DNA of 62,971 nucleotides, filler included, from Reclinomonas americana ATCC 50394 (Eukaryota): NCBI GenBank assembly GCA_048213135.1. It is 6 parts of 4 records of this genome, joined end to end, with 100 filler letters (N's around TTAATTAATTAA, not from the genome) between each part and the next. Parts side by side here need not be neighbours in the genome. Positions count along the whole stretch, not along the records: positions 1 to 16,253 come from PS015395.1; positions 16,354 to 27,229 come from PS015396.1; 4 more parts are not named here. One strand, given 5' to 3'. Below the pieces are notes generated by a model. It did not search any database. It saw only the letters and a list, made by a program, of their open reading frames with translations, and was not told the origin of the DNA. This document shows positions 1 through 62,971 of this stretch, one piece after another. Each line of letters begins with the position of its first letter. Position 1 is the first letter of the stretch. Position numbers and translations under genes: made by a program.

Positions 1-88
1 TCTCCCCTCCCTCTCCCTCTCCCCTCCCTCTCCCCTCCCTGCCCCCCGTATCCCCTCCCCTCCCCTCCCTTTCCCTATCACCGCAACT

Positions 89-2635
89 GCCAATTCCCGA
101 AACACCGCGCGCAGCTCCTTGATGCACTGCGCCTCCTCGCCCTGCTTGACAAAAATCTTCACGGCCGGATTCACCCGCGGATTCAACAGCACCGTGTCCT
201 CGAGCTTGGCCAGCGGGGCCATGCGATCAAACGGCAGCTCCATCACCATCAGCGCCTCCGCCGGCACAATGTCGGTGACGAAGCCCATTTGTCCGTTCAG
301 CGTCTCCACGTCGACGGTGAGGCCGCCGGTCACTTTCAGGATGAAGCGCGTGTTCGGGTAGCGTTCGTAGAGGGCCATGAATTGGGCCACGCGCTCGCGC
401 AGCTGGTAGTTGGGCACGAAGCGGCCGTTCTCGAAAACGGCCATCTCCAGGACGAAGGGTGGGGCGGTGCGCGGCGGTTGTTTGACGTCTTCCAGGTCGT
501 GCACGGCAAAGTCGCCGATGGGCATTTCGGAGGTGGCGTAGCGGAGCATCTGGGGAGGGGGAGGGGTGAAGGGGAAGGGTTCAGGGGGGAATGGGAAGGG
601 GTGAGGTGAAGGGGGAAAAGCGAGGGGGAAGCCAAGGGGGAAGCAAAGGGGGAAGGAAAGAGGAGAGAGCAAGGAGAAGAGCATCAGGAAGGGAAGGGGG
701 AAGAGCAAGGGGGGAGAGCAAGGGGAAGAGCAACGAGGGAAGAGCAAGGGGAAGAGCAACGGGGGAAGAGCAATGGGGAATAACAAGGGAGAGCAGGGGG
801 GAGAGCACGGAGGAAGAGCATGGGGGAAAAGCAAGGGAGAAAGACCAAGGGGGAAGACAAAGGGGGATGGGAGCAAGGGGAAGGAGCAAGGGGGACGACG
901 GGGGGGAAGAGAAGGGGGAAGACAAAGGGGAAGAGCAAGGGGGGAGAGCAAGGGGGGGGGGGAAGAGCATGGGAGAAGGCGACGGAACCAAAGTGGTACG
1001 CGAAGGGGAGAAAGAAGGCGGACAGTGAGCAACAGATGAGCAAAGAACTGAGTCAACGGAGAGCAGAGAAAGAGACTGCTGCCAAAAGAGCAGCAGAGAG
1101 AGAGAGAGAAACCTAAAAGACAGCAAGGAATTGCCAGGTGCAGAGAAACGAGAGATAACAGGCAGGAAACGAGGAGAGAAGAGGTGCCATGAGACCGACA
1201 CAATCCCTTTCGCCTGACAGCACTCACCCTGCGGAAAAACGCCGAACTCTTGCAGTACAGCGTCGGCACCTCGCCGTGCGTCTCACAGCGGATCACCAAG
1301 TACACAGAGCCGAGGCGGTCTTCGACGGTGGCTCGGCACAGTTCCATGGCTAAGGAGAAGGAGATAAAGGGAAAGTGACACAACAGAGAGTCAGTGGCAC
1401 AGGAGGTTAAGAGAGGTCACGCGGCTCAGATGGAAAGGTGAATGGCACAAAAGGGAGCTCTCAGCGAGCGGAGAGACAGAGAAGGAGAAGGAGAGGATAA
1501 AGGGAAAGAGACACAACTGAGAGTCAGTGGCACAGGAGGTTAAGAGAGGCCATGCGGTTCAGGTGGAAAGGCGAATGAATGAAGTGCACAAAAGGGAGCT
1601 CTCAGTGAGAGAAGGAGAAGGGGGAGGATATAAGGGAAAGAGACACAACATAGAGTCAGTGGCACAGAAGGTTAACAGAGGTCACGCGGTTCAGGTGGAA
1701 AGGTGAATGGATGAAGAGCACAAAAGGGAGCTCTCAGTAAGAGAGAGGAAATTTGAGCATGAAAGCAGAGTCTGATTGCTGAATGCATGCATCTCACAAT
1801 GCTGTCTCTCTCTCTCTCTTATGTACAAATACACTCCTCTTCCTCTCACTGTGTCTCACTCTCCGCTTCTCTATTTTCCTCTCACTCTCTCACATTCACT
1901 CACTATTCGTCTCTCACTCTCTCTCCCTGTCTCTCTCTCACTCACTCTCTCTCCCTCTCTCTCTCCCCTCTCTCTCTCACACACTCTCTCCACCACACTC
2001 ACGTTTCCTATCAATAAACATGCACAAAGGGCACATTGTTTGTGTGGAATACAACACTTCTTGCTCCACAGACGAAGTCGGTGAGAGAAGCTGCGTCAAG
2101 AGCAGGCATGAGTGAGTGAGAGACACACAGTGAGTGTGAGAGTGACGCACAGCAGAGCTTGCACTCGCGGCCATTGTTTGTGTGATTGAGTCGACGTCGA
2201 TGTGTCCTGCGAGTCGTGGAGAGGGAAACTGACGCTGGCTGTGCGAGGGAAGCAGTGGGGAGTGATAGATGGGCACTGACAGGTGTCGTGGGTGCTTTGT
2301 TTGCGTTTGAAACAGAGTCGGGGATGCGAATAATGCGTGTCCTGCGCAAGTGTTTCTTCTGCGTGGCGATGAGAAGTATTCGCTGACCATCGTGCGCATC
2401 AATGCAGTGATCGCCTGCATAGCTCCTCCGTCTTCTCTTGTTCAATTGAACTGAGTGGGTGCTGCGGAAGTTTGTGTCCTGCGCAAGCATTCGTTGACCG
2501 TGAACATCAAGGATACGCAGAGTAGGTTGTGGAGCAGTGCTTTGTGGCGGAGGTGTAGGAGGAAGAGTCTATTTCCCCGACTTTCTCCGGCCAGTGAGGA
2601 AGCAACAAGACGACGTCGACGTCGCTGTCCGCCAT
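89..2635 (-). CDS. Multi-exon gene with Tes/MJ0619-family radical-SAM-like N-terminal CxxC...CxxH domain; 3' end runs off the window
   Basis: Exons 2090-2003, 1349-1228 and 549-~89 splice in frame with GT-AG ends to give EVLYSTQTMCPLCMFIDRKPMELCRATVEDRLGSVYLVIRCETHGEVPTLYCKSSAFFRR...ILKVTGG. This resembles the T-x-S-x-CPxC...VYLxKxCPEHG N-terminus of tetraether-lipid-synthase-like radical SAM proteins. The start at ATG 2635 (MADSDVDVVLLL) and the upstream small exons are tentative. Confidence 0.55.
1353..1745. repeat. Intronic tandem repeat, three ~120-130 bp units
   Basis: GATAAAGGGAAAG...AGAGTCAGTGGCACAGGAGGTTAAGAGAGG...CACAAAAGGGAGCTCTCAG recurs three times. Confidence 0.9.
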
Positions 2636-2742
2636 TGAAAGGGGCACACGGGAAAAAAGGCAGTGCGCGAGGCAGAGAGAGGGCGTGTGTGCGTGTGTGT
2701 GAGAGAGAGAGAGCACGCTACTGTTGTTCCCTCTCAAAGAAA

Positions 2743-5504
2743 ATGAGGTGTGCTGTGATGTTGTCAGGTGGCATTCTCTCTCCCACTCTCACTCGCGCTT
2801 CTGCTTTTGCTTCTTTGGCGGCAGTGCTCCTCGGATGAAAGCATGTGATATCGCAATGGAAGGCGATGTGAAGGCACTGCGCGAGTTGGTGGCGCGTGAG
2901 GGTGCACGGACTTTGCTGCAGAGAGAGGAGATGAGTGCTGGTGGTTGCTCGGCATTTTACTATGCCGCTCTCAGAGGCCATCTCTCGGTGTTGGAGTATT
3001 TGTGGGAGGAGAGTGGTGTCGGGCCACAACTCGCACACATGGTCAACGACCTTGGCTACACGCCTCTGATGGGGGCTGCCACCTATGGGCATCTGCAAGT
3101 GGTGGAGTGGTTGCTTGCCGATGAGCGACGATGTCCGCCAGAGATGGCGCGGGTGGTCAGCAATGACCGTGCGGAGTATCCGCAGTCCACGGTACTGCAT
3201 TATGCTGCAATGAGAGGACACGAAGCCGTGGTGCGACTGCTCGCCACTCGCTTCCCCGACCTCATTCCCGTGGTCAACAATGCGGGCAAGACGGCGGCTC
3301 AGTGGGCACGCGACGCGAGAAAGCAAGAAGTGGCCGACTTGCTTGACCACCTCGCTGTGCAGCCAGCACGACCACACCAACAACAACAACAGCAGGCGCG
3401 ATCCCCGCCTCCTGCAGGTATGACCTCTATTATGTCTGTTGGCATGATGTGTTCGTGCTCACGCCACCACCTGTGATTTGTCCTTGTGTGTGTCATTCCT
3501 GGCGAATATGATGCAGTGCCAGCACGCCAGGTGAGACGGAGAGTGCCACTCTAGATCTCTGCTTCTTGTTGCTCGCGAAACTCACTTCTCATATCCGTTC
3601 CGTGTCTCCCTCGCACTCTTGTAAATTGCAGTTGGCTGTTGATGATCCCACCGTCGCACGCCAGCTCGCCGACAAGGACGCACTCCTTGCGCAACTCCAG
3701 CGCGATCTGGCGGCAGCACAGCAGGAGCGAGATCAACAGCAGCGAGAGTGGAATCGACAGCGACGTGAGCACGAGGACGTCGTCGCCCAGTTGCAGCAAG
3801 ATAAGGCCCAGGAACAGCACAAGGTCGGCCAATTGCAGCAGGCGGTCGGTGAATGGCAGCGAGCTCATGCCAGCGAGCAGCAGAAGAATGCCCAATTGCA
3901 GCAAACTGTCATGCAGTGGCAGCAAGCTCATGGCCAACTGCAGGCTCAGCTGACTGCGGCTCTGCGCGACAAGGAGGACCTCGCGACGCAGCTGCAAGAA
4001 CGCAATCAACTCATCTCTCAGCTGCGACAGGATCTCCTCCTCACCCAAGGTCTGTCTCTTCCCCTCTGAGTGTCCAACGTCTTTCATACTCACCCATCTC
4101 TCTCTTCCCCTTCCCACCCTCCACAGTCGACACCGCCGTGCAGCGCTTCGAGTGGCCCGAGATCGTGCACGCCACCAATTCATTCTCACCCAGCCTCAAG
4201 GTCGGCGAGGGCGGCCAGGGTGCCGTCTTCATCTCCATCCTCCGCGAGATGCACGTGGCCATCAAGGTGCTCGACCCCAATGCACCGTGGACGATGGAGT
4301 CGTTTGAGAGTGAGGTGTGTGTATCTCCCTCTCTTCTGTTTCTTCTTTCTCCTCATCCTTCTTCCCCATCTCACAGGTGGCCACCCTCGGACGCCTACGT
4401 GACCGTCGCATTGTGCCTCTTGTCGGCTACTCGGTGGGCGACGACAAGGCACGCTGTCTCGTGTACAAGGCCCTGCAGTGCGTTCCATCTCTCTCCCTTT
4501 CTCCCCCTTTCTCCATAATCGTCTCACTGTGAAGCACACAGAGTCCCCAACCTGGAGGATCTGTTGCTGCTGCCACGCGCCGGTCGTGCACCACTCTCTC
4601 TCATACAGCGCGTGCAGATTGGTCTCGGACTGGCCGAGGCTGTGGTGTTCTTGCACAAGGTTTGTGCGATGTGGATACCATCCTCCACTCCCATTCACCG
4701 TCTCTGTCCCGAAGCACTCTGTCCTGCACTCTCTTCCTCTTTTCTCCTCGTCACTCTTTTGCTGTTCTTGTCTCTCCCACCCTCAGGTGTTCTCTCTCTG
4801 AATAGCCCTCGCTATCTGTTCGTTCCCGTTTTCTCTCCTCTCTCCTTGCCGCTCTCGTGCTGTTCGTGTCTCTTTAGTTCTCTCTCACTTTCTCCTTTTC
4901 TCGCTGCTGTGTTTTATGCTTTCTTCCTCATCTCACTCACCTCTCCTCGCAGAACAATGTGGTGCACCGCGACATCAAGCCCTCCAATGTTCTCCTCGAT
5001 CACCGTTTCGAGCCGTGTCTCGGTGACTTTGGCATTGCGCGGTCGATTGCAGATGGCAAGGTGTGTTTCCATTCAGTCCTTCTCTCTCTCTCTCTCTCTC
5101 TCTCGCTCTCTCTCTTCCACACTCCCTCACATTCTCTCATCTCGCAGACAACTACCGCCGCCGGCACTCTAGACTACATGGACCCACTGGCGTTGCGCGT
5201 GAGGACGCCGGATCCTGAACACGACGTGTACAGCATGGGTATCGTGCTGGTGCAGCTGGTCACTGGCAAGCCCGTGGCAACAGTGGTGGATTGGTCTGTG
5301 AGATGGGATCGTTCTGCTGCCTCGTTGCGCCCCATGGAGCTGGTGGATGGAGGAGCAGGGTGGACGCCGCGCATCGCCGAACCCATGTTTGAACTCGGCA
5401 TGCGCTGTATGAGCGTGCGACGCGATCGGCCAACCTCGCAGGAGGTGCTTGATGTGATGCGTGCGCTGCGTGAGGCTTGTGGGCAGTTCACGCTGGAACT
5501 GTGA
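2743..5504 (+). CDS. Ankyrin-repeat / coiled-coil / Pelle-IRAK(RLK)-like Ser/Thr kinase, copy 1
   Basis: Nine exons (2743-2747, 2825-3417, 3517-3530, 3632-4049, 4127-4314, 4377-~4478, ~4542-4659, 4953-5060, ~5148-5504) join in frame. Ankyrin motifs: GYTPLMGAATYGHLQVVEWLL and STVLHYAAMRGHEAVVRLL. A Gln-rich coiled coil follows. Kinase motifs: FEWPEIVHATNSFSPSLKVGEGGQGAVF, VAIK, HRDIKPSNVLLD, DFG, GTLDYMDP, DVYSMGIVL, RRDRP. Confidence 0.9.
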
Positions 5505-5818
5505 GATAAATACAGGCTGTGTCTGATTGTTCTTATGTGGGTTGTTGCAGCTTCATTGCGCGAGTCCACGAGTGTGACAGTGAGAACAGAGTGCTTGCGA
5601 GAACAGAATCCATGTTTTGCGGACGACGTGTGGATGAATTATCCTCAGGGATGTCGCGTAAAACCCACTTCCTCCTCCACAACAGCCTGGTACACATCAA
5701 GGCACTCACACTCCCCCACTCGCACCACACACTGCGCTTCCAATTCTCCGACGACTTCTCACAGAAACCCGGCACCTCTTGTCAGATCCACCACTTCCCG
5801 TCACTCACTCTCCTTCTC

Positions 5819-8800
5819 ATGAGCGCGGCCTCCGTCATCGCGCACCTCTTTGAGGAAACACACAAGCCGCCTCTCACCCTCACACTCTCCTCCACACGCT
5901 CACAAGAAGACCTCCTGAGCGAGTTACCTGCACACACACACATCTCCTCTCTGACTTTTTGTCACACTCTCTCTCTCACACACACGCACGCCCTCTCACA
6001 GCATCTGCCAGCACTGCGCCGACGCCTCCCCCCTCACTCTGACATTTGATGGAGCTCTCTTGGTGACTGACAATGAGCAAGCACAACAGGTCCGATCACT
6101 GAACGCTCTATTCCTTCTCTTCCCCCTCCTCACTCACTCTGTTCTCCCACACACAGGCCCTCTCGACCTACCCCCGCCTCTACGTCTTTTCCCGCGCGTT
6201 TCTCGAGCAAAAGAAACAGCATATCGCCAGCGACGTGGCGGACACGGCCATTGTAGTACCGCACACCAATCCACAAGTCGCGCGCGACGAGTTTCGCGAG
6301 TGGAGCAGTGTGGCCAGTGTGCGACTGGAGGCCGCCCGTGCGCTGATTGCCTTCGCGGTGCGTCGGAGCTCGGCAATTGAGGAAACGGTCGATTGTGGCA
6401 AGCAAATGGTCCGGTGGGCGAGTGAAGGACTGGCGGGAGGTCTGCGCTGGTTGACGGGCTTGTCGTTGACGCCGACGACACTGCATCAGGCGCAGGGGCA
6501 GTTGGCCGGGCAGAGGCAGTCGCTGGAGGATTTGGTGGCGCATTTGGAGGCGCAGATGGTGTCGGTGCAGGTGCGGGAGGCGTTGGCGGCGGTGGTGGAG
6601 GAGTGCTCGGTGCAGTTGGAGGTGGCGGGGGTGGAGGGTGTGGAGTTTGAGGCGAAGGGTGAGCAGGGGGAGGAGGGGGAGAAGGGGGAGAAGGGGGAAG
6701 GGATGAGGGAAATGGGGGGAAAAGTGGGAGAGCAGACAGTGAGGGGAGAGCTTATCGAGGAACTGCTGATCGAAGAGGCAGAGAGGGCGAGAGCAGAGTG
6801 AAGAAGCAGAGCACAGCGAGGGGTGGAGAACAGAGCAGATAGGGCGTCTTTCCTCGCTTGCATTCTCCGCGCTGTCTCTTCTGTTGCTTTGCCGGCTTGA
6901 GTGTCCTCTTTTGCCTGCGTTTCATTCGCTCCGCGCGTCTCCCTTGGCTCTCTCTGGAGCGAGGGAGGAGAGCAAAGCGAGGCGAGGGGATATAAGAGCA
7001 GAGCGAAGAACAGCTGGTCGACGAGGTTGGGCGAGGAGGGAATGCAGGAGAGGGAGGAAGGAGAACAGAGCGAAGGGTGGAGAGCAGAGCTCTTGCAATC
7101 CTCCCCCTTGCTCTCATTCATCAAACCTTGCCCCTCTCTTTTCTTCTTTTGCTTCCCTGGCTTGCTTGTCCTCTTTTGCCACATGCTTCCCTTGACTCTC
7201 TCTCTCTCTGAAGCGCAGAGTTGGGAGAGCCAGATCGAGATGGAAGAGCCAGAGCGATAGGAGAGAGTGGAGGAAGGGCGGAGAACAGAGCAGTTGGAGC
7301 ACTTTCTTCACTTGCTATCCTCTCGTTCTTCCCTTGCGCTTTCTCCTCATTTGCTTCCCTGGTTTGTATGTTCTCTTTTACCTGCGTCTCATTCGCTCCG
7401 TGCACTTCTTCATCTCATTTAAAGCGAGAGTGGGAGAGCAGAGCGAGGGGTGGAGTTCAGGGAGAAGAGAAGAGCAGACAGGGCACCTATCTTCTCATAC
7501 TATCCTCCGCGCTTTCTCTTGTTTTTTGCTTTTTCCCCTGCGTCTCATGCACTCCGTGCGCTTCTCCTTCTCATTTTCTGGAGCTAGGGAGGCAGCGTAG
7601 AAGAGAGAGAGAGAGAGCAAGAGCGAGGATGGAGCTGGATTCTCACCCCTCTTGATCAGACACACTAGCGGAACGCCGGGCGCAGCTGATGGAGAGCGCG
7701 TTTCATCGATTCTCACACACGTTGCCGCGCGTCGAGCAGCACATGGCGGAGGCCGTGTGCTGGTTGGGTGAGTTGCAGGCTGCCGACTGCCAGATCGCCG
7801 AGTTGTGCAAGCTGGCCAGTGCGGCGAAGCATTTCGCCGCTCGGCTGGTCGACGCGCGTTGCGTGATGAGGAGGAGGCGAGCTTGTGCACTCGCCATGTC
7901 ACTCATTTTTTCGAATTGCAGGCGTGTGCGAGCTGCTGCCGGGGATGGTGGAGCAGAAGCGTCGGTATGAGGAGGCGTGCGAGCGGATGGCGGAGACGTG
8001 CTTGGACCCGGTGCTCGACCTGGCGGACCAGGAGGTTGCGCGGAGGCGGGTGTTTGCGGAGGAGTTTCCGCTGGGGCCGTTCTTGTGTCCCGAGATGGCC
8101 AAGCCGGTGGCCACGTTCGAGGTAGGCAAAAAAAAAGGGAAAGGGGCGAGAGGGAAGGGCAAGAGGGAAAGGGGTGAGAGTAAACGGGAAGAGAGGGCGA
8201 GGGGAGAGACTGAAAGGGGTGAGAAGAATGAAAGAAGAGGGAACGGGATGAGAGGAGAGAGGAAGGGGAATGGGTGAGAGGGAAGGAAAAGAAAAGGAAA
8301 GGGTGGGAACGGGAGGAGAGGAGTGAATGAAGAGGGAACGGGATGACAGCGAAAGAGGAAGGGACAGGGATACGAAGAAAGGAATGGGGCGGATGGAGGC
8401 AGTGAACGGAAGGGGCATGGTGGGGGAAAGAAAGGAGGAGAGAGAAATGAGCAGAGAGGGACAGGAGCGAGACAAAGGGGAGGAGAAACAGGAGTGAAGT
8501 GGGCACGAGGAGAAATAAATGGAGAAGAGTGCGTCTGTGTGAGAGAGAGAGAACATGCTGGATGAGACAACCATTTTTTCAATATGTGCTGATTTGCTTC
8601 TTTTGCGCAGCTTCGGCGTGTGGGTGCGTACTGGTGACTATGGCAGTGTATGGTGGCAGCAGGCACTTAAATACTTTGTGTGCAGGTGTCAAGTGGTTCG
8701 GCATTGCTGCGCCGAAGGATGTGCGGGAGGTGAGGACAAGAGAGGGAAGGGAAAGGGGAAAATGGACAGCGATGAGAAAGAGAGTGAATGAGAGACAAAG

Positions 8801-11800
8801 AGACAAGGGACGAGGTGATGAAGGGGGAGAGAGAAGACCTGAGACGGGAAACATGACCCAAAGGGGGACGAGCCGATCACATGGGAGCCTCTCGGGAACC
8901 TCAGCTGACTCGTTTCGCCTCATTTGCCTCATTCTCCTCTCGTTCTCCTCTCGTTTTCACTCGTCTCCTCTCGCTTAATCTTGTCTCCTCTCGGAGGACA
9001 AGGGTTGAGGAGTGAGGGTTGAGAGGCGAGGGTTGAGGGCTGAAAAATAGAGGGTAGGAGGACAAGGGTTGAGAGGCGAGGGTCGAGGGTTGAAGAATTG
9101 AGGGTTGGAGGACAAGGGTTGAGGAGTGAGGGTTGAGGGTTGAAGAATTGAGGGTTTAGTGAGAGTCGAGGGTTGAAGGACGAGGGGTGAGGGTTGAAAA
9201 AACGAAGGGTTGGAGGACAAGGGTTGAGAGGCGAGGGTCGAGGGTTGAAAAACGGAGGGTTGACGGTCGAGGGTTGGAGGGCAAGGGTTGAGGGGCGAGG
9301 GCTGAGGGTTGAAAAATGCAGGGTTGGAGACAAGGGTTGAGAGGCGAGGGTTAAGGGCCGAAGAATTGAGGGTTGAGGAGCGAGTGTCGAGGAGCGAGGG
9401 TTGAGGGTTGAAAATGGAGGGTTGGAGACAAGGGTTGATCGAGCGTTGAAATATGCGGGGGTTTCTCTCGATTTCTATCGCTTCCTCTCGTTTCCTCTCG
9501 TTTGCACTTGTCCCCTTCCATTTTCTCTCGTCTCCTCCTGTCTCGCCTCCTCTCTTATTTTCCTTCGTCTCTTCTCGTCTCACTCATCTCTTCCCTGCAG
9601 CCGCTGAAGCAAGATGCGTGTACCTTTGTGGACGGCCTGCCCGACCGAGTGCCTGTGCTGCGCCAACGGTGCGTGTGGATCTTCTCTCGCTTTGTAGGAT
9701 TGCTGTAGACTCACTTCTCCACCGCAGCGTGAATGAGCTGGCGGAGGCGTTGATGCACACACGAGATGAAGCGGCCATGGTTTGCTTACTTCGCTGTGCC
9801 TACGCCTGTGCAAAGAACTCACCCTCGCCCTCTCCTGCCAGCTGAAACGCGAAAGCGAGCAGCTGCACCGCGAGTTGCGACCCTTCTTCCCCCCACGCTG
9901 TAATTCCTCCAACCTCACCCTTGCGCACGCAGCAACGACGAGTTGGCACGCGCGGCGGACCAGTTGCGCCTCACACAAGAGGCGATGATGCCTCGCATTG
10001 AGGCCCGTCAGCTGGACGAGCAGAATCTCAGAATTGTGCGTGACTTTGCTTGCGAGGGACAGGATTCGCTGATAACTGACTTGCGCAACAGGCGGAGCGC
10101 AAAAATGTGATTCTCGGCGACAAGTGCGTGGATGCTTGCTATTCATGGAATTACTGGTGATCTCACTCTGTGGTGAATTGTTACAGGGTCGAACTTCTTG
10201 AGCGACAGGTTCGCGGAGTTCGCTGGCGATCAGTCTCCTCGTTGTCACTCACCTTCCAGTGCAGATTCAAGTCACTGCTGAGCAGCATCAGAAGCGGTGA
10301 GTGTTGTGGTCGTGGTTGGATTTTCAGCCATCTGTTCTCACTTCTCCTGCATACAGTGTTTTCGATTTGACCTCAGAACTTGCCACGCTTCGCTCCGATA
10401 ATGCGCAACTCAAGCAGGTGGGTGCAAGGGAAAGAGGGAAGGGAGTGGAGGGCAGCAGAGAGAGGTAAATGGGACAGAAGCGAAACGGGGAGGAGAAGTG
10501 GGACGGAGAAGGGGTGGAGATGGACAAGTGTTCTTCTTCCGTGTTTCCTGCCTCTCTCCAGCTTCCATTCACGGCTCTCTTGCACTGTGGCCTTACAGTC
10601 CGCTTGCACTTTCTCCCCCTCTGAACACCGCAATGTTGTTCCATCGCATGGCTGATGCGAACCGATAATTTGAGGACACAATTGTCTCCTATTCTGCCCT
10701 CTTCTTTCACTGCATCTCTCCAGGCTTCCTTCCCCTGCTCCCAATTCTCTCTCTGCCGTCTGTCTCCCTCGCTGACCGTACATCCCAATTACGCAGCGTG
10801 CCAATGCCATCGAAGTCGCCCATGCATCGTTGCGTTTGCCAGTGTGTGGCAGCTATCTTTGTTCGGCCTCTGACAGTCTTGTATTTCGTGCAGATCCGCC
10901 GCCAACGAGCGCCATTTGGCAGTGGTGCGTGTCTCGCCCTCTTGCTGCTCTCATCTTGCACTCATTCTGCTTCTCCCGTGCAGCGCGTGCGCGATCTCGA
11001 AGAGCAGTTGCGAACATCTGCTGTGCCTGCTGGTTGATAGTCGGTGATTAACCCTCTCCCCTCACGCAGGCTGGAGCCGTTGCGCGAGGAGAGCACTCGT
11101 CGTGCACGCGACTTCATTGAGCTGTCGAGCCGCGCGACCGAGAACCAGCGACTGGCGGAGTCACAGGCGCGCGAGCTGACGGAGCTGCGAGCTGACTTGA
11201 CTGAGAAGAATCGACTGGTGGACGAGGTGCGTCTCCATCGTGGTCGTTGATGCTGCGTTGGTGTTACTGACAGTCATTTCCATTCAGCTGCATGCCAGCA
11301 ATCAGCTTCTTTCGTTGCGTTTTTGATGCACTGGCTTTTGGAGTAACTGTGTTGCTCATTGTTTTTCACAGTGCCGAATCTGTGAGTGTGGGGGTCGCGG
11401 ACGTTTCTCGTGATCATTACTCACCATCCTTCATCACAGGGGGTGAAGCAAGCGCTGGAGGAAGAGTTGCGAATGCTCCTTGCGAGTTGAAGTAGATGAG
11501 GTGTTCACCATCTCCTCGTGCAGAATCTACAGACTTCGCGGTGAGATCCGCTCGCTGCGGAGGGCCAGCACGACTGTCGCCGCAGATGCAGGCGTTGTTG
11601 ATGTCGGGTGCGTATGTCGGGACTGTGAGGGTGAAGGGCATATGTGCTGATTGCTTCACCGCAGAGAAATCGCCAACTTGCGCGCCCAGCTGGCCGAGGT
11701 TACTCGCGAGAAGACGAGACTCAGGTGCGTGGTGTTTGCATAAAGGTGTCTCGGATTGTGCTGACTCTCTTCTACCGTCTCGCAGTGAGGAGGCTGCACG

Positions 11801-14800
11801 GGTGAGATCTGCGCATTGTTGGAGTTCTGTCGATGTGCTTCTCACTATTCCTGTTGCGCAGCTCCGCCAAGCGGCAACCGACAGCAGCGCAGTGAGTAGA
11901 GCACACTACAACCGTCACACTCCCTGCTGCTGACCAATTCTCTTTCTGTCTACTGTCTTCGCTCTTCTCCTCTCTCTCGCTCTTCTCCTCCCTCTCTCGC
12001 TCTTCTCCTCCCTCTCTCGCTCTTCTCCTCCGTCTCTCGCACTTCTCCTCCGTCCTCTGTCTCTCGTTCTTCTCCTCCCTCTCTGTGCACCTTTCTCTCT
12101 TCTCCTCCGTCTCTCGCTCTTCTCTTCCGTCTCTCGCTCTTCTCTTCCGTCTCTCGCTCTTCTCCTTGCCCACTCGCTCTTCTCCTCTGTCTCTCGCTCT
12201 TCTCTTCCGTCTATCGCTCTTTTCCTTCCTTTTTCCGCTCTTCTCCTCCGTCTCTCTTCTTATCCGTCTCTCGCTCTTGTCCTCCGACTCTCGCTCTTCT
12301 CCTCCCTCTCTCGCTTTGCTCCACCCTCTCTCGCTTTGCTCCTCCCTCTCTCTCTCTCTTCTTTTCCCTCTCTCGCTCTCCTCTTCCGTCTCTAGTTCTT
12401 GTCCTCCATCTCTCGCTCTTCTCCTACATCTCTTGCTATTCTCCTCCGTCTCTCGGTCTTCTCCTCCGTCTCTTGCTCTTCTCCTCCGTCTCTTGCTCTT
12501 CTCCGTCTCTCTCTCTCTTCTCTTCCGTCTCTTGCTCTTCTCCTCTATCTCTTGCTCTTCTCCTCTGTCTCTCTCTTGTCCTCCGTCTCTCGCTCTTCTC
12601 CTCCGTCTCTTGCTCTTCTCCTCCATCTCTCGCTCTCCTCTTCCGTCTCTTGCTCTCTTGCTCTTCTCCTCCGTCTCTCGCTCTTCTCCTCCGTCTCTTG
12701 CTCTTCTCCTCCGTCTCTCGCTCTTCTCCTCCGTCTCTCGCTCTTCTCCTCCCTCTCTCGCTCTTCTCCTCTGTCTCTCGCTCTTCTCCTCCGTCTCTCG
12801 CTCTCCTCTTCCGTCTCTTGCTCTTCTCCCCCGTCTCTTGCTCTTCTCTTCCGTCTCTTGCTCTTCTCTTCCGTCTCTCTCTTCTCCTCCGTCTCTCGCT
12901 CTTCTCCGTCTCTCTCTCTCTCTCTGTGCACCTCCCTCTCTCGCTCTTCTACTCCGTCTCTCTCTCTTCTCCTCCCTCTCTCGCTGTTCTCCTCCCCCTC
13001 TCGCTCTTCTCTTCTCACTCTCTCCCTCTTGGTATCTGCAGCAACGCGACTCTCGGCAGCGGCGCGAGATGGAAGCCGCGGAGGAGCTGCGTGCACTGCG
13101 CCAGCGATTCGACGAGTATCAAGCCGAGGTGAGTAATATGTGTGTCAGCCACGCGCCAACAACAGTGCTGACTCTTTCACGCAGGTGAGCGAAACGATGG
13201 CCTCGCGCACCAACGCCGACGTGGCTGCAATTGTTCGCATCCACCAAGAACAGGTGCGGCCGCAAGTGTTGCCCTCTTGCAGGAAGACGCTCACATCTTT
13301 GGTGCACAGTTTGAGGAGGAGCTGCGTCTCGTGAAGGAAGCCAATGACGAGCGCATGCAGCGCAAGGAGGCGGAGGTGAGGGCAACGTGCAAAGGTGATT
13401 TCTGCACTTGTGCTCATTGCTGCTGCAGTTTGGCGCGTGGAAAGACACGTATCGCAACCAGTTGGCCGAGGCCATGGCATCGTTGCAAGAGGCGCAGCAG
13501 GAGCTGGCGGCTCGGCAGCGGTCGAGTGGGGCAGCGGTGAGTGAATGGCGAAGGGTGGCCTAAGGGGGGTGAAGGGAAGGCAGAAGCGACAGAAAGTGTG
13601 TCGAATTCTGGCGGTATTTTGCAGCAGTGATTGTGGAGGAGTGTGGGCCGGCGATTCTTTCGTCTTGTTTTGCCTTCGTCGACTGAGCATCTCCTTGCGT
13701 GCAGGAGGCCGTGATGCAGCAAAAGCTGGAGGCGGAGGAGGCCAAGGAGCTGTTGACTCGCGAGGTCAGTTTTTCGAAGATTGAGTGCGCAACGAGGCGA
13801 GTGTCTCACTCTCCTCGCAGCTCGCCGACCTGCGACGCATGTACGGCGAGGCGGAGGACCGATATGCTCGGTTGTCGATTGAGGTGAGAGTTGACACTTG
13901 GTTTGCTTCTCGTGCCTCGCTGACAAATTTGTGCAGTTGCAGCAGGCTCGTGCGGCAGTGAGCGAGGCCGGTCGCAGTCAGCCAGCTGCTGAGAAGTCAC
14001 AGGTGCGTCTTTATCAGTATTTTCTTGAGCATGCGTGCGTGGGCGTTTGTGTGGGCGAGTGTGTGGTGTTTATATGTCTGGTTTGCCGTTTGTGTTTGTG
14101 GTGTCTTTGTTGAGGCTTTGCCTGCTGTTCACTCCAGTTCTCTCCTGCTCTCTGAGTTCTCTCCTGTTCTCTCTTGTTCTCTCTTGTTCTTTCCTGTTCT
14201 TTCCTGTTCTTTCCTGTTCTCTCTTGTTCTCCTGTTCTCTCCTGTTCTCTCCTATTCTCTGAGTTCTCTCCTGTTCTCTCTTGTTCTCTCCTGTTCACTT
14301 CTGTTCTCTCCTGTTCTCTCCTGTTCTCTCCTGTTCTCTCCTGGTCTCTCTATAATCGCTCCTCTTCTCTCTGTTCTTTCTTGTTCTCTGTTGTTCTTTG
14401 AGCGTGACACTTAAAGGCGCCCTTACCAATTGCGTGAAAGCAGGCTGGTGCAGACGTTGGCGGTGCACGTTGCGTTTCCCTGGCCTCACCTTCCCCCTCC
14501 CCCTCCAATTCTCATTTTTCCTGCTTCCCCTTGTACTCTCTCTCTCCCCGCAGTGGCCGAGCGCGCGCGCTACGCCGAGGACGCACTGGCTCGCGTGTTG
14601 TACACGTCGGGGCTGGTGTCGTCGAGCCAGCGCGTGCCGCAGGAGGGATTGGATGCGAGTTGGCGGGCGCGCATCGAGCGGTGCCTGTGCATTGTGCGGG
14701 ATGCGGTGGACATGCAGCAGACGTTGATATTGGTGGGGACAGAGTTGGGCGTGTTGAGGGTGGTGGAGGGTGGGAGGGTGGTGGATGCGTCGGCCACGTT

Positions 14801-16017
14801 GGAGCAGGTGAGGGGGAAGGAGAAGGGGAGTAACTGGGGAAGGGGGAGAGAAGGGGAAAGAAGAGAAAAGGGAAGAGAAGGGCAAGGGAGTAACTGGGGA
14901 AGGGGAGGGGAGGGGGGAGAGACGAGAAGCAAGAGTGGACGTGCGAGAAAGAAACGAAGAGGAGGTGGTGGCAGAGGAAACGGAAGACAAGCACATAGTG
15001 TGGAGAGAGAAAGTGGGGGAGGAGAAGATGGCGCTGAGTGCGTGAAAGAGTTTTGCCAGGCGTCAAGGGTTGAAGAGCAAGGGTCAAGGGATGAAAACAG
15101 TCAAGGAGGATTCGATGAACGAGAAACAAGGAGGGAGGAGAGAACTGAGAAACCAGGAGAGACAATAGAGAACGTTAGAGACCAGGAGAGAACAGGAGAG
15201 AACAGGAGAGAACATAGAGAGGAAACAGATAACAGAGAGACCAGGAGAGAACAATAGAGAACAAGAGAGAACAAGAGATGAGTGAGGAGCGAAAGCGGAG
15301 TGGGGACAATAAGGATGGAATCAGAAGGACCGCAATGGGGAGAGAGAGAGAAAAGTGAGATCCTTGGTTGCTTCTACTGTCCGGCAACGAGAAAAGAAAC
15401 GAGATGAAGTGAGAGAGAATGAGTGCAACAAGATTTCGCAACACAGATGGTGTACCCACCATTCCCCCCCCTCCAGTGCCGTCAATCGGTGATCACTCGC
15501 GAGGAACTCGTGCGAATCCAGTCAACCATGCCCGTTCTCTTCTCCGAGTTGCGTCACCCCGCCGTCGCCTTTTGTCTCTCTCCTCCTCCCTCACTCCACC
15601 GCCGCAGCATTGAGCACGTGTGCAAGGAGCGCATCCAGGCCTCGGTGCTGTTGACGCGCTGCACTTCCAATCCGCAGTACTACGAGGTCATTCATCGCGG
15701 ACACGTGCGCGTTCTGGTAAAGTCCGACGAGGCGGATCCGCGCAGCAATCAGCGCGTCAAGTGCGTACCTCTCTGCTCGCCGTCCCTCTTCTTCTCCCCT
15801 CACTCTGCTGCGCCTGCAGGCAAATCCGTAACGATGATTCGGTGCTATTGGCGACCATTGTCGGTCTTGTGCCGGCCACGGTCGCGGCGGTGAGCACAAG
15901 AGAGACAGAAGAGGAGTCCTTGCTCGTACTCACCCCTTGCCGCAGAACGAACGGCTACCCGACGGACTGCGGGTGGGCATGCCGTACTTTACGGCGTTGG
16001 TGGATGGTGGGGTGTGA
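5819..16017 (+). CDS. ATG11: ATG11/FIP200 (RB1CC1)-like autophagy scaffold, many small exons
   Basis: The N-terminal ubiquitin-like segment ends in YPRLYVFSRAFL. The mid-region EVARRRVFAEEF...CPEMAKPVATF resembles the Atg11/Atg17-like region. A long microexon-encoded coiled coil follows. The C-terminal exons give VLLTRCTSNPQYYEV...VLLATIVGLVPATVAANERLPDGLRVGMPYFTALVDGGV*, matching the Atg11/FIP200 claw pattern. Internal exon boundaries are not all resolved. Confidence 0.72.
6780..7640. repeat. Degenerate intronic tandem repeat with alternating purine/pyrimidine blocks
   Basis: GAGCAGAGCGAGGG...GGAGAACAGAGCAG...TTGCTTCCCTGG...CCTGCGTCTCATTCGCTCCG recurs several times. Confidence 0.7.
8994..9438 (+). 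repeat. Telomere-like degenerate (TTGAGGG)n minisatellite in ATG11 intron
   Basis: Dense GAGGGTT / AAGGGTTGAG heptamer-based array. Confidence 0.85.
11950..13025. repeat. Intronic ~20-nt pyrimidine minisatellite (CTCTTCTCCTCCGTCTCTCG)n
   Basis: Direct inspection; explains the long spurious low-complexity ORFs on both strands. Confidence 0.9.
14135..14400 (+). repeat. 10-nt minisatellite (CTCCTGTTCT)n; reverse-complement copy at ~15130-15280
   Basis: CTGTTCTCTCCTGTTCTCTCCTGGTCTCT at ~14321 is the reverse complement of AGAGACCAGGAGAGAACAGGAGAGAACAG at ~15177. Confidence 0.85.
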
Positions 16018-16049
16018 GGGAGAAAGTAAAGAAACGCGTCATTACACTC

Positions 16050-16166
16050 TCAGTCATCAGACTCATCCTCCTCGCTGTTGACAATCGAGGCCTGCCAGTG
16101 CGCCCAGGCACGGGCGTTTTGTTGTACAGAGGACGACAGGACTTCGGCCTCTTCCTCGGCGACGGA
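16050..16166 (-). CDS. Terminal exon of an unidentified gene cut by the scaffold end
   Basis: Pyrimidine tract and CAG acceptor, then SVAEEEAEVLSSSVQQNARAWAHWQASIVNSEEDESDD*; the stop lies ~32 bp from the ATG11 stop. Confidence 0.55.
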   Translation of the reverse strand, partial: SVAEEEAEVLSSSVQQNARAWAHWQASIVNSEEDESDD

Positions 16167-16253
16167 CTGCGGAGGAGGGGAAGAGGGGGGGGAAGAGGGG
16201 GGGGAATGGGGGAGAAGGGGGAGGACAGGGGGAAGGGGGGGGAGGGGGATGAG

Positions 16254-16353
16254 NNNNNNNNNNNNNNNNNNNNNNNNNNNNNNNNNNNNNNNNNNNNTTA
16301 ATTAATTAANNNNNNNNNNNNNNNNNNNNNNNNNNNNNNNNNNNNNNNNNNNN
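16254..16353. other. Artificial scaffold-joining spacer (N44-TTAATTAATTAA-N44)
   Basis: Six-frame-stop linker embedded in exactly 100 nt. Confidence 0.97.
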
Positions 16354-16667
16354 CGGATACACACGAACACTCAGGATGAGAGTGAAAGAAGACAGCATTC
16401 AGTGCTTCTTCTCGATGGCACTGCACTCTGGTTGTATGCAGGCGTGCGTACAGGTGTGTGCCAAGAGAGAGAAAGAGAGAGAGAGAAAAATTCAGCCCTT
16501 CTCATGTTCTACACCTAAGAGCGAGCGAGATGGTGAGCGAACGACAAGCCCAGATGATTGGAGAGCAACCAGTCGAGTCGGAGAGAGCGAGAGAGGGAGA
16601 GGCAGAATGCTTCAGCGCCAAAGAAGTGTGTGGACGATGAAGCCGTTCCCCTCCACCTTCTCCTCAT

Positions 16668-19600
16668 TCACCGCACCTTGAGCAATCGCTGGAACTCCGT
16701 CAGCGACATTCGCCGCACGTTGCTGCGCTGCAGCGCCGACACCAGAGGCGGTAGTTGACAGCTCTCCTTTAGTTGATCGGAGATGTGTTGTGCCGCCAGC
16801 ATCGACGCGTGCAGTGACTCCTTGTCGCCGCGTGTTCTTCGGAAGCGTGATGACTGGGCAAGCGAAAACATGAGTGAGAGGCACGACAAAGGGGCAACGA
16901 AGGGAGATGGACGGAAATTGATTAATCAACAGATGACTCGAGGAGAGAGAGATATTGTAGATAATGACCGATCGACACTGTGAGAGACTGTGCACGCACG
17001 GAAAGGGAGAACAAAGAGACGATCAGAGTGACAAAAATATGATGAATCACGCACGGAATAGGAGCACAGAGACACAGGCACCAGAGTGAGCAAAGAAGAG
17101 ACAATACAAATGAAGCACACATGGAAAGGGAGCACACAGCACAGGACAATCAGAGTAAGCAAAGAAGAGACAATGCATAAAATGACGCACACACGGAAAG
17201 GGAGCACACGATGCAGGCACGCATGAACGATCAGAGTGAGCAAAGAAGAGACAATAAAATGAATCACACACGGAAAATGAGCACACGACACAGGTACGCA
17301 TGAACAATCAGAGTGAGCAAAGAAGAGACGAACATGAATGAAGCACACACGAAAAAAGAGCAGACCAGGCACGCATGAACAATAAGAGCGAGAAAAGAAG
17401 AGACAATAAAATGAATCTCACACGGTAATGGAGCACACGATGCAGGCACGCACGAACGATTGGAGAGAGCACAGAAGAGACAAAACATAAAATGCACACA
17501 TGGAAAGGGAGCACACAACACAGGACAATCAGAGTGAGCAAAGAAGAGACAATGCATAAAATGAAGCACACACGGAAAAAGAGCTCAGAGACACAGGCAC
17601 CAGAGTGAGAAGAAACAACAAAATGAAGCACACACAGAAAGGGAGCACACGATGCAGGTACACATGTAAGATCAGAGTAAGACAAGAAGTGAAGCACACG
17701 CAGAAAAGGAGCACACGATGCAGGACAATCAGAGTGAGAAAAGAAGTGACAACAATCATAAAATGTAGCACACACAGAAAGGAACACACGATGCAGGCAC
17801 GCATGAGCGATCAGAGTGAGCAAAGAAGAGACAAACCCATAAAAATGAAGCACACGCGGAAAAGGTGCACACACCACAGCTAAGCATGAATAATCAGAGT
17901 GAGAAAGTAGTGAGAAAAAGAAAGCCCTGTTCCTCTCATCCCCACCCCCTTTCCCTCCAGAATCACGCACCACGCCGTCACCTTCCGCCACCTCCTCCTC
18001 CCCACCATCCGCCGCCTCGTCCGGCTCGCGGAACGCCACAGCTCGGACCGCCGGCGTATCACGTGGCGGTGAGATGCGCACGGCGGGAATCAGCAGCGCG
18101 GGTGGTGCGGGCGAGGCCGTGACAAACGCAGGCACGCCGGTTTCGAAATCCGCCAGACCGACGGCGGTGGGATAGCGATCAAACGAGTAGTCCGACAGGG
18201 AGTTGACGGGCGAGTGGCGACCTGCCGCGAAGGACAAGGGATCAGCAAGGCACCGTCACCACTTTCCCGCACGCAAGCTCACCGTTTCCCACTGTCGATA
18301 CGGGGGAGTGGCGACCTGCGACATAGGATAGGGATTAGTAAGGCATCATCACCTCCTTCTCAAACGACCTCACCGTTCCCCACTGCCGACACGGGGGAGT
18401 GGCGACCTGCGACACAATAAGACAAGGATCAGCACGGCCCCTTCCCCTCACCCCGCCCCTTACGTGAGCTCACCGCTTCCCACTGCAGAGACGGGCGAGT
18501 GGCGACCTGCGCGACAAAAAAAGACAAGGGATCAGAGCAATGCACTGTCACCGCCCTTCCCCTCAAAGCTCACCATTCCCCATCGCCGAGAGGGGCGGCG
18601 ACACGGAGCGCAGGTACCGCGAGATGGGCAGATCCTCGACGTCCGGCTCGGGCGACGGCTGCAGGCGACCGCTGGTGCGCCGCAACGACTGCAGCAGTCC
18701 GCGCGTCTCGGCCATTTCACGATCGAGCGTCTGCATGCGCTGGCGCACGAGCATCTTGGCGGGCGAGTCGGTGGCGGCCACATTGGAGAACGCCAGCGCG
18801 AGCATCACTTGCGCCTGCTCCATCTCCTGCAGCGCCTCCTCCAGCCGCAGCTCCATGGCCGGCGACGACGGCAACACGGGGACCGCCGCCATCAGTGTGC
18901 TAGAGGGGGAGCTGTGCGGGATGACGGGGGGCGGCAGCGGGGAGGGCGATGAGAGCGCGCGGGCCAGCACGCTGGTGTAGGGCGATGATGAGTCGGTGGT
19001 GGTGGTGATGCGACGAGGGGGCGAGGGGGAGAGGCGGGAGTCGCTTGCCGGTGATCCACCGGAGGAGGAGGGGGGTGAGGAGGAGAGTGGGGAGGAAGAG
19101 GAGAAGGGTCCGGTGGCGTAGGTGGCCATGAGGCGTTCGACGTGGCTGGCGAGGGCGGGGGGAGGGGTGAAGGTGGCGGGGAGGGGGGCGGGAGGGGGTG
19201 GAGGGGTGGATTCGGTAGGTCTTCGGGTGGAGGTGGTGGTGGTGGAGGAGGGCTGTGAAGGGGGAGAAGGGGAGGGTGAGGGGAATGAAGGGGGAGGTGA
19301 GAGGGACAGAGGGGAAAGGCAGGGGAAAGGGAAANNNNNNNNNNNNNNNNNNNNNNNNNNNNNNNNNNNNNNNNNNNNNNNNNNNNNNNNNNNNNNNNNN
19401 NNNNNNNNNNNNNNNNNNNNNNNNNNNNNNNNNNNNNNNNNNNNNNNNNNNNNNNNNNNNNNNNNNNNNNNNNNNNNNNNNNNNNNNNNNNNNNNNNNNN
19501 NNNNNNNNNNNNNNNNNNNNNNNNNNNNNNNNNNNNNNNNNNNNNNNNNNNNNNNNNNNNNNNNNNNNNNNNNNNNNNNNNNNNNNNNNNNNNNNNNNNN

Positions 19601-20597
19601 NNNNNNNNNNNNNNNNNNNNNNNNNNNNNNNNNNNNNNNNNNNNNNNNNNNNNNNNNNNNNNNNNNNNNNNNNNNNNNNNNNNNNNNNNNNNNNNNNNNN
19701 NNNNNNNNNNNNNNNNNNNNNNNNNNNNNNNNNNNNNNNNNNNNNNNNNNNNNNNNNNNNNNNNNNNNNNNNNNNNNNNNNNNNNNNNNNNNNNNNNNNN
19801 NNNNNNNNNNNNNNNNNNNNNNNNNNNNNNNNNNNNNNNNNNNNNNNNNNNNNNNNNNNNNNNNNNNNNNNNNNNNNNNNNNNNNNNNNNNNNNNNNNNN
19901 NNNNNNNNNNNNNNNNNNNNNNNNNNNNNNNNNNNNNNNNNNNNNNNNNNNNNNNNNNNNNNNNNNNNNNNNNNNNNNNNNNNNNNNNNNNNNNNNNNNN
20001 NNNNNNNNNNNNNNNNNNNNNNNNNNNNNNNNNNNNNNNNNNNNNNNNNNNNNNNNNNNNNNNNNNNNNNNNNNNNNNNNNNNNNNNNNNNNNNNNNNNN
20101 NNNNNNNNNNNNNNNNNNNNNNNNNNNNNNNNNNNNNNNNNNNNNNNNNNNNNNNNNNNNNNNNNNNNNNNNNNNNNNNNNNNNNNNNNNNNNNNNNNNN
20201 NNNNNNNNNNNNNNNNNNNNNNNNNNNNNNNNNNNNNNNNNNNNCCACACACACACACCTCCTTCCTCTTCTGCGGACTCAACGCCGACCGCAACCACTT
20301 GGGCACCGCAATCCTCTCCTCTCCATCCTCACCACCACCCTCCCCATCCTCCTCGCCTCCTCCTCCACCACTGCCATTCTCAACTCCGCGACCACTGTTG
20401 GTCAGCAAGCGCGCGCGAAAGAGCTCGTGGTGATGCAGAGAGGGAACAGTGGATGAAGGTGGAGGTGGGGGAGAGGGGTTGGTGGCGGTGCGAGGTGACC
20501 GTTGTGGGGAGTGGCGAGGGGAGGAGCGGCGAGGTTGGGCGCGTTGAGTGGTGGTGGTGAGTGTGGAGGAGAAGTAGCGAGGTGAGCGGCTGCTCAT
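16668..20597 (-). CDS. Uncharacterised Ser/Pro-rich, largely disordered protein with short coiled coil and RHSP microexon array (spans an N gap)
   Basis: First exon MSSRSPRYFSS...LSPQKRKE|gt. A large exon contains MELRLEEALQEMEQAQV...MQTLDREMAETRGLLQSL. Three 33-nt exons and the exon GRHSPVNSLSDYSFDRY follow. The probable last exon is ...RRMSLTEFQRLLKVR*. Confidence 0.55.
16975..17920. repeat. Intronic ~60-90 bp degenerate tandem repeat
   Basis: CAGAGTGAGCAAAGAAGAGACAAT...AAATGAAGCACACACGGAAAGGGAGCACACGATGCAGG repeated roughly ten or more times. Confidence 0.9.
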
Positions 20598-20819
20598 GGT
20601 GGTTGTTGAGTCGGTGGTGACAGTGACAGTGGGACCGGGGACTTGTGGCAGTCGCGTGTTGGTTCAGGTTGAGAGCAGAAGTGGCGAGTAGAGTGGCTGC
20701 TTTAGGCTTCAGAGTGCTGGATCTGGCTAGCTTTGCGACCATGTCTTGTGAAGTCGAAGCAACTTCGCGATCGCTGCGGCTTTCGCTGCGATATTTTCGC
20801 GGTGGCCATAAGAGGGGAA

Positions 20820-21025
20820 GGGTTGGTGCGAGGTGACCGTTGCGGGGAGTGGCGAGGGGAGGAGCGGCGAGGTTGGGCGCGTTGAGTGGTGGAAAGTGTG
20901 GAGGAGAAGTAGCGAGGTGAGCGGCTGCTCATGGTGGTCGTCGTTGAGTGGTGACAGTGGTGTGGGACCGGGACTTGTGGCAGTCGCGTGTTGGTTCTCG
21001 TTGGGTGTAGAAGTGGCGAGTAGAG
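20820..21025 (-). repeat. Local duplicate of the 5' end of the neighbouring gene (copy of ~20476-20693)
   Basis: Second MSSRSPRYFSSTL...QRAQPRRSSPRHSPQRSPRT ORF (20702-20932) with shared upstream sequence, diverging to a stop after the shared part. Confidence 0.85.
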
Positions 21026-21128
21026 GAAGACAAGCTGCTGTCAAGGGTCCGCAACGCGATCATGAAGAAACATGCAAAGCGATCGATTCAGCTTATGCAC
21101 AGGGAACTTGTAAACTTCTGTTGTATCG

Positions 21129-24100
21129 CTACCAAAGTTCCAGTGTGAACTGCCCACACGCCTCACGCAGTGCACGCATCGCATCGAGCACCTCATGCGA
21201 GGTTGGCCGATCACGTCGCAAGCTTATGCAGCGCATGCCGAGCTCGAACATGGGTTCGGCGATGCGCGGTGTCCACTCTGCTCCACGATCGACAAGCTCC
21301 ATGGGACGCAGCGAGGCTGGCGAGTCGTCCCACTCCACGGACCACTCCACTACTGTGGCCTCAGACTTGCCAGTCACCAGCTGCACCAGTACCGCACCCA
21401 TGCTGTACACGTCGTGCTTGGGGTGAGGACGGCGCACACGCATCGCCAGTGGGTCCATGTAATCCAGCGTGCCGGCGGCGGTCGTCGTCTGTGAAACGGG
21501 AGAAGGTGAGACAGCGTAGAAGAGAGAGGAGAACGGAGCCAACAAACCTTGCCATCTGCAATCGACCGCGCAATGCCAAAGTCACCGAGACATGGCTCGA
21601 AGCGGTGATCAAGCAGCACATTGGAGGGCTTGATGTCGCGGTGTACAACATTATTCTGTGAGCGGAGATAAGTGAGGTGAGGCACGATGTATGAAACACG
21701 ACAGCAAGGAGAGAATAAAGCCGAATGGAGAGGAGAGTACACGAGAAGCAGCGGAGACATCAACAGCGAAGACTGACGAGGAGAAGAGAGAGAGAGAGAG
21801 AGCACACAGACAGCAAGGGTGCCTCTACAGGGAGAGGAAACGAAGCGAGGCGTCCACATCGGTCAGACCTTGTGCAAGAACGCCACGGCCTCGGCCAATC
21901 CGAGACCAATCTGCACACGCTGCACGACCGTGAGTGGTGCATGGCCGACGCGTGGCAGCAGAAGCAGATCTTCCAAGTTGGGAACTCTGTGCGCTTTCAC
22001 AGTGAGATGATGATTGAGAAAGAGAAGAGGAGAGAGTGACGAGTAACCCACTGCAGGGCCTTGTACACGAGACAGCGTGCCTTGTCGTCGCCCACTGAGT
22101 AACCGATGAGGGGCACGATGCGACGGTCGCGTAGGCGTCCGAGAGTGGCCACCTGCGAGATGGAGAAGAAGGATGAGGAGAGAGAGAAGAAACTGGAGAG
22201 GGGAGAGACATACAGACCTCACTCTCAAACGACTCCATCGTCCACGGTGCCTCGGGGTCGAGCACCTTGATGGCCACGTGCATCTCGCGTAACAAAGTGA
22301 TGAACACGGCACCCTGGCCACCCTCGCCGACCTTGAGGCGTGGCGAGAAGGAGTCGGTGGCGTGCACGATCTCGGGCCACTCGAAGCGCTGCACGGCGGT
22401 GTCGACTGTGGAGGGCGTGATGGGAAGAGAGAGAGATGGGTGAGAATGAAGGAGACAGAAATACTGGGAAAATAAGGAAGAAGAAAATGAGGTCATGAGA
22501 CGGACCTTGGGTGAGGAGGAGGTCCTGTCGCAACTGGGAGACGAGTTGATTGCTTTCGTGCAGCTGCGCGGCGAGATCGTCCTTGTCACGCAGGGCCTCA
22601 GTCAGCTGAGCGGTGATTTGATCTCGCTCGGCTTTCAGTTGGGAAATCTCTTGCTCATCCTCAGCATGAGCTCGCTGCCAGTCAGCGTTGGCTCGCTGCA
22701 AATGCGCACTTCGCTGTTGCTCTTCAGACAGACCACGTCGTAGCTCTGCGTTCGCAAGCTGCAGCTCCGTCCGCTGCCGGTCGAACTCTCTCTTCTGCTG
22801 CTCTCGCTCCTGCTGTGACGCCACGAGATCGCGCTGAAGTTGGATGACGAGCGCTTCTCTCTCGACGAGCTGGCGTGCCAATGCAGGATCATCACCAACC
22901 ACCTGCACAGGAGGCCGATGTGACACGAGAGAGCAAGGTGTGCATAGAGTGAACTCAATGATCGGTACTGACGCGGAGACTGTCGATCTCAGTCTCACCT
23001 GGCGTGCTGGCGCTAAAAGTATCGCGGAGCAATACACAACGACACAAAACACGGTTGAGTGAGAGCAGGAATTAAATGGATCACACAAGTTAACGGACAG
23101 GGAGACCACACCTGCTGGACGAAGAGGCTTTTCCATCAGAGGCTGTTGTCGGGGTGGCGATGGTTCCAAAGCGAGGCGATCGAGCAACTCGGCCACCTGA
23201 ACATGTCCTCTTCCACGTGCCCACTGCGCCGCGGTCTTGCCCTTCTTGTTGACGACGGGAATAAGGTCGGGATAGCGAGTGGCGAGGAGTCGCACAATCG
23301 CTTCGTGGCCATTCTTGGCAGAGACATGCAGTGCAGTGGACTGTGGAAACATGTCACGGTCATCGGTAACCGCCCGCACCGTCTGTGGCGGACATCGTCG
23401 CTTGTCGGCAAGCAACCACTGCACCACTTGCAGATGGCCAAAGCAAGCGGCCCCAATCAACGGTGTTTGCCCATAGTCGTTGGCCAACTGCGCGAGTTGC
23501 GGTCCAATGCCAGTCTCCTCCCACAAATACTCCAACACGGAGAGACGGCCCTGATGAGCGCCACATACAAATGCAGAGCGGCCGTACTTATCCATCTCCT
23601 CTCTCTTCAGCAGCGTCTGCGCACCCTCGCGGGTCACTAATTCGCGCAGCGCCACCACATCTCCTTCCGTTGCCATCTCCCATGCTTTCTTTTGACGGCG
23701 CTGGCTTGCAGCACTGCAACAAAGAAGTGCGGGTGAGGTTTTAGAGGCCAAAATAATTAACTGTGAGTCGATGTGAAACTCGCACACAATCCCACCTGTC
23801 GATCATTCGGCGTGCTGCTGCGAGTGCCTGTGGTCGAGCCACACAACGTGAGTGCCAAACAGACACGTGCCAACTCCGGTCAACAGGTACAACTAAGTCT
23901 CACCCGTTGTACTGCGCATAAGGCACACCAATAGAGCGAAGAATAAATTAGTCAGTTATACAACCACCAGAGCACGAGGAAACAACAAAACTTGATGGCG
24001 GCGGAGTAGGGGGAACAAGAAATCGTTGCGAAGCGAGGCGATCGAGTAAATCGGCCACTTTCCGCTTGTTATTGATACGTGCCAACTGAGCTGCTGTCTT

Positions 24101-24676
24101 GCCCATCTTGTTGACCATGGGAATGAGGTCGGGAAAGCGAGTGGCGAGGAGTCGCACAATGGCTTCGTGGCCTTCCATGGCAGCATAATGCAGTGCAGTG
24201 GACTGCGGGCCATGGGCAAGGTCATTGGAGACCGCCCGCACCATCTCCGGCGGACATCGTCGCTCATCGGCAAGCAACCACTCCACCACTTGCAGTTGCC
24301 CATTGTTGGCAGCAGTCAGCAGTGGCGTAAAGCCAATGTCGTCGACCATGTGTGCGAGTTGTGGCCCTACGCCACTCTCCGCCCACAAATACTCCAACAC
24401 AGAGAGATGGCCTCCAAGAGCGGCACAGTCGAAAACAGAGCAGCCATCCTCATCCATCTCCTCTCTCTTCAGCAGAGTGCGTACGCCCTCACGCGCCACC
24501 AATTTGCGCAGTGCCTTCACATCGCCTTCCTCTGCCATCTCCCATGCCTTCTTCCGTCGGGAGCGAGGAACACTGTGAGCAACGCAAACACATGACGAAT
24601 GACAATCACGACGAATGTGAGCATGCATTCTGACAATAAACCATCCTGAAATAGACACTCTTGCAACACGCCTCAT
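21129..24676 (-). CDS. Ankyrin / coiled-coil / Pelle-IRAK-like kinase, copy 2, with two tandem ankyrin blocks
   Basis: Exons 24676-24672 (GC donor), 24572-23992, 23911-23904 (8 nt), 23827-23796, 23713-23112 and 23012-22999 join in frame, followed by coiled-coil and kinase exons colinear with copy 1; ends ...GQFTLELW*. Confidence 0.85.
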
Positions 24677-25200
24677 GTTCTCGATTCCAACACAATAACG
24701 GCAATGGCTCGCACAACCAACTTTATCGCTGCCGATCTAGCAGCACACTCAGCACCTCCTCTTCCCAGCGCTTGCGGTTTGCGTATGAATTGGTTGTGGA
24801 TGGAGTTTTTCCACGTGTCCTGGACGCGTAAATGCGACTAATGGACGACGTCGTCATTTTGTGACGTCGGATGCTTGCAAAGCCCCCAAACTGAAGCATC
24901 GATTCACTTGGTGACGCAAGACGCACCACGTCCACCCAGGAGAACACCAACTGTCAAAGAGTGTGCCAGCAAAGTTGGTTAGCACGTGCACATGATCCAG
25001 CTCCGAAACTCGCAGCGCGCCTGTTGCAGGTGCGCCACTTCCACGTATCAGGCACGCATGCTCATCACGGCCATCACGCGCCATGCCAACGCATCAACAC
25101 TCGATGTCGGACTGTGCACTCTGATCGCGCAGTTGAATCATTCAAACGCTGAACACCCAGCAGCAAGACTGCCATTGTCATCACTCACCACAGTTTCATC

Positions 25201-27209
25201 TCAGAGTTCCATCGTAAACTGTCCACAAGCCTCACGCAGAGCACGCATCCCATCGAGCACCTCCTGCGAGGTTGGTCGATCGCGTCGCACACTCATGCAT
25301 CGCATGCCGAGCTCAAACATCGGTTCGGCGATGCGCGGCGTCCACTCAGCTCCACGATCGACCAGCTCATGGGACGCAACGAGGCTGGCGAGTCGTCCCA
25401 TTCCACAGACCAATCCACCACAGTGGCCACCGGCTTGGCAGTGACCAGCTGCACCAGCACCACACCCACGCTATACACGTCGTGCTTGGGGTGTGGACGA
25501 CGCACGCGCATCGCCAGTGGGTCCATGTAGTCCAGTGTGCCGGCGGCGGTCGTGGTCTGCGAGATGCGAGAGGGTAAGAGAGAGGAAGGGAGAAGGAGAA
25601 GTGAAACCACAAACCTTGCCATCAGCAATCGACCGAGCAATGCCAAAGTCACCGAGACAAGGCTCGAATCGGTGATCGAGAAGCACGTTGGAGGGCTTGA
25701 TGTCGCGGTGCACCACCTCATTCTGCGAGCGGAGGTAAGTGAGGCGAGGCACGGCGCATGAAACCACAACTGGAGAACGCATAATGCTTGCAGTGACAAA
25801 ACAGCAAAAACAAGGAGAGAAGAGAGATTACGGGCAACAGAAGAGAGCAAAAGTGAGCAAGAGGGAGAATGAGCGAGAGAGAAGAGTGCGCGCGGAGGTG
25901 GAGTACACGAGAGACAGAGAAAAGTAACACAAAAAGAGTGACAAAGAGAGAAGTAAGATAGAGTGCACCCACAAAGAGCAAGAAAAAGGAGTGAGGAAGG
26001 ACAACACGAGAATCTAGGAGATGCAAGATGAACAGCAGAGTGAAAAAGGACAGAAGAGCGAAGAACGCGAAGGCATCGTGCACCTGCGACTGACTCAGAG
26101 GGATAATTTGACATGCACAAAGTCAGCCACATTGCACAAACCTTGTGCAAGAACACCACGGCCTCGGCCACTCCGAGACCAATCTGCACGCGCTGTTTGA
26201 CAGAGAGTGGTGCATGACCGGCACGCGGAAGTAGCAATAGATCCTCCAGGTTGGGAACTCTGTGTGGTTGCACAGTGAGAAGATGATGGAGGTAAGGGAG
26301 AAGGAGAGAAATGGACACGCACTGCAGGGCCTTGTACACGAGACAGCGTGTCTTCTCGACACCCACCGAATAACCGACAAGAGGCACAATGCGACGGTCG
26401 CGCAGGCGTCCGAGGGTGGCCACCTGCGAGGATGATAGGAATGACGAGGAGATTGGGAAGAAACAGGAGAGGGAGAGAGACACAGACCTCACTCTCAAAC
26501 GACTCCATTGTCCACGGTGCCTCGGGATCGAGCACCTTGATGGCCACGTGCATCTCGCGAAGCAGAGTGATGAAGACGGCACCCTGGCCACCTTCGCCGA
26601 CCTTGAGGCGTGGGGAGAAGGTATCGGTGGCTTGTACGATCTCGGGCCACTCGAAGCGCTGCACAGCAGTGTCGACTGCGGAGGTGTGTGATGGAAGAGT
26701 GAGACATTGATAAAAACGAAGGACAAAAAGCACCGAAAGGTAGAGACGGCAAGACATATACCTTGAATAAGGAGGAGGTCCTGTCGCAGCTGGGAGACGA
26801 GTTGATTGCTTCCTTGCAGCTGCGTGGTGAGATCGTCTTTCTCAAGCAGAGCTGCAGTCAGTTGAGAGGCAATTTGATCCCGCTCCGCTCGGAGTTGGGC
26901 ATTCCTCTGCTGTTCCTCGGCCACGCTGTGCTGCAGCTCCGCATTGGCTTGCTGACATTCGGTGACTGTCCACTGCAGTCGCGCGATCTCCTGCTGCCGG
27001 TCACCGTGAGCTTGCTGCAACTCAGCATTGGCTTGCTGCACATGGGCGACAATGGCCTCGTTCTCCCGTCGCTGTCGATCCCACGCTCGCTGCTGCTCCT
27101 CTCGCTCAAGCTGCGCTGCCGCAAGATCGCGCTGGAGTTGGGCGACGAGAGCATCCTTCTCGCCGAGCTGGCGTGCCCATGCGGCGAGATCATCACCAAC
27201 AGCCTGCAA
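25201..27209 (-). pseudogene. Ankyrin-kinase family copy 3 (coiled coil + kinase visible; 5' part lost at scaffold end) with 1-nt frameshift in last exon
   Basis: Exon structure is colinear with copies 1 and 2. CCC ATG AGC here versus CCC ATG GAG in both paralogues (~25368) shifts the frame. This could be a sequencing error rather than true pseudogenisation. Confidence 0.6.
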
Positions 27210-27229
27210 CTGAAGCCAGCGTGCTATTA

Positions 27230-27329
27230 NNNNNNNNNNNNNNNNNNNNNNNNNNNNNNNNNNNNNNNNNNNNTTAATTAATTAANNNNNNNNNNNNNNN
27301 NNNNNNNNNNNNNNNNNNNNNNNNNNNNN
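27230..27329. other. Artificial scaffold-joining spacer
   Basis: N44-TTAATTAATTAA-N44. Confidence 0.97.
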
Positions 27330-27605
27330 CACACACACACACACACACACACCAGAGAGAGAGAACGGGGAAGGGTTGGCTTCTGTGAGAGAGGGAGTGT
27401 GGGGGAGAAGGTTGTCGAGTTATTCATGTGCATGCTGCTTCCTCTCGTTCTCTGTATTCAAGTGTTTGGGGAGGAGGGAGACAGACACACAGACAGACAG
27501 ACTGACACACTCACGAGGAAAGTGAGTGAGAGAGATGAGCAGTTATTCTGCTTCTTCTCAGTTCTCTTCATGTTGTCGTTTGGAGGGGAGTCGCACACGC
27601 ACACT

Positions 27606-27639
<34 letters not shown>

Positions 27640-28172
27640 ACGGGAAAGGGTTAGTTGCTGGGGGAGAGAGAGTGTTGGGGAGAAGGTTGAGGAGTTCTAC
27701 ACGTGCATGCTTGTTCCTCTTAAGAGGATCAGGAGCCCTGTTTTCTCCCCACTCCAAGCTTCCTTCTTCCTCACTCTCTGTCTATCCTCGAAGCCATTGC
27801 TCACGATTCATTCTGATCTCTTCCTCGCGTTCTTCTCACTGATTGTTCTGCTTTTGCTCACTCAGCGAACAAGAGCGTTGCTCGCATCTTCTCTCTCTCC
27901 CCGCTATCGTTGCCCAGCTCTTCTCCTCCCTTGACCCCTCATTCTATCCGCAGCCTGTCGCTTGTGCCTCTATCCGCTCGACGTTATGTTATCTGTGTTC
28001 TTCCTCTTCACGTTCTGCATTCTGCAGCTCCGTACACTCTGCATTTCTTAAGTCGCGTTCTTCACGTTTCTCCACCATTGCCCTTTACTTTCTCTGTCTC
28101 TCGTCCCTTCTTCTTCTTTTTCTCCCTTTCCCTCTTTCCCCCCTTTTTCACCTGCCTTCCCACATTTCGCAG

Positions 28173-31100
28173 ACCCGAAGAATTCCTCAAGCGACACGTC
28201 GCCCGCACCAACGACACCGTCACCCGCTCGCTGGCCACCGCCGCCTCCCCTAGCGCCGCCAGTGTCACGGATTCCGGAGCAGTTTCGTCTCACACTTCCT
28301 TTCCTCCCTCCTCCCCCCTCCCTTCCCTCACTTCCCCCTCCCCCGCCAGCCCTTCTCCGAAATCCACGTCTCGGGCAACGAAAACTTCGACGTCTCGCAC
28401 GTACCCCCCGACATCCGCGACCAAGTCCTGCAAGAGTTCCAAGTGCGCATGCAGGAGAAGCACACGTTGCAGGCGCAAGTGGAGACCCTGCGCAAGAACC
28501 GCACCCAGGCCGAGCAACAGGAGGAACGCCAGCGACAGGCACTGCCGACGTATGTGCGCTCGGAGGAGGAACGGCACGAGAATGCGCTGCGGCGGTGGGA
28601 AAAGGCTCAGCGCGAGTGGCAACGGCAGCAGGCGGAGCTGGCCAAGATGACCGGGCGGGATGAGTCGGAGATCAACATGGTCACCACGGATGCGTATCGT
28701 GAGCGCATGGAGTCGATGGATATATTAGATGTGCGTGGAAGGGGGGAAAGGGGAAAGAGGGGGAAAGATGGGAAAGGGAAAAGAATGTGAGGGAGAGGGA
28801 TATGTGGGGAAAAGTGGCTTCTCTGTCAGCTTATGTTGTCAGTCTCTCGCGATTTCCTGCTTTTATCGTTGTCTCCCTGTGTGTCTCTCTTCTTGACTCT
28901 GGGATGTGGAGGGAGAGAAATGAGAGGGGAAGGATGGCTACTCTGTCAGCTTGTCTCTAAATTAGTCTGTCGCCTTCTCCTGCTTTTCTCGTTGTCTCCC
29001 TGTGTGTCTCTCTTGAGAGAAATGTGAGGGTGAGGATGGCTACTCTGTCAGCTTGTCTCTTGAGCGCCTTTCTCCGTCAGTCTCTCGCGTTGTCCTGCTT
29101 TTCTCGTTGTCTTTCTGTGTCTCTCTCTTCTTGACTCTGAGATGTGGAGGGAGAGAAATGTGAGGGGGAGGATGGCTACTCTCTCAGCTTGTCTCGTGAG
29201 CGCCTCTCTGTCAGTCTCTCGCCTTCTCCTGCTTTTCTCGTTGTCTCCCTGTGTGTGTCTCTTCTTGACTCCGGGATGTGGAGGGAGAGGAATGCGAGGG
29301 TAAGAGTGGCTACTCTCTCAGCCTGTCTCTGGAGTGCTTCTCTTTGTCAGTCTCTCGCGTTGTACTGCTTTTATGTGTGTCTCTCTTCTTGAGACTGACT
29401 CAACCCTCAACTCTTGTTCCTCAACCCTCCGTTTTTCAACCCTCAACCCTTATCTGTCAACCCTTCATTTTCAACCATCGACCCTTCTCTTTCAACCCTC
29501 ATCTCTTAACCCTCGACCCTCAACCCTTGTCTCTCAACCCTCCATATTCAACCCTCAACCCCTGTCCTTCAACCCTTGCCTACAACCCTTCATTTTCAAC
29601 CCTCAATCCTTCCCTTTCAACCCTTGTCCTCCAACCCTTCATTTTTCAACCCTCAACCCTTGTCTTTCAACCCTTGCCCCTCAGCCCTACATTTTTCAAC
29701 CCTCAACCCTTCCCTTTCAACCCTTGTCCTTCAACCCTCCGTTTTTCAACCTTCAACCCTTATCTGTCAACCCTTCATTTTTCAACCCTCAACCCTTCCC
29801 TTTCAACCCTCAACTCTCAACCGTCGACCCTCAACCCTTGTCTATCAACCGCTGTCCTTCAACCCTTGCCTACAACCCTTCATTTTTCAACCCTCAACCC
29901 TTCCCTTTCAACCCTCAACTCTCAACCGTCGACCCTCAACCCTTGTCTATCAACCGCTGTCCTTCAACCCTTGCCTACAACCCTTCATTTTCCAACCCTC
30001 GACCCTTGTCCTTCAACCCTTGTTCCTCAACCCTCCATTTTTCAACCCTCAACTCTTGTTCCTCAACCCTCCGTTTTTCAACCCTCAACCCTTATCTGTC
30101 AGCCCTTCATTTTCAACCCTCAACCCTTGTCATTCAACCCTTGTCTCTCAACCTTTCTCTATCAACCCTTCCCCTCGCTAACCCTCCTTTCCCCACCCTT
30201 CCCCCCCTACCCCTCCACAGAAAGCGGTCCCCCCACACATCCGCTACGGCTGGTCCCGCTGGGAAATGAGCCTGCGCGAGCGCGCCGAGGGCAGCGGAGC
30301 CCCGGTCCGCTACGTGCAAATCGGCGGTGCCTTCCCGTACCCACTGTTCGCCACCATCAAGGACCGACCGACGGTGCCGTTCCAGACGGTGCGCAAGCCG
30401 GGTTCGCGTGGCGCACAGCAGGGACGCCCAGCGGCGGACGAGGGGCAAGGCGCAGCGGCAGCGGCTGGCAGTGGTGGCGAGGGCAGCGTTGCGTCGCCGC
30501 AGCACAAGCGGGAAAAGTCGCTGCTGGAGAGCGAGGTGTTTAAGCGCGAGCACAGCAAGTGGCGCAAGTTTACGGCGCTCATCAAGCCGCATGAGCCGGC
30601 GACGGATGGGTTGGAGGTGAGTGTAGGAGGGGAAGGGGGAAAGGGGGAAAGGAGAAGGAGGATAAAGGGAAAGGTGGAGGGATGAGAAAAGGTAAGTTGA
30701 AGGTGAAGAGAATGGGATGGAGAATGAGGAGTGAGCAATGGAGGGAAGAGACTCGAGGAGAGCGCTCTAGAGATAAAGGATACTTGTCAGAAAAGGAATC
30801 ATGGGTTGCGTAACAATGGGCACGAATGAGCTGGAAGTCAGCACACAGAAAGAACGTGGCAGATGGAAGAATATGAGCGACGATGAATAAGTCAGACACT
30901 CAGTAATTTCAGTTATTTGACAGAATATGGAGATGGGGAGAGAGTGAATCAGGACCGCAGAATGAGATGGGAGTTTGAAGGGCCTCACCTCTGCATTTGA
31001 GCGGAGATGGGGCTCGAGAATGATGGGAGTCAGGAGGATAGGGACGAGCTGATATCCTCCCTTTGCATTTTCATCCTCTTCTGCTTCTCCTCACTCCCCT

Positions 31101-32236
31101 TCTCTCCGTAGGTCGTCGGCAAGGGCATCTTTGACGTGGAACAACTTGAGGCCGCGGCCAACGAGGCGGTTACGATTGACACGCTTCTCAGACGTCCCTC
31201 TGGTCGTCGTGGCAGCATGCCAGGCTCAACGTACCAGTTGCGCGCTGAGTGAGGACTGGCTGTTGCATTTGCATATTGCTTACTTGCTTTACAGGGAGGA
31301 GAGTGACAGCTTCCCCGACGGCGACGACGCTGTGTTTGCAGAGAATGGGTATGTCTCTATTGATGTGGAGTCTCTTCGTCGTCCATTGTAATTGTCTCCA
31401 CTCTCTCTGCTTTCTCACTTTTGTCTTCTGCCCCGCATATTTCTCCCCTTTTCTGTTCCGGCATCTCGTTCCCTTTCTATTACGCTCTCCTCTCATTTCT
31501 TTCTATCTTTCTGTTTCACTCTCCTCATTTCTTTCTCTCTTTCAGTTTCACTCTCCTCAAATTTCTTTCTCTCTTATTATTCTCTCTCCCCTCCCATTTC
31601 TCTCTGTCTTTGCTGTTCTCTCTTCCCTCCCAGTCTTTCTCACTTCAGATTCGCTCTCTTCTCATTTCTTTCTCTCTCTATTTCACTCGCCTCATTTCTT
31701 TCGCTCTTTCAGTTTCACTCCCGTCCCATTCTTTCTCTCTTTCTGTTTCTCTCTCCCCTCCCATTCTTTCTCTGTCTGTTTCACTCTCCTGTCATCATTC
31801 TCTCGTTCTATTTCACTCTCCCTTCTCAATTCTATTTTCCTATTCTCCATTCTTCTTCTGTTACGCCCTCTTCCTTTTTTGCCTCTCCACCTTCTTCATC
31901 GACATTTTCGTCGTTTTCTGTTCTTCGTTTTCCCCCTTCGTTCACACGCACTCACTTTTTCTTCTCCTCTTTTGTGATGCTGTGTTCCGTCCTGTTTTGT
32001 TCGTGTGTTGTATTCTCTCTCTCTCTCTTCCTCTGTTCCTCGTTGTCTTCTTCAGTCTCTCTCTCTCTCTCTCTCTCTCGCTGTATCTGTACCTCTGTTC
32101 CTCAGTTTGTCCTCTTGTTTTTCTCCTGTCTCTTACTTTCGTCTTCCACTGCTCTCTCTCTCTCTCTCACTCACCACTCTCTCTCTCTCTCATTCTTTCT
32201 CTCTCACTCTCTCTCTCTCTCTCTCACACACTCTCT

Positions 32237-32268
<32 letters not shown>

Positions 32269-34379
32269 TTCATTCCTGTTTTCCAGTTCTCTTCTCTCTT
32301 TACCCCTTCTCTTCTTTCCCTTTCCCTTCCCTCCCCTTCCCCTTTCCCCCTTCCCCCCTTCCCCCTTCCCATTTCTCACCCCTCCCCCCTTCTCCTTCTC
32401 CTCTTTAGTGAATCCGGCGGCGCCTCCACCTGGCCCGCCGAAACCGCCGAGGAAGACCGCGCCCTCTCCGACGGCGTTCACGTGGAGCTCTCGGTCGACC
32501 ACCTCACCCTCTACACCGATGTGGCGTCGGTGTCGCGCGAGCGTGACGGTCACGGCCACGTCGACACACAGTCGCTGCACATTCACAATCGCGGTACGTC
32601 GGCCGTGATTGTCGAGTGGGTGCGCCAAGTCAGCGATCCGGGCCTGCTGCCGCTGCCGGAGAACAACAACGACGCCGACAAGTGCTTCTTTTCGCATTTT
32701 GCGAGGAAGACGACGCTGGCGCCGGGGCAGGTCGTCGAGTGCTCGTTTTCGTTTGAGTCGGACAAGGCGGGAGTTGCGTTCCCTTGACGGGGAGAGGGAG
32801 AGCGAGAGGGGGTAAAGTCTCACTTCTTATGACGCAGGTGTTTACCGCGGACTACCTCGTGCACACCACTCCGGTTGCCATTGGCTCACCGTACCATGTG
32901 CGCCTCCGCGGCGTGTGTGTGGACCGGAGGGCACGAACGGCCAAGCCAGTGGGCGAACCGTCGTGTGTGCCGATCACGGCGCCGAGGAAACCGGGTGAGT
33001 GCGGATGCAAGCGCTGTTTAGATTGTTGCATTTCTCACTCATTGCCTGTCTCTGCTTGTGTTTTGTGTTGCCTATTTCCTGCCTGTACGGTGTGGTGCCT
33101 GCTGGTTTCTCTCACTTCCTCTTTTTGCTTTGCACTTTTTCTTCTTTTTCCTCTTCTTCTCTCTCTTTCTCTCTTTGTATCTCTCTCTGTCATTTTCCTT
33201 TCTGTTCTTCTACGTGTACCCATCGTCAATCTTCGTTATCCTCTCCACTGTTTGTCTCTTTCTCTTCCGTGTCCTCACCATGTGCTGCGTTCGTTGTCAC
33301 GACATTGTTCTCTCTCTCTCTCTGCTTCCTCTCACTTTGCTCTCTTTCCCATTCCTTCTCTCTACTCTTTTATCCCTCTTCCCTTGTTCGTTTATTCTCC
33401 ATTTTTTCTTCTCTCCCTCTTTGTTCACCGTTGCATTCTTCCTACCTCTCTCCTTTGCATTCTCTTTCGTCTTCTTCTGTTTTTTGTCTAAATCATTTCC
33501 TCTTCCCTCATCTTCTCCTTCCCCTTCTCCATCTCCTTCCCTTTCCTGCTCCTTGCCACTTCTCTTCCTCTCCAATCTTCCCCTTTTCCGCCCCCTTCTC
33601 CTTCCCCTTTCTCCATCCTCCTTCCCTTCCCCTCCACCCTCCTTCTCCTTCTCTCCTTTCCCCCTCCCCAGGCGACCCCCCGGACCGCCCACCCGTCAGC
33701 CCCGCCCGCGGCCGCCGCGGCTCCGGCGTCTCCTTCGACTCGCCAAAATCGGCCTCCTCACCCTCATCCTCGTCCGCCTCCAAGCCGGCGCGCGCCCAGC
33801 CCGAGTTCGCTGTCGAGCTGACGGCCGAGGACCTCGCCAAGGTGATGATGGAGATTCCGGGTCAGGGCATTGTGGTCAGCGCGCGCGATTTGGATCGCAT
33901 GGTGGAGCGGAAGCGCGCCGAGGCCGCCAAGTCGCGGGACGCGTCACCGCGGAGCAAGTTGGCGGCGGGTCCGCCGGGTGTGCCGGCGGGGAGGTTGCCA
34001 GCGCCGGCGCACAACAACGAGGCGCTGTACAAGTTTTCCAATGTGGGGATGCCAGTTGCGTGAGCAGGGAAAGGGATAAGGGGAGAGAAGGAGGAAGGAG
34101 GGGGAGGGGGAAAGGGGAAGGGGGGAAGAGAAGAGAAAGGAGAAGGCTCTGTGTGTTTTCTTTTCTTTNNNNNNNNNNNNNNNNNNNNNNNNNNNNNNNN
34201 NNNNNNNNNNNNNNNNNNNNNNNNNNNNNNNNNNNNNNNNNNNNNNNNNNNNNNNNNNNNNNNNNNNNNNNNNNNNNNNNNNNNNNNNNNNNNNNNNNNN
34301 NNNNNNNNNNNNNNNNNNNNNNNNNNNNNNNNNNNNNNNNATGTTGTCTCTCTCTCTCTCTTCTCTTCCTTTCTTCTCT

Positions 34380-34411
<32 letters not shown>

Positions 34412-35892
34412 TTCTCTCTCTCTCTCTCTCTGCGTTTGTCTCTCTTTTTATCTGACTCTCTCTCATTGCTGCCGAACTCTTGTTTCTTCGTTGCTTCATC
34501 TGTCTCGCGCTTTCACTCTTTCTCTCTCTCACACACACACACACACTTTCACTCGCTGCATCTTTCGGCTCCTGTCTGTATGTGTGTTTGTCTCTTCCTT
34601 CATTTTCTTTCTCCCTTGCGCGCCTGCTCACTGCGTGTCTGTCTTGAGGTGTATTTGTCTCGTCAGGTTCTTTGTGTCTTGCGCTCTCACTCTCAACATT
34701 GGTGTCTATCTGCTGTCGACCCAACTTTCTCTCTCTTTCTCTCTTGCTCTCTCGCTCTCTCTCTCTCTCTCTCTTTCTCTTGTCTCTGCGTTTGTCTCTC
34801 TTTTGTGTTTGACTCTCTCATTGCTGCCGATCTTGTTTCTCCGTTTCCTCTTCTGTCTCGCGCTTTCACTCTATCTCTCTCTGCGTTTGTCTCTTTTGTG
34901 TGTGACTCTCTTTCTGTGCCATATCTTGTTTCATTTTCCCTGTTTTCCTCGTGCATTCACTCGCTGCATCTTTCAGTCTCTCTCTGTCTGTGTGTTTGTC
35001 TCTGCTTCCTTTCTCCCTTACTCGCGCGCTCTCTCTCTCACACACGCTTTCGTTCTCTGCGTCTTCAGTCTCTCTCCTTCTCTTTTCTGTCTTGCGCTCC
35101 CACTCTAAACATCGGTGTATATCTGCAGTCGACCCAACTGTTTTTCTATCCTCGCACTCACTCTCTCACACTCACACTCGTACCCACTGCGTCTGTCTCT
35201 ACTTCCTATTATTTTCTTTTGTCTCGCGCTCTCACTCTGTCTCTACTTCTGTCGGCTGCCGCTTTCCTCTCCCTTTCTCTTGATCTCTCTTGCATTTCTT
35301 GCTCTCCCGTGTATGCGTCGCACAAGCAATGGCTTCTCGTGACTCTTGCGTATCGAGTGTGGAAGAATGTATTTGGGCAAGCGATGTTGCATGTGTTTAC
35401 CTTTCCTCTCCAAATGTGTGTGGAAAACGAGCTGCGTTCATCATCTCTTATGTTCGTTATCTCTGTTTCTCTCCCTTCTTTCCATTCATTCATTCGTTTT
35501 CTTCCCTTCTTGTTCTTTCGCTCTCTCTCTCTCTCTCTGTCACACACACCTTCTCTTCTCTCTCACCGTCTCTTCTCTCCTTTCTTTCTCTTCACCTCCG
35601 CCTTCTCTTTGTTTCTATCCCTTTCCCATTCTCATCCTCTCCCCCCATCGCGCAGTTCCACTTCAACCCGGACCTCCTCGACGAGGTGTGCGAGCTGATG
35701 AAGGAGGCCAGCATGTCGGACCGCATCGATCCGCGCCTGCCGTGGGACGGCTCGCTGCAGTCGCTACGTGAGGCGGTGGAGCGGTCGGAGCCGCCACAAG
35801 TGCGCGAGGGATTCGTGCAGCGGTTCTCGGTGTTGAGCACGGCGGCAGAGTGGCCGAGGATGTCGGAGTTGGCCAAGGAGGTGGAGCAGCAG
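28173..35892 (+). CDS. MYCBPAP: MYCBP-associated protein (ciliary central-apparatus protein), partial at both ends
   Basis: Spliced peptides ENALRRWEKAQREWQRQ...EINMVTTDAYRERMESMDILD|KAVP...WEMSLR, LIKPHEPATDGLEV|VGK and SLHIHNRGTSAVIVEW...TLAPGQ...FSFESDKAG|VFTADYLVHTTP match MYCBPAP-family motifs, including the Ig-like ASH-type domain. Confidence 0.8.
28785..29395. repeat. Intronic ~120-bp tandem repeat
   Basis: GATGTGGAGGGAGAGAAATG...GGATGGCTACTCTGTCAGCTTGTCTC...TCTCTTCTTGACTCT recurs about five times. Confidence 0.85.
29400..30185 (-). repeat. Telomere-like (CCCTCAA)n minisatellite in MYCBPAP intron; same family as 8994-9438 in opposite orientation
   Basis: TCAACCCTCAACCCTTGTC / TTTTCAACCCTCAACCC arrays with higher-order duplications. 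Confidence 0.88.
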
Positions 35893-36105
35893 GTGCGCGA
35901 ATGGGGAAGACTATGGGGGAGGGGGAGAGGGGGAAGGGGATAGAAGGGGGAAGGGGAGAGGGGGAAGGGATGAGGGAGAAGGGGAGAGAANNNNNNNNNN
36001 NNNNNNNNNNNNNNNNNNNNNNNNNNNNNNNNNNNNNNNNNNNNNNNNNNNNNNNNNNNNNNNNNNNAAAGGGGAGACCAGATTACAATGGGAAGTGACA
36101 GGGAG

Positions 36106-36146
<41 letters not shown>

Positions 36147-36291
36147 AAGGGAAGAGAGAGATAGATGATAGAGAGTGTAAGAGGGAGAGCGGGGAGAGAA
36201 TTGAAGAGGGTAATGAAAAAAGAGACCAGAAATAAAGGGAAGTGACAGGGAGAAAAGAGAGAGCACGCTGTTATACGTTGCTCTTGCAGTC

Positions 36292-36391
36292 NNNNNNNNN
36301 NNNNNNNNNNNNNNNNNNNNNNNNNNNNNNNNNNNTTAATTAATTAANNNNNNNNNNNNNNNNNNNNNNNNNNNNNNNNNNNNNNNNNNNN
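36292..36391. other. Artificial scaffold-joining spacer
   Basis: N44-TTAATTAATTAA-N44. Confidence 0.97.
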
Positions 36392-36538
36392 GCCATTGCC
36401 GCTGCGCGAAGTGACGCGGAGAATCGCACTGAGCAGGGTGTGCATCTCTCCCATCCCTCCTGTCGCAGTTATTGGTGTTCTCGGTCACGTGATTCCTCAT
36501 CTGAGTGGTGCATGCACGCAGCTGCCCACCAGAAGCAC

Positions 36539-39500
36539 ATGGAACACACGGCGATGGAAGGCATCGTCGAGGTACAGTGACTGTGTGTCATTCCCAGATG
36601 AGCGTGTCTCTCAGCAATCTCTCTCTCTCTCTCTCTTGGTATGATTGCACAGCAACGTGCGAGGAGGCGGCGAGTCGACTCGTCTCTGGTGGATCACAGT
36701 GAGGACTTGCCTGCGCGTGCATCGTCCCGCAAGCGTTCTCTGGAGGTGAGCTCCGATGAGGCATGCGTCTCACTTGCCTCTTTCTCGTGCATCGCAGTTT
36801 GCACCTGATGTTTTCTCATCGTTGTCTGCAGGTGGATGCACCCATCGACGACGAGCTTGCACCGCCAAAGAAGAAAAAGAAGGTGTGGATTATGTCATTG
36901 TCATGGTTCTGCTTATTCATCGATCTGCATTCGGTTCACTTGTGCTAATTGATGCATGTTGTGGATTCACTGCGTGGCAAGACTCGAGTTGAGAAAGAGC
37001 CAGTGGAGTTGAGCGCAGACGAGAAGCTGTTGTTTAACAAGCTGCTCGTTGAGTATGCATGCTCTCGCATCATTGCGACCCATCTCCTCGTCGCACTCAC
37101 TGTTCTTCTTGTCACTCGCAGCGGTGCAACCGGAAGAGGATTCTGCTGAAGGCATTCGGCCTGGTGGCGCCCATTGTCCAAGGATCCACAATCATCCACT
37201 ATCAGAGTGCTATCTTTGAGCTGGCCTGTGACGACTGTGGGATTCCATTGTTGGATCTGGGTCGCGCGTCATCTGCGATCAAAAGAGCATTCGGCAAGAG
37301 TCTTGGCTTGAGTGCCATGGGTTTACGCGCCAGAACGCCAAAATCAGTGGAAGGTGTGCTCCGGCGAGTGGGCAACTATATCGAGGTGAGCAAGCATGTG
37401 TGCCTGTGAATGACCGTGGCGTGTGAACCGACATGCATATGATTGCAATCTGCAGATGAGCAAACTCAGTGGCGCGGCTCTGGTGGATGCTGTGGGGAGT
37501 CCACTAATTGTGGTGGATGAGCGTGGGTATTCGAAAGTGTGTTTGTGATGCATGATTTTCTGCTTGTGTTGTGATTATGTCGACTGACTTCCGTTCACTC
37601 GGCTTGCTTGTGACAGGAATCGTGGGAGAAACTGGCACCACTGCACAAGACCAAGAAAGACAAGCTTCAGTCGTTTGTCAAGCAGGCCATGGATGCGTTG
37701 CGCGAGTGCGACGGACTCATGGCCGCTCTGCTTCGAGACTGCCACCTCTCCGAGTCCGAGATATCATGTGCCGTTGCTTGGTGCCGATCGAAAGGTCTGC
37801 AATTTCATGATCATGCGTCTGTTGCTGTTGGTTGCACTGGTATTGATCAGCACCGCGCAGAATCTGGCGATGTGAAGATGGTGGTGAAGGAGGAGAAGGA
37901 GGTGGAAGAAGAGAGTGATGCCGTCAAGCTTGAACACGATGACACCAAGGTACGCAGCAATAGTGCATGAGTAAGAGAGGCTTGTGGCGAATGTGCGAGT
38001 CTCGGTCAAGCGTTGATGCCTTGTGTGTTCGTAGGTGGATGCAAGCAGTGACAGTGACGAAGAACAAAAGCCGAGCAAGGTACGACGATGCTAATGTCTG
38101 CGTGGTTGATGAGGCAGGCTTGCTGATTGTGGATGTCGCGTCGTGTGTGCATTTGCAGCGCGTCAAGGGTGGTCGCGATGCTTTCGATGCGAGTCTGAGC
38201 AAGGACGAACGAATGACGTTGGACAGACTGCTTGTTGCGTGTGCATGTCCTTTGCACCTCAGCAAGACTGATTGGTTGACACTTCCATGTGCTCGCCTAC
38301 CGTCACACCTTATGTATGCGTGTGTGTGCGAACAGCGATGCAACAAGAAGAAGATACTGGTGAAGGCATTCGGCATCATGGCACCTGTGGTGATGCGATC
38401 TGCAGTCTGGCATCATCAGCGCGTTCTCGTTGAACTCGCATGCAAGGAGTGTGAGATCCCTTTTTCAGGAGCTGGCAGTCCGCCGCCCGCAGTCATGGAC
38501 TCGTTTGGCAAGACTCTTGGCGGTGTCGTCCAACATACACGCATCAAGACGACCAAGTCCGTTGAGGGAGTGCTTCAGAGCATGAGCAAGTTCATTGAGG
38601 TGAGCATATGTTTTGTTCATCTCACACATAACTGGAAAGGGAGCCAACATCGATGCATGTGCAACTGCACAGAAGAGTGCACTGCGCGGTGCTGCTCTGG
38701 CAGATGCCATTGAGAGACCATTGATTTTGGTGGATGAACGTGGCCATTCTGAGGTGCGCCAACTTTCTATTGTGTGCATTTTTTGCATTTCTCGGTTTGT
38801 GTCGGCTCACGTGCTTCATTCACGATGTCGATAATGCTGCAGGAATCGTGGGCGATGATGGAGAGGAAGCGGAAGAGCAACGATCCTCTCCTGCCGCTCA
38901 TCGCCCAAGCCGCGCAGGCCCTTCGCGAGTGTCCTGGCTTGCAAACGTCGTTGATTCGAGACGGCTGTCTCTCGGAAGTGGAGATGGCACGGGCCGTCGA
39001 GTGGTGCACCGAAAGAGGTCTGATGGCATCGAGTACGTCCTACCGTGCTTGGGGTCAGGACTGACAAGTGAGATGCAGCTCTGCTGGAGGCGAAGGTGAT
39101 GAAAAAAGAAGAGATGAAAGAGGAGGACGAGGAGAAGGATGATTCGAGGGAGGAAATGGACGACGATGAGGACGACAACATCAGTGAAGATGACAGGAGG
39201 AAGGTACGACCATGTTCGGTGGGGCGGTTGTGCACACTATGACAGCATCTCATGATGTGTCCACAGCGACGAGAGAGTGGTTCTGCGGCAATGAGCAAGG
39301 ATGAACAGCTGTTGCTGGCAAGGCTTCTTGTTGCGTGTGTTTGCATTTATGGCCTTCTCTGGCAGTCGTCTGGCTGATGAGTGACCGATGTGTTCCATGC
39401 GGGAGCAGTGCTGCAACAAGAAAAAGGTATTGGTGATGGCATTTGGCATCATGGCACCGATGGCGATGAAATCCACCGTCCGCCATCATCAGCGTGCTCT

Positions 39501-42347
39501 TGTTGACTTGGCATGCAAGGAGTGTGGCGTCCCTCCGTCGAAAGCAGGCTGCCTTTCGTCGGCAGTTATGAGCTCATTTGGCAAGACCTTTGTCAGTGTC
39601 GTCCAACAGGTACGCACCAAGACGCCTAAGTCCGTGGAGGGAGTGCTCCAGATGTTGAGCGACTTTCTCGAGGTGGGTATCGTCCATATTACTTGACTGA
39701 ATCAATCAACGGCCAGCTCTAAAGTATGTACCGCAATGCAGAAGAGTGAACTGCGTGGCGTTGCCCTGGCAGATGCCATTGAGAGACCTCTGGTTGTAGT
39801 GGATGAACGCGGCTATTCTGAGGTGTGCCAGCCTTGCGCTCTTTGTATGTTTTGTGTCGTGAATGGTGTTTTCTCACATTCTGTGCTCTGGAATTCGGTT
39901 GTCAGGAGTCGTCATGCTTGCCCAGGGCTTTGCGCAACCAGCAGAATCCGTTTCTGCCATTTGTCACACAGGCTGTGGATGCCTTCCATTACTGCCCTGG
40001 TCTGCTGGTCACTCTGCTCCGAGACGGATGTCTGTCCGAGTCGGAGATTGCGCGCGCCGCTGAGTGGTGCAGTGCACGAGGTTCGGCTGTGAGGATTCTT
40101 TGCTGCGCTTTGTGCGCATGTGCTCACCAACGACTGAACAGCTCGGAGGGAGATGGAGATGGTGAAGAAAGAGGAGAAGCGGGAGGGAGAGCAGAAGGAT
40201 GAGGACGATGGCAAGGTACGCCCGTCGCTCGTTTCCGGTAGATGCGAGACATGTGCGTGTCCCAACTCTGTGTGGATTGTCCTCCACAGCGCCGCAAGAG
40301 TGGTCCTGCGAAGTTGAGCATCAACGAGCGCTTGATGCTGGCGAAACTGCTTGTTTCGTGTTGCTGCTATCTCTCTGCATGTTTCCAGCACTGCTGTCAC
40401 TCCCGTTTGCTCATCTCGCGTCCGAGAAGGGTTGCAACAACAGCAGGATGCTGGTGAAGGCATTCGGCCTCATGGCACCCGTGGTGCTCAGATCCACAGT
40501 CCTCCATCATCAGCGTGCTCTCTTCCAGCTTGCCTGTGACGAATGCGGAGTGCCGTCGGAGGGACCAGGCTGGCCTTCAGCCGCAGTCATTTCTGCATTT
40601 GGCAAGGGTCTTGCCAAAAGAGCCGACACGGCACGCACCACAACGCCCAAGTCGGTGGAGGGCGTGCTCGAGAGTGTGAGCAGCTTCGTAGAGGCGAGTG
40701 CCAGTGTGGTGTTGCCGTTTCCTTCCGATTGTTATGTGTGTGGTCCCTTACTCGACTTCGACGTGGATGTCATCATCAGAAAAGTGGTCTTCGGGGAGCG
40801 GAGCTGGTGGATGCTGTCGAGGGACCGCTGATTGTGATTGACGAACGTGGTCACTCTGAGGCGCGTGTGAACTGTGTGTGCTGATTGATGTGCGGCATTG
40901 AAAGCTGGCTCACATTGATGTGGCTCGGATGGTAGGAATCAGCAGCAAAGTCGCAGAAGCGAGGCGCTCCTAATTTTCTTTTGCCGTTCGTTACCCAGGC
41001 CAGGCAGGCTCTCCTCAGCTGTCCTCGCCTGCTGGTCACTCTGCTGCGGCACGGCTGCCTGTCACAGGCGGAGATTGCACGCGCCGCCGAGTGGTGCAGT
41101 GAAAGAGGTTTGACTGCTTGTCTTCGTGGCGGGATAATGCATGTGCTGACAAGCAAGTGATCAGTCGTCAGGGAGATGGAGATGGCGAAGAAAGAGGAGG
41201 AGAGGGAGGGTGAGCAGGAAGAAGATGATGATGACAGCGACAATGAGGATGATGACGCGAAGGGAAAGAAGGTTTGCCCGACGCTCTCTTCAGTGAGATG
41301 CGATAGGTTGTCTCAACACTGGATGGCTTGTGCTTCACAGCGCCGCAAGATTGATCCTGCAAAGTTGAGCATCAGCGAGCAATTGATGCTGGCGACATTG
41401 CTTGTTGCGTGTGTTTCTCTGCATGCCGCCACTGATACTGTCATAACCTGCTCACTTTCATCCACCCGTCTATCTCTCGAGAGCAGAGATGCAACAGGAA
41501 GAGGATACTGGTGAAGGCATTCGGCCTCATGGCACCTGTGGTGCTGCCATCCACAGTCTTGCGTCATCAGCGCCTTCTCTTCCAGCTTGCCTGTGACGAA
41601 TGCGGCATGCTGTCGAAGGGACCCGGCTGCCCTTCAGCCGCAGTCTTGTCTGCATTCGGCAAGAGTCTTGCCAATAGTGCCCGAGATACACGCACCACAA
41701 CGCCCAAGTCAGTGGAGGGTGTGCTCGAGAGCGTGAGCAACTTCATCGAGGTGAGTGCCAGTGTGGTGGTGCAGTTTCCTTCCGATTGTAATGTGCGTGG
41801 TCCCTGACTCGACTTCGACGTGGATGTCACCATCAGAAAAGTGGTCTTCGGGGAGCGGAGCTGGTGGATGTTGTCGAGAGACCACTGATTGTGATTGATG
41901 AGCGTGGCTACTCTGAGGTATGTCTCATGATGTGTGGTTCTTTGGATCGATTGCAGCTTTCTCAGTATGCGCACCCTCGCGATCGGATGGCAGGAATCGG
42001 CAAAGTTGGCGAAGAATAATCATTCAAAAGTGCTTCTTCCGCTCGTCACGCAGGCCATGCATATGCTCCGCACTTGCCCTGGCTTGCTAACGTCTCTGCT
42101 TCGAGACGGTTGCCTTTCGAAGGAGGAGATTGACCGTGCTGGTGAGTGCTCCAGATGTAGTAATCTGAGAGCAACTGATGTTGTTGCTCGTCGTGCCATC
42201 GTCAGCACTGACGAGCACGCTGCAGTGCTGGGTGACGAGAAGCCGGTAAAGATGGAGGTGGTGAAGAAAGAGGAGGAGGAGGAGGAGGAGGAGGAGGAGG
42301 AGGAGGAGGAGGAGGAGGAGGACGACGACGAGAACGAGGACATGTAG
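36539..42347 (+). CDS. Uncharacterised protein with five tandem copies of an unrecognised multi-exon domain separated by acidic linkers
   Basis: Units at about 36982-37800, 38159-39020, 39268-40080, 40290-41108 and 41341-42141 share intron positions and motifs CNxxxxLVxAFGxMAP, LACxECG, FGKxL, TPKSVEGVL, LxGAxLxDAxExPLIxVDERGxSE, CPGLxxxLLRDGCLSxxEIxRA. PPKKKKK lies near the N-terminus and there is a poly-Glu tail. The start is uncertain. Confidence 0.75.
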
Positions 42348-42686
42348 AGCAAGAAATTTAGAGTGGTGGTGATGGAGGAGGAGCTGGACGTGCATGGCAT
42401 GACACTGCTGTTGATGGACGATGATATATGCCTGCACCGGTGCGTGACGAAGGGTGTGGGAGTGAGAGACTGTGGGAGGGATAACAGAGAAAGGGGAAGA
42501 GATTGCATGTTGTTTGTGGGATCGCAAAGCTTGTCGTAGAAGCACAGTGCACCAAGTGGAAACTTGGAGCAACTGCCGGAGGGACTCTGCATGTTAGTAT
42601 CGTCTTCGTGCAGCTGACTACGGTTGTCGCAGGAGGAAGAGCGAGACGAATGAAGGAAGATTAGAACCAATTAAACCATATTTCTT

Positions 42687-45600
42687 TCACTCGGCCCAAC
42701 TCGTCACACTCGACGAGGGCGAATCTAGCAAATCTACCGACGCCTGCAGCCGCGACGACGACATCGGTGACAAATGACGCGCCGAGTCCACCAGCAACTG
42801 ATCCTGCATCCCGCTGGCCATCAACTCGGTGTCGATACTCAAGTCGCGATCGGTGGCCACTGGCGAGTACGGATGCACCTGATCACGTGCCGCAAGCCGA
42901 TGCTCCATCATCAGCAGATTCATCTGCGCCATGTCGTGTGAGTGCATTCAACCTAATGCTGAACAGTGACACTGGCGACCGCACCTGTGCATCCAGCTCG
43001 TCCTGCCCAACTGGTAGCATGGCGACATCAGTGCGCAGTCGAACATCGGACCGCGGAATGACCACACCAGCTGCATTTGTTCCAGCTCTAAAGGGCTTGA
43101 TCTTGTGCTGGCCTCTGCAAGAGTGAACGGGAATGGAGCGTGAGTGACGATAAACTGTCTTTGTCTCACTGAATCAATCGAAAAGTTAGTTTGTTCTCCC
43201 AGTCTCTCGCTCCTCTCCCTCTCTGAGTCTCTCTTAATCTCTCTCTCTCTCACTCTGTCTCTCTCACTCTCTCACTCTCTCCTTCTCTCTCTCAGTCTCT
43301 TTCTGTCTCTCAAGTTTCTCTCAGTCCCTTTCTGTTCCTTTCAGTCCCACCCTCCTTTCTCAGTCTCTCCTTCTCTCCCATTCTCTCTCATTCTCTCTCA
43401 TTCTCTCTCATTCTCTCTCATTCTCTCTCATTCTCTCCCATTCTCTGCCATTCTCTCTCTCGCTCTCAGTCCCTCTCCGTCTCTTTCAATCTCTCCCTTC
43501 TTTCTCAGTCTCTCTTCGTTTCTCTCTCAGCCTCTCGCAGCCTCTCATTCTCTCCCTCTCAGTCTCTTTCAGTCTCTCTCAGTCTTCCTCTTCGTTTCTC
43601 TCTCAGTATCTCCCAGTCCCTTTCTGTCCCTCCCTACACTCTCCCATTCTCTCTCATTCTCTCTCAGTCTCTCTCAGTCTCCCTCCTCTCTCATTCTCAG
43701 ACTCTCCCTTCTCTTTTCTTCCCCCTCTCTCAGCCCCTCACTCACCCCTCCATCGGCAACCCATCACCGGTCACCGCCACCTGATGCTGATGGTGATGGT
43801 GATGCTGATGCTGATGCAGTTGTTGATCCTTCTTCTCCCGCCTCCTGGCCGACAACGGCCCTCGAGGCGTCGTCGTCGCCGTACTGCTGGCCGGTCGCGC
43901 ACTGTCCACCGCCACCGTCAGCCGCCGCAACGATCCCGTCTTGGCGTCGCGCACAAAATGGTTGAGCAGCGGATTCGACGTCGTGCCGCACACGCCGCAA
44001 AAATTGGTCGACTTGCCCGGCTCCACCACGCCACCCACCAAATCCGTCTGACTCTTTCGCGTGTTGCGATACAAGCGCGGTGTGAGCACCGTAAAGTTGG
44101 GCGACGGCTGAGCGAGAGATTCACGGTGAGGCCAGTGAGAGACAGGGGGCGGGCGCAGAAAAATGTAACACAACGTAAACGGTTGGCGACGACAGGCGAT
44201 CGAGTACACCGAGAAGGCGCTCGGTGGCCGACGCATCGGGCCGAGGGGTTTGTTGCTGCTGCTGTTTCTGCAGCATGTCAGCGACCGGAAGTAGCGGTAC
44301 ACCAGAGGGAAGCGCCACGCGCGGGGTGCGTGCTCCGCGTGCAGAGTCTGTACAGAGGGTGAAGGTGAGGAGACAGAGAGAGGGGAAGGAAAGAGTAAGA
44401 ACGGGGGAAGAAAAGAGATATCGTTGGAGGGGTATCGGAGATAGGAATGCAGTGGGAAGAGAAGAGAATAGGGAGGGAAGAATGGCAATCACGCAAAGGA
44501 AGGAACGACCTCAAAATGGGTGAAGGAGTAAAGGGGAAGAATGCGCAACCTCCAAAATGGGTGCCGAAACGCAACGGGAAAGAAGGTGTAAAGCGGGAAA
44601 GGATGGACGACGTCAAAAGTGGGTGAAAGAAAAGCAACGGGTAGAAGAGGGCAGGAATGCACGACCTCACAGATCGGAAATAGGAAAGAGTGAGGTACGA
44701 AAGTTACGAGACGATTGCTGCAATACCGGCGCAACACAGAGTGGAAGAGAGCATCTCATAGTGCACCAATGAAGAATGAACAAAGGACTCAAGCCTCAAC
44801 GGCCTCAAAAAAACACAGAAAGAAATGAAGTGAGAGACAAGGTGCGAAGGAGGTGAAGGGAAAGAAGATGACGATGAATAAACGAAATGCATGGGGAAAA
44901 GAATAGAGGGAGCCAAAAAGGACGTCTCTCACATCCATGCCTTCACAAGACAATGAAACAAGCAACGACGGTGTCGACGACAAGAAGGAAGCAACAACGA
45001 AAACCGCACACCAGCATGCACGGCCTCGCATTCAATTGCGGCAGACAGAAAGCACAAGAAGGGTGACATCATTTCCAGATTTGCGACGGTTCACAGGACA
45101 GGAATGAACAGACGTACAAGAGCACAGCAGTCCAGGTCAATCACGCCATCGTACAGGGAGTCAAATTGCCAACTTCAGCCGCACCAAAATAACAGTAGAG
45201 ACAGAGCGCACTTTTCTCCCTCTACCCTGCCTCTCGCACCATACTCACCCAACGGCAATCTTGGCGTCGGTGCTGATGAATCGTGCGGCGTGGACCCAAG
45301 AGAGGGAACCGACGAGAGCGGCAACGACGGCGCAGGATGCGGCTCCGGGAATGCCGAGTTGTCAAGCAGCACGCGAACTGGATCCTCCAACACCGCGTCT
45401 GCAGAAGGAGAGACATTTCGTTAGATTTCCTCTCGTAAACCACCAGACGGTGCAACAAACAATGCCTCGCAACGCTCCACGAAGGAGGAGAGCTCTTTGT
45501 GCCTTCCTCTTACCCTGTCAACTTGCCTTCCTTCCCCTTCCCATCCCCCTTCACCATCCCCCTCACCATTTTTCTGCTGCAGCGCTGCATTCCTCGGTGT

Positions 45601-46429
45601 CCTCAGCGTACTCCGCAGACCACCCCCACTGCGTCCAGACGCCGCGCGCTTCTCCGCCGCCGGCGGTGGTGGTGGCTGCTGCTGCTGCTGCTGCNNNNNN
45701 NNNNNNNNNNNNNNGTCCCACCACCGGACTTGCGCGGCGCATCGTGCGCATCACCCCAGCCGTGCAAGCCCGACACATCGCCCAGCACCGCGCTGGACAT
45801 GCTCAGCGACGAGGCCGAACGCACATGGCGCCGCGGCGACGACACCAGCGCCGTGGTGCCGGCCAGAGACAGGTCGGGCACACTCGGCATTGGTGGCACG
45901 CGGGTGGGCGACGTCCAAGCACCCGCCGATCGCATATTGATGGTGGTGGCGGTGCTGCTGCTGCTGCTGGACTTGGGCCGACGAGGCGACTGCTGGCCGC
46001 CGGTCGGTGGCGGCGGAGGCGACGGGGAGGGCGAGCGGCGGGGAGTGGCCGTAATCGGGAATGGTCGCAGACCACCCATACCGCCCGTAATGTACGCCAG
46101 TGACGTTGGTGACGCGGGAGACGGCGACGCGGCGCCGTGCGTGGGCGACGGCATGGCGAGGGCGCTGTTTGGTCGTGCGCCGCCCCGCGCCGAGCCCAGA
46201 CGAGAGGACGCCGGCCGCGGTGATGTGGCACGCGGCGACGAGGCGCTGTCCTCGCGCTCCTGCCCCAGCAGCGCGGAGGAGAAGAAGGGTGAGCTGAAGC
46301 GGTGTGCGCTAAAGGCGTTGCGGTAGGAGGGTGGGAGGGCGGCCACACTGTCGCGGAGGTCGGCGAGTTGGGCGGAGGGGGAGGTGGGGGAGGTGGCGGG
46401 GGGTGGGGCGGCTGTGGGGGGTAGAGGGG
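42687..46429 (-). CDS. Uncharacterised low-complexity multi-exon gene (5' partial)
   Basis: GC-rich open blocks bounded by CAG acceptors and GT donors at ~46429-45560, ~45400-45248, ~44350-43746 (…FCGVCGTTSNPLLNHFVRD…) and ~43115-42687; no family recognised. Confidence 0.45.
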
Positions 46430-46529
46430 NNNNNNNNNNNNNNNNNNNNNNNNNNNNNNNNNNNNNNNNNNNNTTAATTAATTAANNNNNNNNNNNNNNN
46501 NNNNNNNNNNNNNNNNNNNNNNNNNNNNN
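46430..46529. other. Artificial scaffold-joining spacer
   Basis: N44-TTAATTAATTAA-N44. Confidence 0.97.
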
Positions 46530-46689
46530 TAGAGGGGAAAGGGGGGTAAGGGGGGAAAGGGGTAAGGGGGGGAAGGGGGAAGGTAAAGGGGAAGGGAGGG
46601 GAAAGAAGTAAGGGGTAAGGGGTAAGGGGAAGGGGAGAGGGGGGAGGGGGGAAGGGGGAATGAGAAAGGAAAAATCAACGACGAAGACA

Positions 46690-47330
46690 ATGCAAGTGAG
46701 AAAGAAAAGATGAAATAAAGAACATGCGAAGGAGGCAGGGTGCTCGGGGAGAGAAGGAGTGAGGAAAGAGCGAACCGAAATCAGTGAGGGAGAAGAGAGT
46801 AATTGAGACGAAGTCAGGGAACGACGGAAGAGAGGAACCGATGCGAAAAAATAAAGAGAGAAAGAAGAAGGGAAGCAGTAGAACGGTGATCTCTTTGAAA
46901 AGAAAGAAAGAAGCAACGAAAACAATGCGAGCAAGAAAGAAAAGGAGAATTAAAGATCATGCGTGGCCGACAAGATGCTCGAGGGAGAGAAGGAGTGAGT
47001 GACAGAGCGAAACTGAAATCAGCGAGTGAGAAGAGAGTAATGAGACGAAGTCAGGAGAACGACGGAAGAGAGGACTGAGAGAAAGAACAAGGGAAGCAGT
47101 AGAACGGTGAACTTTTGAAAAGAAAGAAAGAAGCAACAAAGATAATGCAAGCAAGAAAGAAAAGGAGAATTAACGATCATGCGTGGGGGACAAGATGCTC
47201 GAGGGAGAGAAGGAGTAAGGAAAGAGCGAACCATAATCAGTGAGTGAGAGAAATAAGGAAGAAGTCAGGGGAACGACGGAAGAGAGGAACCGATGAAAGA
47301 AGAAGGGAAGCAGTAGAACGGTGACAAACT
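46690..47330. repeat. Purine-rich degenerate tandem repeat (~230-bp period)
   Basis: GCAAGAAAGAAAAGGAGAATTAA.GATCATGCGTGG...ACAAGATGCTCGAGGGAGAGAAGGAGT and GGGAAGCAGTAGAACGGTGA recur two to three times. Confidence 0.8.
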
Positions 47331-47635
47331 GAGATAATAAGAATGTAACAAAGAACACAAGCAGGAGAGGAGAATAGGTTACGGATGAGAGATAAGAGGG
47401 GAGATGGAAACAACAGAATGGTGGTATGACAGACAAGAAGAGCAGCTGCAGAAAGATAAAAGCAACGAGAATACTAGCGATTAAAGAAAAAAGGAGGCAG
47501 AGAAAGTCTGTGTTCTCGAAGTTCCTTCCCTCATTATTTGCTCATCTTCGTGCTCTCTCACTCGCTGATTCGCTTCTCTCCATTTTCCCTCACTCCACCC
47601 CTTTCCACTCTCTTAGTCCTGCTCCTTTCACCTCA

Positions 47636-49584
47636 CCTGGCTCATTTCCGTGCACCGCCAGCTGTGGTCCAGGTGCCACACCACGTTTCCTCGCGTGCTG
47701 TGCACCCACGGCCGCCCGCTGCTTGTTGGTCTTCGTCATGGTGAGGAAGGGATGCAGAGAGACGCGCGTGTCGAGAGCCTTGAGGGTGTAGCGCTCGGCC
47801 GTCTCTCGCACCGCTTGAGGGATGCCGTGGCGGAGGGCGCCGCTGCGAATGAGGGGAGAGGTGAGGCGAGGGGAGGAAAGGGTGGAGGGACAGGGACAAG
47901 GCACTGGCTCCTAATAAAAGTGCCGAGAGTAACCCAAGCACTCTAAATTTTCTCTGCTCTCTCTCTCTCTCACACACTCTCTTCGACGCAGTGATGGTAA
48001 GACCCCATCTGCGTTCAAAGAAATAGGCAATTGCACTCGCTTTCCTGTGCCCATCCCATCCCCCCCAGTCGCTCTCTGCCTCTTATCTCCATCTTCCTTG
48101 CTATTTCCGACACTCTTTGCGTTTCACACGCAGCAATCGTCAGTGTTGCAGAAATGAAACAGGCATCTCAACGCTCCATCACTCGTTGTATTCTTTGCTC
48201 TCTTTCTCTCTTCTGNNNNNNNNNNNNNNNNNNNNNNNNNNNNNNNNNNNNNNNNNNNNNNNNNNNNNNNNNNNNNNNNNNNNNNNNNNNNNNNNNNNNN
48301 NNNNNNNNNNNNNNNNNNNNNNNNNNNNCTCTCTCTCTCTCTGTTCGTCTCCCTGACTCTCTTTCTCTCTCTCTCTCTCTCTCTCTAATCACACGCAGCG
48401 ATTATCAGCTCCGAACACTCAATCATTCTCATCCGTTGCAAACCAATCAAAAAACAGTCTTCCGAACACACCTCCTCCTTCGCCCTCCCACTTCTCCCCA
48501 TCGCACCCACACACGCGCACACACCTTTGCACACTCTGCGTCATCTCCCGATGCGCGCGACTCGTCTTTTGCGTCGCCTTTCTCCCATTCCCCTTGCCCT
48601 GCACCGCCTGCTCAACCTGCGCATGCTGCTCGCCTTCCGCCGCCTTCTCCGTCTTGTTAACCATCACCACCTCACTATCATAGTCATAGTCGCCGCCATC
48701 ATCATCATCATCGTCGTGATCGCGATCGCGATCGAGTCCGCGGATCTCGGCGGAGCTGTAGACGCGACGATGGTGGTCGCTGCTGTTGACGACGCTGTCT
48801 ACGGTGCCAATGTTGCGCGGAGAGGCGAGGAGAAGCGAGGAGCGACGTCGACGGGTGGCGTAGCTGGTGAGAGAAGAGAGGAGAAGGGAGGGAGAGAGAG
48901 TGAGTGTGTGAGGGAAGAGAGTGAGTGAGTGAGTGTGTGTGTGAGTGTGAGTGTGCGAGTGAGGGAGAGAGTGAATGAGCAGAGTGAGTGAGCGTGAGTA
49001 GGAGCGAGTGAGTGCATCTTCTCTGTCGCTTGTGCTGCTTTTTGCCCTTTGTGTGGACACAGCTGTGCGTTCTCTCCATTCTGTCTCTCATTCTCTCTCT
49101 ATCTCTCTCTCTCTCTCCCTCTCTTCTCTCTCTCTCATTCTCTTTGTCTCCCTTTCTCTCTCTTTCTCTCTCTGTGTTATGTAACGAAGCACTGGCACTG
49201 CGTTGATGGCGTGAGGGAGAGGTGGAAGAGGCAGCGGGAGACCGCATGTCTCAACTGAGAGTCGGTCAATGGCACTTTGCGGGTTCGTCCTGCGGCGGTG
49301 GTCGTTGATTGCTCGTCCTGCGAATTACGCTTGCGAGAGACGATGCCGTGCGTGCGCGCGTGCGTGTCTATAAGAAAGAGCGAGTGGTGGGCAAAGCGGC
49401 GATTTGTTTTTTTGAGCAGCTCGACTTCGACGTCAACGATATCGAACGTCGTGTGGCCGCTGCCGTCGCCAGTGCATGAGCAGCGCATGAGCGAATGACG
49501 GAGTAGCTGACACTCAACTGCGCCAGCCAGCGAGCGCGACCAGAACGAAGCAGCCAGGCTCCAAAAAACGCGCGACGTCGACAT
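47636..49584 (-). CDS. Possible uncharacterised gene divergent from TAF5
   Basis: GC-rich open blocks at ~49584-49180, ~48863-48525 and ~47843-47636 (SGALRHGIPQAVRETAERYTLKALD) with plausible splice sites; no family recognised. Confidence 0.35.
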
Positions 49585-49886
49585 TGAAAATCGAGCGCGC
49601 AGTAAAGTGAGCTCGTTTCATGTGTTTTGTTCATCGCCAGTGTGTATTCCTCTCCACATAACAAAACACAGCGCAATGCCATCAGTGCGACAAGCAGAGA
49701 CAAATCACCGCGGGCGCGCAGGACAATCCCCGCGCAAACACACACTTTCACAGCACACCGCGGAGCGCACGCAACCACTGCGCGCAGAAAAACACACAAC
49801 AACTCAGCGCTCTCTCCTCTCCCGCACACGTCTCTGTCTGTCTCTGTCTCTGTCTCTGTGTGCGCGCCATTTCCCCCTCTCTTGCC

Positions 49887-50211
49887 ATGTCTGGTGTTCC
49901 GCCCTCGTCCACTCCTGCAGCAGCCGCCGCGTGGCCTGCTGCAGTGGCGACTGCTGCAGCAGCAGCGGTGCCGGCGGTTGGTGCTGCAGCAGTGGCTGCG
50001 TTGCCGTTGTCGTTGGCGGTGCCTCAGCAGCAGCAACAGCAGCAGCAGCAACAGGCGGCGCCTGTGTATGCAATGGCGGTGGATGGTGTGGGTGAGTGTG
50101 TGTGTGGAGGGAATGTGGATGAAAAGGGGAGGGAATGGGGATGAAAAGGGGAGGGGAATGGGGATTGGGAAATTGGTGAAGGGAGTGTGTGTGACAGGGA
50201 GATAGAGCGTT

Positions 50212-50248
<37 letters not shown>

Positions 50249-50550
50249 GGTGTGCACTAGAGATCTCTAGTTGCTTTTGCTCTCTCTCTCATTGTGTGTG
50301 TGTGAGAGAGAGAGAGAGCGTGCGCGAGTGTGCACTGGACAGAGACATCTTGCAGAGATATGCATGCAATGCGCTTTCGAGTTGTCTGTTGCTTGTTGCA
50401 TTTGCTCTCTCTCTCAATCTCTCTCTCTGTGTGTGAGTGTGAGAGAGAGAGAGAGGCAGAGAGAGCGAGAGGGTGTGCACAAGAGAGAGGCATCTTCTTG
50501 TGTAGAGATATGCCATGCGTTTGAGTTGTCTGACTCTCGTTGCATTTGCT

Positions 50551-50623
<73 letters not shown>

Positions 50624-53600
50624 GGGTGTGCACTAGAGAGAGTGTCTTCTTGTGCAGAGATGTGCATGCAATGCGATTTCGAGTTGTCTGAGTCTCGTTG
50701 CTTTTGCTCTCTCTCTCTCTCATGGTGCGTGTGAGAGAGAGTGCAGCATGTTCTTGTGCAGAACTGTGCAGGCAATGCGCTTTGTTGTCTGTCGCTTGTT
50801 GCATTGCTCTCTCTCTCTCTCTATGTGCACTAGAGAGAGGCATCTTCTTGTGCAGCCCTATGCATCCATTGTGCTTTCGGGTTGTCTGTTGCTTGTTGCT
50901 TTTGCTCTCTCTCTCATTGTGTGTGTGTGTGTGAGAGAGAGAGAGAGGGTGTGTGCAATTGTGAAACACATCTTGTGCGGAGGTATGCAATGCGCATTCG
51001 ACTTGTCTCGCACTTGTTGCATTTGCTCTTCTGTGCTTGCACGCAGAAGTGAGATATGCACAGTCGCGTTGTCTCTGGTTGCGAGAAGTGAGAGAATAGG
51101 AGGCACTGGGGATACTCGCAAGTAACTGCTCGGATGGGGAGATTGCGACAGAGAAGGCACGTCAAGGAGATTCGTTGCTGCGCAGAGACATACGTGCAGT
51201 GCGAGTCTCTATCACTTGTCTCGTGCTGATTTGAATGAGAGAGAGAGAGAGAGCTGCGTGACATCTTCCTGCACAGAGGCACGCATTCGAGTTGTCTTTC
51301 GCTTATTTATGCTGTTCCACCTTCCTCATTATCCACCTCCCCCCAGGCACCCCCGCCACTCCAACCCCCTCCGCCACCGCCACTGCTGCCTCATTCGCCG
51401 CACTCCAGCAGCAAGCGCTGGCCACTGCCGCTGCCCAGCAAAGAGTTTCATTTTCATTCCGTGTCATCACCACCCCCATTTGTCCCGTCACGCTCACTTT
51501 TCCTCAGCACAAGGACGCCACTGCGCAATTCCACACCGCCAAGGGCATGACGCAAAGTTCCGAGCCCATTGCCTCTCCCTCCGCTCCCCTCCTCCCTCAC
51601 TCACTCCTTTGTCTCACAGCCACTGCCGCCGCCGTGGCCTACCCCGCCCCCATGACTGCCGGCGTGCAGGCGGCACAACAATACGCCGCCATGCAATTGC
51701 AGCAGGCCAAGGTCGCCGCGGCAGCCGCCGNNNNNNNNNNNNNNNNNNNNCTGCCGCTGCTGGCGCTCCCGCCGCGGGTGCCCGCCTCGGCCCGACGGCA
51801 GAACCGCGACGACACGTGACGCGCGAGCGATTCGCCGCCGAGCTGGCCTCGCGCTCCGACATTGACATGACGAATGCTCTGTTGATGTTTAGCAGTGCAC
51901 AAGCGGAGCGAGTGGAGAATTACAGCGAGTCGATGCGCCGCCTGTGCGTGTGGGTGCAGCAGTCGTTGGAGTTGTACATGGTGCGTGAGGGGGGGAAGGA
52001 GGAAAGAGAAGGGGTGTGCATTTTAGCTCAACCAATCCTTGCTTTCTGCTTTCAGTTTCCTTTTGCGTGCTTTGTCTCACTGTCTTGCCCTCCGTACTTC
52101 TCTATCTCATGTGCTGGTGCCCGTCTTGTTTGTCTTTCTTGCGTGTCGCCTTGTCTCGTGTCTCCTGAAGGGTCCAATCTATTCTATGATGGTGACTCGC
52201 TCTCCGCTCTCTGCTGCATTCCACGTTACCCCTCTCGCTTTCCCCCTCTGGTCTCCGGCGATTATCATTCTCTGTCTCCTGTGCTGCTCCCTCGACTGGT
52301 ACCCGTCGGTTTCTTGTTTGCGTGTGTGTCTCCTGAAGGGCCCGCTTTGGATAAAATGGTGACCACAGTCGCGTAGTCTGTGGTTGCGAGGGAAGAGATA
52401 AATGGAGGCACTGGGGAAACGCGCATGCATCTTGTTGTCTGTTCGGATATGACTCGTGAGAATGAGAGAGAGAGAGAGCTCTCTTGAGCTCTTCGCTATT
52501 CTTTGCATTCTACGTTACCCCACGTGCCTTTCCCGTCTACTTCTCCTTTCCCTCATTGCCCTTTCCCTTTCTTTCCCCTCCTTCCCCTCTCCGCAGGCCG
52601 AGCTCTCCCAATTCCTCTTCCCCCTCTTCGCGCTGTGCTACCTGGAGCTCATCAACAAGGAGAAAGAGGAGGACGCGCGCCGCTTCTTTGACGAGTTCGC
52701 CGACCCTTTCCGCATCAAGCACGAGCGAGAGGTGGAGCAGCTGTCGCTGGTCACCAGCAAGTCACTGATTGAGCACAGCGACTTTGCCAAGGTGTGCGCT
52801 TGTCCTCACGTCGTGGCATGGCGTGTGAGCAGGATGACTCAGCGCACTTTGTCCTTTGCAGCGTGTGGCCGTGCACCAGCACAAGTTCGTGCTGCGGATA
52901 TCGCAGTACTCATTCAACATGATGATGGATTTCCTGTTCGAGGAGGGCCTCATGCTTCTGCTGCCGTTTGTGCACACGCGATTCGATATTCGAGGTGCGT
53001 GCGTGCGAAGCAGAGGGTGTGAAATGTTCGTCGCTCATTTCTTCCCCTTGCAGTGTTCCGTGGGGCGCCGCAGCAGAGCAGTCAGGAGGATGCTGCCGCC
53101 GCCGCGCTGCTGGGCAGTGGCATTCGAGTGGACAACTCGGAGACCGTTTACTGGGGCACCACTGACTTCTTTGCGGACATGCCTCTGCAGCAGACGCCGA
53201 GGAGGGGGAGGAGGAAGGTGAGCGGATGGGGGAAGGGGACAAGGGGGAAGGAGGGCTGTTTCTTGTGTCTCGTTTGCTGGTGTGTACGTGTGTGTGTGTG
53301 TATTTTGTTATTTGAGCCTTATGCAGTGCTTGCGTGTGAATGTGCTCTTTGTTTCTTTGTGTGTTTGTCTTGCGTGTCGATCACTGACGTCCCCCCCCCT
53401 TTTTTTCCCCTTTTCCCCTTCCACAGGAAGGAGAACCACCCTCCCTCAAGCGCGCTCGCACCGGACTGCTCTTCGATCCCAGCAACCCCCACGCACCGCC
53501 GTACGATCGCATCCCGATTCCCAAGCCGTTTCGTTCCACTCCTTGCTTCTTCTCGTCCTCGCCATGTCTCACTTCCCTTTAGATCGGAGGAGGACAAATT

Positions 53601-55331
53601 CCTACGACTGGCGGAGCTGAGCATGCGCGTGGCACTGGCGCCCTCGGCACTGCCGTCGGTGTGCATGTTTACGGTGCTGAATTCGTACGAAGGGTTTGTC
53701 CTTTCTGCTGTTTTTCTTCTCCATTGTCCCTCCCTTACCCTCGAGCAGCATGACGAGCTCGACGATCTCCAGCGATGCTTCGGTGATCGCGGCCGGCTTC
53801 TCGGACTCGTCCATTCGTGTGTGGGAGATCCAGTCGCGCGAGGACAGATTACGTGCTCTCAAAGTGAAAACGGTGGTGGCGGGTGGTGCTGGTGGAGGCG
53901 ATGGTGGTGATGTGAGTGGTGGGGGGAAGGGGAGAGAGGGGAAAGAGCGGCAGTTGCTTACCGTTGGTTGCAGGTGGAGATGGCGGACGGAGCCGGCACT
54001 GGATTGTCGGCATCGGCATCCGCTGCGGCGCCTTCTGTCGACGAAGCAGAGATTGACGAGGAGAAGGCCACCAAACGTTTCGTATTCGGAAGAGGCTGCG
54101 CTGACTGTTTGTTGAGAGACTCACCTCGTCTTGTCGGCGCAGCGGTGACCAAGCACCTCATTGGCCACTCGGCACCGGTGTATGCACTCAGTCTCAGTCC
54201 CGATAATGCGTACCTGCTGTCGTGCTCTCAGGTGAGGAAGGGGAAGAGGGAGAATGACATGAGCAGATGAGCAGTGGGACAGGCAGATGGAGAAGCCCGT
54301 CTCACAGATAAGCAAGGAGAGGAGTCAGATGGAGAGATAAGGAACGATTCAAGTTGCTGTACATGAGCAGTATCTTAGGGTAGAAGGGGAGGTACAACTC
54401 AGCGGTGAGACAGACAGTGAGGCAACTGCGCTTTGGAGGCTTGGTGAAGATATGAGGAACGAGTCAGGTTGTTGTACTTGATCTGTCTCTTAGAATTGAA
54501 GGGGAGGTACAACTCAGCGCTGAGACAGACAGTGAGATAACTTCGATGTGGAAGCTGAAAGGAGAGACCAGATACGAGTCAAGTTGTTGTTGTCGAGCAG
54601 TCGCTTAGAATAGAAGGGGAGGGATATATCAGAGTCAGGCAGAGCGCTGATACAGGTTGTGAGACAACTTCGATTTGGACGCTGAAAGGAGAGATGTGGA
54701 ACGACCCTAGCTGTTGTACTTGAGCTGTCTCTAAGAGTAGAAGGGGAGGTACAACTCAGCGGTGAGACAGAAAGTGAAACACTGTTTCGGAGACGGATAG
54801 AGAGATGAGGAACGAGTCAAGTAGTTGTACTCCAGGCAGTGAGACGATTACGATTCGCAGAGCAGAAGGAGTGGGGTAAGCAAGCTGAGTAATTCAGGGA
54901 GATCTGCATTTTCTCACCTTCCATTGCCCTCCACGCAGGACACCACCATTCGCCTGTGGGACCTGTCGATCGGACGCTGCATGTGCGTGTACCGCGGCCA
55001 CCAGCTGCCCGTGTGGCAGTGCGTCTTCTCGCCCATGGGATACTACTTTGCCACGGTGTCGAACGATCGCACAGCGCGCCTGTTCTGCACGGAGCGGCTG
55101 TATCCGCTGCGGTTGTTTGCTGGGCACTTGACGGATGTGGATGTTGCGTGGCGAGTGGGGGAGTGGTGTGTGTGGAGAGAGTCGTGTATCTCATTCGTGG
55201 ATGCAGTGTGTGACATTCCACCCGAATTGCAATTACATCCTCACCGGCTCCAGTGACAAGACTGTGCGCATGTGGGATATTCAGGTGAGTGGAGAGATGC
55301 AGGGAAATGAGGGGGAAGGGAAGGGAAGGGA

Positions 55332-55381
<50 letters not shown>

Positions 55382-57154
55382 GAGGAGNNNNNNNNNNNNN
55401 NNNNNNNNNNNNNNNNNNNNNNNNNNNNNNNNNNNNNNNNNNNNNNNNNNNNNNNNNNNNNNNNNNNNNNNNNNNNNNNNNNNNNNNNNNNNNNNNNNNN
55501 NNNNNNNNNNNNNNNNNNNNNNNNNNNNNNNNNNNNNNNNNNNNNNNNNNNNNNNNNNNNNNNNNNNNNNNNNNNNNNNNNNNNNNNNNNNNNNNNNNNN
55601 NNNNNNNNNNNNNNNNNNNNNNNNNNNNNNNNNNNNNNNNNNNNNNNNNNNNNNNNNNNNNNNNNNNNNNNNNNNNNNNNNNNNNNNNNNNNNNNNNNNN
55701 NNNNNNNNNNNNNNNNNNNNNNNNNNNNNNNNNNNNNNNNNNNNNNNNNNNNNNNNNNNNNNNNNNNNNNNNNNNNNNNNNNNNNNNNNNNNNNNNNNNN
55801 NNNNNNNNNNNNNNNNNNNNNNNNNNNNNNNNNNNNNNNNNNNNCCCCCCTTCCCTCCCTTCCCCCCTCAATCCCCCTTCCCCTCACATTTCCCCTCTCA
55901 CCCCCTCCCCTCTACAGACCGGCAACTGCGTTCGCCTCATGATGGGCCACGCCCGACCCGTGTTTTCAGTCGTGGTGGCCCCCGACGGCCGCCTGGCGTG
56001 TTCGGCGGCGGAGGACGGGCAGATTTTGGTGTGGGACCTGTCGTCGGGCGCACGAATCGGCTCATTCGTCGGTCACAAGGGCATTGTGTACGACATGGAC
56101 ATTTCGAGCGACGATTCGCTGCTGGCGGCGGGCGGAGTGGAGAATATGATTACTCTGTGGTGAGTGAGGGAAGCGGGGAGCTTGGTGTTGCTTGTGTCGT
56201 CCTGTTCGTGAAACCACGCCTCCGCAGGGATCTCAATGCCGTGCGCAAGCGCCTCATCAAGAACCCCGTGCAAGTTGCTGCCGATGAGGACGAGGAGCCA
56301 CCACCACCGGAGGAGATTGTGCCGGGGGCGTCGGCCAACGAGTTCAAGCCGTTGCGCGTGCTGCGGACGAAATCGACGCCGGTGACGACTGTGCGGTTTA
56401 GGTGAGCGAGATGGGGATGGGGATGTGGGCGGAAAGGGAGGGGCGGAGGGGGGGGGGGGGTCATGTTGTGGTGCGTGTGTGAGCTCGTCCTGTGTTTTTG
56501 CCTCTTCCTTGTCACTCTCCTCCTTGTCTCCCTCTCGCTCTCGCTGTTTCACTATGCCTCTCTTCTCTCCCATCCTCCTCTCACGAAATCGCGCGTTCGT
56601 TCTCACTTTTCTCCTTGTCTCCCTCTCTCGCTCTCTCCTTTCACTGTGCCTCTCTTCTCTCCCATCCTCCTCTCTCACGGAAATACGCTTTCTTTCTCAC
56701 TCTTCTCCTTGTTTCTCTCCCTCGCTCTATCTCCTTTCACTATGCCTCCCTTCTCTCCCATCCTCCTCTTCCTCCTTCTGTTTCATCTTCATTTCTCTCT
56801 CTCGACTAACCTCCTCCTTGTGCATTTTTCATTTTCTTCCTGTTCTGCTGCTGGTGCTTCTTCTTCTCTTCTCCTTCTCGCTCTGCCTCTCAATCTCTCT
56901 TTTACATGGTGGAGGTGAGTGGAGGATGAAAGAAGAAGAGGAGGGGAGAGAGAGAGAGGGAGACAAGGAGAAGAGTGAGAAAGAAAGCGTGTTTTCGTGA
57001 GTGGACTCTGAGCTCTCTTTGGTCGTGTTGTGAACAATTCGCTTTCTGTTGTCTTTTCTCGTGATCTGCTCTTTGCCTTCTTGCCTGCTCATCTTGTGAT
57101 CTCTTCTGCAGTCGCACCAATCTGCTGTTGGCCGTCGGGTACTTTAAGGCATGA
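49887..57154 (+). CDS. TAF5: Transcription initiation factor TFIID subunit 5 (NTD2 + WD40)
   Basis: NTD2: WVQQSLELYM|AELSQFLFPLFALCYLELI. Also [93 protein letters not shown] and TKSTPVTTVRF|SRTNLLLAVG. Confidence 0.95.
50215..51295. repeat. TAF5 intron 1 compound repeat with (GT)n(GA)n microsatellites
   Basis: Unit (GT)n(GA)n-GGGTGTGCACTAGAGA...TGCAATGCG..TTCGAGTTGTCTG...TTGCTCTCTC repeated. Confidence 0.85.
54310..54835. repeat. TAF5 intronic ~115-125 bp tandem repeat
   Basis: GAAGGGGAGGTACAACTCAGCG.TGAGACAGA and GGAACGAGTCAAGTTGTTGTAC recur four to five times. Confidence 0.8.
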
Positions 57155-57284
57155 GGATGGAGAATGGAGTGGCGGAAAAGGGAAAATGCCAATGAAAAAT
57201 TGCAAGGTCAATGTGGTTAGCATGTGGTCTCTCTTCTCGGCTTCCTGCGATGAAGATAGTCTATTGTATTTCATTTTTCGGGTG

Positions 57285-60179
57285 TCAATCATCGGCCAAC
57301 TTGGACCTCTGCGACGACTTATTGACGAGGTAGATTACAACCAGGGAGAAGAGGGCGCTGACCAGGAAGATGACGTCGAACCACCGGTGGTAGAACGAAA
57401 ACTCAATGTCGCCGAGCACCTTGGTGATGATTTGCCTGTGTGCATAGCATGAGAGCGGGACGAGGACAACAACACGCTGCAGTGCAACCGCACCTGTACT
57501 TTTCCGGCACACTCATGCGCATCAGCAGCACGCTGGACAAGAAGTACATGCCCATCACTTGAGAGATGAAGAGCACCATAAAATGCGAGATGCCTGGTCG
57601 CGAGTATTGGTGGAAGATCTGCGACGAGGGGAGGTCAGAGATAAACCAATTGAATATCTGCGCAGCATGTCCACCTTTTGCAGATTGATAACCAGGCCGC
57701 GCACGTTGGAGCCGACGAGAATACCGATGAACGCAAATGACAAGTACTGACTCCACAGCTCCACGTCAATCTCAATGTGCACGACGCGGAACAGCAGCTC
57801 AAAGCCGCGCGTGATGGGGTCGATGCGTGCGATGCGATTGAACACAATGTTGATGGTGCACTGTGGATGGAATGAGGGGAGGAAAAAGGCAAAGAGGAGG
57901 CCCAGGGAGATCAACAAACCATAATCATGCGGTAGATGCACCAGCCGGCGAAAGTGTAGCCGAGAACCACAAAGATGCGGCCCTTGAGGGAGCTGCGCAG
58001 GGCCTCGTTCTCGCGGAAGACGTGTGCGTCGTAGATCTCGAGGAAGACGGTGCGGGAGAGGTCTTCCAGGGCGGAGACCTCGCGCTCCAGCACGTGGATG
58101 TTGCCTGCGGGAGACGGGGAAGGATGAGAAGGGAAAGGGGAAGGAGGAGAAGGGGCAAGTCGAGAGATGACACGGAATGACGAGAAAAGACAGCGAATGA
58201 CAAGGAATGTAAAGGATTGGTCGGAGAGTCTCTTGCCGCTCGATTCTCAATCAACACCTACTTCCCCTAACACGCAACGATCGGCATCACCGGAGAAAAA
58301 CGTCAGCACCGGAGTGACAACTCGCGACAGTAGACCACCGGCACCATTGCGACCGGCATGCCCGATACCCGCCAGTCGCTTGTCGCGCTCTCTTCTCTCA
58401 ATGTAAAGTCTGCATTCTCATAGGTAAGTGGAGAATCGCCACCTCAACTCATCACTCCACCACCAAACCTCCTCTTCTTGTTGGCAATCTGCTCCATCAC
58501 ATTCTGCAACTGCCGCTGCAACGCCGTGACATCGGTGTTGCGGTCGCGCTGGAAGAAATACGACAGGTAGCCAAAGGGCGAGTTGACGGCGCCAAAGCCC
58601 GACAGCACCGCCAGCAGTGTGACGCCGATCACGCCCACGCGACTCACGCCCTGCTCGACACTAAAGAGACTCGACTGCTGCTTGTTGATGACGGGGAAGT
58701 CGCCAATGCGCCAAAAGCCGACGAGGTAGAAGCCGAGGGCGACGAGGGAGATGGGGGCGGCCTTGGCGTAGGACAAGCCGACTGCATGAGAGAAGGGAGG
58801 AAAAGGGGGAGAAGAGGAGGGAAAGGGTGAGAGCGAGAAAAGAGAGCGAGAGGAGGGGAGAGCGAGAGGGGNNNNNNNNNNNNNNNNNNNNNNNNNNNNN
58901 NNNNNNNNNNNNNNNNNNNNNNNNNNNNNNNNNNNNNNNNNNNNNNNNNNNNNNNNNNNNNNNNNNNNNNNNNNNNNNNNNNNNNNNNNNNNNNNNNNNN
59001 NNNNNNNNNNNNNNNNNNNNNNNNNNNNNNNNNNNNNNNNNNNNNNNNNNNNNNNNNNNNNNNNNNNNNNNNNNNNNNNNNNNNNNNNNNNNNNNNNNNN
59101 NNNNNNNNNNNNNNNNNNNNNNNNNNNNNNNNNNNNNNNNNNNNNNNNNNNNNNNNNNNNNNNNNNNNNNNNNNNNNNNNNNNNNNNNNNNNNNNNNNNN
59201 NNNNNNNNNNNNNNNNNNNNNNNNNNNNNNNNNNNNNNNNNNNNNNNNNNNNNNNNNNNNNNNNNNNNNNNNNNNNNNNNNNNNNNNNNNNNNNNNNNNN
59301 NNNNNNNNNNNNNNNNNNNNNNNNNNNNNNNNNNNNNNNNNNNNNNNNNNNNNNNNNNNNNNNNNNNNNNNNNNNNNNNNNNNNNNNNNNNNNNNNNNNN
59401 NNNNNNNNNNNNNNNNNNNNNNNNNNNNNNNNNNNNNNNNNNNNNNNNNNNNNNNNNNNNNNNNNNNNNNNNNNNNNNNNNNNNNNNNNNNNNNNNNNNN
59501 NNNNNNNNNNNNNNNNNNNNNNNNNNNNNNNNNNNNNNNNNNNNNNNNNNNNNNNNNNNNNNNNNNNNNNNNNNNNNNNNNNNNNNNNNNNNNNNNNNNN
59601 NNNNNNNNNNNNNNNNAAAGCGAGAGGGGGAGCGAGAGGGGGAAAGCGTGAGAGGGGAAGAACGAGAGGAGGGGAGAGTGAGAGGAAGGGAACGAGAGGG
59701 GAAAGAGCGAGAGGGGGAAAGCCAGAGGGACAAGGGAGACCGCGAGTGCGCGGTGGGATAGTGAGTGCAGCGTGCAGATAAACGAAAGTGCAACGAGAGA
59801 AGCAGGACGGACTCCTTTCCTCTTCGCCCTTCTCCCCTTCCCTCCCTCTGCTCACCGTTATTCATCAACGCCGTCAGCGTCATGAGGAACGGCAGCGTGA
59901 TGATCGAGTTCACGAGCACGTACATGACGTTGAACTGCCACAAGAACCATCGCGTGCTGTGCGTGCTGCCAGTCAGCTGCTACACCATGACCACCACGCA
60001 AGCGCGCCGCCGCAACTCCTTCTCCAGCACGTCCACAATCTCAAAGATGATCAGCTCGAACATGAGGCACGAGACGGCAAAGGTGAAGGCGAAGATCAGC
60101 TTGCCCATGGCGACCATTGGCATCACGCGGAGCATGTAGATGAAGGCGTTCCACTCGTTGTGGACGGCGCGGAGGGATC
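57285..60179 (-). CDS. GPR89: Golgi pH regulator / GPR89 (GTG/COLD1 family), 5' end unresolved
   Basis: IFAFTFAVSCLMFELIIFEI, FWRIGD, EQGVSRVGVIGVTLLAVLSGFGAVNSPF, WSQYLSFAFIG, MGMYFLSSVLLMRMSVPEKYR, LGDIEFSFYHRWFDVIFLVSA. Confidence 0.95.
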
Positions 60180-60527
60180 TGGGTGGGGGACAGGGAGGTG
60201 GTGAGGAGGGAAGGAGGAGGGGAGGGAAGGAGAAACGCGTGCAAATGTGGAGAGAGGAACAAGTGAATAAGATAAAGAAACGGCGACGGATGGATGTATC
60301 AAGGAGGTATTGGGACACGAGGGTGACCAAGAGCTTCACCGGAGGTGGATAAAGGGCGAGGGAGGGGACAAGACGAAGAGAGAGAAAGAGAGAGCGAAAA
60401 CGACGGCGAGAGAGAAAAGTGAGAAGGGAGACTTGAGACTGCATCAACGAAGCAGAGGGAACGAAGCCGTCGATTAGAGGGCACAAGACGAAGAGAGAGA
60501 AAGAGAGAGCGAAAACGACGGCGAGAG

Positions 60528-60627
60528 NNNNNNNNNNNNNNNNNNNNNNNNNNNNNNNNNNNNNNNNNNNNTTAATTAATTAANNNNNNNNNNNNNNNNN
60601 NNNNNNNNNNNNNNNNNNNNNNNNNNN
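60528..60627. other. Artificial scaffold-joining spacer
   Basis: N44-TTAATTAATTAA-N44. Confidence 0.97.
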
Positions 60628-60736
60628 TCCTCCTCCTTCTCCTCCTCCCTCTCCTCCTCCTTCTCCTCCTCCTTCTCCTCCTCCTTTTCCTCCTCCTTTC
60701 CCTCCTCCTCCTCCCTCGCCTTCTCCTTCATCTCAC

Positions 60737-60896
60737 CGCACGGATTCTCCGCATTGTACGCCATGGCCTGCTGCGCCGTGATCTCCTCTTGCACGGGCAT
60801 GAGCAGCAGTCCCTGGTAGCGCTCTCGCACGCGCGGGTGAAAGTACACCTCGAACGTCTGCGAGCGCGACCTCTCGCCCAGACCGCGCTCGCCAAA
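60737..60896 (-). CDS. TMEM67: Meckelin internal exon, in inverted orientation relative to the rest of the gene
   Basis: ERGLGERSRSQTFEVYFHPRVRERY matches the meckelin RGL...QTFE...R..Y motif; ends G|gtgaga (phase 1). Confidence 0.75.
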
Positions 60897-61652
60897 NNNN
60901 NNNNNNNNNNNNNNNNNNNNNNNNNNNNNNNNNNNNNNNNNNNNNNNNNNNNNNNNNNNNNNNNNNNNNNNNNNNNNNNNNNNNNNNNNNNNNNNNNNNN
61001 NNNNNNNNNNNNNNNNNNNNNNNNNNNNNNNNNNNNNNNNNNNNNNNNNNNNNNNNNNNNNNNNNNNNNNNNNNNNNNNNNNNNNNNNNNNNNNNNNNNN
61101 NNNNNNNNNNNNNNNNNNNNNNNNNNNNNNNNNNNNNNNNNNNNNNNNNNNNNNNNNNNNNNNNNNNNNNNNNNNNNNNNNNNNNNNNNNNNNNNNNNNN
61201 NNNNNNNNNNNNNNNNNNNNNNNNNNNNNNNNNNNNNNNNNNNNNNNNNNNNNNNNNNNNNNNNNNNNNNNNNNNNNNNNNNNNNNNNNNNNNNNNNNGG
61301 AGGCGAAGGGGGAGGAGAAGGAGGAGGAGGAGAGGGAGAAAGAGAGGAATAGAGACAGTGGAGGGAGAAGGAGAAGGAGGAGGAGGAGGTTGAGTATCAA
61401 TCGGCAACTCGCAGTTCTTCCTCTTTCTTCTTCTTTTTTTCTTGTTCTTGTTCTTTTCCTTATTCTTCTCCTCCTTCAGAGACTTTCAGTTGTTCTGTTC
61501 TTGCACTCTTCTTTGCTCTTTGAGGAGAAAGAGAGGAAAGAAGGAGACAGTGGAGGGAGGAGGAGAAGGAAGAGGAGAAAGATTAAGAAGGAGGTTGAGT
61601 GGAGAAGAAGGACAGCAAGGAATTGGCGAAGTGCTCATTGTGTGTCGCACAG

Positions 61653-62685
61653 CGCAATGCTGCGCCTGCTTCTCGGCGCCGAAATTGGAACCGAATGCCC
61701 AGCTGCTTCGTGGGTACTCCAAGATGAGCAAGTTCTTGAAGTCGTTTATTGATAAGGTCTGTGTGGGGGGAAGGAGAAGCAGGGATGAGTGGGTTCACTG
61801 ACCTTCTCTCCTATGCAGATCGAGAGCTCTGGCACGAGAATACGAGAAAAGACGTTTGCGCATGCGAAGTTGGGGATACCGCCGAATCTGCGGGGGGAGT
61901 CGCAGTCGGCGTTTTTCAATGGTGAGGCGCTTGAGGGGAAGGGGGCAAGAGGGAAAGGAGAGGAAAAGGGAGGGAAGGAGAGAAGGGGACTGTGGAGGAG
62001 AAACCCTGGGCGAAGAGCAGGAGACATATATGAGAGAGAGAGAGGCTGAGAAATTGAAGAAAAGGGCAAGAGCAACAGTTTTGACGTGGCAGTGAGGTAA
62101 ATTTAGAGTGTGTGTGCGAGAGAGAAAGAGAGTGGACGGCAAGGCGACGAAAAGAGAAGACGGGCTAAGAAACTGAGACACAGACTTAGAATCGAGAAGA
62201 AATGAAGGCAGTCACGTGAGTGGGCGTTGAGCGGAGAAAAGAGACTTCTTGAGAGTCAAACGAGTGAAACAAGCATATATTTACGACGAGAAGTCTGTCA
62301 ACAGAGGAAATATATTGGGTGTGAAGCTCTCTCTATCTTCTCTCGGATTGTCTGCCTGTCACTCCGACGCCCTTCCTTTTCTTGTCAACACTGCTATTGA
62401 ATCTGTGACATCTCACTTATTCCCTTCCCCCTTCCTCCCCCCTTCCCCCCTCCCCTCCTAGACCCCGGCCACTCCTTCACCCGCGTGATGAACCGCGGCG
62501 CCGAGTGGGACCTCTTCCTCGTCAACATCCTCACCCTCGCCCTCTTCGACTACATTTTCGGGAGTCTGCCGGCCGCCGCCGCGCTGACCTGGCTCCTGGA
62601 GAAGGTGTACTCGGGCTTGCGGAGATATTACGGCAAGCGCAATCTGAGTCGCAAGACCCTCATTGATGAGCGATTCTTGGTGTAG
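61653..62685 (+). CDS. TMEM67: Meckelin (MKS3) last three exons
   Basis: Exons 61653-61756, 61819-61921 and 62462-62685 give YSKMSKFLKSFIDK|...SAFFN|DPGHSFTRV...GAEWDLFL...GKRNLSRKTLIDERFLV*, the characteristic meckelin C-terminus. Confidence 0.93.
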
Positions 62686-62902
62686 ACGGAAATGTACAGA
62701 GAATGTGTGTGGCAAGTTAGGAAAGAGTGGACGAGGAGTGGAGACCAAATGAGAATTCTATGCTTTTCCTTTTTTTGTTTGCTCTGACGGTGAAGTATCA
62801 GCACATTCTCTCTCTCTCTCTCTCTTGTTCTCATTCGCGGCAGGAGAACGGTGGAACAGGATTGTGCAAGTGGGAAAGAGCCAATTGTGATTGAACTCTT
62901 TC

Positions 62903-62943
<41 letters not shown>

Positions 62944-62971
62944 CCTCTCTCTCTCGCTCTCTTCCTCTCTC

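Follow-up and report, generated by a model that had tools for sequence, protein, structure and literature searches.

A candidate family of ankyrin, coiled-coil and RLK/Pelle-type kinase genes in Reclinomonas americana

Several gene copies were identified in a window of Reclinomonas americana DNA (the whole stretch analysed, 62,971 nucleotides) whose products carry ankyrin repeats and a coil in front of a plant receptor-kinase/IRAK-type kinase. The kinase is of a known type, but the set of domains attached to it is new. The best explanation, and probably the right one when taken as a whole, is a tandemly duplicated, lineage-specific family whose soluble proteins consist of an ankyrin head, a coiled coil of ~140 residues and a C-terminal kinase. 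The combination of ankyrin repeats, coil and RLK/Pelle-type kinase had no match in protein searches, where 0 of 15 relatives of the ankyrin domain carried a kinase, and no description of it was found in the literature searched. The earlier note had regarded the fusion as undescribed, which stood for the protein as a whole but not for its coil and kinase, a module known from plant proteins with the order Usp, coil, kinase, U-box; the new elements are the ankyrin head and the missing U-box. RLK/Pelle kinases are central to innate immunity in plants and animals, and little is known of their roles beyond those two groups. In this family, from a further eukaryote, the coil-kinase module of plants has come to carry a different recognition head, and the finding may at present be described as a novelty at the level of annotation.

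Gene models and status of the copies

The scaffolds in the window are joined by N44-TTAATTAATTAA-N44 spacers. Scaffold A (1-16253) carries g1, and scaffold B (16354-27229) carries g2, g3 and a separate ankyrin exon, ANK-X; the copies thus lie on two scaffolds, as had been noted before. The artificial spacers at 16254..16353, between the two scaffolds, and at 27230..27329, after scaffold B, have no strand, and the latter truncates g3. Splicing and expression of g1, g2 and g3 were inferred from sequence alone. On the plus strand, g1 (2835-5504) has 8 exons, all introns GT-AG, and encodes 628 aa. Exon 1 (2835..3417) holds the start codon and an ankyrin-repeat domain of ~4 repeats and a cap (Pfam Ank_2, E 2.1e-20), and ends in phase 1. 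It is followed by a 14-nt microexon (3517..3530) that encodes a PARQ linker, is needed for the frame, has AG/GT flanks and is kept in g2. Exon 3 (3632..4049) encodes a Q/L/A-rich coiled coil of 139 aa, and exons 4-8 (4127-4314, 4377-4477, 4542-4659, 4953-5060 and 5148-5504) encode an N-terminal helix motif and a complete kinase domain, recognised by Pfam Pkinase on exons 7 and 8, by PDB matches to IRAK1/4 and plant RLKs, and by motif positions. The stop codon is at 5502-5504.

The other copies lie on the minus strand. A complete paralogue of 616 aa, g2 (21129..23676), has exons at 23676-23112, 23012-22999, 22902-22506, 22405-22218, 22152-22052, 21986-21869, 21655-21548 and 21488-21129; its 7 GT-AG introns agree with those of g1 in every position and phase, the microexon included. 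The coil and kinase paralogue g3 (25201..27203; exons 27203-26762, 26675-26488, 26423-26323, 26259-26142, 25722-25615 and 25556-25201) has lost its 5' part at the scaffold end (27229). Since scaffold B ends inside the intron 5' of the coil exon, the ankyrin part of g3 is not observable. Exons 4-7 have equal lengths in g1, g2 and g3 (188, 101, 118 and 108 nt). The last exon of g3 is frameshifted by a 1-nt deletion between 25369 and 25368, which could be an assembly error. ANK-X (23992..24538) is an open frame with 74% identity to the g1 ankyrin domain and a GT donor in the same phase as exon 1 of g1 and g2, and no separate coil or kinase was found downstream of it. A putative counterpart of the microexon, shortened to 8 nt (23904..23911, minus strand, then GTGAGAC), was read from the sequence after ANK-X and would keep the frame (1+8 = 9 nt). 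The three paralogues previously said to share introns and architecture therefore do so in part: the introns are shared by g1 and g2 and the exon lengths by g3, but an ankyrin domain was seen in only two of the three. Two of the proposed intervals were revised, as coding starts at 2835 and not 2743, and 21129-24676 comprises g2 plus the separate ANK-X.

The genes are real. Copy-to-copy tblastn gave E values of 1e-44 to 1e-125, a likeness far above chance. Values of dS among the copies were 0.4-0.8, so that they are paralogues and not haplotigs, a possibility the earlier note had raised. The kinase is strongly constrained, with dN/dS of 0.10-0.15 at dS 0.39-0.43; values for the ankyrin domain and coil were 0.34-0.49 (ankyrin domain overall, 0.36-0.49). 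It is very unlikely that the cluster is a decaying, unexpressed set of pseudogenes. Of the four copies, one (g3) has a frameshift and another (ANK-X) is cut short, without coil or kinase, and a search of 1.84 billion representatives gave no homologue above ~45% identity, all of which would fit decay; against it, the g1 and g2 frames are intact over 8 exons with every splice site present, the kinase has low dN/dS at dS ~0.4, and the g3 deletion may stem from assembly.

Neither a signal peptide nor a membrane segment was evident in g1 or g2 from 19-residue Kyte-Doolittle means, in agreement with what had been noted. The highest mean was 1.53 in g1, within the kinase core, and 1.33 in g2, in the ankyrin domain, followed in g2 by 1.28 in the kinase core; both N-termini are polar. 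A search of the region 5' of the ATGs gave no conserved sequence or exon upstream.

Identity and placement of the kinase

The C-terminal domain is an RD Ser/Thr kinase, apparently active as judged from its motifs. In g1 and g2 the catalytic motifs are complete (GEGGQG, VAIK, the alpha-C Glu, HRDIKPSN with the catalytic Asn, and DFG), and all copies have Leu in place of the APE Glu (MDP-L). Assignment of the kinase to the RLK/Pelle/IRAK type holds, and the signature recognised before was borne out by the marker motif, by exon-wise PDB matches, and by a tree that was built without IRAK, RIPK, Raf or MLK. In excerpts of PMC10916322 the RLK/Pelle superfamily is marked by 'FSYEELEKAT[D/N]NF[S/D]', an N-terminal extension helix and ST motif, absent from Raf and Roco kinases. 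The stretch FEWPEIVHATNSFS at g1 346-359 fits this marker at F1, E5, I6, A9, T10, N11, F13 and S14, and HMMER aligns it to IRAK1 and LYK3. PDB matches of the N-lobe exon were to IRAK1 (E 1.2e-5), LYK3, CERK1, BRI1 and BIK1, and 12 of 17 rows at E<=10 were named as IRAK or plant receptor(-like) kinases. No RIPK, Raf, MLK, LRRK or ILK was among these 17 rows; many chains of RIPK, Raf, MLK, LRRK2 and ILK are present in the PDB. Exon 5 matched BRI1 in all four of its rows, exon 6 matched IRAK1 in its single row, and the 22 best rows for exon 8 were IRAK4. The C-lobe alone gave 59 PDB rows, in which Aurora A (14 rows) and bacterial PknB (9 rows) scored like IRAK4 (26 rows). A Tyr gatekeeper is a feature of IRAKs, known from IRAK4 structures, and LVYKAL at g1 429-434, aligned by eye, places a Tyr at that position.

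A tree was built from 59 rows, pre-selected by similarity to the window C-lobe and leaving out IRAK/Pelle, RIPK, Raf, MLK, LRRK and ILK. The window kinases grouped with five U-box-clade rows (P0098, P0148, P0146, P0047 and P0040) at 99/95, and, in this tree without IRAK, RIPK, Raf or MLK, with 45 plant-type rows at 99/95, to the exclusion of the rows from bacteria, parabasalids, oomycetes and nematodes; no more than 15 of these 45 bear a streptophyte name. The window stem was long (1.33), and an AU test did not reject (p 0.42, lnL difference 1.7) an arrangement in which the 45 plant-type rows form a group that excludes the window genes; this group was chosen once the tree had been seen. As judged from this tree, the window kinases appear to be sister to or within the plant U-box kinase class; on the AU result they may lie inside or beside the plant rows. 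When the spliced g1 kinase was compared with 150 library matches, U-box kinases were best (PUB51, 146 bits, 36% identity).

That the kinase is instead some other TKL or a convergent look-alike, its plant placement being a long-branch or sampling artefact, is most improbable. The stem of 1.33, a tree without other TKL references, the AU result on exclusion from the plant rows and C-lobe scores that do not discriminate would all allow it, but the N-terminal helix/ST motif and the N-lobe match only IRAK/RLK entries, five exon-level searches agree, and the motif junction is close to that of PUB51.

Because the kinases adjoin plant U-box kinases in the tree, the coil and kinase module already exists in plants, and that of the window proteins shares ancestry with the U-box kinase branch of RLK/Pelle (IRAK) known from plants and charophytes. 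The ankyrin head occupies the place of the plant Usp domain, and the U-box tail is absent. No U-box was found before the stop, which comes 5-6 residues past the kinase in g1, g2 and g3, or in the scanned downstream ORF (g1 5510-6046). Pfam gave only ankyrin families on exon 1, with no Usp domain, and nothing on the coil, so that no death domain was found on either.

Coiled coil, ankyrin face and possible function

The coil has a heptad pattern, and every indel between copies is of 7 residues. It is predicted to form a parallel homodimer: structure prediction gave ipSAE 0.58 (best control 0.00) and a partner pLDDT of 90, and runs shared at least 97% of contacts. In a microbial benchmark, 21 of 30 proteins with structures solved as pairs of one chain reached the dimer mark, and none of 23 solved as single chains did; in a eukaryote benchmark the figures were 17 of 29 and 0 of 30; of eukaryote proteins without an older solved relative, only 1 of 7 reached it. 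A pass of this mark may reflect general coiled-coil likeness.

Differences among the three ankyrin copies affected 18 of 24 canonical binding positions but 38 of the 118 remaining positions (Fisher p 1.3e-4), and dN/dS was 0.94-1.08 at the canonical binding positions against 0.31-0.41 elsewhere. Less variation is expected at framework positions in any ankyrin repeat. The surface is evolving at about the neutral rate and not demonstrably under positive selection, and relaxed constraint fits a dN/dS near 1 as well as diversification does.

In the mechanism we propose, the coil would pair two chains in parallel and in register, so that two kinase domains would be held next to each other. The canonical binding face of the ankyrin domain is not the same in all copies, and the domain of each copy may bind a protein partner of its own; partner binding or clustering would then set autophosphorylation in trans of the Thr-rich activation loop, and with it the output. 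If the ankyrin heads are indeed ligand sensors, the family would offer a simple soluble model of kinase switching by dimerisation.

It is possible, though rather unlikely, that these are ordinary signalling kinases. The ankyrin domain would then dock or localise the protein in a fixed way (for instance to the cytoskeleton, the flagellum or a membrane protein), and the copies would be housekeeping paralogues that have undergone sub-functionalisation. In favour of this reading, scaffolded kinases that fuse ankyrin repeats to a TKL kinase are common (ILK, RIPK4), and the overall ankyrin dN/dS (0.36-0.49) points to constraint. A Chara relative bears WD40 repeats in place of ankyrin, so repeat modules would be freely swapped on the kinase, and oomycete TKLs with ankyrin repeats are described in excerpts of PMC3019232. 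The copies differ at binding-face positions, however, which is less expected with one fixed partner.

Cytosolic receptors resembling pattern-recognition receptors, with variable ankyrin heads sensing microbial or viral ligands and a dimeric IRAK-type kinase starting defence, are a doubtful alternative. This was the reading of the earlier note, whose terms 'receptor', 'immune-like' and 'under expansion' were not supported. The tandem duplicates show birth-and-death features (the g3 frameshift and the ANK-X remnant), differences between copies cluster on the ankyrin binding face at dN/dS ~1, and the kinase family serves immunity in plants and animals (excerpts of PMC10868138 and PMC3019232). On the other side, dN/dS does not exceed 1, only three ankyrin copies were compared, and a Pfam scan of 79 further window ORFs gave no TIR, Death or NB-ARC domain. 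To our knowledge, the nearest plant U-box kinases are not established immune receptors. The most speculative extension, and an improbable one, is a home-built intracellular receptor-kinase family of a unicellular or algal eukaryote, with interchangeable ankyrin heads for non-self or danger ligands, ANK-X serving as an alternative first exon spliced in frame onto the g2 coil-kinase exons, and a parallel coiled-coil dimer firing the IRAK-type kinase. Such a system would parallel Myddosome/RLCK signalling but would be independent of it and built on ankyrin repeats.

Comparison with known systems

The kinase domains nearest to those of the window proteins (34-36% identity over ~295 aa) are those of plant and charophyte U-box kinases, with Usp domain, coiled coil, kinase and U-box, which we take to be RLCK-IX of RLK/Pelle; examples are PUB51 (XP_010546140.1) and a Diphasiastrum protein (KAJ7568772.1). 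Both groups are cytosolic, and in PUB51, as in the window proteins, a coiled coil immediately precedes the F-x-W-x-E-I-V-x-A-T-x-S-F-S...LKVG junction. The U-box kinases have an N-terminal Usp domain (found in Diphasiastrum P0155) and a C-terminal U-box, whereas the window proteins have ankyrin repeats and no U-box. Coil-like RLCK-IXb motifs are listed in excerpts of PMC10916322. Chara braunii GBG83112.1 (P0040), from the same U-box-kinase clade, is an algal kinase of the same type fused to a repeat-type interaction domain, but it bears WD40 propellers and not ankyrin repeats, is 2152 aa long and has a long branch. Together with the window family, this fusion suggests early swapping of repeat modules on the kinase.

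The best solved-structure matches for the window N-lobe, exon 6 and exon 8 belong to the IRAK1/IRAK4/Pelle group. IRAKs have LVY at the gatekeeper position and are activated by dimer-driven trans-autophosphorylation. The N-terminal helix and TxxF motif are common to IRAK1/IRAK4/Pelle and the window kinases (excerpts of PMC10916322). IRAK and Pelle carry a death domain, where the window proteins have ankyrin repeats and a coil instead; the tree contained no IRAKs.

Ankyrin-bearing TKL kinases include ILK and plant ILK1, RIPK4, ANKK1 and TNNI3K, and none of this kind was among the PDB rows for the C-lobe, N-lobe or exons 5, 6 and 8. A Phytophthora TKL, OS1, has 15 ankyrin repeats (excerpts of PMC3019232). 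All of these join ankyrin repeats to a TKL-group kinase, as the window proteins do, but belong to other kinase families (Raf-like, RIPK or oomycete-specific) and have no long interdomain coiled coil. The IRAK-family kinases of Phytophthora infestans are, like the window kinases, IRAK-type kinases outside plants and animals; according to excerpts of PMC3019232, a transmembrane segment is present in four of the five and none is predicted to be active, whereas the window proteins, which are soluble, retain every catalytic residue.

Gene models and duplication

At least six scaffolds are joined end to end in the window by artificial six-frame-stop spacers (N44-TTAATTAATTAA-N44), with nine ordinary N gaps besides, so that distances and synteny across the spacers are meaningless. 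Gene models for the ankyrin (ANK)-coiled coil-kinase genes were built by reading three frames and were then checked by translation. On scaffold A (positions 1-16253), g1 has exons at 2835-3417, 3517-3530, 3632-4049, 4127-4314, 4377-4477, 4542-4659, 4953-5060 and 5148-5504 (plus strand) and encodes 628 aa. On scaffold B (16354-27229), g2 has exons at 23676-23112, 23012-22999, 22902-22506, 22405-22218, 22152-22052, 21986-21869, 21655-21548 and 21488-21129 (minus strand) and encodes 616 aa, while g3 occupies 27203-25201, also on the minus strand. The introns are all GT-AG, range from 58 to 419 nt and are rich in pyrimidines (C+T 74% in g1). The earlier note described three paralogues with common introns; g1 and g2 do share all seven intron positions and phases, and g3 has the last five, with exons 4-7 of equal length in all three genes, but the ankyrin part of g3 is not visible because scaffold B stops inside the intron preceding its coil exon. 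A 14-nt microexon is kept in g1 (3517-3530, plus strand) and g2 (22999-23012, minus strand), and the frame is lost without it. The last exon of g3 carries a 1-nt deletion at 25368-25369 (minus strand; ATGGAG to AT-GAG), downstream of which the codons are still conserved in the shifted frame; the change could thus be a frameshift of recent origin or an error in the assembly.

The interval 21129-24676, previously taken as one paralogue, contains g2 but also a separate fourth ankyrin exon, ANK-X (24538-23992, minus strand), which is an open frame with a Pfam ankyrin match and ends in a GT donor whose phase equals that of g1 and g2. It is followed by a microexon counterpart shortened to 8 nt (23904-23911, minus strand) that still keeps the frame (1+8 versus 1+14 nt), and no coil or kinase was found downstream of ANK-X before the start of g2, 316 nt further on. 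Its phase-1 donor fits in frame with the g2 microexon (23012-22999) or, via its own 8-nt remnant, with the g2 coil exon (22902-22506), and ANK-X might be an alternative first exon supplying g2 with a second ankyrin head. A tandem of ANK-X and g2 exon 1 in a single protein was rejected, as the phases are mismatched and joining them would be out of frame.

Amino acid identity between the copies is 90-92% in the kinase region (dN/dS 0.10-0.15, dS 0.39-0.43), 55-63% in the coil (dN/dS 0.34-0.43, dS 0.71-0.77) and 64-74% in the ankyrin region (dN/dS 0.36-0.49, dS 0.38-0.67), values indicating that g1 and g2 at least are under purifying selection. The possibility that the copies are haplotigs of one gene, raised in the earlier note, was rejected on their dS of 0.39-0.77 and on their unequal intron lengths (for intron 6, for instance, 293, 213 and 419 nt); the copies are therefore old duplicates. 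Paralogue similarity begins at the start codons, and no conserved upstream exon was found 5' of them. The N-termini of the g1 and g2 proteins are polar and neither protein has a hydrophobic segment at the level of a membrane span, in agreement with the previous reading that signal peptides and transmembrane segments are lacking. On these gene models, the duplicated genes encode a family of soluble proteins with ANK-coil-kinase architecture.

Pfam matches elsewhere in the window identified a MYCBP-associated protein (MYCBPAP)-like exon (28254-28787, plus strand), TAF5-like exons with TFIID_NTD2 and WD40 (52453-55253, plus strand) and a Golgi pH regulator (GPHR)/ABA_GPCR family exon (57406-58250, minus strand), all of them ordinary eukaryotic genes. 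Together they would point to a eukaryote able to make a flagellum, with the MYCBPAP-like exon hinting at a flagellate stage. The protein search returned no homologous proteins for the GPHR-like ORF, and in the ESM Atlas the TAF5 piece led to TFIID_NTD2 clusters whose members are mostly Streptophyta (leads only). Neither an Rfam gathering scan nor a tRNA scan of the window found anything. Degenerate, telomere-repeat-like arrays based on the heptamer AGGGTTG / CAACCCT, with periods of ~36-113 nt, lie in opposite orientation on scaffold A (9001-9438) and on scaffold C (29400-30141). A CT-rich 20-nt unit is repeated ~53 times (81% matches) in a 1-kb array at 11955-13011. Both strands of this array are open over long distances, reading as Ser/Leu or Arg/Glu repeats, but it is probably non-coding.

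The ankyrin head and the coiled coil

Exon 1 encodes an ankyrin domain (Pfam Ank_2, 2e-20). The three available heads (g1, g2 and ANK-X) were compared at what we take to be the binding positions, namely those six in each repeat at which designed ankyrin proteins are randomised. With this choice, 18 of 24 binding positions vary versus 38 of 118 others (one-sided Fisher p 1.3e-4), and dN/dS is 0.94-1.08 at binding positions versus 0.31-0.41 elsewhere. This pattern would fit ankyrin heads that have different partners, and would also fit a plain lack of constraint on exposed positions; ratios of this size do not amount to a demonstration of positive selection.

Exon 3 has no Pfam family; its composition is 25% Gln, 14% Leu and 14% Ala, and it shows a heptad pattern. 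Among the coil exons of the three genes (3632-4049, 22506-22902 and 26762-27203), all three indels are exactly 7 residues long and preserve the heptad register, as would be expected of a register-keeping coiled coil. Structure prediction for a pair of g1 coil exons gave a parallel dimer, in register over the whole length, with an ipSAE of 0.58 versus 0.00 for the best control, a partner pLDDT of 90, and at least 97% of contacts agreeing between runs. In benchmarks, that mark was reached by 21/30 microbial proteins whose solved structure pairs one chain with itself and by 0/23 solved as single chains, and in eukaryotes by 17/29 and 0/30, respectively, but by no more than 1/7 of those without an older solved relative. 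The model supports dimerisation of the coil but does not prove it, and coiled coils in general may pass this mark through likeness to solved ones.

Identity and placement of the kinase

The kinase is conserved and its catalytic residues are intact: the Gly loop, VAIK, alpha-C Glu, HRDIKPSN and DFG are all kept in g1 and g2. The Glu of the APE motif is Leu in all copies. The RLK/Pelle/IRAK signature recognised in the earlier note was borne out. FEWPEIVHATNSFS matches a 14-residue helix/ST motif which, according to PMC10916322, is common to plant RLKs, IRAK1/3/4 and other RLK/Pelle kinases and absent from Raf and Roco kinases. Kinase searches were run exon by exon, and for the N-lobe exon 12 of 17 PDB rows at E<=10 were IRAK1, LYK3, CERK1, LysM receptor kinase, lectin kinase, BRI1 or BIK1, the other five being two 'Protein kinase', one 'superfamily', YabT and one designed repeat protein. 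All four rows for exon 5 were BRI1, the sole row for exon 6 was IRAK1, and the best 22 rows for exon 8 were IRAK4, followed by Aurora A and RKS1. The C-terminal half gave 59 rows at E<=1e-8 (26 IRAK4, 14 Aurora A, 9 PknB, 8 plant receptor kinases and 2 other bacterial kinases), and by itself does not discriminate. RIPK, Raf, MLK, LRRK and ILK had no rows in the exon-level or C-terminal-half PDB lists.

The C-terminal half, translated straight across an 87-nt in-frame intron as the DNA stands, was also scored against a library of 1.84 billion representatives, giving 51965 kinases at E<=0.001 and, save for one repetitive plant fragment, no match above ~45% identity per domain. The window's own proteins were absent from the protein libraries searched. 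Since plant, Chloroflexi and Tritrichomonas proteins that each have more than one kinase domain inflated the top of this ranking, the 150 listed matches were re-scored locally against the spliced g1 kinase, counting for each protein its best single domain. Among these 150, plant U-box kinases (Usp-coiled coil-kinase-U-box proteins) come first, with identities of 34-36% for PUB51 of Tarenaya and the Diphasiastrum and Rhynchospora proteins and 29% for Colocasia. The last kinase exon found no homologous protein at E<=1e-5, and of 74 pattern matches to it in JGI metagenome loci none was confirmed. The ESM Atlas returned Streptophyta kinase clusters at 0.97 for the kinase piece (a lead only). Papers on the 'plant-like' kinase TgTKL1 were judged not to bear on the window kinases.

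For a tree, the 50 of these 150 matches with an unbroken alignment to 235 or more residues of the g1 kinase were combined with six hand-added outgroups and the three window kinases (59 rows, 309 columns) and analysed with IQ-TREE in a quick and a careful run. In the careful run the window genes group together (100/100) on a long stem (1.33), and join five U-box-clade rows, four U-box kinases and Chara braunii P0040, at 99/95. This group is nested with the remaining plant-type rows in one clade (99/95), outside which lie bacterial/metagenomic rows, three from Tritrichomonas, one oomycete, one nematode and one SH2-bearing row. Of the 45 plant-type rows, no more than 15 bear a streptophyte name. 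The rows were picked by likeness to the query and do not include IRAK/Pelle or other TKL families, and an AU test did not reject a clade of all 45 plant-type rows without the window genes (p 0.42; group named post hoc). Tree support and AU test therefore leave two placements for the window kinase: inside the plant RLK radiation as a neighbour of the U-box kinases, or immediately outside it.

Proposed role and comparison with known systems

In the arrangement that we propose, the coil would form a parallel dimer, the ankyrin head would bind a copy-specific partner, and proximity or partner binding would control how the Thr-rich activation loop (GKTTTAAGT) is trans-autophosphorylated. IRAK4 follows the same logic. 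A role as immune receptors is a possibility for the window proteins.

The coil and kinase are arranged as in the plant U-box kinases, and in PUB51 (XP_010546140.1) the coil is followed by a junction closely matching the coil-kinase junction of the window proteins. The coil-kinase module is homologous to that of these kinases, which belong to the RLK/Pelle family. The full Diphasiastrum isoform has Usp, kinase and U-box. In the charophyte member of the clade, Chara braunii GBG83112.1 (P0040), WD40 propellers flank the kinase on either side and there is no U-box. The Chara protein gives a further case of a repeat module fused to a kinase of this type.

In other TKL families, ankyrin repeats are often joined to a kinase. 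An oomycete example appears in PMC3019232, which also places RLK/Pelle kinases in oomycetes; outside plants and animals, PMC10868138 adds glaucophytes and chlorophytes, and PMC10916322 mentions apicomplexans. For ankyrin, coil and this kinase type together, no description was found in the literature searched, which takes in only part of the subscription papers, and a homologous-protein search with the ankyrin exon returned 15 generic ankyrin proteins, none with a kinase. The suggestion that ANK, coil and Pelle do not form a described architecture thus stands for the whole within these searches, but not for the coil and kinase, which are the plant U-box-kinase arrangement. The kinase type and its union with a coil are already known; what appears new is the addition of ankyrin to that pair.

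Follow-up and report, generated by a model that had tools for sequence, protein, structure and literature searches.

Change among paralogous ankyrin domains of putative sensor kinases in Reclinomonas americana is concentrated on the concave binding face

Amino-acid change among three paralogous ankyrin-repeat (ANK) domains encoded by the protist Reclinomonas americana ATCC 50394 was confirmed to be concentrated on the canonical ANK concave binding face. The hairpin tips and the exposed turn of helix 1 that form this face evolve at or above the neutral rate, the ANK scaffold, outer face and loops as well as the kinase encoded with them are under purifying selection, and no two copies have the same set of concave-face residues, which holds also for a fourth, expressed paralogue known from an EST protein (P0050). 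We favor, with a probability of about 0.55, the reading that these genes encode sensor kinases whose ANK recognition face has diverged for different partners, with a coiled coil and a kinase as the read-out. The concave ANK face would then be the ligand-recognition surface, the paralogues would have been driven apart (omega ~1.3-2) toward different partners, and ligand binding would be read out through oligomerisation of the coiled coil and trans-activation of the kinase, in the manner of other IRAK/RLK-type signalling modules. The variable ANK binding surface may thus reflect selection for new targets, for which three copies are not enough as proof.

Gene copies, exon layout and kinase type

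The window, i.e. the whole stretch of 62,971 nucleotides analysed (assembly GCA_048213135.1), was searched by tblastn and contains exactly three ANK exons (A, B and C), which correspond to the three ankyrin blocks of the first-pass annotation and were all identified as ANK-repeat exons by Pfam Ank_2 as well as tblastn. Copies A and B are complete genes with GT-AG introns, in which an exon for five ANK repeats is followed by a 14-nt micro-exon and then by coiled-coil and kinase exons, and their gene models give proteins of 628 aa and 621 aa, respectively. On the plus strand, the ANK exon of A (2835..3417) starts with the ATG at 2835, encodes five ankyrin repeats and then a Q/P-rich tail, and ends in the gene model at a phase-1 GT donor after 3417. 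It is followed by the micro-exon at 3517..3530 (AG/TGCCAGCACGCCAG/GTGAGAC), a coiled-coil exon at 3632..4049 (~139 aa, Q/E/R-rich heptads) and the kinase exons E3-E7 at 4127-4314, 4377-4477, 4542-4659, 4953-5060 and 5148-5504 (stop included), with AG/GT on all flanks. Gene B lies on the minus strand, with its modelled ANK exon at 23112..23691 (ATG of MATEGDV at 23676-23674, acceptor-like CAG ending at 23714), the micro-exon at 22999-23012 placed by the gene model with GT-AG introns, the coiled coil at 22506-22902 within the complete 621-aa ORF, and the kinase exons at 22218-22405, 22052-22152, 21869-21986, 21548-21655 and 21129-21488, which complete the ORF through GT-AG introns. The exon ends annotated earlier at 3417 and 23112 proved to be GT donors when derived independently here, and the starts annotated at 2825 and 23713 directly follow an acceptor-like CAG. 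A 20-nt stretch at the micro-exon is conserved between A and B amid introns that are 46-53% divergent, and the ORF is complete only with the 14-nt micro-exon, which is thus needed to keep ANK and coiled coil in frame.

Copy C is a solo ANK exon on the minus strand (23968..24553, ATG at 24538-24536, candidate phase-1 GT donor past 23968) to which neither a coiled coil nor a kinase belongs, located ~280 nt upstream of the ANK exon of B and sharing 83% DNA identity with A across 525 nt. Copy D, also on the minus strand, consists only of a coiled coil (26762-27203) and kinase exons (26488-26675, 26323-26423, 26142-26259, 25615-25722 and 25201-25556) within 25201..27203; its ANK exon is absent, a sequence gap begins at 27230, and its last exon is broken by a 1-nt deletion near 25369. 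The kinase copies are those of A, B and D, and ANK block C has none. On balance, this layout is read as several paralogous genes for putative soluble sensor kinases, grouped in a small cluster. The only other genes recognised, among 64 further ORFs of the window scanned out of 200 filtered, are TAF5-like and MYCBPAP-like.

Each of exons C and B has an acceptor-like site, a separate ATG and a donor in phase 1, and splicing C in silico to the micro-exon of B resulted in an open frame of 623 codons. Judged from these splice signals, the two exons may be mutually exclusive recognition exons on one shared coiled-coil/kinase body. A protein carrying the ANK domains of C and B in tandem was rejected because joining the donor of C to the acceptor of the B ANK exon runs into a stop after 25 codons. 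The C-B spacer likewise showed no homology to introns of A, B or C or to the sequence upstream of them, with matches of only 10-21 nt.

The kinase of copy A matches Pkinase (PF00069) with E=1.1e-17, and the GEGGQG G-loop, VAIK, HRDIKPSN and GDFG are all present in A, B and D, by which motifs the kinase is classified as an RD type with intact catalytic motifs. Its N-lobe exon, which carries the pre-kinase motif F/WxEIxxATxxFS...GEGGxGxV, has its best matches among solved structures in IRAK1 (E=1.2e-5), LysM-RLK3 and CERK1, and the C-lobe has its best one in IRAK4; for the catalytic-loop exon, bacterial PknB scores slightly above IRAK4. By these best structure matches, at modest E-values, the kinase appears to be IRAK/Pelle/RLK-like. 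The description of the kinase exons as almost identical between copies was too strong, since A, B and D share 90-92% identity in protein and 79-82% in DNA; the kinase is under purifying selection (omega 0.10-0.15). Within the proteins, divergence is greatest in the coiled coil (58-63% identity, with indels; omega 0.33-0.40), which has weak Pfam coiled-coil matches (FPP, E=1e-3).

Distribution of change over the ankyrin fold

All three ANK domains score well above the Ank_2 cutoff of 27.3 (A: E=5.8e-20, 72.1 bits; B: 1.6e-16, 61.1; C: 2.6e-17, 63.6). An AlphaFold2 model of the ANK domain of A (pLDDT 87.6, pTM 0.83) displays five helix pairs, and its best Foldseek matches are DARPins and designed ANK proteins (probability 1.00, TM 0.79-0.87). 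The A, B and C exons align without gaps over 174 columns, with five repeats in every copy, a repeat length of 37-43 residues and extended, conserved inter-repeat loops; the repeats inside copy A have 5-9 of 26 positions in common. The framework motifs quoted in the first-pass annotation were recovered in A, B and C, and the variable strings it had listed (SAG/DED/DKY, YYAALR/DCAALG/VCGAHQ etc.) are all present in this alignment.

According to PMC1261162, the positions of the repeat randomised in DARPin libraries are 2, 3, 5, 13, 14 and 33. Mapped onto A, B and C by motif, these positions account for 26 of the 174 columns, and an HMMER alignment to a DARPin chain confirmed the mapping. Residues vary at 19 of these 26 columns vs 48 of the 148 elsewhere (Fisher p=1.4e-4), and columns with three different residues are enriched still further (13/26 vs 6/148, p=1.3e-8), in agreement with the earlier claim that variation falls mainly at binding-face positions; an even spread of substitutions, which had been named as the contrary outcome, is not the pattern. 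The remaining seven of the 26 columns are invariant among the three copies. The clustering is stable under four definitions of the site set, and variable sites beyond the six DARPin positions were found at positions 1, 9 and 10 and, in the last repeat, at 15-18. Comparison with P0050 extends the observation, as residues unseen in A, B and C occur in this fourth paralogue at 11 of 20 positions of the DARPin set vs 9 of 113 others (p=3.9e-6); P0050 is a protein-only EST, and the DNA comparison covers three ANK copies.

Estimates of omega by site class fall from 1.85 at the DARPin sites and 1.61 at position 1 to 0.48 at other helix-1 positions, 0.32 at both the outer face of helix 2 and the inter-repeat loops, and 0.22 in core and turn. 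The value of 0.32 at the outer helix face and loops rules out that a general relaxation of the surface is the only cause. PMC1261162 also reports that, across 15,497 ANK repeats in general, variability is highest at these DARPin positions, from which the pattern of variation alone would be expected.

Selection tests and competing explanations

Codon models were fitted with our own implementation, rather than PAML or HyPhy, on a 3-taxon star tree of the three DNA sequences. With one synonymous rate, models with fixed, pre-defined sites gave omega values of 1.6-2.3 (test of omega=1, p=0.0006-0.038), and six codon-frequency models gave 1.6-1.85 (p=0.009-0.038); in a parametric bootstrap the observed statistic was reached in 3 of 338 null simulations. 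The comparison of M1a with M2a on the ANK exon was significant (LRT 22.3, p=1.4e-5), placing 13.8% of codons at omega 6.2, and remained so when multi-nucleotide changes were allowed (LRT 13.8, p=0.001). Among the 22 sites with an M2a posterior >0.5, 13 are DARPin positions. The same comparison detected no signal in the coiled coil (LRT 0.42) or the kinase (LRT 0).

The significance is lost once the synonymous or overall rate is allowed to vary, which leaves room for neutral drift at unconstrained sites. When the sites were given their own synonymous rate, omega was 1.3-1.5 (p=0.37-0.53), and a segment-level synonymous rate (rV=1.48) gave 1.45 (p=0.19). With site-to-site rate variation, M2a was not significantly better (LRT 2.9-4.0, p=0.14-0.24); M2a itself exceeded M1a plus rate variation by 1.4 lnL units at equal parameter number. 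Nei-Gojobori omega at the DARPin sites was 0.96-1.2 with local dS and 1.28-1.45 with whole-exon dS (Fisher p=0.21-0.44). At synonymous sites, hairpin and helix 1 have diverged more (0.47-0.69) than helix 2 and loops (0.25-0.49), and a shared dS therefore inflates omega. Thus, the proposal of diversifying selection is backed by the constant-dS models (omega 1.6-2.3; M2a p=1.4e-5) but not by those with variable rates (p=0.14-0.53). Of the outcome predicted for a site-model analysis, the clustering of M2a sites on DARPin positions (13/22) and purifying selection on the kinase were obtained, whereas omega >1 was upheld only at constant dS. The earlier interpretation is partly supported: concave-face omega is at least ~1, and the three DNA copies do not establish a value >1.

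The strongest competitor, which we regard as a possible but clearly less probable explanation, is relaxed constraint only: the concave-face residues would serve no function tied to their identity and would drift neutrally (omega=1) while scaffold, outer face and kinase are conserved, and the paralogues would be functionally redundant or differ elsewhere, e.g. in how they are expressed or in their coiled coil. It accords with an omega that is not significantly >1 once the synonymous rate may differ, with the Nei-Gojobori values of 0.96-1.2 against local dS, and with the divergence at the sites, where the non-synonymous p-distance (0.33-0.46) is about equal to the intron p-distance (0.38-0.40). 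The DARPin positions are, moreover, the least conserved in ANK repeats at large, and the coiled coil is divergent too (58-63% identity). Drift alone fits less well with a likelihood-model omega at the pre-defined sites that is always >1 (1.3-2.3), or with the preference for M2a over M1a (p=1.4e-5; multi-hit p=0.001), which persists slightly over M1a with rate variation. Seven of the 26 sites are invariant and yet 13 differ in all three copies, which is the heterogeneity captured by M2a; other exposed positions stay at omega 0.32, and a functionless binding face on such a domain would be odd.

Mosaic evolution by gene conversion or local mutation-rate heterogeneity could also mimic a site class with omega >1, either by homogenisation of framework stretches among paralogues, lowering dS there, or by import of hairpin/helix-1 patches from more distant copies at other places in the genome, raising local dS and dN; we consider this unlikely. 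It would account for a dS that is 1.4-1.8x higher in hairpin and helix-1 than in helix 2 and loops in all three pairs, a difference also seen where the encoded amino acid is the same (pS 0.36-0.47 vs 0.21-0.36), for the long stretches whose synonymous sites are identical in A, B and C, and for the fact that most of the M2a signal is taken up when sites are allowed two classes of rate (0.39x and 2.67x). However, the rate difference is itself not significant (rV=1.48, p=0.16; r=1.2-1.4, lnL gain <=0.3), and the pairwise dS of the kinase (0.39-0.43) and of ANK (0.33-0.56) and the distances between introns (0.54-0.56) are all of one order, which argues against recent wholesale conversion. Conversion of the framework with kept patch diversity is, furthermore, what selection for diversity would itself leave.

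Related systems and relatives

Hypervariable concave faces on repeat scaffolds are a mark of recognition molecules, such as plant NLR LRRs and lamprey VLRs, and the ANK, WD and TPR repeats of fungal NLRs are hypervariable recognition scaffolds as well. IRAK/Pelle/RLK kinases are signalling kinases common to animal and plant innate immunity. If the preferred reading of diverged sensor kinases is true, a variable ANK face joined to such a kinase in a protist would represent a receptor-kinase design that is compact and evolved independently, and it would supply DARPin-like binders of natural origin whose read-out is built in. Should the variation prove neutral, the genes would amount to a tandem kinase family of the ordinary sort and would illustrate that variation at surface positions is the default in ANK repeats. 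A further-reaching version, in which these are germline-diversified intracellular receptor kinases (ANK 'paratope', coiled coil, IRAK/Pelle kinase) with alternative exons C/B, is in our view unlikely; if true, it would mean innate-immunity-like recognition assembled independently of LRR/NLR and death-domain systems.

The domains resemble DARPins in fold (TM 0.79-0.87) and in varying at the same positions. Unlike DARPins, they are natural paralogues with no library behind them, 7 of 26 library positions are invariant, the repeats are 37-43 residues long with long conserved loops, and extra variable sites occur at 1, 9, 10 and, in the last repeat, 15-18. The kinase is like those of IRAK/Pelle/RLKs (IRAK1, IRAK4, CERK1, LysM-RLK, BRI1, BAK1) in its RD type and lobe matches, but lacks a death domain, LRR or LysM ectodomain and, putatively, a membrane segment, the recognition module being a putative cytosolic ANK domain. 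ANK repeats and a TKL-group kinase also occur in one polypeptide in RIPK4/ANKK1, ILK and TNNI3K of animals, and plant kinase-fusion and coiled-coil-kinase resistance proteins are kinase fusions that act as intracellular immune receptors. Compared with these, the order here is ANK, coiled coil, kinase, and the linker differs; paralogue-specific hypervariable ANK faces are not known to have been reported for animal ANK-kinases or plant kinase fusions. A study of fungal NOD-like receptors describes positive diversifying selection on their ANK repeats (Dyrka et al. 2014, PMC4986451), with variable or selected sites on the concave ANK surface (inner helices, hairpin/loop) and an attached signalling domain, as here. 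The fungal receptors of that study (PMC4986451) have internal repeats >85% identical, polymorphic repeat number and NACHT or NB-ARC domains, whereas here the repeats are alike at 5-9 of 26 positions, their number is fixed at five, it is the paralogues that differ from one another, and the ANK domain is partnered by a coiled coil plus kinase. NACHT and NB-ARC had no Pfam match in the ORFs of the genes or in 64 further window ORFs (of 200 filtered).

Among the literature matches listed, no ANK/coiled-coil/IRAK-like kinase family was described in protists. Metagenome contigs gave 188 pattern matches, 0 of which were confirmed by tblastn, and a protein search with the last kinase exon gave 975 candidates, none with E<=1e-8. 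With the ANK exon, a representative protein library resulted in 29,167 matches at E<=1e-3, and among the 150 listed, 149 were long multi-ANK proteins of 27-45% identity and one, P0050 (75% identity), was specific. P0050 was also the single match of a second protein search with this exon, and the 27 matches of a further protein search were all generic ANK proteins (28-40% identity).

Gene copies and their domains

A tblastn search of the window with the three ankyrin (ANK) ORFs as queries returned exactly three ANK blocks; Pfam identifies ankyrin repeats in each of them, and downstream a protein kinase. This is draft eukaryotic sequence with 19 N runs, many of its assembly gaps being pairs of 44 N. 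Gene models were derived from a four-way DNA alignment and splice-motif mapping, and AG/GT is present at all junctions of the complete models. Copy A (plus strand, 628 aa) consists of an ANK exon (2835-3417), a 14-nt micro-exon (3517-3530), a coiled-coil exon (3632-4049) and five kinase exons ending at 5504; copy B (23691-21129, minus strand, 621 aa) has the same exon structure. Copy D (27203-25201, minus strand, N gap from 27230) has coiled-coil and kinase exons only, and block C (24553-23968, minus strand) is a solo ANK exon between D and B without a kinase of its own, which corrects the first-pass annotation. The DNA of A is 74% identical to B over 1997 nt and 83% identical to C over 525 nt, and because the similarity continues through introns the copies are segmental duplicates. 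The exon ends proposed at first pass coincide with the independently derived donor sites, and the starts with acceptor-like CAG sites. A polypyrimidine tract and CAG precede all three ANK exons (2825, 23713 and 24572) and the frame is open in the same phase to the ATG, so a further upstream exon (5′UTR or coding), absent from the present models, may exist. The micro-exon (A, 3517-3530, plus strand; B, 22999-23012, minus strand), flanked by AG and GTGAGAC, is kept within poorly conserved introns, and the reading frame of both genes depends on it. Compared with A and B, the last kinase exon of D lacks 1 nt near 25369 (minus strand), which shifts the frame; since D is otherwise under purifying selection (omega, dN/dS, 0.10-0.15), D either became a pseudogene very recently or is misassembled at this point.

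Exon C carries an ATG of its own at 24538-24536, is preceded by an acceptor-like site and is followed, after 23968, by a phase-1 GT donor. When spliced in silico to the B micro-exon it yields an open frame of 623 codons; splicing to the acceptor of the B ANK exon was rejected, as a stop follows after 25 codons. Candidate readings of exon C are a remnant, a gene encoding ANK only, and an alternative recognition exon of gene B. The spacer separating C from B showed homology to neither the introns nor the upstream regions of A, B and C. Downstream of exon C, at 23911-23904, lies an 8-nt degenerate look-alike of the micro-exon (TACAACGG, between CAG and GTGAGAC).

AlphaFold2 modelling from the three-sequence alignment gave five helix-turn-helix repeats (pLDDT 87.6, pTM 0.83), the best Foldseek matches being DARPins and designed ANK proteins (target-normalised TM 0.79-0.87). 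The kinase retains the GEGGQG, VAIK, HRD and DFG motifs. The closest solved sequences are IRAK1, LysM-RLK3 and CERK1 for the N-lobe exon, PknB followed by IRAK4, lectin RLK, BRI1 and BAK1 for the catalytic-loop exon, and IRAK4 for the C-lobe exon; from these per-exon matches we call the kinase putatively IRAK/Pelle/RLK-like. Protein identity between copies is 90-92% for the kinase exons, lower than their first-pass description as almost identical, 67-76% for the folded ANK part and 58-63%, with indels, for the coiled coil, the most divergent part.

Variation at the predicted ligand-binding positions

The site set was fixed beforehand from the literature as repeat positions 2, 3, 5, 13, 14 and 33, those randomised in DARPin libraries according to PMC1261162. 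The three ANK blocks form a gap-free alignment of 174 codons, which contains all the framework motifs and variable strings quoted at first pass. Positions were mapped via the TPLH/G15 motifs; aligning to a DARPin chain with HMMER gives the same assignment in repeats 1-4, except that position 33 after repeat 1 is ambiguous. As had been claimed, variation is concentrated at the predicted ligand-binding positions: 19 of the 26 DARPin columns are variable, versus 48 of 148 others (p=1.4e-4), and 13/26 versus 6/148 differ in all three copies (p=1.3e-8). Leaving out position 33, restricting the set to internal repeats or using the alternative position 33 does not remove the excess. P0050, an EST-derived paralogue (154 aa, 75% identical) and the sole specific relative among the matches listed, served as an out-of-sample test; it carries residues absent from A, B and C at 11/20 DARPin positions versus 9/113 others (p=3.9e-6). 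P0050 further shows that the family is expressed, with the M of M-A-x-x-G-D-V as the translation start. The pattern alone is expected in any ANK family, because according to PMC1261162 these six positions are the most variable across ANK repeats at large.

Possible diversifying selection on the concave face

Nei-Gojobori omega was 0.10-0.15 for the kinase, 0.33-0.40 for the coiled coil and 0.40-0.47 for the whole ANK domain (dS 0.33-0.56). At the 26 pre-defined sites it was 0.96-1.2 with the dS of the sites themselves and 1.28-1.45 with whole-exon dS, both non-significant. Likelihood models were fitted on a three-taxon tree with our own GY94/MG94-type implementation. With a single synonymous rate, the fixed-sites model under six codon-frequency schemes gave omega 1.6-1.85 at DARPin sites versus 0.36 elsewhere; equal omegas were rejected (LRT 43-49), as was omega=1 at DARPin sites (p=0.009-0.038), and of 338 null data sets simulated in a parametric bootstrap only 3 gave a statistic as high as the observed one. 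M2a was preferred over M1a in the ANK domain (LRT 22.3, p=1.4e-5; 13.8% of codons at omega 6.2), also with double and triple nucleotide changes permitted (LRT 13.8, p=0.001), and the comparison was null in the coiled coil (LRT 0.42) and kinase (LRT 0). Posterior exceeded 0.5 at 22 sites, comprising 13 of the 26 DARPin positions and 9 of the 148 others, the latter mostly positions 1, 9 and 10 and, in the last repeat, 15-18.

One rival, less probable than pure neutral drift, is mosaic conversion or local rate heterogeneity. Once the overall rate varies among sites, M1a fits nearly as well as M2a (LRT 2.9-4.0, p=0.14-0.24), although M2a without rate variation is 1.4 lnL better than M1a with it at equal parameter number. 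Giving the 26 sites their own synonymous rate leaves omega at 1.3-1.5 (p=0.37-0.53), and a separate rate for hairpin and helix-1 segments (relative rate 1.48, itself p=0.16) leaves it at 1.45 (p=0.19). In all three pairs dS is 0.47-0.69 in these segments versus 0.25-0.49 in helix 2 and loops. Low framework dS could stem from gene conversion of the framework or from DNA/RNA-level constraint. Across 2835-3356 and its B and C counterparts, framework synonymous divergence is 1.4-1.8 times below that of hairpin and helix 1, and the three exons share identical stretches of >20 nt. Pure neutral drift at unconstrained concave-face sites is consistent with an intron p-distance of 0.38-0.40 (Jukes-Cantor 0.54-0.56), similar to the p-distance of 0.33-0.46 for non-synonymous changes at these sites; against it, the likelihood models put omega above 1 throughout for these sites and M2a is preferred over M1a. 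General surface relaxation does not account for the effect, because omega is 0.32 at both the helix 2 outer face and the inter-repeat loops versus 1.85 at DARPin sites (position 1, 1.61; other helix-1, 0.48; core/turn, 0.22). The diversifying selection proposed at first pass thus holds under constant dS and loses significance once rates vary (p=0.14-0.53): omega at the concave face lies around 1.3-2 and is clearly no lower than 1, and a value above 1 is suggested, not established, by three copies.

A putative sensor kinase and its surroundings

By analogy with the families involved, a protein with these domains and selection contrasts would be a cytosolic sensor kinase, in which the variable concave ANK face may bind a copy-specific partner, the coiled coil would oligomerise and the RD kinase would signal. 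The closest known cases are DARPin libraries together with general ANK hypervariability (PMC1261162), and the ANK repeats of fungal NLRs, in which concave-face sites are under positive selection (PMC4986451). Unlike the latter, repeats within a protein here share only 5-9 of 26 residues, repeat number is constant, and the ANK domain is coupled to a coiled coil and an IRAK-like kinase, with no NACHT/NB-ARC match in the Pfam scan of the gene ORFs. Among the papers listed by our literature search, no such ANK, coiled-coil and IRAK-like kinase family in protists was described.

Elsewhere in the window, plus-strand ORFs matching TFIID NTD2 (52453-53019, E=2.6e-15) and WD40 repeats (54843-55253, E=1.4e-10) are probably exons of a TAF5-like gene broken by an assembly gap. 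Another plus-strand ORF (28254-28787) matches MYCBP-associated protein (MYCBPAP, E=3.5e-7), a family linked to cilia or flagella. Introns and intergenic DNA throughout are rich in microsatellite-like CT/GA and CA/TG runs (e.g. 5077-5143, 32050-32270 and 27282-27842), which create spurious long ORFs with a high content of S/L, P or H/T.
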